Of a stretch of 64,000 bases of DNA, positions 1 to 64,000 are shown piece by piece. Numbering within the stretch: the first letter of the stretch is position 1; every line of letters begins with the position of its first letter. Position numbers and translations under genes: made by a program. The stretch is taken from contig NC_090333.1 in NCBI RefSeq assembly GCF_035084215.1, forward strand, positions 58,776,001 through 58,840,000, given 5' to 3'. Below the pieces are notes generated by a model. It searched no databases. It had not been told where the DNA came from and worked only from the letters and a program-made list of their open reading frames with translations. The stretch is from Heptranchias perlo (Eukaryota).

Positions 1-1607
1 GCATAGAGAAAGGACTGGATCAAGCTTGGCTTTGACGGCCTCCACAGTTGAACAGCTTGCCAACACAACTGTATAGGTTCACACATAAAGAGCTGCCACT
101 TGGGTACGGTAACTGAGGGTGGCCTGTGCTTGTTGAACCTTATCACAGCATTGGTTAGGAAGAAAATTGGAGAAAAAATGAAATACTGAAGGTTTTAAAA
201 ACTTATTTAACATCGTAGCCTCGGAAAATCAATCAATAGAGTACAATATGGAAGATCCCTGTGAACATCACAGATGGTGATAAGGAGAATCCAGGAACCA
301 ACAGAATCTGGGATTGCTAGCCTCTGTGCACATGTTTCCACGAGGCCTTGTTGCATCTGTCCCTCTGCTATTATGTTGTTATATTTTTACTGTTTGTAAG
401 ATTTGGGACATTTAACTATTTGACCTAGAAGGGATTCTGGTGTAATTTATAAGGTCAGGTTTAGTTTACAAAGGATTAACTCCCAGAGATACACAAACCA
501 TCTACAATGTTGATGATGATGATTAGATGGGAGCACCAGACAGAAGAGCCATTAAATTATGGACTTTCACATGTCACATTAATTTTGAGACAATGGGAAG
601 TCATTGAGCACATTCCAGGGCAGTTTGCATTCTGGGGTTCGAATGGGTTTTCATTGAATACACCCGGAAAGGGGGGGCTTAGCTCTTGAGGCTGCCAGCT
701 TCCACCCCTGGAGGGGCCTTATTAAAAGGTAATAACTTTGATGGCAGCTTGGTGGACCAATCCTTACCCCACAGAGTTGAGAGAGGATTCCGAGATCAGC
801 CTTTCTCTCCCTCTCTATCTGTCTCTCTGGAGTAGTCTGAGACAGGTAGGGAGATCTTGCTTTATAGTCAGCCAGAGGGAGGCTGTGAGAATCCAAGCTG
901 TGTTATAAACTTGTACGGCCAGTAACAGAAAAGGTTACTCCCAGTTAATTCAGGGACTACTAACTTGTAGGTGAGTTTACCCATAACAGTGCAAATTTGT
1001 GCGATTTGTTATTTTTAATACTCCTAGGAGTGAAAAGAAATAGATGTATCTTACTAGAAAATATGAATGCTTTGTTCATTCATATATTTCACATAAAATA
1101 AATCAGCTTTTTGGATTATAATCAGCCTTGCCTCACTAGCCTGCTTTTCCGTCCACCTTCTGAAACGATAGGCAAACACATGTAGTGACTCATTGGAGAT
1201 CACAGTGTCCAGTACACACAACAAGGGGTCCATTGCAGTGAAGTCCAATAAAAACTGCTGACTAGCCACAGGCGTGGCTACAGCGACACCGTTTTCGCCA
1301 CATGCAATAATTTTGGTAGAAAGCGCTTTACATACACTCACACAATACAGGTCCACCACCGCCATCTTCTCATGTCAACTAGGGATGGGTAATAAATGCC
1401 GGCCTTGCCAGCAACATCCATGTCCCAAGAATGAATATGAAAAAAGGTAAATGTACTTCATATGTGTATATTTACTTAACATCCACCACCATTCAGAACC
1501 AAGAAAGTAAAGCACGCACCAGGATCAAAAAACACTCACGCACTCTGCTTTTTGTCTTACCATTCTCCCAACAAACGCACAAAAAGATTAAAGTACAAAG
1601 CACTGTA

Positions 1608-1995
1608 CAGCCAATGAAGTTCTTTTTGAAGTATAGTCACTGTTAAATGTTAGAAACACGGCAGCTAATTTTGTGCTCAGCAAGGTCCCGCAAACAGTAA
1701 TGTGATAATAACCAGATAATCTGTTTTAGTGATGTTTTAGTGATGTTGGTTGAAGGATAAATATTGGCCAGGGGAGAACTCACTTGCTCTTTTTCGAATA
1801 GTGCCATAGGATCTTTTACATCCACCTGAGAGGGCAGATCATTGAAAAGACGGCACCTCCGACGGTGCAGCATTCACTCAGTACTGCCCTGGAGCGTCAG
1901 CCAAGATTTTCTGCTCAAGTTTCTGGAGTGGGACTTGAACCCACAACCTTCTGATTCGGAGATGGGAGTGCTACCACTGAGCCATGGCTAACAAC
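1608..1995 (-). mobile_element. SacSINE1-like Deu-domain SINE
   Basis: tRNA-like head (B box GGTTCAAGTCC on minus strand) and Deu core gaggtgccgtcttt...aaagatcctatggcactatt. Near-identical to the other copies in the window. Confidence 0.85.
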
Positions 1996-2137
1996 ACCAA
2001 AAGAGTTATAGGTCCTTAACAGAAACTGTCATTCCCACCATGATGCTTTCTTTGTCTATCAGAAACATCACCAGCACAGTTCCCACCCAGATACCACACA
2101 GTTAATGATTCCTTGCCGTGATGACCTCTCCACTTAC

Positions 2138-2491
2138 CACCAGTGTATGATACTTGGAAGCCATGAGAAGCTGAATTCCTGTCAGCAGACAACACAAATA
2201 AAAGTCTGTTCCCATTGGAGAGCAATGAAGGGGGTGAGTTCCGACCGCACCATTTCCCCAGCAACGTATCAGTCTCACGGTCTCCATCAAAGATCGCCAG
2301 AAAGTCATAGTCGCAGGCTTCACTCAGGGCGTCCCTATCCTCCAACTCAAAGTCAATGAAGTGAACCTTGACCCTGTAATTGAGAGGCTGCTGGACGGTC
2401 CAATGACAGTTGATATTATTGGGATAAATATTTGGGTACCGAGGGCTGGAGAAATTCCCTTCAATGGCTGTGAATACTTGCTGACATTCAC
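2138..2491 (-). CDS. CDCP2: CDCP2 coding exon 4 (third CUB domain); gene continues beyond window start
   Basis: Reads (G)ECQQVFTAIEGNFSSPRYPNIYPNNINCHW...CDYDFLAIFDG...WCGRNSPP...SADRNSASHGFQVSYTG. Acceptor ttcctccag, donor gtaagt, 354 nt, phase 1-1. Confidence 0.93.
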
Positions 2492-4175
2492 CTGGAGGAA
2501 ATGAGACACAAAATATAAATATTAACCTCTAAAAATATAATTTACAAATAAATAACTGTTCATATGGTTAGGCACTAAACAAAAAACAAACATGGCTGCT
2601 ACCTGGATTTGCCCTTTGACAAGCTGGTTGCGGTTGGATGGTAAACTTTTGTGCTCATCAAGACAAGGGAATGTTGAAGGTAGGAAATGGAACACTTTCC
2701 CAATTAGAGCTCCCAATGTCAACATTAAGTAGTCCCACGGGGCTAGTATACTATAGTTGGGTGCAGAGTACAATATCTTCTATACTGTCCCAACAATGGT
2801 CCCAAAATTCCTCAGATCCTGGCAGGATTGACCCACAGCCCCCCACCTCTCGTGTTCTCTCACGCTGATCCTGCCGGAGTTTGCAGGGTCAGTGCGGAGG
2901 GCACCTCCTCAGCATGGAGCAGGCAGGCACAAGCACAACTTTGCACAAAATTCTGGCGCCCACTCTGCCTCATGAGGCCAGAAATTACGGCTTTCACACC
3001 CCCCCTCCCCCACCCTGACAACCCTGGCCATAGTCCACTCAACCCCCTGAGCAAGGGAGCACCCCTGAAATTTGTTAAAACTTACATGTAGGGATCTTTG
3101 GAGGTCCAGGCTGCTTACCTGACCTGCACCCACCAGTGGGTCCCCATATCCGCCCTTATGGAGGCCAGTATGCCTTAGCTCATTTGCCATACTATCCACC
3201 ATGATACGGTGGGTCCCAAATGAGCCTGAGCAGCATAGGGAGTCCCCGACCCTGGCTCCATCCCATTTCATCGTTTGACTTGTAAGGGGCAGATGGAGGT
3301 TCCACCCCTTACAAAACAACTAGGAAACTCCTGGAAATGGTGGAGACCTGGTGCAACAGAGCTTCCATCATATTCCTGGGGTTTCGGCTGGTCTTTAGCC
3401 AGAGTTACAGTGGGAGACTGGTGGAACCCCGAGGAACTAGTGCCAACCTCAGAATAACATCCTCTGCAGAACCATGTGACAGTTCTGTTTCTCACAGCAG
3501 CCATCATTTTGGACTCTCTGAATAAGATTTTTTTTTTAATTGAAAAATGTAGATGGAGGAGCAAGTCCTTGAGGACAACAACAAGGCAGAAAAGAGGAGA
3601 GGATCCGAAAATCCTGTAAGAGGAAGGGAAGACTGGGGGAGGTAATTATTTCAATAGTTTTGGGAATTAAGAGTAGGAAATGGTACATTGAGTCAACACA
3701 GTGAGGATGCAGTGAAGCAGAAGGTTGTAGGACGGTGTGTTTGAGGCTTGGCAGGAACAAGAGAAAAAGGTTTAGTAAGTACAATGTCCACAGCACCATC
3801 AGTAAAATGGAGAGTCACAAGAAAATTTGTAACAGAGAGAAAGAGTGGTTGGAGAAGGATTGCCAATCAGACGAGATTTTTCTTGTATCCTGTTTAGTAG
3901 TGTCTCCCCAGATATAGGAACAGTATTCAAATCTAAGACAGACATAAACTTTGTCGAGAGTAAGAAATCTTAAGCGGAGCAAAAGTGTGTAGCAAGAAAG
4001 GAAGAACTTCTTGGAAGGCAGTTTTAGGAAAGGAAGACATTCGGGAGCTCCATTGGAGATCAGAGGAACTAACGAGGTGAAGAATGTCAATAATTAAAGA
4101 AGTCCTAGGGATGGAGCTGTCAAAGGGTAAGAGATGCTGGTTGTTAGTTGGACTTCCAAAGAAACCTGAAAAATA

Positions 4176-4812
4176 AGCCTCGATTTTAACCCCCTCGCCC
4201 TGTGAGAATGGTGTGTGGAAAGGATTAAGGTTAGGCCGAGTGCATTTACCGGCCTGAGGCCGCACAGTTCCCGTCGGACGGCATCGTATCTTCACCAACT
4301 TTGAAGTTGGCCAAGGCTCCCGCTGCAGGCAGGGCCTAATTTAAAACGTGATTTTAACGATGAGTCAGGGGGAGGCCCGCCCGGTATCGAACCCAACAGC
4401 CAAACCACGGAGGGAGGTGCCAACTGGCCAGAAGAGGCCAAGGTTAGTTTTGAAAAATTACTTTTGTGCGAAATCCTTGTGGGCCAGGAGGAGCAGGAGT
4501 GCTCTCTCCAGACCCTGCAAGGAGCCCTTGCTTCTCCCTCTGCATACTGGCATCGGCTGCCAAAAGCCCTTGCCCTGCCCTAATTTTATGCCGAAGACCT
4601 TTCCTTTGGGTTCCCGGCATCCTAAGGCTCCCCGCCGGTTGGCCCTGACGTCAGTCCTGCCGGTTTCAGATGGGATACAGTACTGAAATATTTAAATGAG
4701 TCCTGGGAGTGAAAACAGCCCAGGCCTCATGTTGAGATCCTCGTGGGGAGTTTCCCTTCTGCCTGCAACCCCCCCGCCCATCCTGAAAGTGCCCCCAGTA
4801 AAAATCGAGGCC
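4176..4812. mobile_element. Non-autonomous DNA transposon (PIF/Harbinger-like MITE) in CDCP2 intron 3
   Basis: Terminal inverted repeats gcctcgatttt (4177-4187) and aaaatcgaggc (4801-4811), 3-bp ATA on both sides, GC/CpG-rich interior. Confidence 0.65.
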
Positions 4813-5540
4813 ATAATATCTCTGTATAATTGAAAGAAACAACATTTTTGCTGCCCCAGAGGTTGTCAAATTAGTGTCTATTAGTGGCAAATTATGGGTA
4901 ATATTGCACAGTGCATCCACAAAGAGCAACTTAGTTGAGACCGCCCAAGATCATTTCATATAGGACCATTACACCCAACAGAGAGAAAGAAGGGACTTTC
5001 CTCTCATCAGTCTGAGCTTTCTCTCTTTCCACCTCTCGCAAGGCAAATGACGACATGGGGATGGAGCCAGGGTGGGGGCCTTCTGCGTCATGTGTTCCTG
5101 CCCCTGGCTTTCAACTGTGATTCTTGATAGCAAATGCACGTACGGATATCAGGAGAGGACAGGATGATACTTGGCTGAAATGCACCATAGGTCAAATAGC
5201 ACAGCAACACTCGCTGTTGGGATCTTTTACTATGTTAAAGGCACTATATAAATGCAAGGTGTTGTTATTGTCTAGACCACACATTAAGAATGGCCACTTA
5301 GGCGGGGTACCAAAGGATTGTCGGCATCTGTGGAATTGAAGGAGAGAGAAGGCGAGAAAAGAAAGGAAAAAAATAATTACTGCCCTCATAGCAATGGGTT
5401 ACTACCTTTAATGGATAACTATTTCTAACTTGATCAGGCTTATTAATGAGCTCGGTGAACACAAAGAAAATATTAGTAGTTTGTTTGAAAACAATTCCAA
5501 AGAATATTATCTTTTATTCAAACCTGACTGCATATCTTAC

Positions 5541-5882
5541 CTGAAAAATAAAATGCTTTGAAGCCCTTTGCACCAATATTAAAGTCTGATTTAAAGACAA
5601 CAAGTAGTTCGCTGGTGCTGGAGATGATATCTGGAGGTTTTGTCCCACCACAATAGTTACCCCAGTGTCTGGCGTTAAGGCTGGACCCGTCAAACAAGGC
5701 CACGTAGTCAAAGCTACAATCCTCGTTGTTTTCCAGGTGAAAGTCGTAGAAAATGAGATTGACGACCGAGTGATTGGAGGCATGAATAATCCAGCGGCAT
5801 TCAGCATTATTTGGGTAATTATCTGGGTACTCGGGGCTAGACAGCACCCCAGACAGACCCGTTAACACTCCCCCGCATATAT
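5541..5882 (-). CDS. CDCP2: CDCP2 coding exon 3 (second CUB domain)
   Basis: Reads (D)ICGGVLTGLSGVLSSPEYPDNYPNNAECRW...CSFDYVALFDG...FKSDFNIGAKGFKAFYFS. Acceptor ttttacag, donor gtaag, 342 nt. Confidence 0.95.
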
Positions 5883-6714
5883 CTGTAAAATAAATAGCAT
5901 GATTTGAAACTTCACAGTGAGCTCTGAAAGATTGATGTCCTTGGTTTTTAAAAATTTAGTACGTTTATTTGTTCCCTCATGTAGGTCATCCTCCAGTATT
6001 TCTTCAATGTCCCAAACTTCTGCCAATTCCCCCTTCTGGCCAATTTCTGAGAGGTATAAGGCACTCAGACAAGATGTCAATGTTTGATTTTCACTGCTAC
6101 TCTGCTTGGCAATGCTCAGACTGGGAACAGTCTCCTCGGCAATCCTGCCCAAAATGAGACCGGAAAGCTACGGAGAATGAAGCAAAATGTGGTGGTGAGC
6201 CTGCTGCTGCCTCACTGCCCCGACCTGGATTTTAATCCCTCCACCCCCAGCCCCTGCCCTGCTGAGAGGTGAATCCAACCCATAATATCAAAGGGATCAT
6301 CTGAGAGCAGTATAACTAGGATGGAGGCTATGAGAACTCATCTGTGTAAAAGCCAGGGATTGTAGGCAGGGGAAGAGATGCAAAACTTGTCTATTGATAA
6401 AAAAAAACTTAAGGAAAAGTTTAAGGCCCTGAAGATGTGGCCTGGAGAATATAGGAACTCACAGGGGTAGGCAAAACCGAGAGATAGTGGTTGTCTCAGT
6501 AACTGAGCCATCATAAGTCAGTGAAATTGATTTGCTAGCACTAGACATCGAGAGCAAGTCATCAGGGATGGGAGCTAGAGACTGGTACAACCAGACACAA
6601 GATGGCCAAGAAATGGAGACAAATGCTGAGAGAAACCAAAGTAATGGAGGCACTAGATGGATTAAGGTTGGAAAAAGTAGCAAGAAAGGTAAGGAAGACT
6701 GTAAAGCTAATTAG

Positions 6715-7100
6715 GGTTAAGGGGTGATTTGATAGAGGTGTTTAAATTTTGCATGGATGGGACAAAGTAGGTAGAAAGAGATTGTTTCCAGTGATTGAGG
6801 GGTCTAGAACAGGCGGACAGAGATATAAGATTAAATGTAAGATTTAGGTCAGAGAGCAAGAGAAAGTTTTTTTTACACTGGTGGTTGTGAGGGTGTAGAA
6901 TGCAATACCGGAATTAATGATTGAAGCAGAGATCATGTCAACATTTAACAATAGGTTAGATAGGTGGTTAAAGGAAAGGGGGATAAAGGGATATGGGAAC
7001 AGGGTGGTCATATGGGATTAGGACTTCTGCTCATGTGAAGGATAAACACCATCACAGATTGGATGGGCAAACGGCCTGCTTACATGTTGTAATTTCTATG
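6715..7100 (+). mobile_element. CR1 LINE 3' end, decayed
   Basis: ttaaggggtgatttgatagaggtgtttaa (LRGDLIEVFK) followed by a CR1-type 3' UTR. Confidence 0.75.
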
Positions 7101-8832
7101 TAAGAAGCTTACAATTATTATAATACCAGGCATTGTCCAATAAGCCAGAATGACTGCTATACAAGGTTAAGAGGGTACCTTAGAATTACACAGGGTGGGT
7201 ATTAATGTGTGATCCTCAACTATAACACCAACATAGAAACACTTTCCAGCAGGGGTTACTAGATAGTGATCAATCCCACCTGCTTTTTCCCCATCACACC
7301 TTAGGGAAGCTGAAGCCAATGGCAGCATCCAGCTACTGTCTGAGCTGAGATCAGCTAATTCAGCAGTGACCAGGGTAGATCCTGGGGCTTAGTGGCTTGT
7401 ACGACTCAGTACCATACTGGGTGGTACATTCACCTATGGATCCATGTGGGAATCTACAGACTAAATCTTGTAACAGTTACTGGGGTGTGGTAATGGTATA
7501 TTTTACAATTAATCGCAGTCCATGTTATCATCACTGGGACAAGGAGAGGGCAGGCGGGGCATTGGTTTAATATCTCATCAGCATGACAGCAACTCTGCCA
7601 GCACATCATTAAAATTTTGCTTCTAGTCGTTCACAGAATCTCCTCAGAAGGGACTCAGATGACGGCGGAGACACCAGATCCCTACTGTCCACAGACTACA
7701 CACTGCCCAGACATCACCAGCACCCAGTGCCCAGCAAGTACCTGACAGATCTTAATCCCCCACCCACCCCAGGCAAAACCCTGACTCTAACAATCCTCAA
7801 GACTTAGTACATAATGTACAGAACTCTTAACTTCCTCACCGTATGCTTCTAGATGCACAGTCTATTGGAATCTATAATGTGTTAGTGGATCTAACCTGTG
7901 TCTTCAGAGGAACTTTCTTTCATTTTCAAAAAGCAGCAGAGCATCACAATATCAGACCTCATTTTATACCTTGGACAAAACATGAAAAAGCATGTATCTA
8001 ACAATGATATAATACATATATACTTACAGTAGATATTAAGGTAACCAACTGTTTGAACAAAACTATTATCAGTCACAATATGTTAAGTTATTATTTTATA
8101 GTCCATCTTTGTATAGATGTTTTTTTTTCTTGTAATCTTTCCAACTTCAGCAACTGCTAGAATTGTATGACTACTGGAATGGAATGGAGCATGTTTTGGT
8201 GAGGGCAATTAAAGTATCTCTCAGAAGGTTCCAACTGACTCAACGATTTGAACAGTTCAGCCTACTTAAATATGCCTCAAATGGTTGCTGGGGCTTGTTG
8301 GATATAAATAATTTTAGCTCAATCAAAAAGGATGTTCCAGTCATACATATAACTGAAGAAATCATACATGTTTTTGTTTTAATTTGGCTTGGTTTTCCCC
8401 CTCAAACTTACTATAGCTTTGGAGTCTTCTGAGTTAACCTTTGCAACGTTTGTACCAAGTTGGCATAGGACATGATTCTGACTACAGCTGGTTTTTAAAC
8501 TCCATATACCATTTAACAGAGTTAAAGAGACCATTACCAAGCTAAGACTAGAGAACAGTCTTATTTTATGTCATATCCTGGTTTCCACTCAGTGTCTCCC
8601 TGCACAACACTGCTGTAACCAAGAACTCAATGTCAGGGGGGATAGCCTGAAGTTAGGTACTTCCACTCCATGCCACCAAACATTATTGCTCTAATGCTCG
8701 CTGACACACCACCTGGCAGAGTGAGAATTCAAACTGTGTCACATTGAATCAAACTGGACAATTGTTTACCGATTGGGTCTTCGATCAAATTGAAAACAAA
8801 CACTTTGTAAATAAGGTTAAAAATAATTATTA

Positions 8833-9225
<393 letters not shown>

Positions 9226-9440
9226 TTAATTCTTCAAGCAAGATTTGCTTCAATACTTACAAAGCGTGTTAATAATTTTACATAGAAAATAGACAGAAGC
9301 TCACTCAACAGCTCAGTGGGTGATGTAGCATCTAGCGTGATACTGAGTCAGATTGGGAAGGTCGCAGATTCCAGCCCTTGTCTGTGCTGAGTCAGCTGAT
9401 CTCAACTAGAAGATTTTCATGTTTTTACAATTGAAAGAAT

Positions 9441-9828
9441 GAACTTGCATTTATATAGCACCTTTCCTGACCTCAGGATATCTCAAAGCACTTCACAGCC
9501 AATTAAGTACTTCTGAAGTGTAGTCACTGTTGTAATGCAAGGAAACGCAGTAGCTAATTTGAGCACAACAAAGTCCCACAAACAACAATGAGATTGGTGA
9601 CCAGATAATCTGTTTTCTTTTAATTATGTTGGTTAAGGGATACATATTGACCAGGACACCTGGAGAACTCCCCTGCTCATCTTCAAATAGTGCCATGGAA
9701 TCTTTTACATCCACCTGAGTGGGTAGACAGGCCATCGATTTAATATCTCATCAGAAGGATGGCACCTCTGACAGTGCAGCACTTCCTCAGTACTGCACTG
9801 AAGTGTCAGCCTAGATCGTCTGCTCAAT
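9441..9828 (-). mobile_element. SacSINE1-like SINE (5' truncated), inserted into an older SINE
   Basis: Deu core and tail gctatataaatgcaagt; flanks are two halves of the older tRNA-headed repeat. Confidence 0.82.
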
Positions 9829-10474
9829 TGGATTCAGCACCCATGGGAGGAGACGCATTAACCAGGATTCGCACTCCTCATCACTATCCAGTGACTCAAT
9901 GACCATCTGTGGACATAAGGTGAGAACAGGATTTGGCTCAGATGTGAGGACCTTCACAGTCGAATAGCCTCTCAATACCACTGTCTAGACTCATACGTAA
10001 AGAATGTTCTCATGGGTGAGGTACTAGATGCTGCTGCCACCCATGGAACTGTGTTGCCAGCATTAGTCAGTGCCATCAATAAAGGACAGAAAACTGGGAG
10101 GTGGGGGGGGGGTGAAAGAGAAGAAAATGGACCGACTGCAGGGGCGATCTACAGCACCATTAAGATTTTAAATTTCATTAAAATTACAGGTTTTAAATCC
10201 TGACCACAGTTTCACCCGGAGAACAAACATTTCTTTGACACAGTGAGCTGACATCACCCCCTGTGTGATCAGTATTTCCTGAAATTTGCACTTTGTTTCT
10301 ATTGGTCCTGAGTTCAAGAAAATGAGCTTAATATTGTTCACACAATGCCCTTATCAAGATTGAAGAATAATTTCTTAAAAACGATGGAAGAAAACGTGGA
10401 GAGGGTATATTTTCCATTTAAACCCATGCAATATATATCTATCAGTTAAAAAATACAGACGATGCAAGCTTTAC

Positions 10475-10550
10475 CTGGTCTGGCTGTGACTCTGCAGACA
10501 ACCCACAATAACAACACTCCTACGGCAACCTGCCCTACACTATTTTGCAT
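10475..10550 (-). CDS. CDCP2: CDCP2 coding exon 1 (signal peptide)
   Basis: ATG at 10550, MQNSVGQVAVGVLLLWVVCRVTARP with a hydrophobic core. The 76 nt end in phase 1 at a gtaaag donor, in frame with exon 2. Confidence 0.8.
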
Positions 10551-12947
10551 TGCTGAGCGTATAAAGAAAACTAAAAACCCAGACAGGAAAGGCAAAATTA
10601 TATAATTCTTTACTGCCACATCTGAAGTAACACACAATGGTTGTAGAATTAATAGTGGCATTAATAATTCACTAGTAGTCTGAATTAGTAACTTGATCCA
10701 TCTCTGGTTCCTTTCAGTAAATATTAATGGGGTGGATCCAGTGTCCTCACCCTTCATGCTGCACTATACAACTTGTTGTACAATCTTTGGAACAATAACT
10801 TAAATATTTAATTTGCTCAAGTCATAAATATTCTCTTGTAAATTTAGGAATGTTCCCGAATGCATTAATTACTTTATGGAAATCTTTATAATTTAACATT
10901 AAAAATTGATCCATTTAACAGATGCTGGACCAGTTAAAAACTGGTAAGTACAAAAGGACCCAAAGGGATTTTAAAAGCTGCGAGGTTGCTGGCTTCAAAG
11001 ACTGTAATTAGAAGCCCATGAACATCAGGTCCATGAGTCCTCTCCCCCTTCCCCTCCTTGATAGTACCCCCTTTTGACTGAAGTTTTCTTTTGTTTATTT
11101 TAAATAATGATTTTTGAAAATCTTAGCAAAATTCAGTTCAATTTTCTCCTCTTAAGGCAATGACCTCAGCTTATCAGTGCTAGGTAACCCTGGAAAGTAT
11201 GTATGTGTAGATACTGAAGAAAAATATGATCAGGCTCAGCAATAAGGATCTTCATGATTGAACAGCTTTCCCACACTCACTATCTAAGCTCATACATGAA
11301 GAATAGCCACTAGGGCATGGTACTAATAGACAGCTGGCACCCATGGGTCATATCCTAGCAAGATATGGCGTGTTCAGGAGAGGAGAGGAGAAAATGCATG
11401 CAAGAAAAGAGTGAAGGATTAAAAAAGGGAGTGCAACAATTTAAGTAGACTAACTGATCAGAATAAATACCTCTTTTCATCATCTGTAGAATTTTAGAGG
11501 TCAAATGGGGTTGTTGTTCTGAGTGTAAAGGAATGTGAGATTATTAATCCCAGAATTGTAACTGAAAGGAACATCGCAATCTGCTGTGTCTCCCTAATCC
11601 TGGCAGGCCTTCAACGCAGTGAACAAGAATATATTCATATTTAGAATTTACCATACTCCATTAAAATCTCTGCAGAATAATGGAACACAGTACCTTCAAA
11701 CCATGGTGAAAAGCAATACAATATCCATGTGTTACAGTATCTCTCTTTACTGATCTAGCTTTTAACTGTGACTAACATGCATGCTGTTCAATTGAATGAT
11801 TGCTTGATTCCTTTATTAATCTGAATATTGCCACTAGAATATTAAACACTTGTGACTATTTTGTGGTGTTCTTATTGTAGTTTCAAAAAGTTTCACGTAA
11901 AGCAAGGAATATTTAATAAACAACTGAAATCTGTGATGTGGAATTGGGTGATTAGGTGGCAATATATTTGCAGGAATCTCCCACTGATACTCAGTAAAAG
12001 GTTACAGATGTATAAATGGGGCCTAGGGTGAATGAATTCCAATTCTTTCTCCATTCCAGTCAAGCAGCATTTCTCATCTGATCACCTCCTTCTCTTCTTA
12101 TCACCCACTTCCCACTAATTCCTGCCTTCTTTCCAATCATCCCAACCCTCCAATAATCACCTTCCTCAATTACTCTTTAATTTCAATCATTGCCTTCCCT
12201 CCAATCATTATCCTCTCTCTAATTGCTATCTTACTTCCAATCCTTGCAATCCCTCTGATTACTGCTTATTGCTGCCTTGTGATAGGACAGTGTAGGTCAG
12301 AAACTCAGTGAATAGAACAATGGGCACAAGCCCCATCTTACTACCCAGTACACTGATGGCCTGGGAAAAGGGTCACGAATCACCCCAATACAGATCATAT
12401 CTTTTAAAATAACTTTACGTACTGAGCTTCTTTATTATCTTTTTAATTCTGGCATTTTGTCTTGCCCTCAGATCCCTGAGAAAGAGAAAGAAAGTTTGCC
12501 ACAGAAATGAATAATAGATCAAGGGATGGTCATCTGAAAAATGTTATGTTCCATCTATAGGCCTAAACCGACTAAAATAATATTTTTATCATTTATTGAA
12601 GGAAGAGAAGATGGCACTTGAGGCTGACGCATTTTCCAACTCTACATCCAATAATAACACCTAGAAGCTCAAACTTTCACATCCCTGCATCTTAATGTCT
12701 AAACTGAGTTCCAGGCAACCTCATCTTGAGAGGATCTAAGTTTCTTACTTGATTGTACCTTCCCTCCAAAAATGTCACATCTTTATTTGCCACAAAAAGA
12801 TTATTGAATCTCTTATCAATGTGAGGTTGCTTCATCAGGAAATGCTGTAGCTCAAATTGCCAGATTATGAACAGCCTCAGTAGAAGGATTTTTCTGTCTC
12901 TGATTTCTGTGGTAGATTTGGATTTTACAATGATTAAGACTGAGATT

Positions 12948-13187
12948 GAGGTGATTTTAAACACCAAGAACGGGTGGGTTGGGGGCGGGTGGGAGTTGAA
13001 AATAGTTGTTTTTTGGGTCGCGAACACAACCCGGCTTTATTTCCGGGTTTAACGTTGGCGCAGAAAAGTACAGGCTTCCCACTGGGAATCCAAAATCCGA
13101 AAATTTTGCAGTTGCGACCCAAAAAACAACTATTTTCAACTCCCACCCGCTCCCAGCCCACCCATTCTTGGGGTTTAAAATCACCTC
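12948..13187. mobile_element. MITE with 74-bp terminal inverted repeats
   Basis: gaggtgattttaaac...ttttttgggtcgc (12948-13021) is the near-exact reverse complement of 13114-13187, around a 92-bp spacer. Confidence 0.8.
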
Positions 13188-13558
13188 CTTGTACTTTGTA
13201 ATTCATAAAATCAGGTTCTGGTTTGAAATTTGGTCTTTTTCAGAGAAGGCTGTGACCAGAACCCATTTCAATTGTAATCCTTAACTGTTGTCACCTTCCA
13301 TATCTGGATTGGATTAGAACTAGCCTAACAATAGCAGTTCAGCCTTGCCAGATGTAGCATCTTCATTTGAAGAAATTATTTTGGTAATTACCCTTTCCAA
13401 ACAGAGTTCAACAGTCGGAACCCATAACAGCCCAACCAAACTCAACAAAATTTCTCTGATTACGTTGGTGCTTGGTTCCAAATTTACCTTCAGAAAACAT
13501 CATGTAGGAAGGCAGTGAGTTGGACTGTAGGTCTCTGACTGTAAACCAGTTACAAGTT

Positions 13559-15033
13559 ATAGAATCATAGAAGTTACAACATGGAAACAGGCCCTTCGGC
13601 CCAACATGTCCATGTCGCCCAGTTTATACCACTAAGCTAGTCCCAATTGCCTGCACTTGGCCCATATCCCTCTATACCCATCTTACCCATGTAACTGTCC
13701 AAATGCTTTTTAAAAGACAAAATTGTACCCGCCTCTACTACTGCCTCTGGCAGCTCGTTCCAGACACTCACCACCCTTTGAGTGAAAAAATTGCCCCTCT
13801 CCCCTCTCACCTTAAATCTATGTCCCCTCGTTATAGACTCCCCTACCTTTGGGAAAAGATTTTGACTATCTACCTTATCTATGCCCCTCATTATTTTATA
13901 GACTTCTTTAAGATCCCCCGAAACCTCCTACTCTCCAGGGAAAAAAGTCCCAGTCTATCTAACCTCTCCCTATAAGTCAAACCATCAAGTCCCGGTAGCA
14001 TCCTAGTAAATCTTTTCTGCACTCTTTCTAGTTTAATAATATCCTTTCTATAATAGGGTGACCAGAACTGTACACAGTATTCCAAGTGTGGCCTAACTAA
14101 TGTCTTGTACAACTTCAACAAGACATCCTAACTCCTGTATTCAATGTTCTGACCAATGAAACCAAGCATGCCGAATGCCTTCTTCACCACCCTATCCACC
14201 TGTGACTCCACTTTCAAGGAGCTATGAATCTGTACTCCTAGATCGCTTTGTTCTATAACTCTCCCCAACGCCCTACCATTAACGGAGTAAGTCCGATTCG
14301 ATCTACCAAAATGCATCACCTCACATTTATCTAAATTAAACTCCATCTTTCATTCATCGGCCCACTGGCCCAATTTATCAAGATCCCGTTGCAATCCTAG
14401 ATAACCTTCTTCACTGTCCACAATGCCACCAATCTTGGTGTCATCTGCAAACTTACTAACCATGCCTCCTAAATTCTCATCCAAATCATTAATATAAATA
14501 ACAAATAACAGCGGACCCAGCACCGATCCCTGAGGCACACCGCTGGACACAGGCCTCCAGTTTGAAAAACAACCCTCTACAACCACCCTCTGTCTTCTGT
14601 CGTCAAGCCAATTTTGTATCCAATTGGCTACCTCACCTTATGTAACAACCTACCATGTGGTACCTTGTCAAAGGATTTGCTGAAGTCCATGTAGACCACG
14701 TCTACTGCACAGCCCTCATCTATCTTCTTGGTTACCCCTTCAAAAAACTCAATCAAATTTGTGAGACGTGATTTTCCTCTCACAAAACCATGCTGACTGT
14801 TCCTAATCAGTCCCTGCCTCTCCAAATGCCCGTAGATCCTGTCTCTCAGAATACCCTCTAACAACTTACCCACTACAGATGTCAGGCTCACCGGTCTGTA
14901 GTTCCCAGGCTTTTCCCTGCCGCCCTTCTTAAACAAAGGCACAACATTTGCTACCCTCCAATCTTCAGGCACCTCACCTGTAGCTGTCGATGATTCAAAT
15001 ATCTCTGCTAGGGGACCTGCAATTTCCTCCCTA
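13559..15033 (-). mobile_element. CR1/HER1 LINE, RT domain and 3' UTR, 5'-truncated
   Basis: ORF fragments [52 protein letters not shown] and RPHLEYCVQFWSP; ctatgattctat tail. Confidence 0.95.
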
Positions 15034-16229
15034 GTTAGCTAAGAAATGTTTAGATCTGTGAATGTCATTGTAATCTGGAACAGTAAGTCACAGAATCATC
15101 CTTATTACTCTTCCCTGAACCCTCTCCATTGGATCAATGTCCTTTTGAACATTGGATGCCCAAAACTCCACATAATAATCCAAATCTGACCTCAACAATG
15201 ATCTAAACACGGTAAATCTAAACTTGTTTGGATGTACAGTCAAACAATACCCTTGCAATGCATCCTGTATGTGACTTGCCTTGTTCTTAGCTTTACATTA
15301 GCAGGACACTTCCAGTGAGTTACTTCGAGTTACATTGAGTCAGCAGCACAGAAACAGGCTATTCGGCCCAACTGGTCTATGCCAGCATTTATGCTGCACA
15401 AGAGCCTTCTCCCACCCCTCTTCATCGAACCCTATCAGGATACCCTTCTATTCCTTTCTCCCTCATTTGCTTATCTAGCTTCCCCTTAAATGCATCGATG
15501 CTATTTGCCTCAACTATACCTTGCGGTAGCGAGTTCCACATTCTCACCACTCTTTGGGTAAAGAAGTTTCTCCTGAATTCCCTATTGGATTTATTTGTGA
15601 TTATTTGATATTTATGACCTCTAGTTTTGGACTCCCCACAAGTGGAAACATTTTCTCTATGCCGACCCTAACAAACCCTTTCATTATCTTAAAGACCTCT
15701 ATCAGGTCACCACTCAGCCTTCTCTTTTCTAGAGAAAAGAGCCCCGGCCTGTTCAGCCTTTCCTGGTAAGGATATCCGCTCAATTCTGGTATCATCCTCG
15801 TGAATCTTTTTTGCACCTTCTCCAATGCCTCTATATCCTTTTTACAATATGGAGACCAGAACTGTGCACAATACTCCAAGTGTGGTCCAACCGAGGTTCT
15901 ATACAAGTTTAAGGAATCTTACAACACCAGGTTATAGTCCAACAATTTTATTTTAAAATCACAAACTTTCGGAGATTATCCCCTTCGTCAGGTGAATGAG
16001 TGAAAGATTCTCAAATCGCATATCTTATATTAGGCTGGGACAGCATCACACCAATCAAAAGGTGTCGTTGTTGTTCAAACAGGCCAGTCACGGAGAACAG
16101 CACGTCCCAGTACACTGGATATACATTGTGTCAATTACACAGACAGAAAGAAAGAGACCCAAATGGCAGAGAGAGAGAGAGAGGGAATATTAAAACACAT
16201 AACTTTTTTTTCCCTTTTTGCTGGTGGGG

Positions 16230-16511
16230 TTACGTGTAGCGTGACATGAACCCAAGATCCCGGTTGAGGCCGTCCTCATGGGTGCGGAACTTGGCTATCA
16301 ACTTCTGCTCGACGATTTTGCGTTGTCGTGTGTCTCGAAGGCCGCCTTGGAGAACGCTGACCCGAAGATCAGTGGCTGAATGTCCTTGACTGCTAAAGTG
16401 TTCCCCGACTGGGAGGGAACCCTCCTGTCTGGCGATTGTTGCGCGGTGTCCGTTCATCCGTTGTCGCAGTGTCTGCATGGTCTCGCCAATGTACCATGCT
16501 CCGGGGCATCC
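16230..16511 (-). pseudogene. C-terminal fragment of PLE ORF (GIY-YIG endonuclease)
   Basis: GCPGAWYIGETMQTLRQRMNGHR...PVGEHFSSQGHS...RQRKIVEQKLIAKFRTHEDGLNRD shows the YIG, catalytic R, H, E and GLN motifs of PLE endonucleases. Confidence 0.9.
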
Positions 16512-16840
16512 TTAATAGCCAAGTTGATAGCCAAGTTGATAGCCAAGTTCCGCACCCATGAGGACGGCCTCAACCGGGATCTTGGGTTCATGTCACGCTA
16601 CACGTAACCCCACCAGCAAAAAGGGAAAAAAAAGTTATGTGTTTTAATATTCCCTCTCTCTCTCTCTCTGCCATTTGGGTCTCTTTCTTTCTGTCTGTGT
16701 AATTGACACAATGTATATCCAGTGTACTGGGACGTGCTGTTCTCCGTGACTGGCCTGTTTGAACAACAACGACACCTTTTGATTGGTGTGATGCTGTCCC
16801 AGCCTAATATAAGATATGCGATTTGAGAATCTTTCACTCA

Positions 16841-16878
16841 TTCACCTGACGAAGGGGATAATCTCCGAAAGTTTGTGA
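16841..16878 (+). ncRNA. Minimal type-I hammerhead ribozyme motif (mirror copy on minus strand at about 15959-15996)
   Basis: ttcac-CTGACGA-a-GGGG-ataat-CTCC-GAAA-gt-TT-gtga. Core boxes, stem II and stem I (tcac/gtga) are present; the stem III palindrome AGCT is mutated to AGTT. Confidence 0.75.
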
Positions 16879-19689
16879 TTTTAAAATAAAATTGTTGGAC
16901 TATAACCTGGTGTTGTAAGATTCCTTACATTTGTCCGCCCCAGTCCATCACCGGCATCTCCACATCATCTATACAAGTTTAACATAACTTCCCTGCTTTT
17001 CAATTCTATGCCTCTAGAAATGAACCCTAGTGCTTGGTTTGCCTTTTTTATGCTCTTATTAGCCTGTGTCATTACTTTTAGTGATTTACGTATCAACACC
17101 CCTAGATCCCTTTGCTCCTCTACCCCATTTAGATTCTTATTATTCAATCAATATGTGGCCTCCTTATTCTTCCTACCAAAATGCACAACCTCACACTTAT
17201 CTATATTGAAATTCATTTGCTAATTACATGCCCATTCTATAAGTTTATTAATGTCTTCTTGCATTTTAACGCATTCTTCCTTTGTATTAACTACACCCCC
17301 CAATTTGGTGTCGTCCGCAAATTTTGAAATTGTGCTTCCGATTCCTGAGTCCAAATCATTAATGTAAATTGTGAACAACAATGGTCTCACCACCGATCCG
17401 TGTGGAACACCACTTCCCACCTTTTGTCAGTCTGAGTAGCTACCCTTAACCCCTACTCTCTGTTTTCTGTTTTGTAGCCAGCTTGTTATCCATTCTGCTA
17501 CTTGTTCCCTGACTCCACGTGCTCTGACTCTAGTCATGAGTCTACAATGCGACCTTATCGAAGGCCTTTTGAAAATCCAAATATATTACATTAGCCTTGT
17601 CTACTCTTTCTGTTACTTCTTCAAAGAATTCAATAAGGTTGGTCAAGCATGACTTTCCCTTCTGAAATCCGTGCTGACTATTCTTTATTATATTTTTGTT
17701 TTCTAGATGTTTTTCTATTACATCTTTGAGTAAAGATTCCATTAACTTTCCTATCACCAACATTAAGCTAACTGGTTTAAAATTCCCTGGACTTGTTCTA
17801 TCTCCCTTTTTAAATATAGGAATCACATTAGCTGTCCACCTGTCCTCTGGTATTATTTCCTAAGGGAATAATGCCTCTGCTATCTCTTCCCTAACTTCTT
17901 TTAATATGCACGGATGCAATCCATCCGGACCAGGAGTTTTATCCTCTCTAAGTTTGATTACCTCTCCCCTTTCTATCTTAAATGTCTTAATATCTTTTTT
18001 GATCTCTTCTTCTAATGTCCACCTTGTTAGTCTCCCTGGTAAATACTGAGGCAAAGTAACTTCAATATTTCTGCTATTTCGCTGTCATTACCTGTGAGTT
18101 TATCTTTTGCATCCCTTAATGGCCCTATCCCTATCCTGATTTTTCTTTTGTTATTTATGTATCTGTAGAATACTTTACTATTTCTTTTTATATTCCTTGA
18201 TAGTTTAATTTTGTAGTTCCTCTTCGCTTTCCTAATTATGTTTTTTTTACTTTTTTCCTAACCTCTTTGTATTCCCTTTTGTCATCCTCTCCTTTATTGC
18301 CCGTGTACTTAGAATATGCCTTTGTCTTTAGTTTAAATTTTACCTTTATCTCTTTATTCATCCATGATGTTTCAATATTGGCTAGTTTGTTCTTAATTTT
18401 TAAAGGAATATATTTCTCCTGAACTCTGTTGATCACCATTTTAAATATTTCCCACTGCTGTTCTATCTCTTTGTCTGTCAAAATTTTTTCCATTTCACCT
18501 TCCCTAGTTCTATTCTCATCACCTCAAAATTAGCTTTATTCTAATCTATTACTTTGGTCTTTGTCTTACTTATATCTTTCCCAATCATTAGTTTAAACCT
18601 TATTATGTTGTGATCGCTATTGCCTAGATATTCCCCTATGCTTACTTCTCTTATCTGCTCCAGTTCATTTCCCATTACTAGATCCAGCGGTGATTCCTCT
18701 CTTGTTGGGCTTCTCACATACTGGTTGAGAACGGAATCCTGTACACACTGTAAAAACTCCATTCCTTTTTTCCCTTTCCCTACCTCTTTTTGACAGTTTA
18801 TTTGGGGGTAGTTGAAATCTCCCATGATTATTATTCAATGTTTTTTTACTCAATTCATAGATTTCCCACATATCTCTTCCTCCACTTCCCTTCCACTATT
18901 AGGTGGTCTGTAGAATATACCTATTAATGTGATTGATCCCTTCTTATCCTTTGTCTCAATCCAAATGGATTCTGTTTCTATCTTAATGTTACTTATGTCC
19001 CTTTTTTCTATTGTCATTATGTTGTCTCTAATTAGTACAGCTACCCCACCCCTCCTTCATCCTTCCCTATCCTTTCTAAATACGTTTTATCCTGCAATAT
19101 TTAACTGCCAATCCTGTTCTTTATGTAGCCATGTTTCAGTTACCCATACTACATCTGGCTCCTCACTGCAAATTATTGCCTACAGTTCCCCCATTTTGTT
19201 TTGGATGCTGTGCACATTGTTGTACAGGCAATTTAATTTGTTTTTAATAATTGTTCCCTTCAATTTATTTTTAACAGTCATTTTGTACTCATGTTCTAAA
19301 AATGTATTTGTTCCCTGACCGTTTATGTTACCCTTGTCTGACCTTTACTCTCATCTCCTGTTTCTTTTTTCTTCAGAGTTATGTTATTTTCACCAGATCC
19401 CCCACCCACTTCTCACTAGTTTAAAGTCCTATCCACAGCCCTATTTATCCTTTCTGCTAAGACACTGGTCCCATTCCGGTTCAGGTAGAGCCCGTCCCAG
19501 CGGCACAGCTCCAGTGAATGGTAAGTAACCACATCCAAATTCTTTTCCACTTTTGCTGATGCACATCTCTTCATCATGTGAACCTTTGATGTTTTCTGTT
19601 TTAAAGTACAATTTCTTACATTAATTTCTATTAAAATACATCTGCCATTCCTTAGGCCTATCCGATTGGTCTGGAATTCCTTGAAAGTT

Positions 19690-21720
19690 AGCACTTGCTG
19701 ACACACTGGGACTTACATTAGGGACAATCTATACGTGCAGGGGAGTTTATCGAAGTACGTCAGATGAGGGAACCATAAGCGTCAAACATTATTGGATTTG
19801 CCCCTAATTAATGACAAGTATTCAGCCAAGTTGGAGTATGGGAACATTTAAAAGGAAGGGTATGGATACAAAATGGGAGTGTTTTAAAGAAGTATTTTTC
19901 TTATATTGCCGAGGCAGTTTATCCCAGAAACAGATTAAGGGTTAAACAAGAGAATAAAATTAACATGGATGAAAGAGGATGTCATGGAAGGCATTAGCGA
20001 GAAAGAATGTACAAAATTCTGAAATGTGCAGAGTAGAAACTGAATAGGGAGAACTGTAACACAAAGCAAAGGAAGGCCAAGAAACTGATAAAAGACACAA
20101 ATGGGGAGCACAAGAGGAATATATCAGAAAATATAAAGGACAACAACAAAGCATTCCTTAAGTACATCAAATCTGAGAGAAGGGTATAGAGGGAGATGGG
20201 CTATTTACCAGTGGCAGTGCGGAGATAGTGTCTCAGGCCAGGGAAGTGGCAGAATTCCAAATCATTATTTTGTGACTGTGTTTACCTTTGAAAGGGGAGA
20301 GAGATGCTTGAGTTTGGGAGGAGTAGGAGGGAGAGGGCAGACTGGAAGGCAAATGGCATGTTGGCCTTTATTGCAAGGGGGTTGGAGTATAAAAGTAAGG
20401 AAGTCTTATTACAGTTGTACAGGACACTGGGGAGACCTCACCTGGAGTGCTGTGTACAGTTTTGGTCTCTTTATCTAAGGAAGGATATAATTGCCTTAGA
20501 GACGGTGCAACGAAGGTTCATTAGATTAATTCCTGGGATGAGATGTCCTTTGAAGAGAGGTTGAGCAGAATGGGCCTATACTCTCTGGAATTTAGAAAAA
20601 TGAGAGGTGATCTCATTGAAACATATAAGATTGTGAGGGGACTTGACAGGATAGATGCTGAGAGGCTGTTTCCCCTGGATGGAGAGTCGAGAATTAGGGG
20701 GCATAATAGCAGGATACGGGGTTGGCTATTCAAGACTGAGATGAGGAGGAATTTCTTTAAGCAGAGGATTGTGAATCTTTGGAATTCTCTACCCCAGAGG
20801 GCTGTAGATGCTGAGTCATTGAATATATTCAAGACTGAGATGGATAGATTTTTGGACTCTAGGAGAATCAAGGGATATGGGGATCGCGCAGGAAAGTGGA
20901 GTTGAGGTCGAAGATCAGCCATGATCTGATTGAATGGCAGAACAGACTCGAGGGGCGATATGACCTACTCCTGCTCCTATTTCTTACATTCTTCTGTAGA
21001 AAATTTTAGGAAGCTGAAGGTAAACAAGGCTCAAGGCTCTGACATTTTCCATCAAAGGTGCTGGTGGAATTAACTGAGGAAATTGCTAACCCCTTGACTC
21101 AAAGCTCAATGGAATTGGGTAACATCCTAATGGGTTGGAAAGTAGCAGATATGGCCCTCAATTTTAAAAAGGAGCAAGGGAGGAACACTCAAATTGCTGA
21201 CCTGAGCTCCTTACCTCAATTATATGGAAAGTCTTTAAGACTTAGATAGCAAATGGAAAAAACAGGTCTGATTAGAGAGATCCAACATGGGTTCAGAAGG
21301 GGCAGGCCATGTTTGATCAATTTACTCTGAGTTCTTTGAGGAGATTACAGATCTGGTGGATGTGTGTTATCTACATGGATTTCAGGAAAGCAGTTGATAT
21401 GGTCCCATATAATAGACTAATTCACAAGGTGGGTGCCCATTGGATAGATTAAGCTGAATGATGCATGGTTGAAAGGTAGATAACAGAAGGGGAGGCACAT
21501 GGGGAGTTGTCAGAGTAGAAAACAGTAAATTGCGATTTTTCTAAATGACTTGAAGAACAGAATATTGTCAAAGGTGTCTAAGTTTGTGGTTGACACTAAT
21601 TTGGTGCATAGTCAATAACGTGTGATAATCCAAAGGGATCTGGACGGACTAGATTAATGGGCAGAGGGGTGGCCGATGGAGTTCAACTTGGATAAGTGTA
21701 AAGTAATGAGATTAGAGATG
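19690..21720 (+). mobile_element. Old CR1 fragment with a younger CR1 3' end nested at about 20340-20995
   Basis: Younger copy reads RPHLECCVQFWS...RGDLIETYKI...WNSLPQRAV. Decayed RT motifs continue at 21000-21720. Confidence 0.8.
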
Positions 21721-22369
21721 TCACATTGTGGGGTTTCTGACTATTTATCCACGGAAGGATTTTGGTTAATAAATTAAATTCATCCCATGAGGATTAATCC
21801 ATAATACAGTGTCTGGGGACGTGAATTAAGGATCAACACATGAGGAATTAGGCCCAGCCCAAGCATCTATCTAGTATGGTATTTCTCACATTCCACATCA
21901 GGTTGAGACAGCAGATTCATTAAAACATCCCAGAAATTAGATTGGGTGATTACGCTTCACTGCTCAGGCCCAGTTAAAATACAGTTGTGATTCCATTGAC
22001 ATAATAGGACACCCATTTGTGTTAATTCACAAGGTTCCCGCTCTCTTCTAGCAGGCACCTCAGCCGCCTAACTGCAGTGAGCAGTTAAAATGGTGGCCAG
22101 AGGGATTCTAGTGGGGCAGTAAGGCACATTCTCCATTTTAAGCCTCCCGCTCTGTTCCCATCAGCCAGGGTGGGTTAAATCGGTCCCCTGATCTTTTAAC
22201 TTGTTTATTACTGCAAAAATATGAACAAAATATATTTCAAATAACTCAAAAAGCTTATGTTGCTCAATTACTCAAAACAGTTAATAATCATAATATGTGA
22301 AACCATCAGCCACCAGCTCATTTGACAACCAGCCCCTTACCATCATGCAGGGACTCCTTATATCCTATC

Positions 22370-23235
22370 ATGAGGCTATAGACAGGCTGGTGAAATGGGC
22401 GGACATGTGGCAGATGAAATTTAGCGCAGAAAAATGTGAAGCGATACATTTCGGTAGGAAGAACAAAGAGAGGCAATATAAACTAGAGGGCACAATTCTA
22501 AAAGGGGTAGAGGAACAGAGAGATCTGGGGGTATATGTGCACAAATCATTGAAGGTGGCAGGGCAGGTTGAGAAAGCGGTTAAAAAAGCATACGGGATCC
22601 TGGGCTTTATAAATAGAGGCATAGAGTACAAAAGCAAGGAAGTTGTGATGAACCTTTATAAAACACTGGTTCGACCACAACTGGAGTATTGTGTTCAGTT
22701 CTGAGCACTGCACTTTAGGAAGGATGTGAAGGCCTTAGAGAGGGTGCAGAAAAGATTTACTAGAATGATTCCAGGGATAAGGGACTTTAATTATGTGTAT
22801 AGACTGGAGAAGCTGGGGTTGTTCTCCTTGGAACAGAGAAGATTGAGAGGAGATTTGATAGAGGTATTTAAAATCATGAAGGGTCTAGACAGAATAGACA
22901 GAAACTGTTTCCATTGGTGGATGGGTCAAGAACCAGAGGACATAGATTTAAAGTGATTGGAAAAAGAACCAAAGGTGACATGAGGAAAAACTTTTTTACA
23001 CAGCGAGTGGTTAGGATCTGGAATGCACTGCCCGAGGGGGTGGTGGAGGCAGATTCAATCGTGGCTTTCAAAAGGGAACTGGATAAGTACTTGAAAAGAA
23101 AAAATTTGCAGGGCTACGGGGATAGGGTGGGGGAGTGGGACTAGCTGGATTGCTCTTGCATAAAGCTGGCACGGACTCGATGGGCCGAATGGCCTCCTTC
23201 CATGCTGTAACCTTTCTATGATTCTATGATTCCAT
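22370..23235 (+). mobile_element. CR1 LINE 3' portion
   Basis: WADMWQMKFSAEKCE...RPQLEYCVQF...WNALPEGVVEA; tail ttctatgattctatgatt. Confidence 0.93.
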
Positions 23236-24329
23236 GAGGGATGAAACACAAGCAGCCTTTGGCTTTAGAGGTTTGCTGGTTGCCCAAAGGAATTCCAGAA
23301 ATCTTAAGGTAACAACCAAAATGTTTAATTGAGTATTTTCAGACTCATTAATTAAACAACTGATTTGATTGAATTGCTAACTGAATGTTTCATTTTCATT
23401 AACTGTGTTTATTTGATGCAGCAACAAATTGTGAGTAGACTCGCTGTAATGAGTTCAGCATCACAGGGAACCAAGACTATCACCATTATTAACTCTCTGG
23501 TACATTCACAATGGATAAAAGCTCTTCTGAGGCCAACATTCACTTCAATATAATCCCCTCTGATATATGAACATCTACATTTTATTATAACTGCCTATCT
23601 AATAGAGCAACTATACAAATAGTGGCTTTTAACATGCATCTCCTTTCAGGCATATTGTTATATACTATATCTATATTACAGTCTTGCCTCCAGAGGCAGT
23701 GCCATGACATAAATGGGGTGTAGTCCATGCTTCCACAGGCAGAGAACAATACCACGAAAGGTGGTTTTGTTACCTGCATCCAGTGACCAAGTGCAGATGG
23801 TTGCAGCCCTTTGATTTTCATGTTGCTGGTCAGTACGAACACTCCTCTGACCTTGGTGAAGGTTCATGGTCAGAATGGTAGTGTTTGTGTTTGTGACTTT
23901 TGAACAATTGTGGACACGCAGTTCCAATATTCCAGTCTGTGCTCTGAATCCATCCCATAGTATAAATGGGAAGAATTTGGAACATAGGAAACATTGAAGC
24001 AATGGTGAGGGTCCATTGCAGTTAAATAGCACACAAAGGTAGTGGATTATTTGCCAATATCAGTCATGAACAGAATGTGAGAGCTTATGGGACTGTTGGC
24101 CAAAAGCATCTCAGTGGTGCTGATCAAAAGTATAAATCCATGGAGGAAAAGATACTGCCTCTTACGATCAAATATTAACGATAACTGCTAAGAGCAGGGT
24201 ACATAATCTCCCAAATTATAGCCTTTTATGCTTGTAGCTGTGCATATCCCCTTTTTTCCAATTTGTTCTCAGGAGCAAGGTCACATTCACTGCCCATTCC
24301 TAGTTGCCCTGATAGATTGAGAGGTGATA

Positions 24330-26690
24330 TCATAGTATCATAGTGTGGTACAGTACAGAAAAAGGCCATTTGGCCCATCGTGCCTGTGCCAACTCTTTGA
24401 AATAGCTATCCAATTCGTCCCAATCCACTGCTCTTTCCCCAGAGCCCTGTAAATATTTTCCCTTCAAGTATTTATCTAATTCCCTTTTGAAAATTACTAT
24501 TAAATCTGTTTCCACCATCCTTTCAGGCAGTGCATTCCACATTACAACAACTTACTGCGTAAAAAATGTTTCCTCATGTTGCCTCTGGTTCTTTTGCCAA
24601 TCACCTTAAATCTGTGTCCTCCATTTACTGACCCTCCTATCACTGGAAACAGTTTCTCCTCATTTACTCTATCAAAACCTTTATGATTTTGAACACTCTA
24701 TCAAATCTCCTCTTAATCTTCTCTTCCCCAAGGAGAACAGTCCCAGCTTTTCCAGTCTCTCCACATAACAGTCTCTCCCACAAATCTGGTATCATTCTAG
24801 TAAATCTCTTCTGCACCCTCTGTCAGGCCTTGACATCCTTCCTAAAGTGTGGTGCCCAGAATTGTACACAATACTCTAGCTGAGGCCTAACCAGTGTTTT
24901 ATAAAGGTTTAGCATAACTTCCTTGCTTTTGTACTTTATGCCTCTATTAATAAAGCCAAGGATCTCATATGCCTTTTTAACAGCTTGCTCAACTTGTCCT
25001 GCCACCTTCAAAGATTTGTGTACATACACCTCCAGGTCTCTCTGTTTCCGCACTCCCTTTAAAATTGTGCCATTTAGTTTATATTGCCTCTTCTCATTCT
25101 TTCTACCAAAATGTATCACTTCTCACTTCTTTGCGTTAAATTTCATCTGCCACGTGTCTGCCCATTTCACCAGTCTATATCCTCCCGAAGTCTATTATTA
25201 TACTCCACATTGTTAAATACATTTCTGAGTTTCGTGTTATCTGCAAACTTTGAAATTATACCCTGTACACCCAAGTCCAGGTCATTAATATATATCAAAA
25301 TAGCAATGATCCTAATACCGACCCCTGGGGAACACCACTCCGGTCTGAGCCAATTTTGTATCCATGCTGCCATTGTCCCTTTAATCCCATGGGCTTTAAT
25401 TTTGTTAACAAGTCTATTATGTAGTACTTTATCAAATGCTTTTTGAAAGTCCATGTAAACATCAACCGCACTACCCTCATCAATCCTCTCCGTTACTTCA
25501 TCAAAGAATTCAATCAAGTTAGTCAAACGTGATTTTCCTTTCACAAATCCGTGCTGACTTTCATTTATTAGCTCATACATTTCCAACTGCCAATTAATTT
25601 TGTCCCAGATTATTGTCTCTAAAAGTTTTTCCATCATCGACGTTAGGCTGACTGGCCTGTAATTGCCGGGTTTATCCCTCTCCCCTTTTTTGAACAGGGG
25701 TATGACTTTTACAATCCTCCAGTCCTCTGGCACCAGTCCCATATCTAAGGAGGATTGGAAGATTGTGGCCAAAACCTCCGCAATTTCTACCCTTACTTCC
25801 CTCAGCAACCTAGGATGCATCCTATCTGGACCGGGTGACTTTTCTACTTTGAGTATTGCCAACCTTTTCAGTACTTGCTCTTTATCTATTTTTATTCTCT
25901 CCAATATCACTACTACCTCCTTCTTTACTGTTACATTGGTGAAGTATTCATTTATTACCTAAGCCATATCCTCTGCCTCCACAAGAAGATCTTTTTTGTC
26001 TCTAATTGGACCCACCCTTTCTTTGACTACCATTTTACTATTTATATGTTTATAAAAGAGTTTCGTATTCCCTTTTATGTTAGCTGCTAATCTATTCTCA
26101 GAGCCCCTCTTACTTCCTTTTTTAGATCTCCTCTGTACTTTCTCTATTCAGCTTGGTTCTCTACTATATTATGAATCTTACATTTATCATAAGCCTCCTT
26201 TTTCTGTTTCATTTTAATCTCTGTACCTTTAGTCATCCAGGGAGCTATAGTTTTGGATGCCCTTCCTTTCCCCCTCCTGGGAACGTGACTACTCTGTACC
26301 CGAACCATCTCCTCCTTGAAGGCCTCCCATTGTTTAATTACTCTTTTGCCTACCAATTTTTGATTCCAATCCACCTGGGCAAGATCCCTTTTTAACTCAC
26401 TAATTAGCCCTCCTCCAGTTAAGTATTTTTACATTTGATTGTTCCTTGTCTATGTCCATAAGTATTCTAAACCTGGTGATATTATGATCATTGTTCCCCA
26501 AATGCTTCCCCACTGAAACATGCTCCACTTGCCCCATTTCATTTCCCAGAACTAGATCCAGCACTGCTTCCTTCCACGTTGGGCTGGAAACACACTGATC
26601 AAGAAAGTTCTCTTGTACACATTTCAGGAATTCCTCCTCCTCTTTGCCCTTTACACTGCTACTATCCCAGTCTATATTGGGATAATATCA
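24330..26690 (-). mobile_element. CR1 LINE (endonuclease end, RT, 3' UTR)
   Basis: 247-aa fragment with SPGPDRMHPR, PGNYRPVSLTS and DFQKAFDKV; frameshifted. Confidence 0.93.
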
Positions 26691-26699
26691 TTGCCGGTT

Positions 26700-27220
26700 T
26701 TGGGATTCTGAAGGTACCAGATAACATAGACCATGACAAGCTGTTTCACCTTTTCCAAAATAGTAGAACCAGGGGACAAGGACTGCACTTGAAGAGCGTG
26801 TAAATTCAAAACTAATCTGCGGAAACATTATTTCAGTGAGCGAGTGGTAAATCAATGGAACAGGTTCCCTAGGGAGATGGTGGAAGCAGATAGTGTTGAT
26901 TCATTCAATGAGTGAATTATATAGATTTCTTTCAGAAAATAATATTTTGGGATACAGTATATGAGTAGTTTAAGACATGACATATGGTAAGTGTAGCATG
27001 CTTGGGAGGATCAGGTGACTTTGGATATAAGGTTCCCAAAACTTTCCACTACTAGGGATTTTCCTCATGTCTGGTCAGTTGTAGACTAATTGATGGAAAT
27101 TGATTGCTATGATAAGTCAACAACTCCATTACTGTTTTATCATGCCACTACCAGGAGATAGAAGGTGAACTAGATGGATCTTGGTCTTTTTTTGTCTAGC
27201 AATTCCTATGTTCCTATGAT
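26700..27220 (+). mobile_element. CR1-clade LINE 3' end of a different family
   Basis: SRTRGQGL...RKHYFSERVVNQWN-like coding remnant, longer 3' UTR ending ttcctatgttcctat. Confidence 0.7.
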
Positions 27221-27229
27221 ATAACCGTG

Positions 27230-27505
27230 GTTTGTTAGGCCACTTCAGAGGGCATTAACAGTCAACCACACAGTGTGGTACTGGAGTTATATGTAGGCCA
27301 GATTGGGTAGGGGTAGCAAGTTCCCTTCCCTGAAAGACATTAGTAACCCAGTTAGGCTTTTACAACAATCTGACAACTTTCATGGTGCCAGCCCACAAAT
27401 TACCAGCTTTACTGAATTCAATTTCGTAGCTTGCCATGGTAGGATTTAAACTCATAACCTCTGGTTTGCTAGGCCAGTTGCCATAACCACTGCACTATTG
27501 TACCC
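27230..27505 (-). mobile_element. SINE of the same family as the insert at 45650-45992
   Basis: Reverse complement shares ccatggcaag..., catgaaagttgtcagattgttgtaaaa and actaatgtctttcagggaagg with the 45.7-kb copy. Confidence 0.65.
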
Positions 27506-27509
27506 AGCA

Positions 27510-28005
27510 TAGTCATAGTATCATAGTAGGTACAGCACAGGAGGAGGCCATTCAGCCCATCATGCCTGTGCTGGCTCTTTGAAAGAGCTATCCAATTAAT
27601 CCCTTTCCCCTGCTCTTTCCCTTTCTCTTCAAGTATTTATCCAATTCCCTTTTGAAAATTATTGTTGAATCTGCTTTCACCACCATTCCAGATCAGTGAA
27701 ACTTGCTGTGTAAAAAATGTTTCCTCATGTCGCCTCTGGCTCTTTTGCCAATCACTTTAAATCTGTGTCCTCTGGTTATTGACCCTTCTGCCACTGGAAA
27801 CAGTTTCTCCTTATTTACTCTGTCAAAATTGTTCATGGTTTTGGACATTTCTATCAAATCACCCCTTAACCTTCTCCGATCTAAGGAGAACAACCCCAGC
27901 TTTTCCAGTTTTTCCACATAACTGAAGTCCCTCATCCCTGGCACCATTCTAGTAAATCTCTTCTGCACCCTCTCCAAGGCCTTCACATCTTTCCTAAAAT
28001 GTGGT
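27510..28005 (-). mobile_element. CR1 LINE 3' end
   Basis: PHFRKDVKALERVQKRFTRMVPG...RGHRFKVIGKR. Confidence 0.9.
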
Positions 28006-31000
28006 CCATGTAGATGTAGGTATAGCATGTATAAACAAACATTATTTCAGTTTGTTCCTGATGTAAGTAAAACTGGTTATCAGCAATTATGTAGTTATCT
28101 GGCTTTGTCTATATCAATCTATAACTTGGCTAAATATCAAATCTGAAAAGCCTTCCACTTCTGAACTGGCTGTGTGAGCTCTATACAAAGACTGTCCAGT
28201 GATAAAAATAACACATACATTTCATAATGTGGATCAGAGAAATTATATGTATTTTGTAGTCTGTGTTTGAATTATAAAAACCCACGTGATAAGCAACGCA
28301 ACATTCCAAACCCAGAGGCTATTTCATCTGAAGGTCAGACCAATGATAACTATTTTCAGGAAAAATCAATGGCAATAAACCAGGGACGACTAAGAGCCTG
28401 CAACCAGTCAGAGGATCGTGTAACACAGTTAGATGTATAGTGGACAGGTCACTTCCTGGTAATCAGCTTCAGACTGCTTCTCCACAGAGCTGCAGTAACC
28501 ATGTCATAGCCATTAATCCTCCTGTGTGAAGTCATCAGGCACCATGGACAGTCGCTGCCAAAAAACAGAGGGAAATCTCCGCATAAAAGTGAAGTAGCCA
28601 CAGATACCAGTTAGTCATTTCAAAGCTATAAACTAATCTCAGGGTTTGGGTGATTGTTTTCTTTATTGTATTTTCAAAAGTCTAAATTCACATATTTTAT
28701 GAAGTCACTGTACATTTTGATTACATGGTGCATGCAGGAGTACATTGACGCATTAAGGTTGCTTGGCATGTGCTGGGAGCAGGGTTTAAGGTCTTGGAGT
28801 TCATTTGGGTCAGGGAAGGAGGCAATTTTGCCTATTAACCTTCCTTTGGTTGGATGTGCTGTGTTTGCCTATCTGTGAGTGGATCGCTTATGTTGATCTG
28901 CATCTCTTTGTGTGGAGGTAGTTACGGTATGTGAGTAGAGGGTGAGGGGGGATTTTTGCAAGAACAGTTCCCAGATTACTTGATATTTTTCCAATTCCAG
29001 CTGAAAACCAAACATCACTCTTTTGGATTGGGGAAAATTCCACAGCTGATTCAGCCACATGTTTATAAGGAGGGCTGCACTCTGCCATAGTGGGGGGGGG
29101 GGGGGGGGAAATTGACCTCCTTGCAGCTAATAACAAGAGCAGTGCTAGACTGCATCTGTGGGGGTCCTTACTTTCCAGTGAGTAGTTACGGCAAGTATGG
29201 GGCTTGGGGCTTAGTCCTGTAAAATTATAAGGCTTGTCATGTCCCTTGTGGTCTCCTGGAGTGTTGTCTTCAATGGCTAAATGTGGAGACATGATCAGGC
29301 TGTGTGTAGAAAGTTGTCTTTCTGGCCACAGTCCCTCCAGCAATTGTCAGTTATGGAGGATTGAAATTTATGGAGCTTGTTTCTTGTGTGGTATATATAA
29401 TTTTGAGTTAGCCCTCATGCATTTTGTTACAGCTGGTGGTGTCTTGCACGGGATGACCAGCTTTTACCCTGACTAGAAGTGAACTGGGCATTTAAAAGGC
29501 CTGCAAGCATGTGGGCAATTCTCTACATGTGCAAATACAAAAACATGCCCATTTTACATTAGTTCATGCCTGAGTAGAATATGCATATGTCCAGAGCCTT
29601 TTTTTTTACAATCCACCATTGGAAAATAGGACCTTTCCTGCCTGTTTCAATACTGGTTGGATGGCCACCTAAGCCTGCAACGGGTCAAAATATCATTGAT
29701 TTTTAATAGGCTCCGTTGTAACAACATAACAATGAATACATTGACAGCTGATTAACTCTATTCATCTCTTCCGGCCTGTTCCATTGCCTTTCTCATGCTA
29801 AAAATATCTGACAGTCTCCATTGTTTTGTTTCCGCAACCCTTGGCAATATTGATGTTTTATGGATGTGCCAATTGTACTCAGTGCTAATTCAAATTGGAG
29901 TAGAGGTAACTTCCCAACAAATGTGGCTTCCTATTAATTAACTCACACTTTAAATGCTTCCTATTACAACCAAAGGAATCAGATAAAGTATGTTTATTTT
30001 GTACCTTATTTATGCTTATGGCAAACCAGAACATAATTAAAAATAATTAATAGCTTGATTAATATCTGACTCATAGGCTCATACTCATAACTTTCAGCTC
30101 ATAAGTGCCAGTATTTTTATTGTCAAATTTCTCCTCTCCTTTTCTGAAGGCGGTGACTCTTGCTGAGGTACAGTTCCAGGAGTGGCAGCACACCTCTGCC
30201 ACCTCACCTATGGCCATTCTTTATATACGAGCCTCGATCCTAATGGCTGCTCACATGTTAATCACAGCCAAGAATATTTTCATGAATTATTCAGTATATA
30301 CGTCTGAACTAAGAGATGATAATCACAAGGCAATTATGTATTCATGTTGCATTATTATTAATTATACTGTTATTTTGAATCGATTATGTCATATATTATT
30401 GCATCCTATAAGTGGAGCCCCATACTCAATCACATATTATTAAACAGGAGAGGATAAGTGCAGTGGAATTTCTTTCAATATATAGCATTGCTTGCCAGTT
30501 CAGAATTTTTCTGGCTCCAATCAGTCCTAATTAACATCCAGTATTGGAAAGCATGTTGAGGTGCTAGATTTCCTATACAGCTCTTGTAGATGATACCACT
30601 TGAGCAGTTCCCTCTGGAGAGATGTGATGCCGAAAGAAAAGTAAAAAAGGAAAATAAACTTTAAGTATGTTATTTAATGCTAAAGACAGATTTTGATTTT
30701 TTTTGTTTTACATTGCTTGGATGGAAGGGTAGACTTACCTTAACCTAACAACACTCCCCATCCACTCTCACATATGAACACACACAGTTCCCTAAACACA
30801 ATCTAACAATATTGTTATTTTAAAAGGGGCAATTTGCCTTCATATGAGACATATAAAAAAAGCTTCCATTTTCCTACATTTTCTGACCCTGCCCCAGGAC
30901 CCCATCTGACCCATGTTCTCTACTCTCTGCCAAATCATAAATCAACCAATTTCCTTTAAATACTTCACTTCAGTTCATATTTGTGCCACAAGTCATTGAC

Positions 31001-33099
31001 TCAATGACACAATTTATCGTATGGAATCATTTCCTGTGAAAATACACGTGTTGTTTAAAAGTTGCAAATGTAACTTAAAGCAGTTTTGAATGCGCACGGC
31101 ATAGTTGCTCAAACGTTTGCAACTTTATGTTAGGGCCGTGGACTTGATATTGCAGTAAGGTCTGTACAGACCAATGTTGCAAAAATTGTATCACTGATGT
31201 AAGGGAGGCAAAATCAGAAGAATCCCTGAACAACAGTCTATATCCCCTCACTGCCAGGCCAGAGCAATATTGGCGAGATTCCTGGGTCAGAGGGATGTGC
31301 ATGTGGTCATTTTATACAAAAATAGTGTTTCACAACTAAAATAACCACTTACAAAAGATATAATTTAATGACTGTAGTTGGAATACAAGATTTGAGTTCA
31401 CACATAAACACATCAAAAGCAGGTTGAAATAAAAACAGTCACATATAGTGGCACAAACTCATATTAGATTAAGGGTAGTTTAGAGGTCACATTAATTATT
31501 GTCAGCTTGTTGTTATATGGTCTTCAAAAATAAAGGATCATTTTCCTTTTGCCCAGGCATGGAAGCTGATTGAGGAGTACCTTCAAATATGAACTGAAGT
31601 GAAGTATTTAAAGGAAATTGGTTGATTTATGATTTGGCAGAGAGCTGATTGAAGAGTACCTTGTAAACAAACCATCAGAAATGACATACAATTCGGAAAA
31701 CTGCTCACACTTTAATCAAGGAAATCACTGAAGATATAAAAAGTACAGTGAAGAAAGTCACACCTCCTCGATACAAATTGATTTGCTACACAACAATGGG
31801 AAGGATAGAGAGTGAGGATATGCTGGTCGCAAGTCGCTGCCTGTGGGATACATACGCTGATGATTTTGTCTCATTCACTTATCAGAATGATTGTCTGTTC
31901 TGTGTGGTCATTGTCTTTGCTGCCTATTATGAGTAATTCAAACTAAATTAACCTGTTTCAAAATCAAACATTGTTTGAATCCACCAAATTAAATTTGAAC
32001 ATGTGTGTGAAACAGTCAGAGAGATCTGAAGAACTATCAGGCAATAGTTTATAAGTGTCCAGTTGGTCAATGCTCATTCATTTCTGGTTGTAAGAACATT
32101 CATTATCAACATATATGCCAATGTGTTCATAATCATGTATTAAAATACGGGAACTTCACGTATCTCAGATATATAACTCAAGACAGCAAGAACTTCCATG
32201 AGTGACTTCTGTAAATAAGATGATTTTGTTTGACTTGAGATTGAGACAGGAGAGGCTCTCCTCGTGGCTTAGTTAGAAAATACTGGTGTGGAATTGATCT
32301 TTACAGACAGTTAAGATCTCTGCTTTCACCCCTGGTCTATACTGACTTAGCTGACTTCCATCAAAACAGAAATAGGGATGTTACAAATAGCCAAAGTGAT
32401 TCTGTGCTAAGGAGGGGAAAAACTCAAGTCACTTTTCCTGCTCTTGATTGCTATTACAGGGCTATCTACTATCCCAGCAAGAGGGGAGAAAATTGCGACA
32501 AACAGGAAGAAGAATTCATGATAAAATCAACTATATCGTGGATTTTATATCTCCCAGTTCAGATGGGGACTCATCGGCTCCTGATGGAATTCTTTTTAAA
32601 AAAACCTCACAGAAACCCAGTGCGTATAAATTGCATTCTATAAAACATTTTGGAAAATAAACATCAGTAAAGCTTTTTCTGGATGCATTTCATTTTGATT
32701 TGATAAAATAATCTCTGTTCTGATTGTATGCCTTGCATGTAAAAGAGAACTGTAAAACATTGCATTTTATTCAGTATGAATGGATTTCCTGCACATAAAT
32801 TATTCACAATTTGGAAAATGCACTATTAAAGTAGTGTAGGAAACCATCATTTTGTTTGTTTAGCTTTACTGTTAATTTACAATAAACTAATGGCTTTGAA
32901 TGACTGAGGTTTTAAAAAAATCATACCAATCCTTTGCATAATTTATTTAGCTACAGGGACTTGAGCTACTCTCCTATTCTTCACTCTACCCCAAACCACT
33001 TCAGTCTGAACACAGCTTTCCCAGTAAGTGCCAGTAACAGGATGCAGCCTCACGTTAGTTTTGCAATTAATGAGTTTCTCTGCCATGGCTGAAACTGTA

Positions 33100-33542
33100 A
33101 GAAAGACTTGCATTTATATAGCGCCTTTCATGACCTCAGGACGTCACAAAGCATTTCACAGCCTATTAAGTACTTTAAAAAAAAAGTGTATTCACTGTTG
33201 TAATGTAGGAAGGCAGATTGCGCACAGCAAGGTCCCACAAACAAACAATGAGATAATGACCAGATAATCTGTTTTATTGATGCTGGTTGAGGGATAAATA
33301 TTGGCCAGGACACAGGGAGAAACACCCTGCTCCTCTTCGAATAGTGCCATGGGATCTTTGACATATACCTGAGAGGGCAAAGGGGGCCTCGGTTTAACGT
33401 CTCATCGGAAAGACGGCACCTCCGACAGTGCAGCACTGATGTGTCAGCCTGGATTATATGCTCAAGTCTCTGGAGTGGGACTTGAACCCATGACCTTCTG
33501 ACTCAGAGGTGAGAGTACTACCACTGAGCCGAGGCTGACACC
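33100..33542 (-). mobile_element. SacSINE1-like SINE, full length
   Basis: A and B boxes, complete Deu domain, tail ggcgctatataaatgcaagtctttct. Confidence 0.88.
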
Positions 33543-35386
33543 TGGAACCTAGGAAAAAGGGTGTACTCCCGTTACTAGCACTAATTGGTAAAGGTGAAGT
33601 TTTAAGAACCTATTTATATGAAGCAACAGGGCACTGCACTGCACCAATCTTTCATTTTGTTTGTTTTTTGGGTTTTGTTCAGGCATTGCTACTCATGCTC
33701 AGTGCCAAAGTTGCTCTGTAATTGATCCCTCATTTCCTACGAACAGCAATGTACCTTTATGCACATTTATGCTGGCCCAGGCCAGCAAGCATCCTCTGTG
33801 TTTTAAATCCCTGTGGCTGTTTGCCAGACTGATGAAATTGAAAGAGATACATATTTTGATTCCCTTTGGTCTGGTTAAACTTCAAAAGGGATAGAAATTA
33901 TCTCTCAGGGAACATACTGCCTTTTCTTTTGAGGCCCTTGAGATAGGAGCTGGAGGCTGTGGGTGTAACAAAACCTCTTTCTAATGGCTATAAGGGGGTT
34001 AAGTTATTCTGAGTTAAGTTTCTACTGGCACAAATCCATAGCATAAAGTGACCTTAAATTGGCACAAGCTGGCTGAATCACTCAAAGGACAAAAGAATTA
34101 TTTAAAAATAGAATTGCCACACTGGTGGTGTAGGGCACACTCCTCTGAAGCTGGGGTATACATTGTTCTGGCAGCATGGAGAGTTTTACTCTGTTTCAAA
34201 CCTCTAACCCTGGGAGTGCTGGATACCAACACTGAATGCAAAAAAACAGAAGAATATACTGTTCATCAGCAGTGACATCCTCATCTTGGTTAGTTAAAAG
34301 AATATATATTGAACAAAACTACAACTGAAAATTTTAGAGTAAGGTGTAAAGTTTACACATTTAGAAATGCATTTCAATGAAATTCATTACCTCTAAAAAC
34401 AGCAGCAGGTAAACCCCAAACCATTAACTGGAGACTATAAAGTTTAAAAGCTCCAGGCTTGTAGAGCTTTGCCATTTCTCAGCACCAGAGCAGCATGTTC
34501 CTGTCTCATAATTACATGCCACAGCGACTCAAGACCGTCTTCGTAAAATCTATTCACTCGTGTCCTGTCTGTCATAACAACTACTGCTACCTTTAGAGGT
34601 CTAGTATGACAGATATCAGGAAACAGCGGTGAGCCAACTCAACAGTTTCAACTGCACAGCATCGTAGCACCTCAATGGTATGAAAGAACTAAACCTGTTT
34701 CACTGAGTAAATGCACTGTCAGAGCTACACAGCCCACAGTGAACCCAGGTTTGCTCTCTGGTCTATAATGAATTAGCTGATCTCAAACAGAGCAGTGGTG
34801 TGGGTGCTTTAAATAGCCTCAAATAAGGATTTAGGGGGGGAAAAGTGACAGTCAGCATTTCCTCTCCTGATCATTATTCTGTAACTTTTGCTGGAAAGGA
34901 CTGGGCTTGGTGGTGAATAGCACATCAACATTTTCTGTCTAGGTTCACACATGAAGAATGTCAATTTGGTCGGAGTACTGAAGGGTGACCGACACCTATG
35001 GGACCATATCCCAGCATGAGTCAGTGCCTTCAGGAGTGGAGGGCAGGGGAGAAAATTGGTGTGGGGGAGGATTAAGAACTGAACGCTTGTACATTTGGCA
35101 GAATAAAAGCTGCGTTAGAGTGAATTATGGGCTATAGCATAACCTTCACAAACCACTCGATCTTGGCTCTCAGGGTTTACGTCATCTGAACCTTTTGAAC
35201 ATCCTGCAGTCTTGTTATTCAGTACTTAATATGCAGGCTCCTCGTTCAATTTCTAGATTCTAGCACTAATTCAGTTTATCATAGACAAGTCTTTGAAACC
35301 GAGTCTTCCACTGATAGCAGAAGCTCTGTTTTGTAGTTGAAGAAATAGTAGGTTTTTACACCTGTAGATAACAAGCTTCTAATTGT

Positions 35387-35590
35387 CTAAAACATAAAAT
35401 ACAAATCTTCTGAGAAGCCTATGTGGTTAAGATAGTTGAGGATGTCTTTGTTGAAAGTTATGGATCCACAAACCACAACGAACGGTTTCCGTCTGCATGA
35501 GTTTACAAAATCCTTCACCATGTCCCCATTTACACGTCCATGGTAAGTTTTTTCTCGATAACTCCAGGGAAGAGTTTCCAGGTCTTCCTC
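35387..35590 (-). CDS. CYB5RL: CYB5RL last coding exon
   Basis: EEDLETLPWSYREKTYHGRVNGDMVKDFVNSCRRKPFVVVCGSITFNKDILNYLNHIGFSEDLYFMF*. Contains the FNR-family CG motif and C-terminal aromatic residue; acceptor ttttag, stop TAG. Confidence 0.93.
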   Translation of the reverse strand, partial: EEDLETLPWSYREKTYHGRVNGDMVKDFVNSCRRKPFVVVCGSITFNKDILNYLNHIGFSEDLYFMF

Positions 35591-35989
35591 CTAAAATTAT
35601 TTAGGATACCAATAATTAATACAAATTTATGTGAAGCTTGTGTATGATAACTGGGTTATTTGTGGTGTCCTCGGTACAGCGGTAGTTTTATTTTCCAGTC
35701 AGTAAGTTGTGTTCAATTGGATAAAATTGACAAATTTCAGATAAATTTTGTGGAAGCTTATTGGTTCCTTCTGTATCACCCACTTGTTCACTCAACGGAG
35801 TTGCAAACCAGGAGAAAACTGGTGATATTTTTATGCACGTTGACTGTGAAATTAGGAAAGCTACCGTGGTTGATGATCACTCGTTGCCTCTTATTGAGGA
35901 TGCTCTTTGACAGTTAGACCAAAAAATTCTCATAGTCTCTAATGTCCCCTAATTAGGGATACTGGTGCTGCCAGTGAGTCTGCAACAAG

Positions 35990-36460
35990 TCTCTCTCTGC
36001 TCTCATTTATTTGTTTCCCTTTTCCTTTTTCTGTTTTTATTTGTTTCTTCCTTCACTTTTATTTTTCTACTACATGTTTCTTTTGCTCTCCTCCACTTTT
36101 GTTTCTCTTTTTTCCTCCTCCTTCTTCACTTGTCTCTCTCTTCTCCTCCTTCACTTCTGTTTCTCCTTCTCCCCTCTCTTCCTTCACTATTTTTCTCACT
36201 CTCACCCACTTCACTTATTTATCTCATTCTCCCACTCCTCGTTCACTTCTGTTTCTCTCCTCCCCTTTCCACCTTTACTTTTATGTTTCTCTCTCTCCTG
36301 CTCCTCCTTCACTTGTTTCACTCTCTTCTCCTTTCCTCCTTCACTTCTGGTCCTTTCTCCCCCCTTCTTCTTATTCAGTTCTATGTCTCTCAGTTCTTTT
36401 CATTTTCTGTTGTGCTCCTTCCCTTTCTTGCTCTTCTGTTTTACTTTCTCTCCTGATTTC
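35990..36460. repeat. Pyrimidine-rich low-complexity, degenerate minisatellite in the last CYB5RL intron
   Basis: Recurring ctcctccttcactt(c)tgtttctct units with almost no purines on the + strand. Confidence 0.8.
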
Positions 36461-36686
36461 CCTACAGAACTTCTGCTACTATATGGCAAGGGAGCAAGCA
36501 CTGAACATGTCTGGAGAGCAGGAGCAAGTGAGTTTCTGAACAAAGGGCAGAAGAGAGGAGACTTTCACCCTTAGCATCCCTGGTTACAAACCCAGCTCTC
36601 AACGGTGAAGGGTAAATGTGCTAATTAGTTGCATCACCCGGTCCTAATGTTTTGCGAATGTATTAATCTTCAATGTGTCACCTTAC

Positions 36687-36890
36687 CTGGCTCAGAACAA
36701 ACAATGTTGTCACATTCCAGTAAGCAGCCAGTTCCTGAAGTTGAGGCTTCATATAGATATCTTGGAAAGTCCTGAAGCAGCCCACCAGGGTAACAAAAGT
36801 TTCATCCTCTTCATTTGCTATAATATATTGGAGCAGAGGCACCATTGGCGCTATACCAGTCCCCGAGGCAAACAGCAGCAGCTGCTCATA
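36687..36890 (-). CDS. CYB5RL: CYB5RL coding exon 5 (NAD-binding domain)
   Basis: YEQLLLFASGTGIAPMVPLLQ...VLSQ with the GTGIAP motif. AG/GT boundaries, 204 nt. Confidence 0.95.
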
Positions 36891-37343
36891 CTGCCAGATA
36901 CAATGCAAATGGAGTCAGCACACTGCAAACCTTTGATCTTTATATTAATAAACTGTAGGAAATAAGTACAATTCTTCGAGTGTTTTAGGCTGTCAATGTT
37001 AAAAAATGACACTTCCTTTTTAACGTCTGTGAAATCTTTTAGTTTCAGGTCAATGCTTGCAACCTAATAATTAGAGAGGCAATATTACTGAGCTCTGATC
37101 CTTGATAACAGTTCTACTTTGTATTTGGCCTAAACTAATTTGTCATTTTAACGCCATATTCTCTCAATAATGTTAACAAATATCACACAGTCAGATTAGT
37201 AATTCCTTCAGGAGAGACGGGGCAGAAAAAAAAAATCAAAGGACTGCTTATTTCTCTTTCTAATTGATTATAACAAATATTTGAATTATACCATTGTGAA
37301 GTGCAGATTCTAATTTGCAAACTACTCTCACTGAGCGACCGAC

Positions 37344-37448
37344 CTGATTCGGTTTGTATGGAAAGCCTCCAAAAGGGCCCCGCCAGCACACAGTATCCCA
37401 CTCCTTCCAGGTCTTCACGTACTGAGACATCAATCCATCTTCATAGAT
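37344..37448 (-). CDS. CYB5RL: CYB5RL coding exon 4
   Basis: IYEDGLMSQYVKTWKEWDTVCWRGPFGGFPYKPNQ (GxMS and RGPFG motifs). Acceptor ttaatag, donor gtcgg, 105 nt. Confidence 0.93.
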
Positions 37449-37698
37449 CTATTAAAGAACAAAGTAGAAATGAAACAGTTGCCTTTATATAGCGCCTTAT
37501 CACATTGTTGAGATCGCTCAAACTGCTTCACATCAGGAATTACTTTTGGACTGCTGTTATGTGTTACGTATTAAACATGTTACGTATTAAAATAGGACAA
37601 TTACACTGTAGAATTATCTGTTGCCTCATTAATTGCTCAATTACAATACAGTGACAGAAGAGTAACAGCTTGACTACAGCACAGGAATGGCACAGTAC

Positions 37699-37786
37699 CT
37701 TGATCAGAACTTCAAAGTAACCTTCTGCATCCACAGGACTCACTGGAGTATACGCTCTCTGAACTTCCAGACCACTCACAATTCCC
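37699..37786 (-). CDS. CYB5RL: CYB5RL coding exon 3 (FAD-binding RxYTP motif)
   Basis: (R)GIVSGLEVQRAYTPVSPVDAEGYFEVLIK, 88 nt, phase 2-0. Confidence 0.92.
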
Positions 37787-39689
37787 CTTTCAATTAAACA
37801 GCCAGCTTGGAGTCAATTACATCATGGTCCTTGCTTGATAATCAGATTTATGTTCAATTAAATAATCAGAGAAATTACAGCACAAAATGAAATTATTTGT
37901 CCCATCGCACCTGCACAGCTCTTTCATTGGAACTATCCATTTGCCATAGCCTTTTATGTTCTTCTTTTTCAAATACTTATCCAATTCCCTTTTTAAATGA
38001 TGTTACAGTCTCTGCCTCAGTAGCCATTTGTGGTAAAGCAGTCAATATTTGAAGCTGGCACCTATGGTGGCTGCACCTCGCTAAACTTCTCTAGTACTCT
38101 ATCTCTGGCCACTCTTTGCCATCCTCATTCTTTTTCCGCCAGTCTCCTCTCTTGGATTGCTCTACTTCTGTTTTAGTGCAACCCAGTGAAATTTTCAACA
38201 TTTCAAAGTCCAAGTTTTATCACCCAAGGACCATGGATCTGGCTCTTGATGCTGGGCTGCCTCCTCCTTCTGTACCTGATTTGATGTTTGCTCCCTTGGC
38301 TCTTGTATATAGACCTCCACACCACTTTGGACCGGACTCAGATTTGCCCTCACATAGGGACGTTGGCTCTTCCTTGCTCCAGTGCTCCAGGCAACTTCAT
38401 ACTCCGCTTTGTGGTCTGCAGGCGACTGACTTCTGTAACTTGCACTGCTGCCTTAGATGCTCCTTGACTTGGCTGGCTTTATTCCAGCTGCTATTGACTC
38501 TGAGGACCTTCTCACTACTGGGCTGACGCTGATCCACTTCTGCTGATTCCTTTTCTTCTCTAGATGCTGTTCAATGATCTATCACTAACTGCTTGTTTCC
38601 TGTGGCTGCCCCACTCCCACTCTGCTTTCAAATCTTCTACATCGTCCTTCGCTGGACTGCCTTCAGACTTTCTCCTGCTTGTGTTCTTGTATCCTCCATA
38701 CCACACTACAGTTGTTTCTCAGATCATTTTCCTCATGTCCACTGGTCTCCTGGGTTATTCTTCATCTTTCTCTGGCTACCTGGTCTTCATTACTCTTGGC
38801 TCCTCACTCCAACCCCTTCAATTCACCATGATACTCTGGATCCATTGTTAGCATCTCAAGCCACTCTACATTTCCACTGGACTATTGGATCAACATCCAC
38901 TGGTTGTTGGTCAACTCCCCACTCCTCCTTTGGCTCCCAGAATCCACTGGGATTTTATGGTTTCAACCTCTGCCAGTGCCTTGGTTGATACAATGCTCCT
39001 CCAAATTTTCCCAGATCCATCTCCTCTCCTCTACTGACTGCGAATTGGACCTCTCATCTTCACTGATTGGTAGCTGGTCCAAGCTTAATCACCACCCCCC
39101 CCCCCACCCCACCCTATCCTGTCTACATGCCTACTGTACTCCACCACTGGCTCTTGGCTTCCGACTCTAATTCAGGACTGATTCATATTCTCTCCTCCCT
39201 GTCCTCAGTTTAAAATCCCTACCTGTTTCACCTAATCTCTATCATCTTAATGTAACTCAGGTTTCCCTTTGTGTCCATTTGCATTTGCACTTTGGCTGCT
39301 ACTGTGGACCCAAGCTCGCAACTCCTATTTCTCTTTTTCAACCTTTTCCGAGTCCTTCTCTTCGCTCTTCTCCTTTTGTCCCTGTCTTAGCCATGTCACC
39401 TTTCATCATCTCCTTCTCCAGCATCAAGACCTCCCCGCCCCTTGGTCCCAACTCTCACCCATTATTACTCCTCAGCATGCTTCTCTCCTGCCACCATCCC
39501 TGGCTAAAATCTCTCTTGAACGAGCCTACGACTTCCCTCTGTACCTCCCTCTGTATCCTCTACCAAATCCATTGTGGCACTGGTCACTGCCTCTTTAATA
39601 GCTGCAATCCCAACTGCCTCATCCTCTCCTCTTGCTGACCATCATGTCTAGTGCCTTCCCCTTAACCTTCTCCCCCCACCTCCCCGCCC

Positions 39690-40720
39690 AAACACCACTG
39701 TTGGATCAACAATTTCTTCGCCTCTCCGCATTTCCCTCCAGAATGTTCGCTTGCTCATGGTGGATGATACCCCGGTACTAACAAAAACATGATTCTTCCC
39801 CTTTGCAGAATCCTCCCTGCTTGGCTATACTTTCCAACACCTGCCCTGTGCAAACCGTCTTGGCAGTGGCATGGCTCGTATGTCCAAGTCATAGATTGGC
39901 ATCTATCCTTACTTCTCTGGTTTCTCCTCCATCTTCCATTCCTCACAACTCTGATTAAATATCCTCATCATTTACTGCCTCTAAGTCCAACACCAAACAT
40001 CACCAAAGATATCCTCCATTTTCTCTTTTAACTTCTGCACTGAGTGAGTCCTCATCCTTGGTGATTTCAACCTTCAACTCATATCTCCCATCTCCGTCTC
40101 TTTCCAATTCACCACCCTCCTCTCCTCCCTCAATCTCACCTTTCCTATAAACTCACCAGACCACATCCTTGGTCACCCCCTCGACCTCACCATCTCTCAT
40201 GGTCCCCTTGTACCGGTGTCTCAATTTCTGATAAGACTACCTCTGACCAATTCCTTGTATCACTTACCCCCATCCTCCTCCAATTCCACTACTTTTACCA
40301 TCTGTACATGGAAAAAACTCTACTTCTGGTCACTTATAATCTCACTTTGAAATTCCCAAATTCTTTGCCTTTGGCCCTCCACTTGTCACAACACTGGCAA
40401 CTTGCTTAACTGTTCCTTCATCTCGATCTTCACTGCATTTGTTCCCTGCAAAACTATCTGTTGGTTTCCCTGTCATTCCCCTGAGAGGTTGCCCTCTTTG
40501 TTCCCTCAAGTCTGAGGGTTGCAAACTCAAGCATACCTGGCACACAACTGACATAGCCATCCATTGCCATATCTGATTAGACCACATCAAGCATTACCTT
40601 GCTTCACTCAGCTGAGACAAATCCATCCACTATTCCAGGATAATCATGGAGGGAAAGAATAACCCCAGGCTCCATTTTTTCTATAATCAACCCTTCTCCC
40701 TCACATCCCTCCACAACTAA
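39690..40720 (+). mobile_element. Decayed L2-like LINE (endonuclease region)
   Basis: ctcatccttggtgatttcaac (LILGDFN), ggtcaccccctcgacctc (GHPLDL) and an SDQ/H motif; C-rich sense strand typical of L2. Confidence 0.65.
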
Positions 40721-41909
40721 GTGTAAAGGGTAAGGAGTCATGTTTCTGTCAGTGTCAGGGTGCCCAGAATGGCACATGGTACTCCAACTGTGGTCCATTT
40801 AGTGTACAAATTCCTTGCTTTTATATTCAATGCCCCTAAATATGAAACACAGAGTCCCATTTGTCTTTTTTATCGCCTTTTCTATCTGCTCTCCCACCTT
40901 TAAAGATTTAAGTTTCTACACCCCTAGATTATAAATAAATATTTCATCACTAGAAATGTAGAATTGGGAAAACATCTACAACCAGAAACTTACCTTTTAA
41001 TGTGACAGAATAACAGATTTTATTTTTCCACACAATCTTATCCCCATTTCTCCCCTCTCCTGAAAGTGGACGAGAGCTTGGACACAGTGAGCTGAGATAA
41101 TGAGTGTCAGTGGGGTATTCCACTGTAGGGACATGATAGCCAAGCCTGATCTTATCCCCGTTTGATGTCCACACATGCACTTTACAGCAGGGGTCATTAA
41201 AAGGGAATCCTTACTGAACTTATTTCTTCTCCTAGCCCAGGGCGCCCAGGCTAATTGTAGTTACTTTAATGTTAGCTAACTCAACAAATACTGGGGATGA
41301 CCCCAGGAACCTCCTGGCCTATATGGGTCACCAGGCAGTCCCATTTACCCATTGAGTCACTGGGAGAGCTTAGAAAAGTTTAACCATTTCAACATCACAG
41401 CACTGCCAGTGAAGCTGGGGCTGCCATCAGCAGCACTGCTGTAATGAAAAGAGGTCATTTACATATTCTCAAAACTCTGCTTATCAATTTAATTTGGACC
41501 AAACTAGCTCCAAACAACCCTCAATTTGAACACCTTCCATTTATAATTTGATTAAAATATTTTAAGTAAACTCTTCCATTATAGAGTAACATTCCTGAGA
41601 ACCAGTTTCCCATAATATCTTTTAGTTTAATTATTCTAGTGCATACCGATCCTAAACAAGGAGAAGGATAAATAGTTTGCATTTGAAAACAGCAGCCAAT
41701 AACTCCTGAATGAGACACCTTTCCAGATTTCATTTCAACAAAATAACACATTATATTTCTAAAATAGTATCTTTGCTTACAGCTGCCTTTTACTCCATTT
41801 AATAGGTAACTCAGGTTCTCAGTGTTGTCTGAGGAAGTTTTCAAGTCCACTGAGTTGATCTGAATAACTAACACCTTGAATATCTGTAAATACTCTCCAG
41901 ATCTCTTAC

Positions 41910-42067
41910 CTCGCTACAATGTGCTGTCCTACAGTCAACCCCAGATGGCAGCCACTGGGTAGCTGGAATCTATACAGGTAAGTGCCAGCTGTCTGCTGCT
42001 CCATATACTCTATCTGAAAAGCACTCCATTTCTCAGCTCCGATTAACTGCAAGTCACGCTGCTTTGA
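41910..42067 (-). CDS. CYB5RL: CYB5RL coding exon 2
   Basis: SKQRDLQLIGAEKWSAFQIEYMEQQTAGTYLYRFQLPSGCHLGLTVGQHIVA(R). Acceptor tttcag, donor gtaag, 158 nt. Confidence 0.92.
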
Positions 42068-43024
42068 CTGAAACAAGACATGAAATAAGATATTTTCCAA
42101 TTAATAATGGCCAATGTCATTGAATTTCTGTTCCATTTGGGTAGCTCTACAGTGACACAAGGAAGATTGAGATGCAAAAGTCCACAGCTTTCATTTGTGT
42201 TGGCATCAAGATGGATTTCAGATAGTTCCACAATACAGTGTTTGGATTTCACCTTCTGCCATTCACACTTTATTCCTCTTCTAACCTGTCTAAATAAACA
42301 TTCTTTTATACCTTAAAAAATGGTCCTGATGAAAAGCAGTGCCTTCTACGGATCTATGATTCTTGAAGTTAAAGCAGAATGTTTCTTTTTTAACAGGATG
42401 ACCTTAGAACTGCATTCTGTACAATTGACAGCAAGTTATGATTGCTGTGAAAGATTAAAAGGCATGAAAACAGTTTCTTTTCAGTTCCAAAAGTGTTTAA
42501 TATTGATCATCCCAAAAACTAAAAATGTACCAATGTCAACATTACATAAACTGGCACTCGTTGTCCCAGAGTCAGTGCTTCATACATGGGTCTTGGACTT
42601 GTCCCAAGGTCAGTGATACATGCACTGGCTTCAACTTGTCCAGGGTCAGTACATCGTACACTAGTCCCTGACCTGTTCCAGGATCATTATTTATTATACT
42701 GCGATGTCCAACAAGCAGTGCTGCATGCAGCAGTCCCTAACCCATCCTCTAAACCCCATAAACTGGCCCTTGACCTAACGATCAGTGAACTCTGGTACAT
42801 GTTGATTTTAAAACTCCAACCTGATGGATCCACATCCTCTCCAGTTTGCACCCAGGTCACTTCTTGTGCAATGCTGCTTCTGTTGCAGCACGACTAGGGT
42901 AACCAGCAGTTTCTCAAGATATCAAGGGCCTGACTTATGTTCTAGCGCTATTTACTAAAGTTATTAACTGTACTCAGACAACATGCAACTTCTTTTATTT
43001 TAAGCATAAGGAGTGCAGTGATGC

Positions 43025-43405
43025 CAATTTTCTCCCTTTCTCTCCTGAAAATGCAAACTTTCAGTGGCGTACAGTTCCACAAATTCTTGCTGCCCTCTGG
43101 TTCCCAAGTGGGAATTCTTCTCATGTGAGCCTAGACAACTCGGAATAGGCTACCCCACTACAGGGTATCAGAGTCAAGCCTGGTCCAGTCCTCACCAGAC
43201 ACACACAATCCAGTAGGGTTCACTGCATTGTGATCAGGAGCAAGAATCTTGGCTGAATTTTCCCCTCCCTAGCTGGGGACACTGAGGCCAACTGTAGCAT
43301 TCAACTGCTGTTCTGCATGAGATCAGGTAACTCAGTACTGATCAAGCCTGGGACTTTCTGGTTTGTATGGCTCAGTACCACAGCACTTGGTGCATTTGCC
43401 CATTC
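43025..43405 (-). mobile_element. Old tRNA-headed SINE family, representative near-complete copy
   Basis: Shared motifs ggtctgtgctgagttagctgatctcag, tacaattggcctcag, ctaggctcacacatgaagaatgg and ttcaggagagg...gaaaattgg recur in about 15 places, for example near 1-180, 7230-7450, 9830-10125, 11160-11400, 32260-32500, 34700-35075, 41035-41370, 47955-48240 and 58140-58370. Confidence 0.7.
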
Positions 43406-43528
43406 ATCTTTCGGGGGGGGGGGGGGGGGGGGGTTGGTGGGGGTGGAGGGGGAAACTTCATATTTGTCTTTAATAGTAACTGTTTTGACTTACCACATGG
43501 ACCTAGAAGGGTTTTAGTCTACACTTAC

Positions 43529-43702
43529 CTCATTACTCTGATTGAGAAGACTTTGATCTCCTTTAGCTTTCGCCTGTTTCCATCGCTTGAGTTCCTGCTC
43601 ATAAATATCAAACACACATGGTTTACACCCACTACCACAGCAATGGGTGGGTAAGGGTTCTTGTGGCCGTAGAGAAAGCCATTCATCCTCATTTTTGGCC
43701 AT
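43529..43702 (-). CDS. CYB5RL: CYB5RL coding exon 1 (oxidoreductase-like N-terminal Cys domain)
   Basis: MAKNEDEWLSLRPQEPLPTHCCGSGCKPCVFDIYEQELKRWKQA.... An acceptor (ttttgcag) lies 3 nt before the ATG, implying upstream non-coding exon(s); donor gtaagt. The six exons sum to 933 nt (310 aa + stop). Confidence 0.93.
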
Positions 43703-44252
43703 CACCTGCAAAACACAATAACACTCCAAAAAAATAACTGGCACTGTGCAGCATTTATCCTTAACTCGATACAGCACTAAAACTTCATAGATCATTGATC
43801 ATCATAGATCTTACAAATTATGTTCTGATTTATATCCTTAACGATAAAGAATTTTGGAAGAAAGTTTTCAAGTCATGTTTTGTGTATGTCCAAAATAAAT
43901 ATTAATTTACATTATTAAATATATTTTTATATAATGCAGCCATTTACCAATAAATTTTAAAGAGTAGCAAAATATTTATGTAAACTCAATGAACTGAAGA
44001 AATTATTAGAAATTAGTCAGTGGTGGACAATATTCATTTTCCAAAATAGAATTGCAGTACTATAAAACCTAACTCACTCAGCGTTCAAGAAAAACAGGCA
44101 AAATTTACAGTACCTTTTTTAATATCAAACTTAACTACTGATGGAGACACGTAACATGTAAATGTTCTCTGCGCATGCTCCAGATTATTGTACAGGTATC
44201 ATTGAGGCATATAGAACTGACACAGAAATTAAATGCAACCTATCTCATTTCA

Positions 44253-44458
44253 AATGTAAGGAGTCGTACAACACCAGGTTATAGTCCAACAGCTTTATTT
44301 AAAATCACAAGCTTTCGGAGCTTTGCTCCTTCGTCAGGTGACGAAGGAGCAAAGCTCCGAAAGCTTGTGATTTCAAATAAAGCTGTTGGACTATAACCTG
44401 GTGTTGTACGACTCCTTACATTTGTCCACCCCAGTCCATCACCGGCATCTCCACATCA
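44253..44458 (+). mobile_element. Miniature fold-back Penelope-like insertion in the CYB5RL 5' intron
   Basis: Arms 44251-44336 and 44339-44424 (86 bp, one mismatch, 2-nt loop). 34-nt tail ending ccggcatctccacatca. 12-bp TSD tatctcatttca at 44241-44252 and 44459-44470. Confidence 0.92.
44305..44341 (-). ncRNA. Minimal type-I hammerhead ribozyme motif
   Basis: Minus strand reads tcac-CTGACGA-a-GGAG-caaag-CTCC-GAAA-gc-TT-gtga: intact core, 4-bp stem II, palindromic AGCT stem III. Confidence 0.8.
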
Positions 44459-45484
44459 TATCTCATTTCAGCCTGGCATTCTTAATCTTCTCATCAAATA
44501 ATTTTCATTCTGTGTACTTTTCTGATAAGAATTGCTACTGTGAATCTTTGTTGGTCCCCTCTGCTACTTTATCTCGGTATATTTCACACCCCAGTACGCC
44601 TGAGCTAATGATCTAGCTGTCTGTATTGGATCCATTTCATATAGAACCAGTCGGCACTGCATCCATTTAATAAATTCTGATCAATGACACAGCAATCGGT
44701 GTACTAGTGTTACTAAGGGCAGCCCGTCAATAAATTACCTAATCCATAATTAACTTTCAAATCCAAAATCATTGGCAGGAAGCTTAAATTGCAGGAAAAT
44801 TCATTTATTATATATAGGTAGTCTACAGAATTATATAGAGTAGAATATTTATCAATGAAAATACAAACCTGTTAAAATTGTGATAATGAGCTAACTTATT
44901 CACTTCCATCACTTGTGGCTATCGTTTTTCGGACCGAAAACACCAGTGATGGGTACCAACACTGGATAGGGTAAGGACAAAAAAAAATGAAATTAATAAT
45001 TAAACAATAGCTTCTACAACAATTCTAAACAAGAACTACTACCAAATGATATTTACTAAAAATGAAAATTGCCAATATGAGTAATTTTTATTAACTTCAG
45101 CGATAGATGTTATTAATTCGGGCAACATACTTTATTCTGTAGGGAAATGGCTTGTCAGTATATTTTATAATCACCCCATTCTGTGACACATTCAATTCCC
45201 TGTAGCTGGGTCTCTGCCTTTACCACTTGAACTGTCCACTGCTTGCCCTGTGAAGACAGGATTGGCTTCTGTATACACCACCCACTAACAGCGTAACTCA
45301 GGTCAGGGAATTGTTGAGTGGGGAACTGAGAGCAGGAAGTTGCATGCTTGTGCTCTGTGACACAGCAACAAAAACAAACCATGTCACCTGAGGCTATACA
45401 GCCATTTCTACTCATGCTTCACAGGGTTCCAATATTTAATTTGTGGTAGACAGCTACTTAATGATTAATCATTTTTCTTTCCAA

Positions 45485-46265
45485 GTGTCAGCTTGGCCCA
45501 CCAGTAGCACTCTCACCTCTGAGTTAGAAGGTTGTGAGTTCAAGCCCCACTCCAGGATTTTAGCACATAATCTAAGATGACACTTCAGTGCAGTACTGAG
45601 AGTGGTGCATTGTCAGAGGTGCTGTCCTTGAGATGAGATGTTTAAAAACTGGGTACAGTAGCAAAGCTTATGTTAACTGGGCTAGTAATCCAGAGGCCTG
45701 GCAGAGAACCTGTATTCAAATTCCACCATGGCAGTTTGAGAATTTGAATTCAGTTTTTAAAAAGCTGGTATTTGTAAAAGTGACCATGAAGCTGTTGGAT
45801 TGTTGTAAAAATCCAACTGGTTCACTAATGTCCTTTAGGAAAGGAAACCTACCACTCAGTTCTATCAAACTGTTACACAGAACTGCAGCAGTTCAAGAAG
45901 AAAGCCCACCACCACCTTCTCAAGGGCAACTGGGAATGAGCAATAAATGCTGGCCTTTCCAGCAACACCCACATCCCAACAATGAAAAAAATAGGATCTA
46001 CCTGTTCAGATGGACATAAAAGATCCCACAGCACTATTTGGAGACAAAAAGATGAGTTCTCCTGATATCCTGGTCAACATTTATTCCTCAAAAAAGAAAT
46101 TAATTGGTCATTTATTTCATTCCTGTTTGTGGGGCATTCCTGTGCATAAATTGGAAGCCGTGTTTCCCTACAAAACCAGCGACTACACTTCAAAAGTAGT
46201 TCATTGGCTGTAAAGTGCATGGGATGTCCTGAGAATGTGAAAGGTGCTATACAAATGCAAGTTCA
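45485..46265 (+). mobile_element. SacSINE1-like SINE split by a nested second SINE (about 45650-45992)
   Basis: Head at 45485-45645 and continuation cagatggacataaaagatccca from about 46005. The insert ends in a CR1-derived tail with poly(A). Confidence 0.8.
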
Positions 46266-46619
46266 TTGTTCTTTCAATTTACCCTTATGACAACTGCAAA
46301 GAAAAAAATCCAAGCTTCACAGAACTGAAGCTGGTACTGCGATACATTGCGTAACCTCTCGGCCTGGGTATGGTTCAAAGCCCAGGGAGAGCCAAAAATG
46401 AAATAACATTTTAAAATAAAGACAGGCGCTCACGAAGTTAGCTGGTGACAGCTGGCATGGCACTTGCAGTAGGGCAATCGGTCTTAGCAGCCTGGGCTAG
46501 GCAGGGCAAAGAATCTGCCAGTGTTCTTGCACCTGATGTCAGTGTACACTCGACATGAGTTAAGGATTGGATCAGACTCGACTCATACCCTCCATCATCA
46601 GCAACTCACTACCTACTAT

Positions 46620-47420
46620 CACCTGTGAATCCGCCCACTTTATGTTCTCTCCTCTCATTGGCTGCATATGACATCACTCTAAATCTGTACGGTCACTTCC
46701 AATGTCAATCAAACCCCGCTCGCTATTGGGAGTCAAAGTTCAACTCCTGCCATGCCTTTCGGGACCTTGTTGCCAGAGTAACGGGGTAGGGCCTGATTTT
46801 TCTCCCGAAGCCCGCGATTAACCGGCGCGCTCCCCCTGCGCGATGTGGAGTGGGGCTTCGCGTGTCGGAGCGGGAAACTTAGTGCCTGGGTTCACAGGCC
46901 GCCGTCTCCGCAATGTCACTGCCGGTCTGGTCACCCGGGCCCCGGGGCCGAAGACAAAGTCAGAGCCCGTGGAGATCCCCGGCCTGGAGCCCATCACTTA
47001 CTGGGACAGGATGCACTACGTGCCGGATCTGGCCAACCCCAAGTACCCGGTCTGGGACAGAGGTTGGGAAGACCCTTTCCACCGGCGGGGGCCCAAATAC
47101 GAGGAAATGCCGCTGTACAAGGAGAGGCCGTGTTACACGTTTCACCAGAGAACCAAGGTGCTGGAGGGTAAGGACTGGACTGTGCAGCCCGTCGCCGGGT
47201 ACAAGCTGGGAGCTGGTCCATCCCACTGAAGTGTAGAAGATACCCGCTGCCATTCGTTAGAAGGGGTCCGCTTTAAATAGGCATTATTAGCTCAGAAACA
47301 GGGAGAGCTCTCGCCCCACCCTCGGCGTGTGCGAGAGGCACAACTCGATGATGCAATCTATGAATAGTGAGGGGAAAGGGTCCAGCGAGGAGACTGAGTG
47401 TGTCGGTCGGAGTTACAATC
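46620..47420. promoter_or_regulatory. CpG-rich, probably bidirectional promoter region shared by CYB5RL and MRPL37
   Basis: Sharp local CpG/GC enrichment. GC box CCGCCC at 46631, CCAAT/ATTGG boxes at 46657, 46699 and 46725, TGACATCA at 46669. Divergent genes flank it. Confidence 0.7.
46843..47167 (+). CDS. MRPL37: MRPL37 exon 1 (mitochondrial ribosomal protein mL37, with targeting peptide)
   Basis: Arg-rich N-terminus, then EIPGLEPITYWDRMHYVPDLANPKYPVWDRGWEDP...PLYKERPCYTFHQRTKVLE(G). Donor gtaag, 325 nt. Confidence 0.92.
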
Positions 47421-47539
47421 TTTATCTGCAACTGCGCAAGGCATCAGAAATAATGTCTGGGAACTAAAGGCATTAATTAGAATTGAATGCCAGAAAGACC
47501 GAAGACATCCTTGTGAGCCTCTGACATGAACTTTGGACC

Positions 47540-47950
47540 CCTTGCCACGGGTTACAGCCCCCTTTCCAGGCCAGCTGCTCAAGCTGAACCAGATGGTGCA
47601 AAACCTTGGTACCCTGTTTGACCTAGAGCTGTGCTTCAAGCTCCACCTCCCATTCATCATTGAGACTGCCCATCTCCACAACACTGCCCACCTCCGACCC
47701 ATCTCGGACACGTCACTTCTAGGCTTAATTTCTCGAATGTCCTCTTGCTGGCGACCCATCTCTCCACTCAGCTGCCAGTATTCTGTTCCACACTAAATTC
47801 TGCTCGCCCCTCACCTCTGTCCTCCTTTACATTTTCTGTTGCCTAACGCATGGAATTTGAAATTCTTGTTTTTAAATCCCTTCATGGCCCTGCCCTGCTT
47901 TATCTCTGCAAACTCCTCTGGCTTTATATCCATTTTCGCACTCTTCAGTC
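47540..47950 (+). mobile_element. Decayed L2-like LINE RT C-terminal fragment
   Basis: VQNLGTLFDLELCF...HLHNTAHLRP resembles the L2 motif VRNLGVxFDxxLSF...HLRNIARLRP. Confidence 0.6.
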
Positions 47951-50636
47951 CTCTGGCTAGTTGATCTCTGGTTTGTGCTGAGTTAGGTGATGTCAGTTGG
48001 GCTGGTACAATTGGCCTCGGTTTCCCTGATTAAGGGTGGGGAAAATTGGACAAGATTCCATCTTCTGATCACAGTCCAATTACCCCTGCTAGAGACTACC
48101 TGTATGTGGGTGTTTGCCTTGGTTATAATTTTCTCTGTTTGTAGTCTGGTGATAAACCGGACTAAATTCAGCCATGAGGAACGATCACTGGAGGTGAGAT
48201 ACCAGAGAAGTGCCTAGTGCCCATGGAATTTTCTGGCAGGAAAAACATCTGAAAGATATCTCAAAGCATTTTACATAAAGCAGGAAAAATGGCAGATGCA
48301 AAGTGCGGTTGAAGAGGAGGATTTTGAACTGGAGGGATCGAAGGAGGGAGTTTCAGAGAATGGAGATGGAGTGGCTGAAAGATTAGTAACTAATGGAGAG
48401 GAGCAGGGAACAAAGAGTAACCGAGTGTCCAAAGAGTAGGTGTGCCTGGGAAAGTATGGCTGGAAGTGATGCCAAATAGAATGAGAATCTAACTTTGGTA
48501 TAGATAAAGAGCTAGTCATTTGGGTAGAGTAGAGAAGCAACAGGCTGCCAAGGATCAGATGAAGCATGAAACTTGAGCAAGATGAAGATTGATTGGGGAT
48601 GGAAGAGGAAACTGAAGTTACTTGCAAACTGTCCCTAGAAATATTTGTTTTTAGATGTAAGCATAGTCTGCGCTCAATAGGTACAATTTTTTGTAACAAG
48701 GGTGTACCATGCTCAGGGACCACTAATGTATTTGTATGTTTATGTGCATACTACACTGCAAATATATGTATTGCGGTTGATCAGGGATGCCCAGTCAACA
48801 TCTCCCGAACCACGTGCAGCTCTTCTGTGTCTGAAATATGACTCTTGAAAGTCTTTGTAACCTGCTCCTGAGTTCCCTGATGTTACTTTGTAGCTTGCTC
48901 CCTAATGTTTCACTCGAACCTGCTTCCTAATATTTGCTACTATATTTAAAACTTCTGTCTAAAATTATCAATCAGGTGTATTTCTGCTTATAGGAATCAA
49001 AACTGAACTGAAACAAATTCCTTAAGTAGACTTTACTATATTATGTTTCAGGAGTTTACATAAGGCACTCATTTCCTTCGTTCCTTCTGTATTTAATTAG
49101 AATAACAGTATTATAAATTGGGAAAATTTTGTTCTCAAATAAATTTGTGCCAGACCTTCCCATTCACCACTTTCCATCATTTCAACTTCGAGCTTCTACA
49201 GTATTTGGTGGAATGCTTGTTTTTCTCATTGAAGATGTGTTTATTGGGCAAACCATGTAGATATTTTTTGGAAGCATTCCCTGCTTTTTCTAGACACCGC
49301 AGTGACAATGTAGCGTATACTGCTACAGCGTACAGTGTAAAGATATGTTCTTTGTTTTATTCTGCATGATAAAGTATTAACTTACGTGATCACTGTGTGA
49401 ATTATAATCTCGATTTAATAGCTACTACTGTGTGTAGGTTGATACAGGATCCATCTGGCCCTGTATTAGGTGGGAAATGTTCCACTACGGTAATTGTTTT
49501 TGTTGCTGTCCACCTACTTTTTCATTGATGAATCAAAATTATGTAAAATAAATTTTTGTGCTTTGCAGCAATATTTTCTGATATACAGTAATTAAAATAA
49601 GGGTCGCTGGATTAAGCAATTAATGTACTTTATATTCATATTAATTTACATTTCCATTTAATACCCATTATGATGGTGCATTTTTGAAATTTAAACACCA
49701 TCCTAGAGTAGGTGGATAAAAGATTGAGATAACTAGTCATCTTGGGAAAGAAATGTGGGAGAAGGCTTGTTTTTCTCTAGCTAATGACTTGCCAACAATC
49801 ATGGATACTTTGAAATGCTCTATTTTTAAGAATATGACTTGTTAAGTTCATTACGGCGGAAAATGAGCATCTTACTGTTACTCATTGAGTGAATTTCAAT
49901 ATTGTGAGGTAGGTTAGTTAGGATTAGTGTGGACTGAGGAATTCTTACCTGCTGGTTACTTGCTCCCAGGGATGCCTGTCACTTCTGTCCACCTGCCCCT
50001 GTTGAAATAGCCATTACTTTTTAGTTGCTTGAAAGTCATGCAATGCTGATACACAATGTACCATTGTTTGGAAGGGTGGTACTGATACCAGATTGCCCAG
50101 CTACAAATGTCACTGTAATGGTGGTGGAAATGGCTTGGCCAGACTGAACTGTCTATCAGTACTGAAAGACGTTCTCCAGCAGCAAGGGATATCATCAAGT
50201 AAATTCCAGCTCAAATTTGGCAGTAAAACAGTAGAAACTGCATGTATGTATCATTAAAAATCTTGTATAGGACACGCACTTCCTGTCCACAAACCTTACT
50301 TCCTGTTGTAAAATTTATGGTCTTTTATGCTACTGCAACTTTTACAATTGTAAATTGCTGTGTCAACATTTTCCATTCAATTTTGCTTTGTCAGCTGTCA
50401 CATTGTAGCTGTGGCTCTGTGGAGCAACTTTCTGAAGTTTCTCTCCCAATTCCTTTGTCACTTTGTGTATAAAAATAAACTTGTATTCATTTAACAGGCA
50501 TTGGGCAATGCCACAGGCAATTTACTAGTACCTATATAAATTTTTTTTTAAAAACTATTGTGATGTTTGCTGTCCTATTATAGTAGTGTCGCCTTTTTTT
50601 AATTTTGCACACATTAGGATTTATTTTTGTTTCCAG

Positions 50637-50820
50637 GTGTTAAACAAGCTCTTTGGCTGACCAAGTCTAAGCTGATAGAGGGCCTTCCTAAGCAGATATT
50701 AAGCATAGCCGAAGATCCTGTGAATCACATTGAAGACCAGGACGAGCGGGTTAAGGCAGCTATCAGTCATGCTCGTTTTTGGACCACCACTGAAATACGT
50801 CCCAAAAGAGATCGGTTTTG
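50637..50820 (+). CDS. MRPL37: MRPL37 exon 2
   Basis: (G)[48 protein letters not shown]...DRF(C). Boundaries ttccag / gtgag, 184 nt. Confidence 0.95.
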
Positions 50821-53192
50821 GTGAGCAGGCATGCCGCTGTTAAACGTGTTAAAGTTTGAATTTTTCTTTGTGCAGTTCTTGGGGGGAAAAAATGCTGCAC
50901 GGTAAAAGGATTTCATCTAAAGTGGGAAAAATTAAGAGATATTCCTAATAGTGTTAGGAGATGGACCAGCCTACAGAACCGTACCTCAGCTCAAGTCAGC
51001 GCCGTCGAGGGGGGGGGAGGAGAAAACTTAGACAGCAAACCAAAAGTAATACTGTGATATGTTTGCAGTTGGTTTGATGGAAGTTTGGGTCATTTGTATA
51101 GATCATGTAAACTAAAATAGAAAAACTAGGGTGTTACTGAGATTATAAAGCATAATATTGTATTAGGAATCCTTAACCTACTGCAGCTTCTCTATTCCAC
51201 TCGAATACCTGCATTTAGTACATCAGAAGACTCAAATTGTGATATTGAACTCTAACAAGATTAGAGTCTGATTGTCCGATCAGAGGTTGCCAAATTTGTA
51301 GTAATTGGTCTATCAGTTAAGCATGTTTTCTAATTATGTATATTACAGATGTGAAACCTGAGCTATGGCATGACTATAGATTGATCTTCTATTTAAAATG
51401 TTAATTCCTTTTTTATGGCTCCTCACGCTACACTCTACCCCAGCCAAGAGAAACACAGATGGCTGATTATGATGCTTATGTTATTTATCTTGTTGCTCAT
51501 GGGGAATCAAGCTGCTTTTATATTGTTCTTGTGCCGCTGGCAATATTGTTAAACTAACTTCATTGGATTTTTAAGATCAATGGCTGGGAAGACTTTTTTA
51601 TTTAACTGGGTCTTCCTGATTGCTCCATTTTGCAGTAACTGCACTGTTCCAACTGCATCAGTGTCATTCTGGTAGTTATGACATGACGCCAATATATATA
51701 CAAGGCACTTCCCTGTTGTGATATAATGGTCTCAGTTGTTGGTGACAAAGGCAGTCTGTGCACGTGCAAAATGCTGGGACCCACCTTTGCAGCCAGTCTG
51801 TAGCGAGACCAGCTACACTTTTCAGACAGAAAAGAGTGGTCCATGCGGGTTGCTCTCCCAAGACCCATTGATAACATAAAAGCAGCTATAGGCCAAATCT
51901 GTGCCTTGCTGTTTCATGGTACAGAGCACCACTGCACGTCTCAGCCTCAGATCTTTACGTTGTTCCATAATTGCATCAGTAAATTAATTCACCTGTAAGA
52001 ATTCAGACTGTTTAAGACTGTGTGCTTCTGATCATTTTTTAAAAATCTTAATTGAATGGACTTTTCAGCAAATGCTGTTAATCCTGGAGGTTTGTTCCAG
52101 CTCAATAACAATTATGAAGTAGTAGCTGTAAATTGCTGATATTTTTTGTCGTGGTTTATAGTCTCACAATACTTAGGCTGGATCTGACTGTGTTCTTAAA
52201 AGTCTCCTATTCTTAATAGATTTTACATTTTTACAAACATACAAAAAGGATTTAAACACAGGCAGACCTATTAATACACAATCTATCGACTAGGTCAGGG
52301 TGGATAAATTTTGAGTTTGAGTGGAAAAAAATTATATCTGGCAAACAACCACAATTTCATCCATTCATTCTCTTTCTCTCATGCTTTTATAAAAATCTTG
52401 TGTGCACTTCATGCCAACAAGCATTACTTCCCTTTGTCATGATTTTTGGTAACTTTTATGTCAACATTTACAATTAAAACTGCCAATGCAATTTATAATG
52501 GCAATTCTGTATGTAAACAGTTGCATGTCATGGTGGACTCTAGCCTCCCACCACTTGTGGAGTGAGTCATATCCTCCCCATTAGCCAGCATTTTAGTTTC
52601 CCTTGAAGATAGTGTATTTTTCCCTTGTTTATTGAGTGTTTAAAATTCAGCTTTCAAGTTTTCCCCCTGATCAACTGCACACTGAGGACCCCCTTGTAGG
52701 GAAAGTCTGCAACTGCCTGATTTGAGACTGGGGCCTACCCATCCTGTTGGCTTTCCTTTGTGGCATAGTGCAGAGATTTCCAGTTGGAGACGTGTGGGAA
52801 AAGCAGTGAGTAGGCTACATATGTTAACACAATAATGTAACCCCCACACAAAGTGGCACACCACCATAAAGAAAAGAAACAGAGACTTAGCAAAGCTCTC
52901 CTCCTCCTCTCTTTCCCCCCCCCCCCCCCCCACCAACCAAATCATCCTTCCCCTCCTTTTCCTCCATCCTCGCAATCCCTTGAAGCATGGTTCTTTCACT
53001 TTTCTCTTGCAGCCTGCTCCTTTTCTGGTTCCTTCTCCTGCTGCTCTGTATGTGTTCCTATCTTCTTCCCCTTCCCTGGTCATAAGTTGGCTGGCTATAG
53101 GCATAACACAATTCCTTACAGGATTTGAAATTGAAGAATTGGCTGGTGCAGCGAGTTAGTGCACTGTCCTTTCACATCTGATAGAAGAAAAA

Positions 53193-53609
53193 AAAGACTT
53201 GCATTTTTATAGCAATTTTCATGACCTCAGGACATCCCAAAGCGCTTTACAGCAGTGAAGTACTTTTGAAGTGTAGTCACTGTTGTAATGTAGGAAACGC
53301 GGCAGCCAATTTGCACACAGACACAATGAGATAATGACCAGATAAGCTGTTTTAGTGATGTTGGTTGACTGATAAATATTGGACAAGAACTCCCCAGCTC
53401 TTCTTTGAAATAGTACCAGGGGATCTTTTAAGTCCACCTGAGAGGGCAGACGGGGCTTCAGTTTAATGTCATCTCCGACAGTGCAGCACCCCCTTAGTAT
53501 TGTTCTGGAGTGTCAGCCTGGATTTTGTGCTCAAGTCCCTGGAGTGGGACTTGAACCCACAATCTTCTGACTCAGGCGAGAGTGCTAACACTGAACCACG
53601 ACTAACACC
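53193..53609 (-). mobile_element. SacSINE1-like SINE nested in an LF-SINE-like relic
   Basis: Full Deu-SINE sequence. Flanks 53139-53180 and 53610-53730 resemble the LF-SINE head and body. Confidence 0.82.
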
Positions 53610-53960
53610 TGATGGAATGAAACACTTTCTGCTAGCTTGAAAGGTATTTGAAATAAGTTTTCACTGTCTCAATCTAGTTGCTAAAAGGTATGAGCCCACA
53701 GCACAAAACTGTCCCTTAATTGGCACAAAAAATGGTGAACTCACTTCAAGAGGTCGTAAGGATAACTTATGTACGAAGTATGAAATTTCACATTGATGTA
53801 GTTGGGGATGCTGTTCTGAGTTTGGGATGGATTGGAGGAAGCTTCAATTCAGCTGGCTGATATACTTGATCTTGGACTGTAAACTGACACTGGATGACAA
53901 AATGGAGGGGAAGTGAGAGACAGCGTTCTTGTTAATTTTTGTGATGTTTTTCCTTTTCAG

Positions 53961-54076
53961 CCCTGTGCTGTTGCAGGATCTCTTACACTTGTGCAGGACC
54001 CTGCAGCCTCGATTTCCCGCACTTGGAAACAGGATGCTGGCTGAAAATTACCGTGTGGCAGCAATATGGGAGAGAG
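53961..54076 (+). CDS. MRPL37: MRPL37 exon 3
   Basis: PVLLQDLLHLCRTLQPRFPALGNRMLAENYRVAAIWER. Boundaries ttttcag / gtcag, 116 nt, phases match neighbours. Confidence 0.92.
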
Positions 54077-55254
54077 GTCAGTCAGTGGGACTTCTGTTTG
54101 AGTAGCACTGTGTAAGAATGTCTTTGCTCATGGGCATCACCAGAAAAGGAAAAGGGGCAATCCTTTTCTAGGATGTATTCTCACCCACTGCAAATGCAAC
54201 ACTCTTCTGCGTCATTTCTAACAAAAACAAAATGTGGTTTTGCCCATTCATGGAAACTGTTGACAATATCCCACAAATACATTTGCTTACATGACATCAG
54301 TAATTGTACTTCAAAAATATTATTACTGGAAAGCTCAAACACTTCAATAAATACAGGTATATTATAATATGAACTGATTTTTTCATAAGATTAATTTACT
54401 AATTAATGTTTTTATGTGCTTAATATAAATTATTTCTATTTTTAATGCTTTGAAGTAAAAGCAAACAAAAAGAAATGAATCTTTAAGGCTGGTTTGGGCT
54501 GTATGTTTATTACTTTGCAGTGCCCGTAGGTATTTAATAAAAATAATTAGATTAGGCAGTTAGGAAACCTTTATTTCCTGCTCAGATTTTCTGGTTATGA
54601 TCAACATAAGTCGTTAGTTAATGTAACAGAAGGTACCAGGAACAGCCAGCTAATGATTAATCAAATATTATATTTTATATGTTTTGTAAAACAAAGAAGA
54701 ACCTGAATCAGAAACTGAGGACTCAACACCTAGATTTTAGTATAGCTTATGCATTAACCCTTTGAAGATTCCAGAAGCAATTTTTTCATCAAAATAATTG
54801 AATGGGTAATGGATATACACTTGAAAAGGAAAATTTTGAAGGGCTATGGAGAAAGAGCAGGGGAATGGGACTAATTGGATAGCTCTTTCAAAGGGCCAGC
54901 ACAGGCACGATGGGCTGAATGGCCTCCTGTGGTATATAATTCCATAGAAGTATTTTTCAAAACTTTGAGTAAGAAGCATTCAGTGCATTTACTGTGCCAA
55001 AAAATAAATATAGGGCAGTTAGGTGCCCTCCTGCTACCTCAGTTGACAAATGCACTTTCTATTGTGAAGTTGAGCCATATCGCCTTGAACGTTCCAGGTT
55101 TGAACCCAGTCTGTGCTGAGTTAGCTGATTATGATCTCAGCCAAGCACGCATTTATTGGCCATAGCACAGCTGAAAAACAGAAAAGATTCCTGTTATTCA
55201 GCAACTCTAACTGGAATGAAAAAGGAAGTAGGTACCCGAAAAGAAAAGCTAGGT

Positions 55255-55360
55255 TCAGTTTTGATGAAGGGTTTATACCCAAAATTATGATCTGTCCTCT
55301 CTATTTTCAGATGTTGATTGACCTGCTGTGTGCTTCCAGCATTATTCAGATTTTCAACAT
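55255..55360 (+). mobile_element. Decayed Penelope pseudo-LTR of a second family with a hammerhead relic
   Basis: tTGATGA-a-GGGT-ttat-ACCC-aAAA followed by cagatgttgattgacctgctgtgtgcttccagcatt. From memory this resembles a common elasmobranch Penelope terminal repeat. Confidence 0.55.
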
Positions 55361-55369
55361 TTGAAGTTT

Positions 55370-56250
55370 TTCATAGAATCATAGAAAGTTACAGCACACA
55401 AGGAGGCCATTCGGCCCATCGTGTCTGTGACGGCCGAAGAAGAGCTATCCAGCTTAATCCCACTTTCCAGCACTTGGTCCGTAGCCCTGTAGGTTACGGC
55501 ACTTCAGGTGCACATCCAAGTACTTTTTAAATGAGTTGAGAGTTTCTGCCTCTACCACCCTTTCAGGCAGAGAGTTCCAGACCCCCACCACCATCTGGGT
55601 GAAAAAAATTCTCCTCTGCTGCCCTCTAATCCTTCTCCCAATTACTTTAAATCTATACCCCTGGTTATTGACACCTCTGCTAAGGGAAATATGTCCTCCC
55701 TATCCACTCCATCTGGTCCAGTCATAATTTTATATACCTCAATTAAATCTCCCCTCAGCCTCCTTTGTTCCAAAGAAAACATCTCCAGACTATCCAATCT
55801 TTCTCATAGCTAAAATTCTCCAGCCCTGGCACCATCCTCGTAAATCTCCTCTGTCTCCTCTCTAGTGCAATCACATCTTTCCTGTAATGTGGTGACCAGA
55901 ACTGTACGCAGTACTCAAGCTGTGGCCTAACCAATGTTTTATACAGTTCTAGCATAACCTCCCTGCTCTTATATTCTATGCCTCAGCTAATAAAGGAAAG
56001 TATCCCGTATACCTTTTTAACCACCTTATCTACCTGTCCTGCTACCTTCAGGGATCTGTGGATATGCATTCCAAGGTCCCTTTGTTCCTCTACACCTCTC
56101 GGTATCCGCCTATTTATTGTGTATTCCCTTGCTTTGTTTGCCTTCCCCAAATGCATTACCTCACGCTTCTCTGGATTGAATTCCATTTGCCATTTTTTTG
56201 CCCACTTGACCAGTCCATTGAAATCTTCCTGCAGTCTACAGCTTTCCTCA
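55370..56250 (-). mobile_element. CR1 LINE 3' portion in MRPL37 intron 3
   Basis: WAKKWQMEFNPEK...RPQLEYCVQFWSPHYRKDVIALER; catagaatcatagaa tail. Confidence 0.92.
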
Positions 56251-56385
56251 CCCATGAAGCTGTACCCAAGCAAGGAGTCAGCACCCTCAGGAAAGGGAAA
56301 ATTATAGGGCAGCTGATTGTACAAGACTGTGGCTCAAGTCCTTTTGTCAGTTCACTGTTTAATGAATATTTTCTTCTCTTTGCAG

Positions 56386-56571
56386 AGTCTGACATATTCC
56401 GGGTTTGTGGTTTGAATGGAATCCTCTTGAGTAGTAAGCAGCCTTTACCAGCAGTAGCAGGAAAAGAAGAGATATTAAGCACTGAAAGCCACGCCCTCCC
56501 GTCCTTCTATCCCATCTCTCCTAACATTGACCTGCAGCAAACACATGTCTATGAAGTACGCAATGATACAG
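56386..56571 (+). CDS. MRPL37: MRPL37 exon 4
   Basis: (E)SDIFRVCGLNGILLSSKQPLPAVAGKEEILSTESHALPSFYPISPNIDLQQTHVYEVRNDT(G). Boundaries tttgcag / gtggg, 186 nt. Confidence 0.94.
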
Positions 56572-57036
56572 GTGGGTTTTTTGATAGAAGGTTCTTTGGT
56601 ACAAGTCCTGTAGTGTGACTGGCAGGAAATAGTTTCTTATCCATCATTCACCAATCAATGGGGAAGGTGAAAAAAAATCAGTCTACCAGCATTGTTCACA
56701 TGCACCTTAGCACTCATTTAGAGAGTTAAATTGGCAAAACCCTGAGTATCACTTGCTTGTTTGTGCTGTTAATGGGGACTAGTATGGTGAAGGGACTGTA
56801 GGAAGGAAAGAAATATCCCTAATGGTGCATAAAAGGGATAAATGTCATCTGAAAATTATTTTAAAATTTCAGTTTAATAATGTTATTTTTGAGAAAATGA
56901 AAGTGTATTTTAATTTTAGACAATCAAGCACTCTCAAGTCAGTGGGGTTTACTTGCAGTGTTCTTTACGTAGTTAGCACCTCCTACATATATATTCCTCT
57001 CACCCATTTACAAATCTCTTAATTGTGTTGATACAG

Positions 57037-57191
57037 GTTTCCGTGATGGGTACCCTTTTCCTCACGCGCACACACTGTATATTACAGAGTCCTCTATTAC
57101 CATGGCAAGGTTCAAACCAGAACCACTGAGGGCCAAGATGATCATGTTCACATTTGCAAATGCCCTAGCAAGGGCCAAGCTGCTTTATGGT
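57037..57191 (+). CDS. MRPL37: MRPL37 exon 5
   Basis: (G)FRDGYPFPHAHTLYITE...LRAKMIMFTFANALARAKLLYG. Boundaries atacag / gtaagt, 155 nt. Confidence 0.94.
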
Positions 57192-57832
57192 GTAAGTGTT
57201 GGTGTCTCTGGTACAAATAGTGCAATCTGTATCAGTTAAAGTAGGAATTCCACTTATAATTAATATGTTTGTGTGGTTAAAAGTACTTGAATTTGGTAGT
57301 GCAATGGCATTCAACTTTAGCTCCGTACCATTTAGTGGTATGGTGCCAATGGAAGCTGTTGCATCTCCCAGTTGGGGAGCAGGAAAAATCAGAAGGGAAC
57401 GTCCCACCTGGCATCTACTAGCAAATCATTGCAGGAAGCATGGCTGCGGCTCACTGAAACCCCTTTATCTGTAAGTTAAGTGTGGTGGATAAAGGGGTTT
57501 ACTCAGATAAACAGTCCCATGAGGGCAAGAAAAATTGGAATTTCCTAAAAACACAATCTATATCTAACCTAACAGGCTTTTAATGCACAGCTCAGCTAAA
57601 ATATTCTGTATAATTATGTTCAGTTGTTTATAGTGTGATATATTATAGAGAACTTTGAATTTAATGTCTGACTTCTCTTCACATAATTGAATGTAGCTGA
57701 AATGATCTGGAATCATGTTTATTGTACTGATTGTTTCATCTGTAATGTATGGAATAGAATAAAACATTGTTTTGCAACTGTTGAGAGCTGATAGCAGGTG
57801 CACCTGCTAACTTACTATTTTCTACCTCACAG

Positions 57833-58036
57833 GAGGAGCCAAAGGTGTTGGACAATCCTATCACAGTACAATGTATTGCTACGAATGGAAGGATGTTCCA
57901 GTTCCTGGTGTTACAGCTAAATACCACAGATCTACAATCAAATGATGGTGTGAAAAACCTAATTTGGTTGGACCAAGATCAGCTGCTGTACGACTATGCA
58001 AAGTGCCTCCCAACAATCAGAAAGAAAATAGTCCAG
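57833..58036 (+). CDS. MRPL37: MRPL37 exon 6
   Basis: EEPKVLDNPITVQCIATNGRMFQFLVLQLNTTDLQSNDGVKNLIWLDQDQLLYDYAKCLPTIRKKIVQ. Boundaries ctcacag / gtaagt, 204 nt. Confidence 0.95.
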
Positions 58037-58566
58037 GTAAGTACAAGTGGAATTGTCAGGGAAGTGATGCTTAATAAAAGGTTTCAGCAATGGCAGTGAA
58101 ACATTTTTGTATCAGTGTTTACCTGCCCTGCACGCTGATGGCGGCAGCCTTCCATTACCTCACCCTAATAGCTAGTCCTCGAGAGGCATGTCATTGGGTT
58201 AGTTCTTATGTGGATGTCACACTTTACAGCAGTGTAGGAACCTTGGCTGATTTTTTTTCTCTCGCTTGCTCTCCTAGCCCTATTGTATTGTCTCACCATC
58301 ACAATGACTGAGCTCAGCCTACTCAGCTGAGACCAAGGACTGAACTTACTGTGCATTTAACTGAGCACTTTGATCAGTTTCAATGAGCTAGTAAACTTGG
58401 ACCTTATTGTAAGTAAGCTTTCTTCATGGTTTGCATCATATGAGTCCCACACTAAGTTAATTGGACAAGGTTTCTGCAGAAGAGTTGTAAGATTTTTTGT
58501 TTCCAAAACTTGTAGATCATTGTGTTATCTGCGTGTGTTCAGAGATTGATGGTTTCTTCTCTCTAG

Positions 58567-58644
58567 GTTCCTGCTGGGCTGTCTGGATATTGTCCAGAGA
58601 CATTCAGTAAGTTCCTTGCCTTGTACTTGCACGGAGCTGTATAG
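58567..58644 (+). CDS. MRPL37: MRPL37 last exon
   Basis: VPAGLSGYCPETFSKFLALYLHGAV*, matching the known FLALYLHGA C-terminus. The seven exons sum to 1248 nt (415 aa + stop). Confidence 0.94.
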   Translation, partial: VPAGLSGYCPETFSKFLALYLHGAV

Positions 58645-60340
58645 AATCACATGGACAACAGTTCACTCTTATCATGAAGAACTGTTACTTACCTGGAAAT
58701 GTCAGGGAAACAAAGGAGCTTGGTTGGATACCAGCAGAAGAAATAGACTGTAAACTGATATGAAGTACAAACAACAGTGTAGACATAGACAAAATCAATA
58801 TTGCATGGACTTTTATAAAGAGACTTTTATGAGCTGAGACATTAGTGTATGTTCAAGACTATGATCTTCATTTCAAGATGGAAACTTTGTGGATAATGCT
58901 ACTTTATTAAATATTTTTTTCACAATCTGTGTAATGTTCATTTGTACCATAATGCCCAGTTTCAGCCCAAGACAGCATCTGTACAACAGAAACAATGCAC
59001 TAACTAAAGCAAGTGCCAAGATAAATGTATTCCTTTTATATGTTGTAAAAAAGTCCATCTCTAATATTTTAGCATTTTCAATTTCAGTTGCTAAACAAAA
59101 TTGCAACTTAATTCATGTGAAAAACTCTAGCCCCTCGTATAATGTCGCATCCCTATTAAAATTCATATGTCGGCCATGTGCTCCATTGAAAATTGCTATG
59201 TAAACATTTTTTATTGGAATTCCAATATGTCCCAATATTAATATATCCACAGTTACCTGTCATGCAACTAAGTCATACTTTAATTGGATTTCCACTGTTC
59301 ACCTGGACATATCACCATGTGCTGCTGTGTTATCATTTCCCTACAACTCACTCAAGTGCTTGCTGAAAACAATATCTGCCATTTTTCTTCAATGAAGTTT
59401 CTAATGTCCAAAATAAGGTTTAACAAAAAAATTTAAATTGTTTACATATTTCACAACAGGAATTAAGTTTGTCTATTAATTTACTTTCTAATACCTTTAT
59501 TAAAGTTTCTACCTGAAGGCCTCAGCCAGATGTGTGGGGCCATTTCTCAGGACGCATCAGTACCAAACTGCTAAACTGCTGCAATATTCTTCTTTAGCTT
59601 CTAGTAGTTTGTACGGTTTTTCAGAATTATGGAGAGAAAGGCTAAAAGACAAGCTTTAGTCAAGTAAAGTTTGTATTAGCCTCTTTTTAAAAAAAAAATA
59701 CCCATGTATGAGTAAAATGTACACTAAATACACACTTGTTGTAGCTTGTGTTCTATACATATCAAAGTGTATTAAGTGGATAGTCTTTACTTATCCTAAT
59801 TTAGGATCATTTTTCAAAAAATGAATTTTGAAGCCAAAAGCAAACCTAATTATTGCCTGTATTTTATTAACTGTTAAAGTATAAAAATTTTAATTACTGA
59901 CATCTGTGAATCAGACACAGCTAGAGGCAGACATATGTTATGCTAAAACGGCATATGGGATCCTGGGCTTTATAAATAGAGGCATAGAATACAAAAACAA
60001 GGAAGTTATTCTAAACCTTTATAAATCACTAACTTTGGGCACCACACTTTAGGAAGGATGTCAAGGCCTGGGAGAGGGTGCAGAGGAGATTTACTAGAAT
60101 GGTACCAGGGATGAGAGACTGGCGACACTGGGATTTTCACCTTAGAGAAGGTTAAGGGGAGATTTAATAAAGGTGTTCAAAATTATGAAGGGCTTAGATA
60201 GGGGGAAATTGTCTCCACTGGCAGGAGGGACGACAACCCGAGGACACAGATTTAAGATAATTGGCAGAAGAGCCAGGCTGGTTATTTTTTTTAAACACAG
60301 CAAGTTGTTACAATCTGGAATACACTACCTGAAAGGATGA

Positions 60341-60583
60341 TGATGTGGAGATGCCGGTGATGGACTGGGGTTGACAATTGTAAACAATTTTACAACACCA
60401 AGTTATAGTCCAGCAATTTTATTTTAAATTCACAAGCTTTCGGAGGCTACCTCCTTCCTCAGGTGAACGATGTGGAAATCGTTTCCACATCGTTCACCTG
60501 AGGAAGGAGGTAGCCTCCGAAAGCTTGTGAATTTAAAATAAAATTGCTGGACTATAACTTGGTGTTGTAAAATTGTTTACAAG
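60341..60583 (-). mobile_element. Miniature fold-back Penelope-like insertion nested in a CR1 LINE
   Basis: Perfect arms 60378-60478 and 60482-60582 (101 bp, loop tcg). 37-nt tail tgatgtggagatgccggtgatggactgggg.... TSD tgaaaggatga at 60330-60340 and 60584-60594. Confidence 0.92.
60493..60531 (+). ncRNA. Minimal type-I hammerhead ribozyme motif (mirror copy on minus strand at 60429-60467)
   Basis: ttcac-CTGAGGA-a-GGAGG-tag-CCTCC-GAAA-gc-TT-gtgaa: 5-bp stem I, 5-bp stem II, AGCT palindrome. Confidence 0.82.
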
Positions 60584-63361
60584 TGAAAGGATGATGGAAG
60601 CAGATTCATTAGCAACTTTCAAAAAGGAATTGGATATGTACGAAAAGGAAAGATTTCCAGGGCTATGGAGAAAGGCAGGGGAGTGAGACTAATTGGATAA
60701 CTCTTTCAAAGAGCCAGCACAGACATGATGAACTGAATGGCCTCCTTCTGTGCTGTAAGATTCTAATATTCTACATAGTATCTTCATCCTAAATAGATTT
60801 TTTTAATATAAAAACAAGCTGGTTTAATTTTGAAAGTAAGTAAAACCTCTGAGGGACACTAATAGAAGAGGAAATAGGTTATGAGAGGGTATCTGACAGA
60901 AGTGAGAGAGAAAGAAACACAGACAACAGACACAGGTAAGAGAGATATGCCACTAGTTGTGAATTAAAATCTAGGGTGGTAAGAAGCCAGAGAAAACTTT
61001 CCCTTCCCCAGGAGAGGCTTTACACCTATGCCTCACAGGAAACATGGAGTGGTCCATAATCTGCTACTTAAGGTTCTGTGGCTATTAAATAGTTAAACAG
61101 CCTGTGGACCCAAATATTGCCGTCTCACAGCGTGGTCAAGATATGCACAGCTAGCCTCAGCTAGGTAAAGATACTTTTTAAGAAGGCTAGGTTTTGGCTT
61201 AGGGAACTGTGTATATTTCTCAGAGCACACTCAAGACTGTAGATATGTTGCTAGATGGCCTTGCAGGATAATTTTTTTTGACTGCCCATTAATTTCTCTT
61301 TAGATATGATTGGAATGTGGCAGGTGGCATAATACCATTTGCCAGCAGTGCCCTCTGCTTCCTTTTGATCAATTCCATTGGTAGTAACATAAGGTTGAGA
61401 GTGGCACAGCAATCAATGATGTAATTGTGAACAGCTTGGCATAGCTCTTGCTTTCCATTGACCATGTTCAACACTATTGGGAAACCTTGGGCATCTGGAC
61501 AGTTACCTTCAGCAAAAAAAAAAGGCAGTTCTTGGGTGTCTTGGACAAGATGCTGATCTCACAATGAAGGGTGATTACCAGATCAGAGTGGCTATAAGCG
61601 ATCGAGCCACAAGAAAAATATTGCTGACCACAAAACCAAAGACTGGTGATATGTTCTTATGAGTCTAACCTAAGAAATAGGAGGAGTAGTAGGCCATAAG
61701 CCCCCTGGAGCCTGCTCTGCCATGGCTGATCTTTGACCTCAATGGCAATTGACTCAATGGCCATTGATATGGCTAACGATTTTCTTGCTTTCCCAGCTGA
61801 AGCTAGACCCTGCCAGCCATTCAGTAACTTAGCACTCCCTGTTAAGGTAACTGCAGAGTGAAGGAGAGATGCTAAGCAAATCTTTGCAGTAGCTCTATCA
61901 CTCTGCAGGGCAAGCAAGAGCTGTTGCAAAGATAGATGATGCAGGACTCCCCTGAGGCCAGGAAGAATTGGGACAGAACACAATGCTGAGTTGGTATCCA
62001 ACCCAATAAGCCATAGTAAGACTCAGCTGCATAGAGATTAGAAAAGCTGGTGGAGCATGCTGTACAAATAGGGGTCTTAACTAGTTTGCTGGAAGGGACA
62101 TCGTGTTGCCAAAATGGTATTTAAATTCTTAAAAAGATGTCTTGGAACTGTCCTTCTGAGGCTGAATAAGACTCAGACATACATACTCTTAGAAGTTCAG
62201 AGTGTAGCCGTGCTTTCATCGCAGTGAGCTGAAAACTACCGTGGAATCTCATATATAGTTCTTTGAGTTGTGATATCAGATGATTTGGAAGCCCGCCAAG
62301 TAATCAGCGAAGAACGTGCTGGATTTCACTTGAGGAATTCGTAGGGCAGGTGGTGACTTTATACAAGATCACAGAGCATTTTAAGTTTCAGAGCAAATCC
62401 ACTTACATTGCTTTCATCAATTTTCAAAAGATTTTTGACCTCATGCCTGGAAGCTATGGGTGTACAGTGCCAAATCTTGGACTTTATCCAGATACATACT
62501 TGAGCAACCAAGATACAGCCAAGGGTTGCTGAGACACTCACTAAACCTCTCTCAAGAGGATTGCCTTTTCACTATCATCTTCAATAATGTGTTAGGTAGG
62601 TGTGCAAGGGACAGACTCTCAATTGGCCAGGTATTTCTAAAAATACTTTTCATTGATGATATCCCCTCAGCTGGGGCTGTAATGCACTCTACCACAATCT
62701 TTAACAATAGACTAAGCAGTAGGAAATAGTGGTAGGTGCATAGCTTAAGAGGAGCTCTAAAAAGTATCGATTGGACACAGACAACCAGGACTGTGCAGAG
62801 AAGGAATGAAGGGTATTTTACTGTTATTGAAAAAGGCCAAAGTCCCACTGTAGGTTGTCACATACAGGACGTGTGCAGGCAGTTATCTTCAAGTTCAGAA
62901 CTCCGAGGTAAGCATGCACAATCCAGGACCAAACTGTGAATGGAGTTATGGCAAAAAGGGGAAGCAGTTCTGGCCTACACTTGAGTACCTTGGAGGGGGA
63001 TTCAGCCAGCAGGCAGGTACAACTCTGTTTCAGGACCCAGATGAACTAGTTGATGAGTGAACCTTATATACAGCACCAGGTCTGTCATCGAGAACACAAA
63101 GGTGGCTGGCACAGCTCAAGCTGCTTTGTGCCAGTCAGTGAAGGCACAAGTCCACTGTATAACTGATAAGGAAAGTCAAGAGTTTAGATAACAGCTACTG
63201 GAAGGTATTACCCAGAGGCTGGGCATAAGAACACATGCTCAGAGATCCAAGGCTTAGTACTTATAATTGGGTTGCAGAGTGTAAGCAGCTGCTGAAACAC
63301 AGTACCTCTAACGGGTAGAATCACCATTTGATAAAGTATGGGCACATCTTACTCTTTTTAA

Positions 63362-63682
63362 AAAAAAAATTCATTCATGGGATGTGGGCATCACTGGCAA
63401 GGCCAGCATTTATTGCTCATCCCTAATTGCCCTCGAGAAGGTGGTGGTGAGCCACCTTCTTGAACCACTGCAGTCCATGTGGTGAAGGTTCTCCCACAGT
63501 GCTGTTAGGTAGGGAGTTCCAGGATTTTGACCCAGCGATGATGAAGGAAGGGCGATATCTTTCCAAGTGAGGATAGTGTGTGACTTGGAGGGGAACGTGC
63601 AGGTGGTGTTATTCCCACGTGCCTACACTCTTTGTCCTTCTAGGTGGTAGAGGTCGTGGGTTTGGGAGGTGCTGTCGAAGAA
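63362..63682 (-). mobile_element. CR1-clade LINE 3' end (source of a SINE tail)
   Basis: Minus strand reads WNSLPNSTVGEPSPHGLQWFKKVAHHHLLEGN*, then a short UTR with AATAAA. Confidence 0.75.
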
Positions 63683-64000
63683 CTGCGGTTGGGAGGATGC
63701 TGGCAATGCGTCTGCACATTTTATCTGACTGTAATTCTTACCCTGCTACTTCAGAGGAGCGCCTGGCACCTGCTGGCCACCCACTGAGCTCAAACCCATA
63801 TTTGTCAATTGCCTAATGATGAACTAGAGCCATCCTTGTGGGTTAAGGTGTGGTCTCTTTGCCAGGTATATCATCCTGGACCCCAACTAGTTCAGAACCT
63901 AGTTTACTTCTGCCGGAATCTCAGTGATCCAATACCTGAACCAGTGCGTTGTTAACCGACCAGCCGACCTGGAGGCTAGATCCCTCGCTAGGGACCAGAA

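Follow-up and report, generated by a model that had tools for sequence, protein, structure and literature searches.

Background

Insertions in which an inverted, 5′-truncated pLTR copy is combined with a direct copy and a tail of 30–40 bp on one side only have been published for Penelope-like elements (PLEs) (Craig et al. 2021, PMC8557442; Arkhipova et al. 2013, PMC3846280), and a 34-bp repeat is described for Penelope of D. virilis (PMC2377424). According to Craig et al. (2021), how tandem and inverted PLE structures form is unresolved. Neither a dominant class of leader-length units that end at a promoter-like site nor chimeric arms are described in the available text of these three accounts of EN+ PLEs. 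In PAc (Poseidon, Anolis) both target strands are nicked and extended, reverse transcription starts at two internal sites that span the tail, and hammerhead cleavage is dispensable (Frangieh et al. 2024, PMC11167929). Inverted units are not dealt with in the main text of that paper. The non-LTR (animal) retrozymes are non-coding, hammerhead-bearing, derived from PLE pLTRs and arranged head to tail in tandem (Li et al. bioRxiv 10.64898/2026.07.22.740005).

In published minimal hammerheads stem I is 4 bp long, stem III is missing, one nucleotide is added between A9 and G10.1, and the 15.2–16.2 sequence is palindromic; dual motifs on opposite strands 100–700 bp apart have also been described. In LINE-1 twin priming both target nicks prime cDNA, and joining through microhomology gives an inversion.

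Three insertions in the window

The window is a 64,000 nucleotide stretch of the Heptranchias perlo genome (NC_090333.1). It contains three insertions with the order TSD, inverted copy, direct copy, unpaired tail and TSD, as the first-pass annotation had read them; the TSDs are 15, 12 and 13 nt (Table 1). The unpaired tail is ~34 nt in all three and ends with CCGGCATCTCCACATCA. Positions such as −137 are counted from the tail end. The matching arms are 402 nt at 100% identity in copy 1, 86 nt at 99% in copy 2 and 104 nt at 99% in copy 3. Each copy belongs to a different subfamily, and the stem II sequences of the three differ. As had been claimed, copies 2 and 3 have no coding sequence. A fold-back design shared by all three stands as far as the inverted and direct copies are concerned, but copy 1 departs from a pure fold-back: the inverted arm is ~600 nt and the direct arm ~435 nt, and at its junction there is a slippage-type duplication of ~20 nt, which probably arose by slippage in the internal repeat. 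The target of copy 1 (repeat family D1) is presumably a CR1/L2-like repeat remnant.

Table 1. Positions of the three TSD-bounded insertions and their parts in the window
Feature	Position	Strand	Description
Copy 1 left TSD	15898..15912	.	15 nt
Copy 1 inverted, tail-less arm	15913..16513	-	~600 nt: pLTR, 3′ UTR, C-terminal GIY-YIG coding region
Copy 1 minimal type-I hammerhead motif, inverted arm	15959..15995	-	GAAAGTTT variant
Copy 1 junction insert	16514..16532	+	extra units of 12-nt internal repeat
Copy 1 direct arm	16533..16967	+	~435 nt: ORF end, 3′ UTR, pLTR, tail
Copy 1 hammerhead motif, direct arm	16842..16878	+	preceded by TATA-like box and TCATTC Inr-like site
Copy 1 right TSD	16968..16982	.	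15 nt
Copy 2 left TSD	44241..44252	.	12 nt
Copy 2 inverted, tail-less arm	44253..44341	-	reaches −123; whole hammerhead at 44341-44305
Copy 2 direct arm and tail	44339..44458	+	starts at core U4 after 3-nt TGA microhomology; hammerhead incomplete
Copy 2 right TSD	44459..44470	.	12 nt
Copy 3 tail-side TSD	60330..60342	.	13 nt, overlaps tail end
Copy 3 direct arm and tail	60341..60479	-	first base is A of TCA+1TTT site (−137); hammerhead 60466-60430
Copy 3 junction insert	60480..60481	.	two bases; G (minus strand) immediately before +1 A
Copy 3 inverted, tail-less arm	60482..60583	+	from −136; hammerhead at 60494-60530
Copy 3 second TSD	60584..60596	.	13 nt

Hammerhead motifs

The hammerheads were located with a purpose-made descriptor of the core motif; at E ≤ 1 an Rfam scan matched none of the hammerhead families and gave just chance hits to miRNA hairpins. 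The motifs share all the features of the published minimal type listed above, with the exception that both hammerheads of copy 1 read GAAAGTTT rather than the palindromic GAAAGCTT. In the predicted ribozyme stem I pairs and stem II pairing is kept across subfamilies, and AATAAA is found 11 nt downstream of the predicted cut site. Each arm had been described as spanning a hammerhead followed by AATAAA. This is the case in copies 1 and 3 and in the tail-less arm of copy 2; in the tailed arm of copy 2 (GG/TGACGA), C3 is missing, as is the 5′ strand of stem I. Unlike the published dual hammerheads, the pairs are located within TSD-bounded units, are often <100 bp apart and frequently have an incomplete motif in one of the arms.

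The predicted fold of the hairpin RNA is a single hairpin of −155 to −192 kcal/mol, and the hammerhead is predicted to be a passenger that is masked in it. Opposite-strand motifs are present in copies 1 and 3. A motif presented in both transcription directions, as first suggested, is probably self-cancelling, as the antisense arm precedes the motif on either strand. Hammerhead-cleaved RNA was considered as the main template and rejected, as only 2 of 148 arm ends are at −94 to −88, near the cut site.

The source element

Exact matches to the 28-nt tail number 37,692 in the genome, against none for its reversed control, and its occurrence is not due to chance. Intact 902-aa ORFs with RT and GIY-YIG are present in tandem arrays at two loci, L082 and L098. 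They have the same tail as the hairpins, and the autonomous elements and short hairpins display 99–100% identity. The first proposal of abundant, PLE-derived insertions with minimal hammerheads holds. Tandem or partial-tandem copies, which give the pLTR, are present at L073, L081/L082 and L098. The tail terminates at the ATG of the ORF.

The 902-aa ORF has an RVT_1 domain match (Pfam, E = 3e-10). The GIY-YIG match on the copy 1 fragment is weak (E = 0.012, below the Pfam cut-off), and PF01541 is present in some homologs. A CCHH endonuclease motif can be recognized by eye in the translation, with its pair of Cys located between the GIY- and YIG-like motifs and its pair of His downstream. In the L082 translation a C-x4-C-xx-C linker precedes the endonuclease and fits the CX2-5CxxC form of the Neptune/Nematis clades; the source element has a linker of this type. 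An assignment to Penelope/Poseidon was dropped, as the linker Zn-finger is absent from that clade and present here. The nearest named proteins are uncharacterised, from shark (80–96%) and turtle (~44%).

The element thus displays the canonical EN+ Penelope-like characters: RT with C-terminal GIY-YIG, CCHH, a pLTR with inverted copy and 30–40 bp tail, and a minimal hammerhead. The TSD, the inverted and direct copies and the ~34-nt tail of the insertion units, and the ORF and tandem arrays of the element, are shared with the EN+ PLEs of the published accounts. The element class itself is ordinary. Of 129 inverted units, 116 are flanked by TSDs of at least 8 nt; TSD length has a sharp mode at 12–13 nt, and the TSDs are 70% A+T. 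For 93 of 116 units the inverted arm has its outer end at −33 to −38. Of the two arms, one runs to the ATG of the ORF and the other stops ~34 nt short of it, and ORF-start letters are found between tail and TSD in 23 of the 28 units with at least 3 nt there, which points to internal initiation. The commonest class of tail event is the short inverted unit (47/95).

Arm boundaries

The group F sample takes in loci chosen via the −136 and −144 patterns. In it, 103 arms were at risk at −134 to −139 and 58 of them stop there (0.094 per nt); over the following 40 nt, 8 of 45 do so (0.0044 per nt). The boundary is equal in the two arms (tailed 29/57, tail-less 29/58). In group B, 18 of 59 arms stop at −129 to −132. 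The position of the peak differs by group (Fisher P = 8e-7), and each matches TATA+29/+30. Tailed and tail-less arms alike terminate abruptly at −137 or −130, depending on the subfamily, where there is a TATA+30/Inr-like site; the ribozyme cut site is not the boundary. Genome-wide counts, made with degenerate patterns of 24 specified bases whose subfamily sets are not identical, are 20,785 (−129), 12,377 (−136), 4,608 (−144) and 4,614 (−160) for group F, and 13,362 (−125), 7,750 (−160) and 6,955 (−194) for group B. L109-type copies have the Inr A at TATA+27. Subfamilies of the copy-1/2 type have a degenerate TATA box, and their arm ends (−116 to −128) are near the stem I edge.

The 5′ boundary probably represents the transcription start, a reading that leans on general promoter spacing (TATA+~30/Inr). 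The base before +1 is G in 835 cases and T in 340, but the other arm could template 19 of 30 Gs, and the cap-G signal is weak; non-inverted cases show the TSD plus one G in 2 of 4. The promoter of D. virilis Penelope is internal and TATA-less (PMC2377424), which counts against a TATA-based start site. The hammerhead would be near the hairpin centre because it begins 5–12 nt into the leader.

Origin of the two arms

The units are probably dead by-products of an abundant Penelope-like retrotransposon, in which two cDNAs from a staggered cut would copy the 5′ leader and be joined head to head. A cDNA would be primed at each of the two nicks, and the two 3′ ends may correspond to the two internal start sites known from PAc. 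Both cDNAs would extend toward the RNA 5′ end and stop at the transcription start. In the short class (copies 2 and 3) the mRNA 5′ leader would be copied twice, while longer units such as copy 1 may derive from tandem read-through RNAs, with priming at the downstream pLTR-ORF junction. The two cDNAs would then be joined through microhomology or short inserts.

Fold-back self-priming, proposed and favoured by Arkhipova et al. 2013 (PMC3846280), would have one cDNA or antisense template fold at a short palindrome and copy itself, with resolution by the endonuclease giving the tail asymmetry. It agrees with the arms being symmetric within 5 nt in 24 of 53 units, with microhomology at 18 of 53 junctions, and with recurrent junctions on mini-palindromes, e.g. 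TCA-CC-TGA and AAA-CA-TTT. The absence of a shared-variant difference in 119 of 138 arm pairs is also predicted by fold-back, or by a single RNA. However, fold-back of a tail-bearing cDNA permits only a longer direct arm. Among 53 units, 20 have a longer inverted arm and 9 a longer direct arm. Of 30 loci with the copy 2 junction, 17 carry the tail on the short arm, a polarity that fold-back forbids, and 12 carry it on the long arm. Self-copying also cannot yield arms from two subfamilies. After TSD and indel filters, 8 of 138 TSD-bounded units have arms that differ at ≥2 shared variant sites, versus about 1.1 expected, and the arms of L211 have two different well-formed stem II variants. Zero-loop perfect palindromes exist (L059, L296, L297) and likewise speak against it. 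Fold-back could operate in a subset of units and is an unlikely general origin. Some discordant arm sites are CpG-type. Later gene conversion could be another source of chimeric arms.

It is also rather unlikely that the units are two-cDNA by-products whose boundary is a stall of the reverse transcriptase or the end of a processed RNA, in either case linked to the hammerhead fold. No peak is farther than about 17 nt from C3, and those of the copy-1/2-type subfamilies are near the stem I edge, as this would have it; but the distance to C3 varies by group (17 vs 10 nt), that to TATA is constant at about 29–30, and the cut site has no peak. A distinct or self-propagating non-autonomous hairpin element, or a retrozyme-like class using both hammerheads, had also been suggested, and the predominance of short inverted units and an exact junction with 527 copies would suit it. 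This most recurrent junction tested amounts to ~1.4% of the tail count and arises in many subfamilies, in both polarities and with many stem II variants; the copy 2 junction recurs across subfamilies in both polarities. Junctions are nearly all different (52 distinct among 53 units), and variable fold-back points were to indicate an integration by-product. Two core motifs are kept in only 20 of 47 short units, with none in 11, and the predicted hairpin masks the motif. Retrozymes are by definition direct tandem repeats with a whole hammerhead in every unit, whereas the three units in the window are single and head to head, with no evident propagation of their own. Such a class is very improbable; the near-unique junctions and the autonomous source support the other option first offered, stereotyped abortive integrations. 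An assembly artefact has a negligible probability in view of the TSDs and their 12–13-nt mode, the constant tail asymmetry, the arm mismatches and the junction inserts.

Discussion

Under the two-cDNA model, the two-start scheme is transferred from PAc by analogy. In both systems the two 3′ ends span the tail, the template runs into the ORF, targets are AT-rich and hammerhead cleavage appears dispensable; Poseidon differs in lacking the CX4CxxC linker, and the downstream start of PAc is 111–118 nt into the ORF and not at the ATG as here (PMC11167929). Searches of the open-access literature turned up nothing on PLE hairpins of leader length, on arms made from two RNAs or on a Neptune family in sharks. 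Two-nick priming and microhomology joining are shared with LINE-1 twin priming. LINE-1, however, inverts upstream sequence, and here the inverted part duplicates the 3′ end, from 34 nt inside.

A broader reading, to which we incline slightly, is that this genome records the formation of PLE inverted insertions in tens of thousands of copies: two RT subunits would act at opposite nicks from two internal starts, sometimes on different RNAs, and run off at a capped 5′ end. With internal initiation the mRNA 5′ leader would be the commonest integrated sequence, and the hairpin centres would map the subfamily start to the base.

What is added to the published pattern is evidence on mechanism, from the arm boundary, the polarity and the chimeric arms. 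The insertions are a natural experiment on a poorly understood step of PLE integration. The subfamily-specific boundary, polarity symmetry and chimeric arms make the model of leader run-off by two cDNAs testable in vitro with a PLE system. If true, the model would explain why most genomic minimal hammerheads occur in short stubs; where such stubs are read through, many long RNAs that form perfect hairpins are predicted.

Fold-back units in the window

The three units in the window have the architecture described in the first-pass annotation: a TSD, a tail-less inverted copy, a direct copy, an unpaired tail and the second TSD. The tail is about 34 nt long. The arms are 99–100% identical. The 228-nt "spacer" of copy 1 is accounted for by the greater length of its inverted arm, which encodes the end of a GIY-YIG domain, and by a short duplication that probably arose by slippage. 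Window-wide repeat families (D1–D20), which we take to be CR1/L2-like and SINE-like, form dense remnants; copy 1 lies inside one. Between runs of T and A lies a 240-bp element whose 74-nt terminal inverted repeats are 95% identical; it resembles a MITE and is unrelated to the Penelope-like element (PLE).

A hammerhead motif had also been proposed for every arm. With a custom descriptor, whole motifs are detected in copy 3 (both arms) and in copy 2 (tail-less arm); the two arms of copy 1, which read GAAAGTTT, match a looser pattern. The exception is the tailed arm of copy 2, which starts at U4 and is without C3 and the stem I 5′ strand. No Rfam family matched the motifs of the three units.

Positions of units and related loci (G000, host genome assembly; C, contig; L, sampled locus)
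Feature	Position	Remarks
Copy 1	window 15913–16967	TSD 15 nt; arms 402 nt
Copy 2	window 44253–44458	TSD 12 nt; arms 86 nt
Copy 3	window 60341–60583	TSD 13 nt; arms 104 nt
MITE-like element	window 12948–13187	
L073	G000:C21:15331200–15339500	near-full-length, inverted 5′ copy
L081/L082, L096, L098	G000:C1:3.12–4.47 Mb	~3.08-kb units in tandem, 99–100% identical
L055/L056	G000:C1:2376877–2377559	tail on both arms
L096	G000:C1:4438525–4438710	tail on both arms
L090	G000:C1:4014776 and 4014911	pair of leader-length units in head-to-tail order
Recurrent hairpin	G000:C1:15341348, 15356716, 15372134	copies spaced 15.4 kb apart (segmental tandem); one of three counted

Source element

The window lies on contig C9 of the 3.25-Gb genome, in which the tail 28-mer has 37,692 matches (reversed control, 0). 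Following the tail led to L073 and to tandem arrays (L082, L098) with intact 902-aa ORFs (RVT_1, E = 3e-10), whose ATG directly adjoins the tail end. The ORF displays a CX4CxxC linker together with a CCHH motif, and on these sequence features the PLE is of the Neptune/Nematis type by the criteria in PMC8557442. The closest named proteins are from shark. Several short hairpins match long copies at 100% identity, and the family is very young. Both L073 arms have a deletion of about 22 nt in the endonuclease region, absent from B-type copies; as judged from this deletion, they are from the same source.

Fold-back points

The first-pass annotation held that a shared fold-back point would indicate a self-propagating mini-element, and variable points an integration by-product. 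The position-ordered sample comprised 95 tail events from among the first 100 matches listed. Of these, 57 carry an inverted arm in head-to-head orientation (47 short, 6 long, 4 hand-assigned), four (2 units) are tail-to-tail and 34 have no inverted arm, 16 of these viewed over only ~1.5 kb upstream. The points are variable: 52 of the 53 automatically resolved junctions are distinct. Joins show microhomology in 18, are blunt in 4 and carry inserts in 31; arms are symmetric within 5 nt in 24 units, with the inverted arm longer in 20 and the direct arm in 9. The 47 short units keep two core motifs in 20 cases, one in 16 and none in 11 (stem I pairing not required). In a wider set of 203 tail events, the TSD is at least 8 nt long in 116 of the 129 inverted units (12 nt in 58, 13 nt in 29; A+T 70%), and the outer end of the inverted arm lies between −33 and −38 in 93 of 116 (counted back from the tail's last C, position 0, directly before the ATG).

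The exact junction of copy 2 occurs 527 times in the genome. Among thirty sampled loci, the stem II string takes 14 forms, some of them due to mutation; the tail belongs to the short arm at 17 loci, to the long arm at 12 and to neither at one. Rather than a clone, the junction is a recurrent join at the mini-palindrome TCA-CC-TGA.

Stretches of 40–180 nt, either foreign to the element or copied locally, occupy the junctions at L087, L088, L089, L044, L110 and L119. Palindromes that lack a spacer, each arm being ~360–830 nt, persist in the assembly (L063, L068, L012, L018, L025). The L090 units, 135 bp apart and of different subfamilies, might be the starting point of a tandem retrozyme-like array (retrozymes as defined in bioRxiv 10.64898/2026.07.22.740005).

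The 5′ boundary

The 148 arm ends have a non-random distribution: 69 lie between −115 and −140, and just 2 are close to the hammerhead cleavage site (−92). Long copies of the subfamilies examined have a TATA-like box 35–46 nt before C3. In PLE group F, that of copy 3, 58 of 103 arms at risk stop at −134 to −139, tailed and tail-less alike, in a sample that includes loci picked by −136 and −144 patterns. The mode is the A of TCATTT, 29 nt past the box, and only 8 of 45 arms stop within the following 40 nt. In group B, 18 of 59 stop at −129 to −132, about 30 nt past its own box. The peaks differ (Fisher P = 8e-7); the samples exclude the last group B match and two segmental duplicates. The boundary is upstream of stem I by 12 nt (F) and 5 nt (B), and the direct arm of copy 3 starts exactly at −137. 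Genome-wide pattern counts by start position (F: 20,785 at −129, 12,377 at −136, 4,608 at −144, 4,614 at −160; B: 13,362 at −125, 7,750 at −160, 6,955 at −194) agree with this boundary; the patterns span non-identical subfamily sets.

From the TATA+30 spacing and the Inr consensus, we infer that the boundary is the transcription start. G precedes +1 more often than T (835 vs 340, 2.5×); the other arm could supply it in 19 of 30 cases, and the signal is given little weight.

Origin of the units

Where at least three bases lie between tail and TSD, they are ORF-start letters in 23 of 28 units, thus the template continues into the ORF. This is common to the PLE studied here and PAc, the anole Poseidon-type PLE, for which PMC11167929 describes internal RT starts at two sites spanning the tail, nicking and extension of both strands, and dispensable hammerhead cleavage. 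With such a template and internal start, an mRNA begun in the upstream pseudo-LTR would offer its own ~130-nt leader as the first substrate for RT. Two cDNAs would then be made, with run-off at the leader end. We consider this the probable origin of the units. Fold-back of a single tail-bearing cDNA would leave only the direct arm longer, and is contradicted by the 20:9 excess of longer inverted arms and by the 17:12 tail positions at the copy 2 junction. The arms carry no shared-variant difference in 119 of 138 units; in 8, at least two shared variant sites are discordant (~1.1 expected), and L211 has two different well-formed stem II variants within one TSD. Gene conversion and CpG changes may account for some differences. 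From units tailed on both arms and from tail-less single copies (e.g. L208, L212, L214) it follows that, in the two-cDNA scheme, both RT starts are usable at both nicks.

Whichever strand is read, copies 2 and 3 are predicted to fold as single hairpins (−155 to −192 kcal/mol). Transcription always reaches the antisense arm before the hammerhead motif, which is therefore predicted to be masked in the hairpin RNA. PMC4209133 reports little activity of minimal hammerheads alone, and hammerhead pairs on opposite strands 100–700 bp apart. The hammerheads in the units are read as passengers.

Inverted 5′-truncated copies with a 30–40 bp tail are described in PMC8557442, PMC3846280, PMC2377424 and PMC8969392. 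The leader-length class and chimeric arms were not found in the literature outside Dfam, Repbase and subscription papers. Almost certainly, the units are genuine and belong to a known class: they are by-products left by a young PLE of the Neptune/Nematis type.

What the first reader, a model, noticed from the sequence alone, without database searches (positions are those of the whole stretch)
16841..60531. Hammerhead stem II co-varies between three subfamilies while the catalytic core is fixed
Seen: stem II/loop is GGGG-ataat-CTCC, GGAG-caaag-CTCC and GGAGG-tag-CCTCC in the three copies. CTGAnGA varies only at the free N7 position, and the extra A, GAAA and stem I (tcac/gtga) are kept. Stem III is reduced to the palindrome AGCT with a predicted CUU cleavage site. 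Established: such minimal hammerheads fold poorly as monomers and cleave as dimers. Inference: RNA structure is under selection in the active PLE lineages.
Basis: partly seen in the sequence, partly recalled or inferred. Interest (0 to 1): 0.7.

Follow-up and report, generated by a model that had tools for sequence, protein, structure and literature searches.

The report
Conserved hammerhead ribozymes in a retrotransposon
These motifs are a known kind of predicted self-cutting RNA carried by a very abundant jumping gene (about 77,000 exact matches in this genome); the core stays unchanged and the stems stay paired across its lineages, so the fold is likely under selection, which is an already described pattern.

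Summary
The motifs are real: minimal type-I hammerheads in the pseudo-LTR of a Neptune-type Penelope-like element (PLE). The window has six motif copies in three inverted insertions with 12-15 bp target duplications, not three single copies. The three-copy evidence is weaker than stated. Stem II pairs 1-4 show one one-sided change (A-U to G·U). The fifth pair is unpaired in 15 of 84 sampled arms. Copy A has AGTT, not AGCT.

Genome-wide data rescue the inference. There are 76,914 exact cores. On a 57-row tree built without the ribozyme, the core has 0 lineage-level changes against 10 private ones, and all 12 lineage-level stem changes keep pairing. Three pairs run A-U, G·U, G-C with the wobble intermediates present. 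The number of independent events is small, and the stem test loses significance after correction. An intact 902-aa element has hammerheads 3,080 nt apart, as the dimer model needs. 5' breakpoints do not pile up at the predicted cut (9 of 85). Cleavage is untested. Cervera and de la Peña (2014) described this motif type and its covarying families, so this is a new member of a known kind, notable mainly for copy number.

The parts
15903..16969 (.). Insertion A: 5'-truncated PLE, arms 15903-16304 and 16533-16934 100% complementary, tail on the right arm; 15-bp target duplication 15898-15912 / 16968-16982
16230..16511 (-). C-terminal end of the GIY-YIG endonuclease frame (WYIGET...), with stop codon
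   Evidence: 150 of 150 scored genome matches 100% identical
15959..15995 (-). Minimal hammerhead, copy A, left arm (stem III AGTT)
16842..16878 (+). Minimal hammerhead, copy A, right arm: stem I 5' strand, core, extra A, stem II GGGG/CTCC, AGTT, stem I 3' strand
16879..16969 (+). Rest of the pLTR and tail; holds a predicted 6-bp hairpin (about 16914-16929) with its own G-C/A-U swap; in full-length copies the tail runs into the ORF start codon
44251..44459 (.). Insertion B: short palindromic PLE end, arms 44251-44336 and 44339-44424, tail to 44459; 12-bp target duplication 44241-44252 / 44459-44470
44305..44341 (-). Minimal hammerhead, copy B, intact core (stem II GGAG/CTCC, loop CAAAG)
44334..44370 (+). 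Copy B partner arm; C3 is replaced by G at the inversion junction
60339..60585 (.). Insertion C: short palindromic PLE end, arms 60375-60478 and 60482-60585, tail on the left arm; 13-bp target duplication 60330-60342 / 60584-60596
60430..60466 (-). Minimal hammerhead, copy C, left arm
60494..60530 (+). Minimal hammerhead, copy C, right arm (N7 = G, loop GTAGC)

Best explanation
The motifs are minimal type-I hammerhead sequences in the pseudo-LTR of a high-copy Penelope-like retrotransposon with Neptune-type protein motifs, and their fold is likely kept by selection in the lineages that transposed, because two hammerheads 3.1 kb apart on one transcript are predicted to pair through the AGCU palindrome and would cut after CUU. 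Shown: element anatomy, intact 902-aa ORF between two direct hammerheads, fixed core and pairing-preserving stem changes on internal branches. Inferred: dimer formation with swapped stem I strands, cleavage (probably slow and helped by the element's protein, as in the anole element), and release of a unit-length RNA. The six window copies are truncated passengers; read-through RNA would fold into long perfect hairpins, so they are unlikely to be active.
For: Core: 0 internal against 10 terminal changes, versus 13 and 16 for N7 plus loop (Fisher p=0.016; 0.017 after merging two arms of one insertion); 12.9 internal changes expected at the flank rate. Stems I and II: 12 of 12 internal changes keep pairing; 100% of cells paired in both helices over 15 distinct rows, three pairs with double-sided change and G·U intermediates. 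Of 2,718 cores with position 11.3 not T, 90 of 100 listed have G10.3-C11.3 and 3 have A·C (counted by eye). The palindrome has no propagated variant. Full-length pLTR-ORF-pLTR in L132 with hammerheads 3,080 nt apart; three cores at 3,081-nt spacing on C1. Dimer half-junction energy -8.5 to -9.6 kcal/mol with AGCU in winB, winC and L004, -7.4 in L132, -0.8 with copy A's AGUU. Published: PMC4209133 (low but detectable dimer cleavage), PMC11167929 (protein-assisted cleavage, lost in C3G and G8C mutants).
Against: No cleavage was measured. 5' breakpoints are not enriched at the predicted cut: 9 of 85 within 3 nt, 12 expected, p=0.87. The paired-site test is p=0.037 raw but p=0.21 after correction (11/0 against 8/3). 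The G-C family at pair 3 is one evolutionary event, not 2,400. Five of the eight stem I/II pairs never change on both sides, and four never vary. The downstream pLTR is at least as conserved (105,204 exact 21-mers), so conservation alone is not specific to catalysis. Part of the tree sample was picked with core-requiring patterns, which would hide lineages with altered cores. In the anole element, catalytic mutants did not reduce insertion in vitro and no RNA-seq reads ended at the cut (PMC11167929).
Confidence: 0.78

Rival explanations
1. The hammerhead fold is kept as a binding or folding signal for the element's RT-endonuclease protein (or as part of the pLTR promoter), and cleavage is incidental or lost.
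For: No breakpoint pile-up at the cut. The downstream pLTR and tail are equally conserved and carry their own compensated hairpin. Catalytic mutants did not affect insertion in vitro for the anole PLE (PMC11167929).
Against: Change is confined to exactly the positions that are free in hammerheads (N7, loop II, stem interiors), while all 11 core positions and G10.1-C11.1 are fixed across clusters about 36% apart in the flanks. The palindrome that only a dimer needs is also fixed.
Confidence: 0.17
2. There is no selection on structure: the families are young and similar, and a few transitions happen to leave G·U or Watson-Crick pairs.
For: Few independent events; all internal stem changes are transitions, half or more of which keep a pair by chance; corrected paired-site test p=0.21. 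Terminal stem changes also keep pairing in 7 of 11 cases.
Against: 0 internal core changes where 12.9 are expected at the flank rate and where loop II changed 12 times. A·C at pair 3 is at background level while G·U and G-C families are abundant.
Confidence: 0.05

Closest known systems
Minimal hammerheads (min-HHR) of metazoan PLEs, Cervera and de la Peña 2014 (PMC4209133; read parts 1-2 of 4: abstract, results, discussion, start of methods)
   Same: [quoted passage not shown]
   Different: Copy number: 76,914 exact cores here against about 9,000 in Xenopus and 4,000 in coelacanth (different search methods, not directly comparable). Stem II is 4-5 bp, not 7-8 bp as in Schistosoma. No C3-G8 to U3-A8 core swap seen in the samples. 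No cartilaginous fish is named in the parts read; supplements not seen.
Neptune clade of EN+ PLEs (Craig et al. 2021, PMC8557442; passages read)
   Same: [quoted passage not shown]
   Different: Placement by RT phylogeny against Neptune and Nematis references was not done; Nematis also has a linker finger.
Poseidon of Anolis carolinensis (Frangieh et al. 2024, PMC11167929; read parts 1-2 of 4)
   Same: Hammerhead in the pLTR and genomic tail that marks internal start of reverse transcription.
   Different: There the ORF starts inside stem II and the tail lies in the ORF; here the start codon is about 90 nt downstream of the predicted cut, at the end of the tail. Poseidon lacks the linker finger.
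Animal non-LTR retrozymes (bioRxiv 10.64898/2026.07.22.740005; passages and section 14 read)
   Same: Type-I hammerheads derived from PLE pLTRs; found in one chondrichthyan genome; dimers tested for cleavage.
   Different: Retrozymes are short non-coding direct tandem repeats; the window copies are inverted, truncated ends of a coding PLE.

Membership tests
PLE minimal hammerhead | Core CUGANGA...GAAA...UH in type-I order closed by stem I | tested here: met
   (five of six window motifs; one lacks C3 at an inversion junction)
PLE minimal hammerhead | Extra nucleotide between 9 and 10.1; G10.1-C11.1 pair | tested here: met
   invariant at family level
PLE minimal hammerhead | Palindromic 15.2-16.2 with no loop III | tested here: met
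   76,914 AGCT cores against 512 with 16.2 changed; window copy A is one of the exceptions
PLE minimal hammerhead | Located in the pLTR, two direct copies flanking the ORF | tested here: met
   L132: hammerheads at 3440 and 6520 around a 902-aa ORF
PLE minimal hammerhead | Compensatory changes in stems among families | tested here: met
   three pairs with double-sided change; few events, corrected test not significant
PLE minimal hammerhead | Self-cleavage as a dimer | not testable with these tools
   only contigs, no raw reads, were offered; breakpoint proxy negative
Rfam hammerhead families | Match to a curated covariance model | tested here: not met
   no hammerhead family at E<=1 in the window; expected for motifs without stem III (inference)
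EN+ Penelope-like element | RT followed by C-terminal GIY-YIG with CCHH cysteines between GIY and YIG | tested here: met
   Pfam RVT_1 E=3.6e-10; VVYLIRCRKGCPGAWYIG read; the 89-aa EN piece gave no Pfam hit, so EN is by motif
EN+ Penelope-like element | Partial tandems, inverted 5'-truncated copies, tail at one end | tested here: met
   52 of 100 arms have a divergent inverted partner within 4.5 kb; 2 direct pairs at 2.9-3.3 kb; tail on one arm in all three window insertions
Neptune clade | CX2-5CxxC finger in the RT-EN linker | tested here: met
   C-x4-C-x2-C in L152-L154
Neptune clade | RT groups with Neptune references in a tree | not tested
   no reference PLE proteins were fetched

The most novel reading that the evidence does not exclude
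This genome holds one of the largest hammerhead ribozyme families in a vertebrate (about 77,000 exact cores, one per 42 kb), from a recently active PLE whose lineages still show each A-U, G·U, G-C step in three base pairs. It would serve as a natural mutational scan of the minimal dimeric hammerhead, with a second compensated hairpin at the reverse-transcription start and intact tandem elements ready for assay.
Probability: 0.4. Interest if true: 0.45.

Novelty: new member of a known kind. Interest (0 to 1): 0.28.

Why it matters
Why PLEs keep weak hammerheads is open: in vitro activity is low and the anole element transposes in vitro without cleavage. This family separates lineage-level change from decay after insertion within one genome and shows that the catalytic positions are the constrained ones, which argues that cleavage matters in vivo. 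It also offers intact, nearly identical tandem elements for direct tests. The motif class and its covariation are already published, so the gain is scale and a test system, not a new mechanism.

Tried and rejected
Rfam scan: only hairpin-like microRNA look-alikes of the palindromes, no hammerhead. DNA searches of the genome with copies B and C returned nothing because common words are skipped; patterns were used instead. Cleavage footprint in 5' breakpoints: 8,318 genome matches to a truncation-selecting pattern, 100 examined, 13 dropped (core still present) and 2 outside the zone; 9 of 85 within 3 nt of the cut, no enrichment. Fifth stem II pair as a conserved pair: rejected, A·C and G·G lineages exist. 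AGTT as a family trait of copy A: rejected. CpG strand-symmetry test at N7-G8: N7T 1,792 against G8A 1,064; in the expected direction, but both lists are spread over all loop types and neighbour-base effects or G-to-T changes could explain it, so inconclusive. At C11.1-G12 the two decay products were 5 and 5 of 100 arms (by eye). Public runs: contigs only, RNA status a guess, so no transcript ends or expression could be shown. Lünse et al. (PMC5785218) is not held; it is known here only through a review passage and reference (PMC6765202). Earlier scan findings: none. R-scape was not available; no covariance model was built because within-genome diversity is low and the genome cannot be scanned whole.

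Full report
Observation. The core differs only at N7, and the extra A, GAAA and TCAC/GTGA are shared. Three details are wrong or missing. Copy A has AGTT in place of AGCT. Each copy is one arm of an inverted pair, so the window has six motifs, five with an intact core. And the first four pairs of stem II show just one one-sided change among the three copies (A-U to G·U); the double-sided differences are at a fifth pair. Rfam has no hammerhead hit at E<=1.

What the element is. Each pair is one insertion with a target duplication of 15, 12 and 13 bp. Insertion A holds the end of a GIY-YIG endonuclease frame; 150 of 150 scored genome matches to it are 100% identical. L132 holds a full element: hammerhead, rest of the pLTR, tail ending at the start codon, 902-aa open frame, 3' UTR, and a second hammerhead 3,080 nt after the first. 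The protein has an RT domain (Pfam RVT_1, E=3.6e-10), a C-x4-C-x2-C linker and two cysteines between the GIY- and YIG-like motifs. By the criteria in PMC8557442 (passages) this is a Neptune-type PLE; no RT tree against references was made. The genome is 3.25 Gb. That it is a cartilaginous fish is my guess from recalled repeat types and comes from no call.

Abundance. An exact core pattern with free stems has 76,914 matches, a tighter one 38,098, and a 21-nt stretch of the downstream pLTR 105,204; reversed controls give 0. Matches are arms, not insertions: 52 of 100 sampled arms have an inverted partner within 4.5 kb, and only 2 direct pairs at 2.9-3.3 kb were among them. Three cores at 3,081-nt spacing are listed on C1.

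Is the core fixed? From all loci held I took 288 arms in 178 groups. 83 had the ORF end; 26 over-sampled ATAAT-loop rows were dropped and 57 went into a tree built from ORF end and 3' UTR without the ribozyme. Ribozyme types follow clades. Parsimony gives 0 internal and 10 terminal changes at 11 core positions, against 13 and 16 at N7 plus loop II (p=0.016; 0.017 corrected), with 12.9 expected at the flank rate. Clusters defined without the ribozyme differ by about 36% in the flanks and share the core (115 insertions clustered, 56-78 in clusters of three or more). Caveat: part of the sample came from core-requiring patterns. In the flank-anchored sample of 100 arms, 81 parsed as hammerheads, and the 19 others were 16 truncations or inversions and 3 single core mutants by eye.

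Do the stems covary? All 12 internal changes at paired positions keep pairing; terminal changes keep it in 7 of 11 (p=0.037). After treating two arms of one insertion as private and dropping a row selected by its mismatch, this is 11/0 against 8/3, p=0.21. On 15 distinct hand-picked representatives, stems I and II are 100% paired. Stem II pair 3 occurs as A-U, G·U and G-C; stem I pair 3 as C-G, U·G and U-A; stem I pair 4 as U-A, U·G and C-G (the shuffle control there ignores relatedness and the rows were chosen by type). The unbiased test is: of 2,718 cores with 11.3 not T, 90 of 100 listed are G-C, 3 are A·C and 7 are other mismatches scattered over families. This G-C family is not in the window and counts as one event. 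The fifth pair is optional: 15 of 84 parsed arms are unpaired. The palindrome has no propagated variant: 512 matches with 16.2 changed, none of 100 listed compensated. A CpG test gave N7T 1,792 against G8A 1,064, in the expected direction but open to context effects.

Mechanism. Stem III has no loop, so a monomer cannot form it (sequence). Two copies can pair through AGCU and swap stem I strands; the half-junction scores -7.4 to -9.6 kcal/mol with AGCU and -0.8 with copy A's AGUU. In a tandem transcript the two pLTR hammerheads would cut after CUU and release a 3.08-kb unit (inference from PMC4209133 and the review PMC6765202). The anole study found cleavage only with the element's protein, no need for it in insertion in vitro, and no RNA-seq ends at the cut (PMC11167929). 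I looked for a footprint of cleaved templates in 5' breakpoints and found none: 9 of 85 within 3 nt, 12 expected. The window copies themselves would fold into long hairpins if transcribed through (-155 to -865 kcal/mol). Public runs were contigs only and show neither ends nor expression.

Known versus new. Cervera and de la Peña (PMC4209133, parts 1-2 of 4 read, supplements not seen) list the same four traits, including families with compensatory changes, and report such motifs in fish Neptune elements. A 2026 preprint (passages and section 14 read; bioRxiv supplements closed) reports hammerhead retrozymes in one chondrichthyan. Five full-text searches showed no paper on this family, but the library lacks subscription papers and repeat databases were not searched. 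Verdict: a real, well-supported, ordinary member of a known kind. What stands out is the copy number and the visible wobble intermediates. Interest 0.28.

Noticed in passing
window 16914-16929 and relatives (alignment A1, columns 77-92): A predicted 6-bp hairpin at the pLTR end has a G-C / A-U double swap between the two main lineages (6 against 9 of 15 rows); it lies where tail-less copies end and may guide the start of reverse transcription.
   Followed up: partly
window 16514-16549: A 12-nt unit of the endonuclease end is repeated about three times at the inversion junction of insertion A, suggesting repeated template re-priming.
   Followed up: no
G000:C1:21304062, 22693674, 33604680: Several inversion junctions join the reverse complement of the stem I 5' strand to its 3' strand, i.e. 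template switches that use stem I complementarity; several others are centred on the AAGCTT palindrome.
   Followed up: partly
G000:C1:4461019-4467212 and 4435533-4438646: Head-to-tail cores at 3,081-3,082 nt spacing, all of the young AAAAT-loop type; likely full-length tandem arrays.
   Followed up: no
L148-L151 (G000:C1:3.93-4.00 Mb): PLE ends are embedded in a larger repeated unit with GA-rich tracts and were duplicated with it.
   Followed up: no
runs X5, X11, X22 laid on window 16700-16975: Three other organisms hold the downstream pLTR and tail, with loose ends that look like the same hammerhead with other loop II letters; the family is not confined to this species.
   Followed up: partly
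window 12948-13187: Inverted repeat with 74-nt arms, 95% complementary, unrelated to the PLE by the self-search; possibly a small DNA-transposon relic.
   Followed up: no
window 13572-15905, 22384-25176, 27528-28005, 54784-55945, 59941-60757: Many fragments of one LINE-like 3' region (CR1/L2-like by recall); insertions A and C sit inside or next to such fragments.
   Followed up: no
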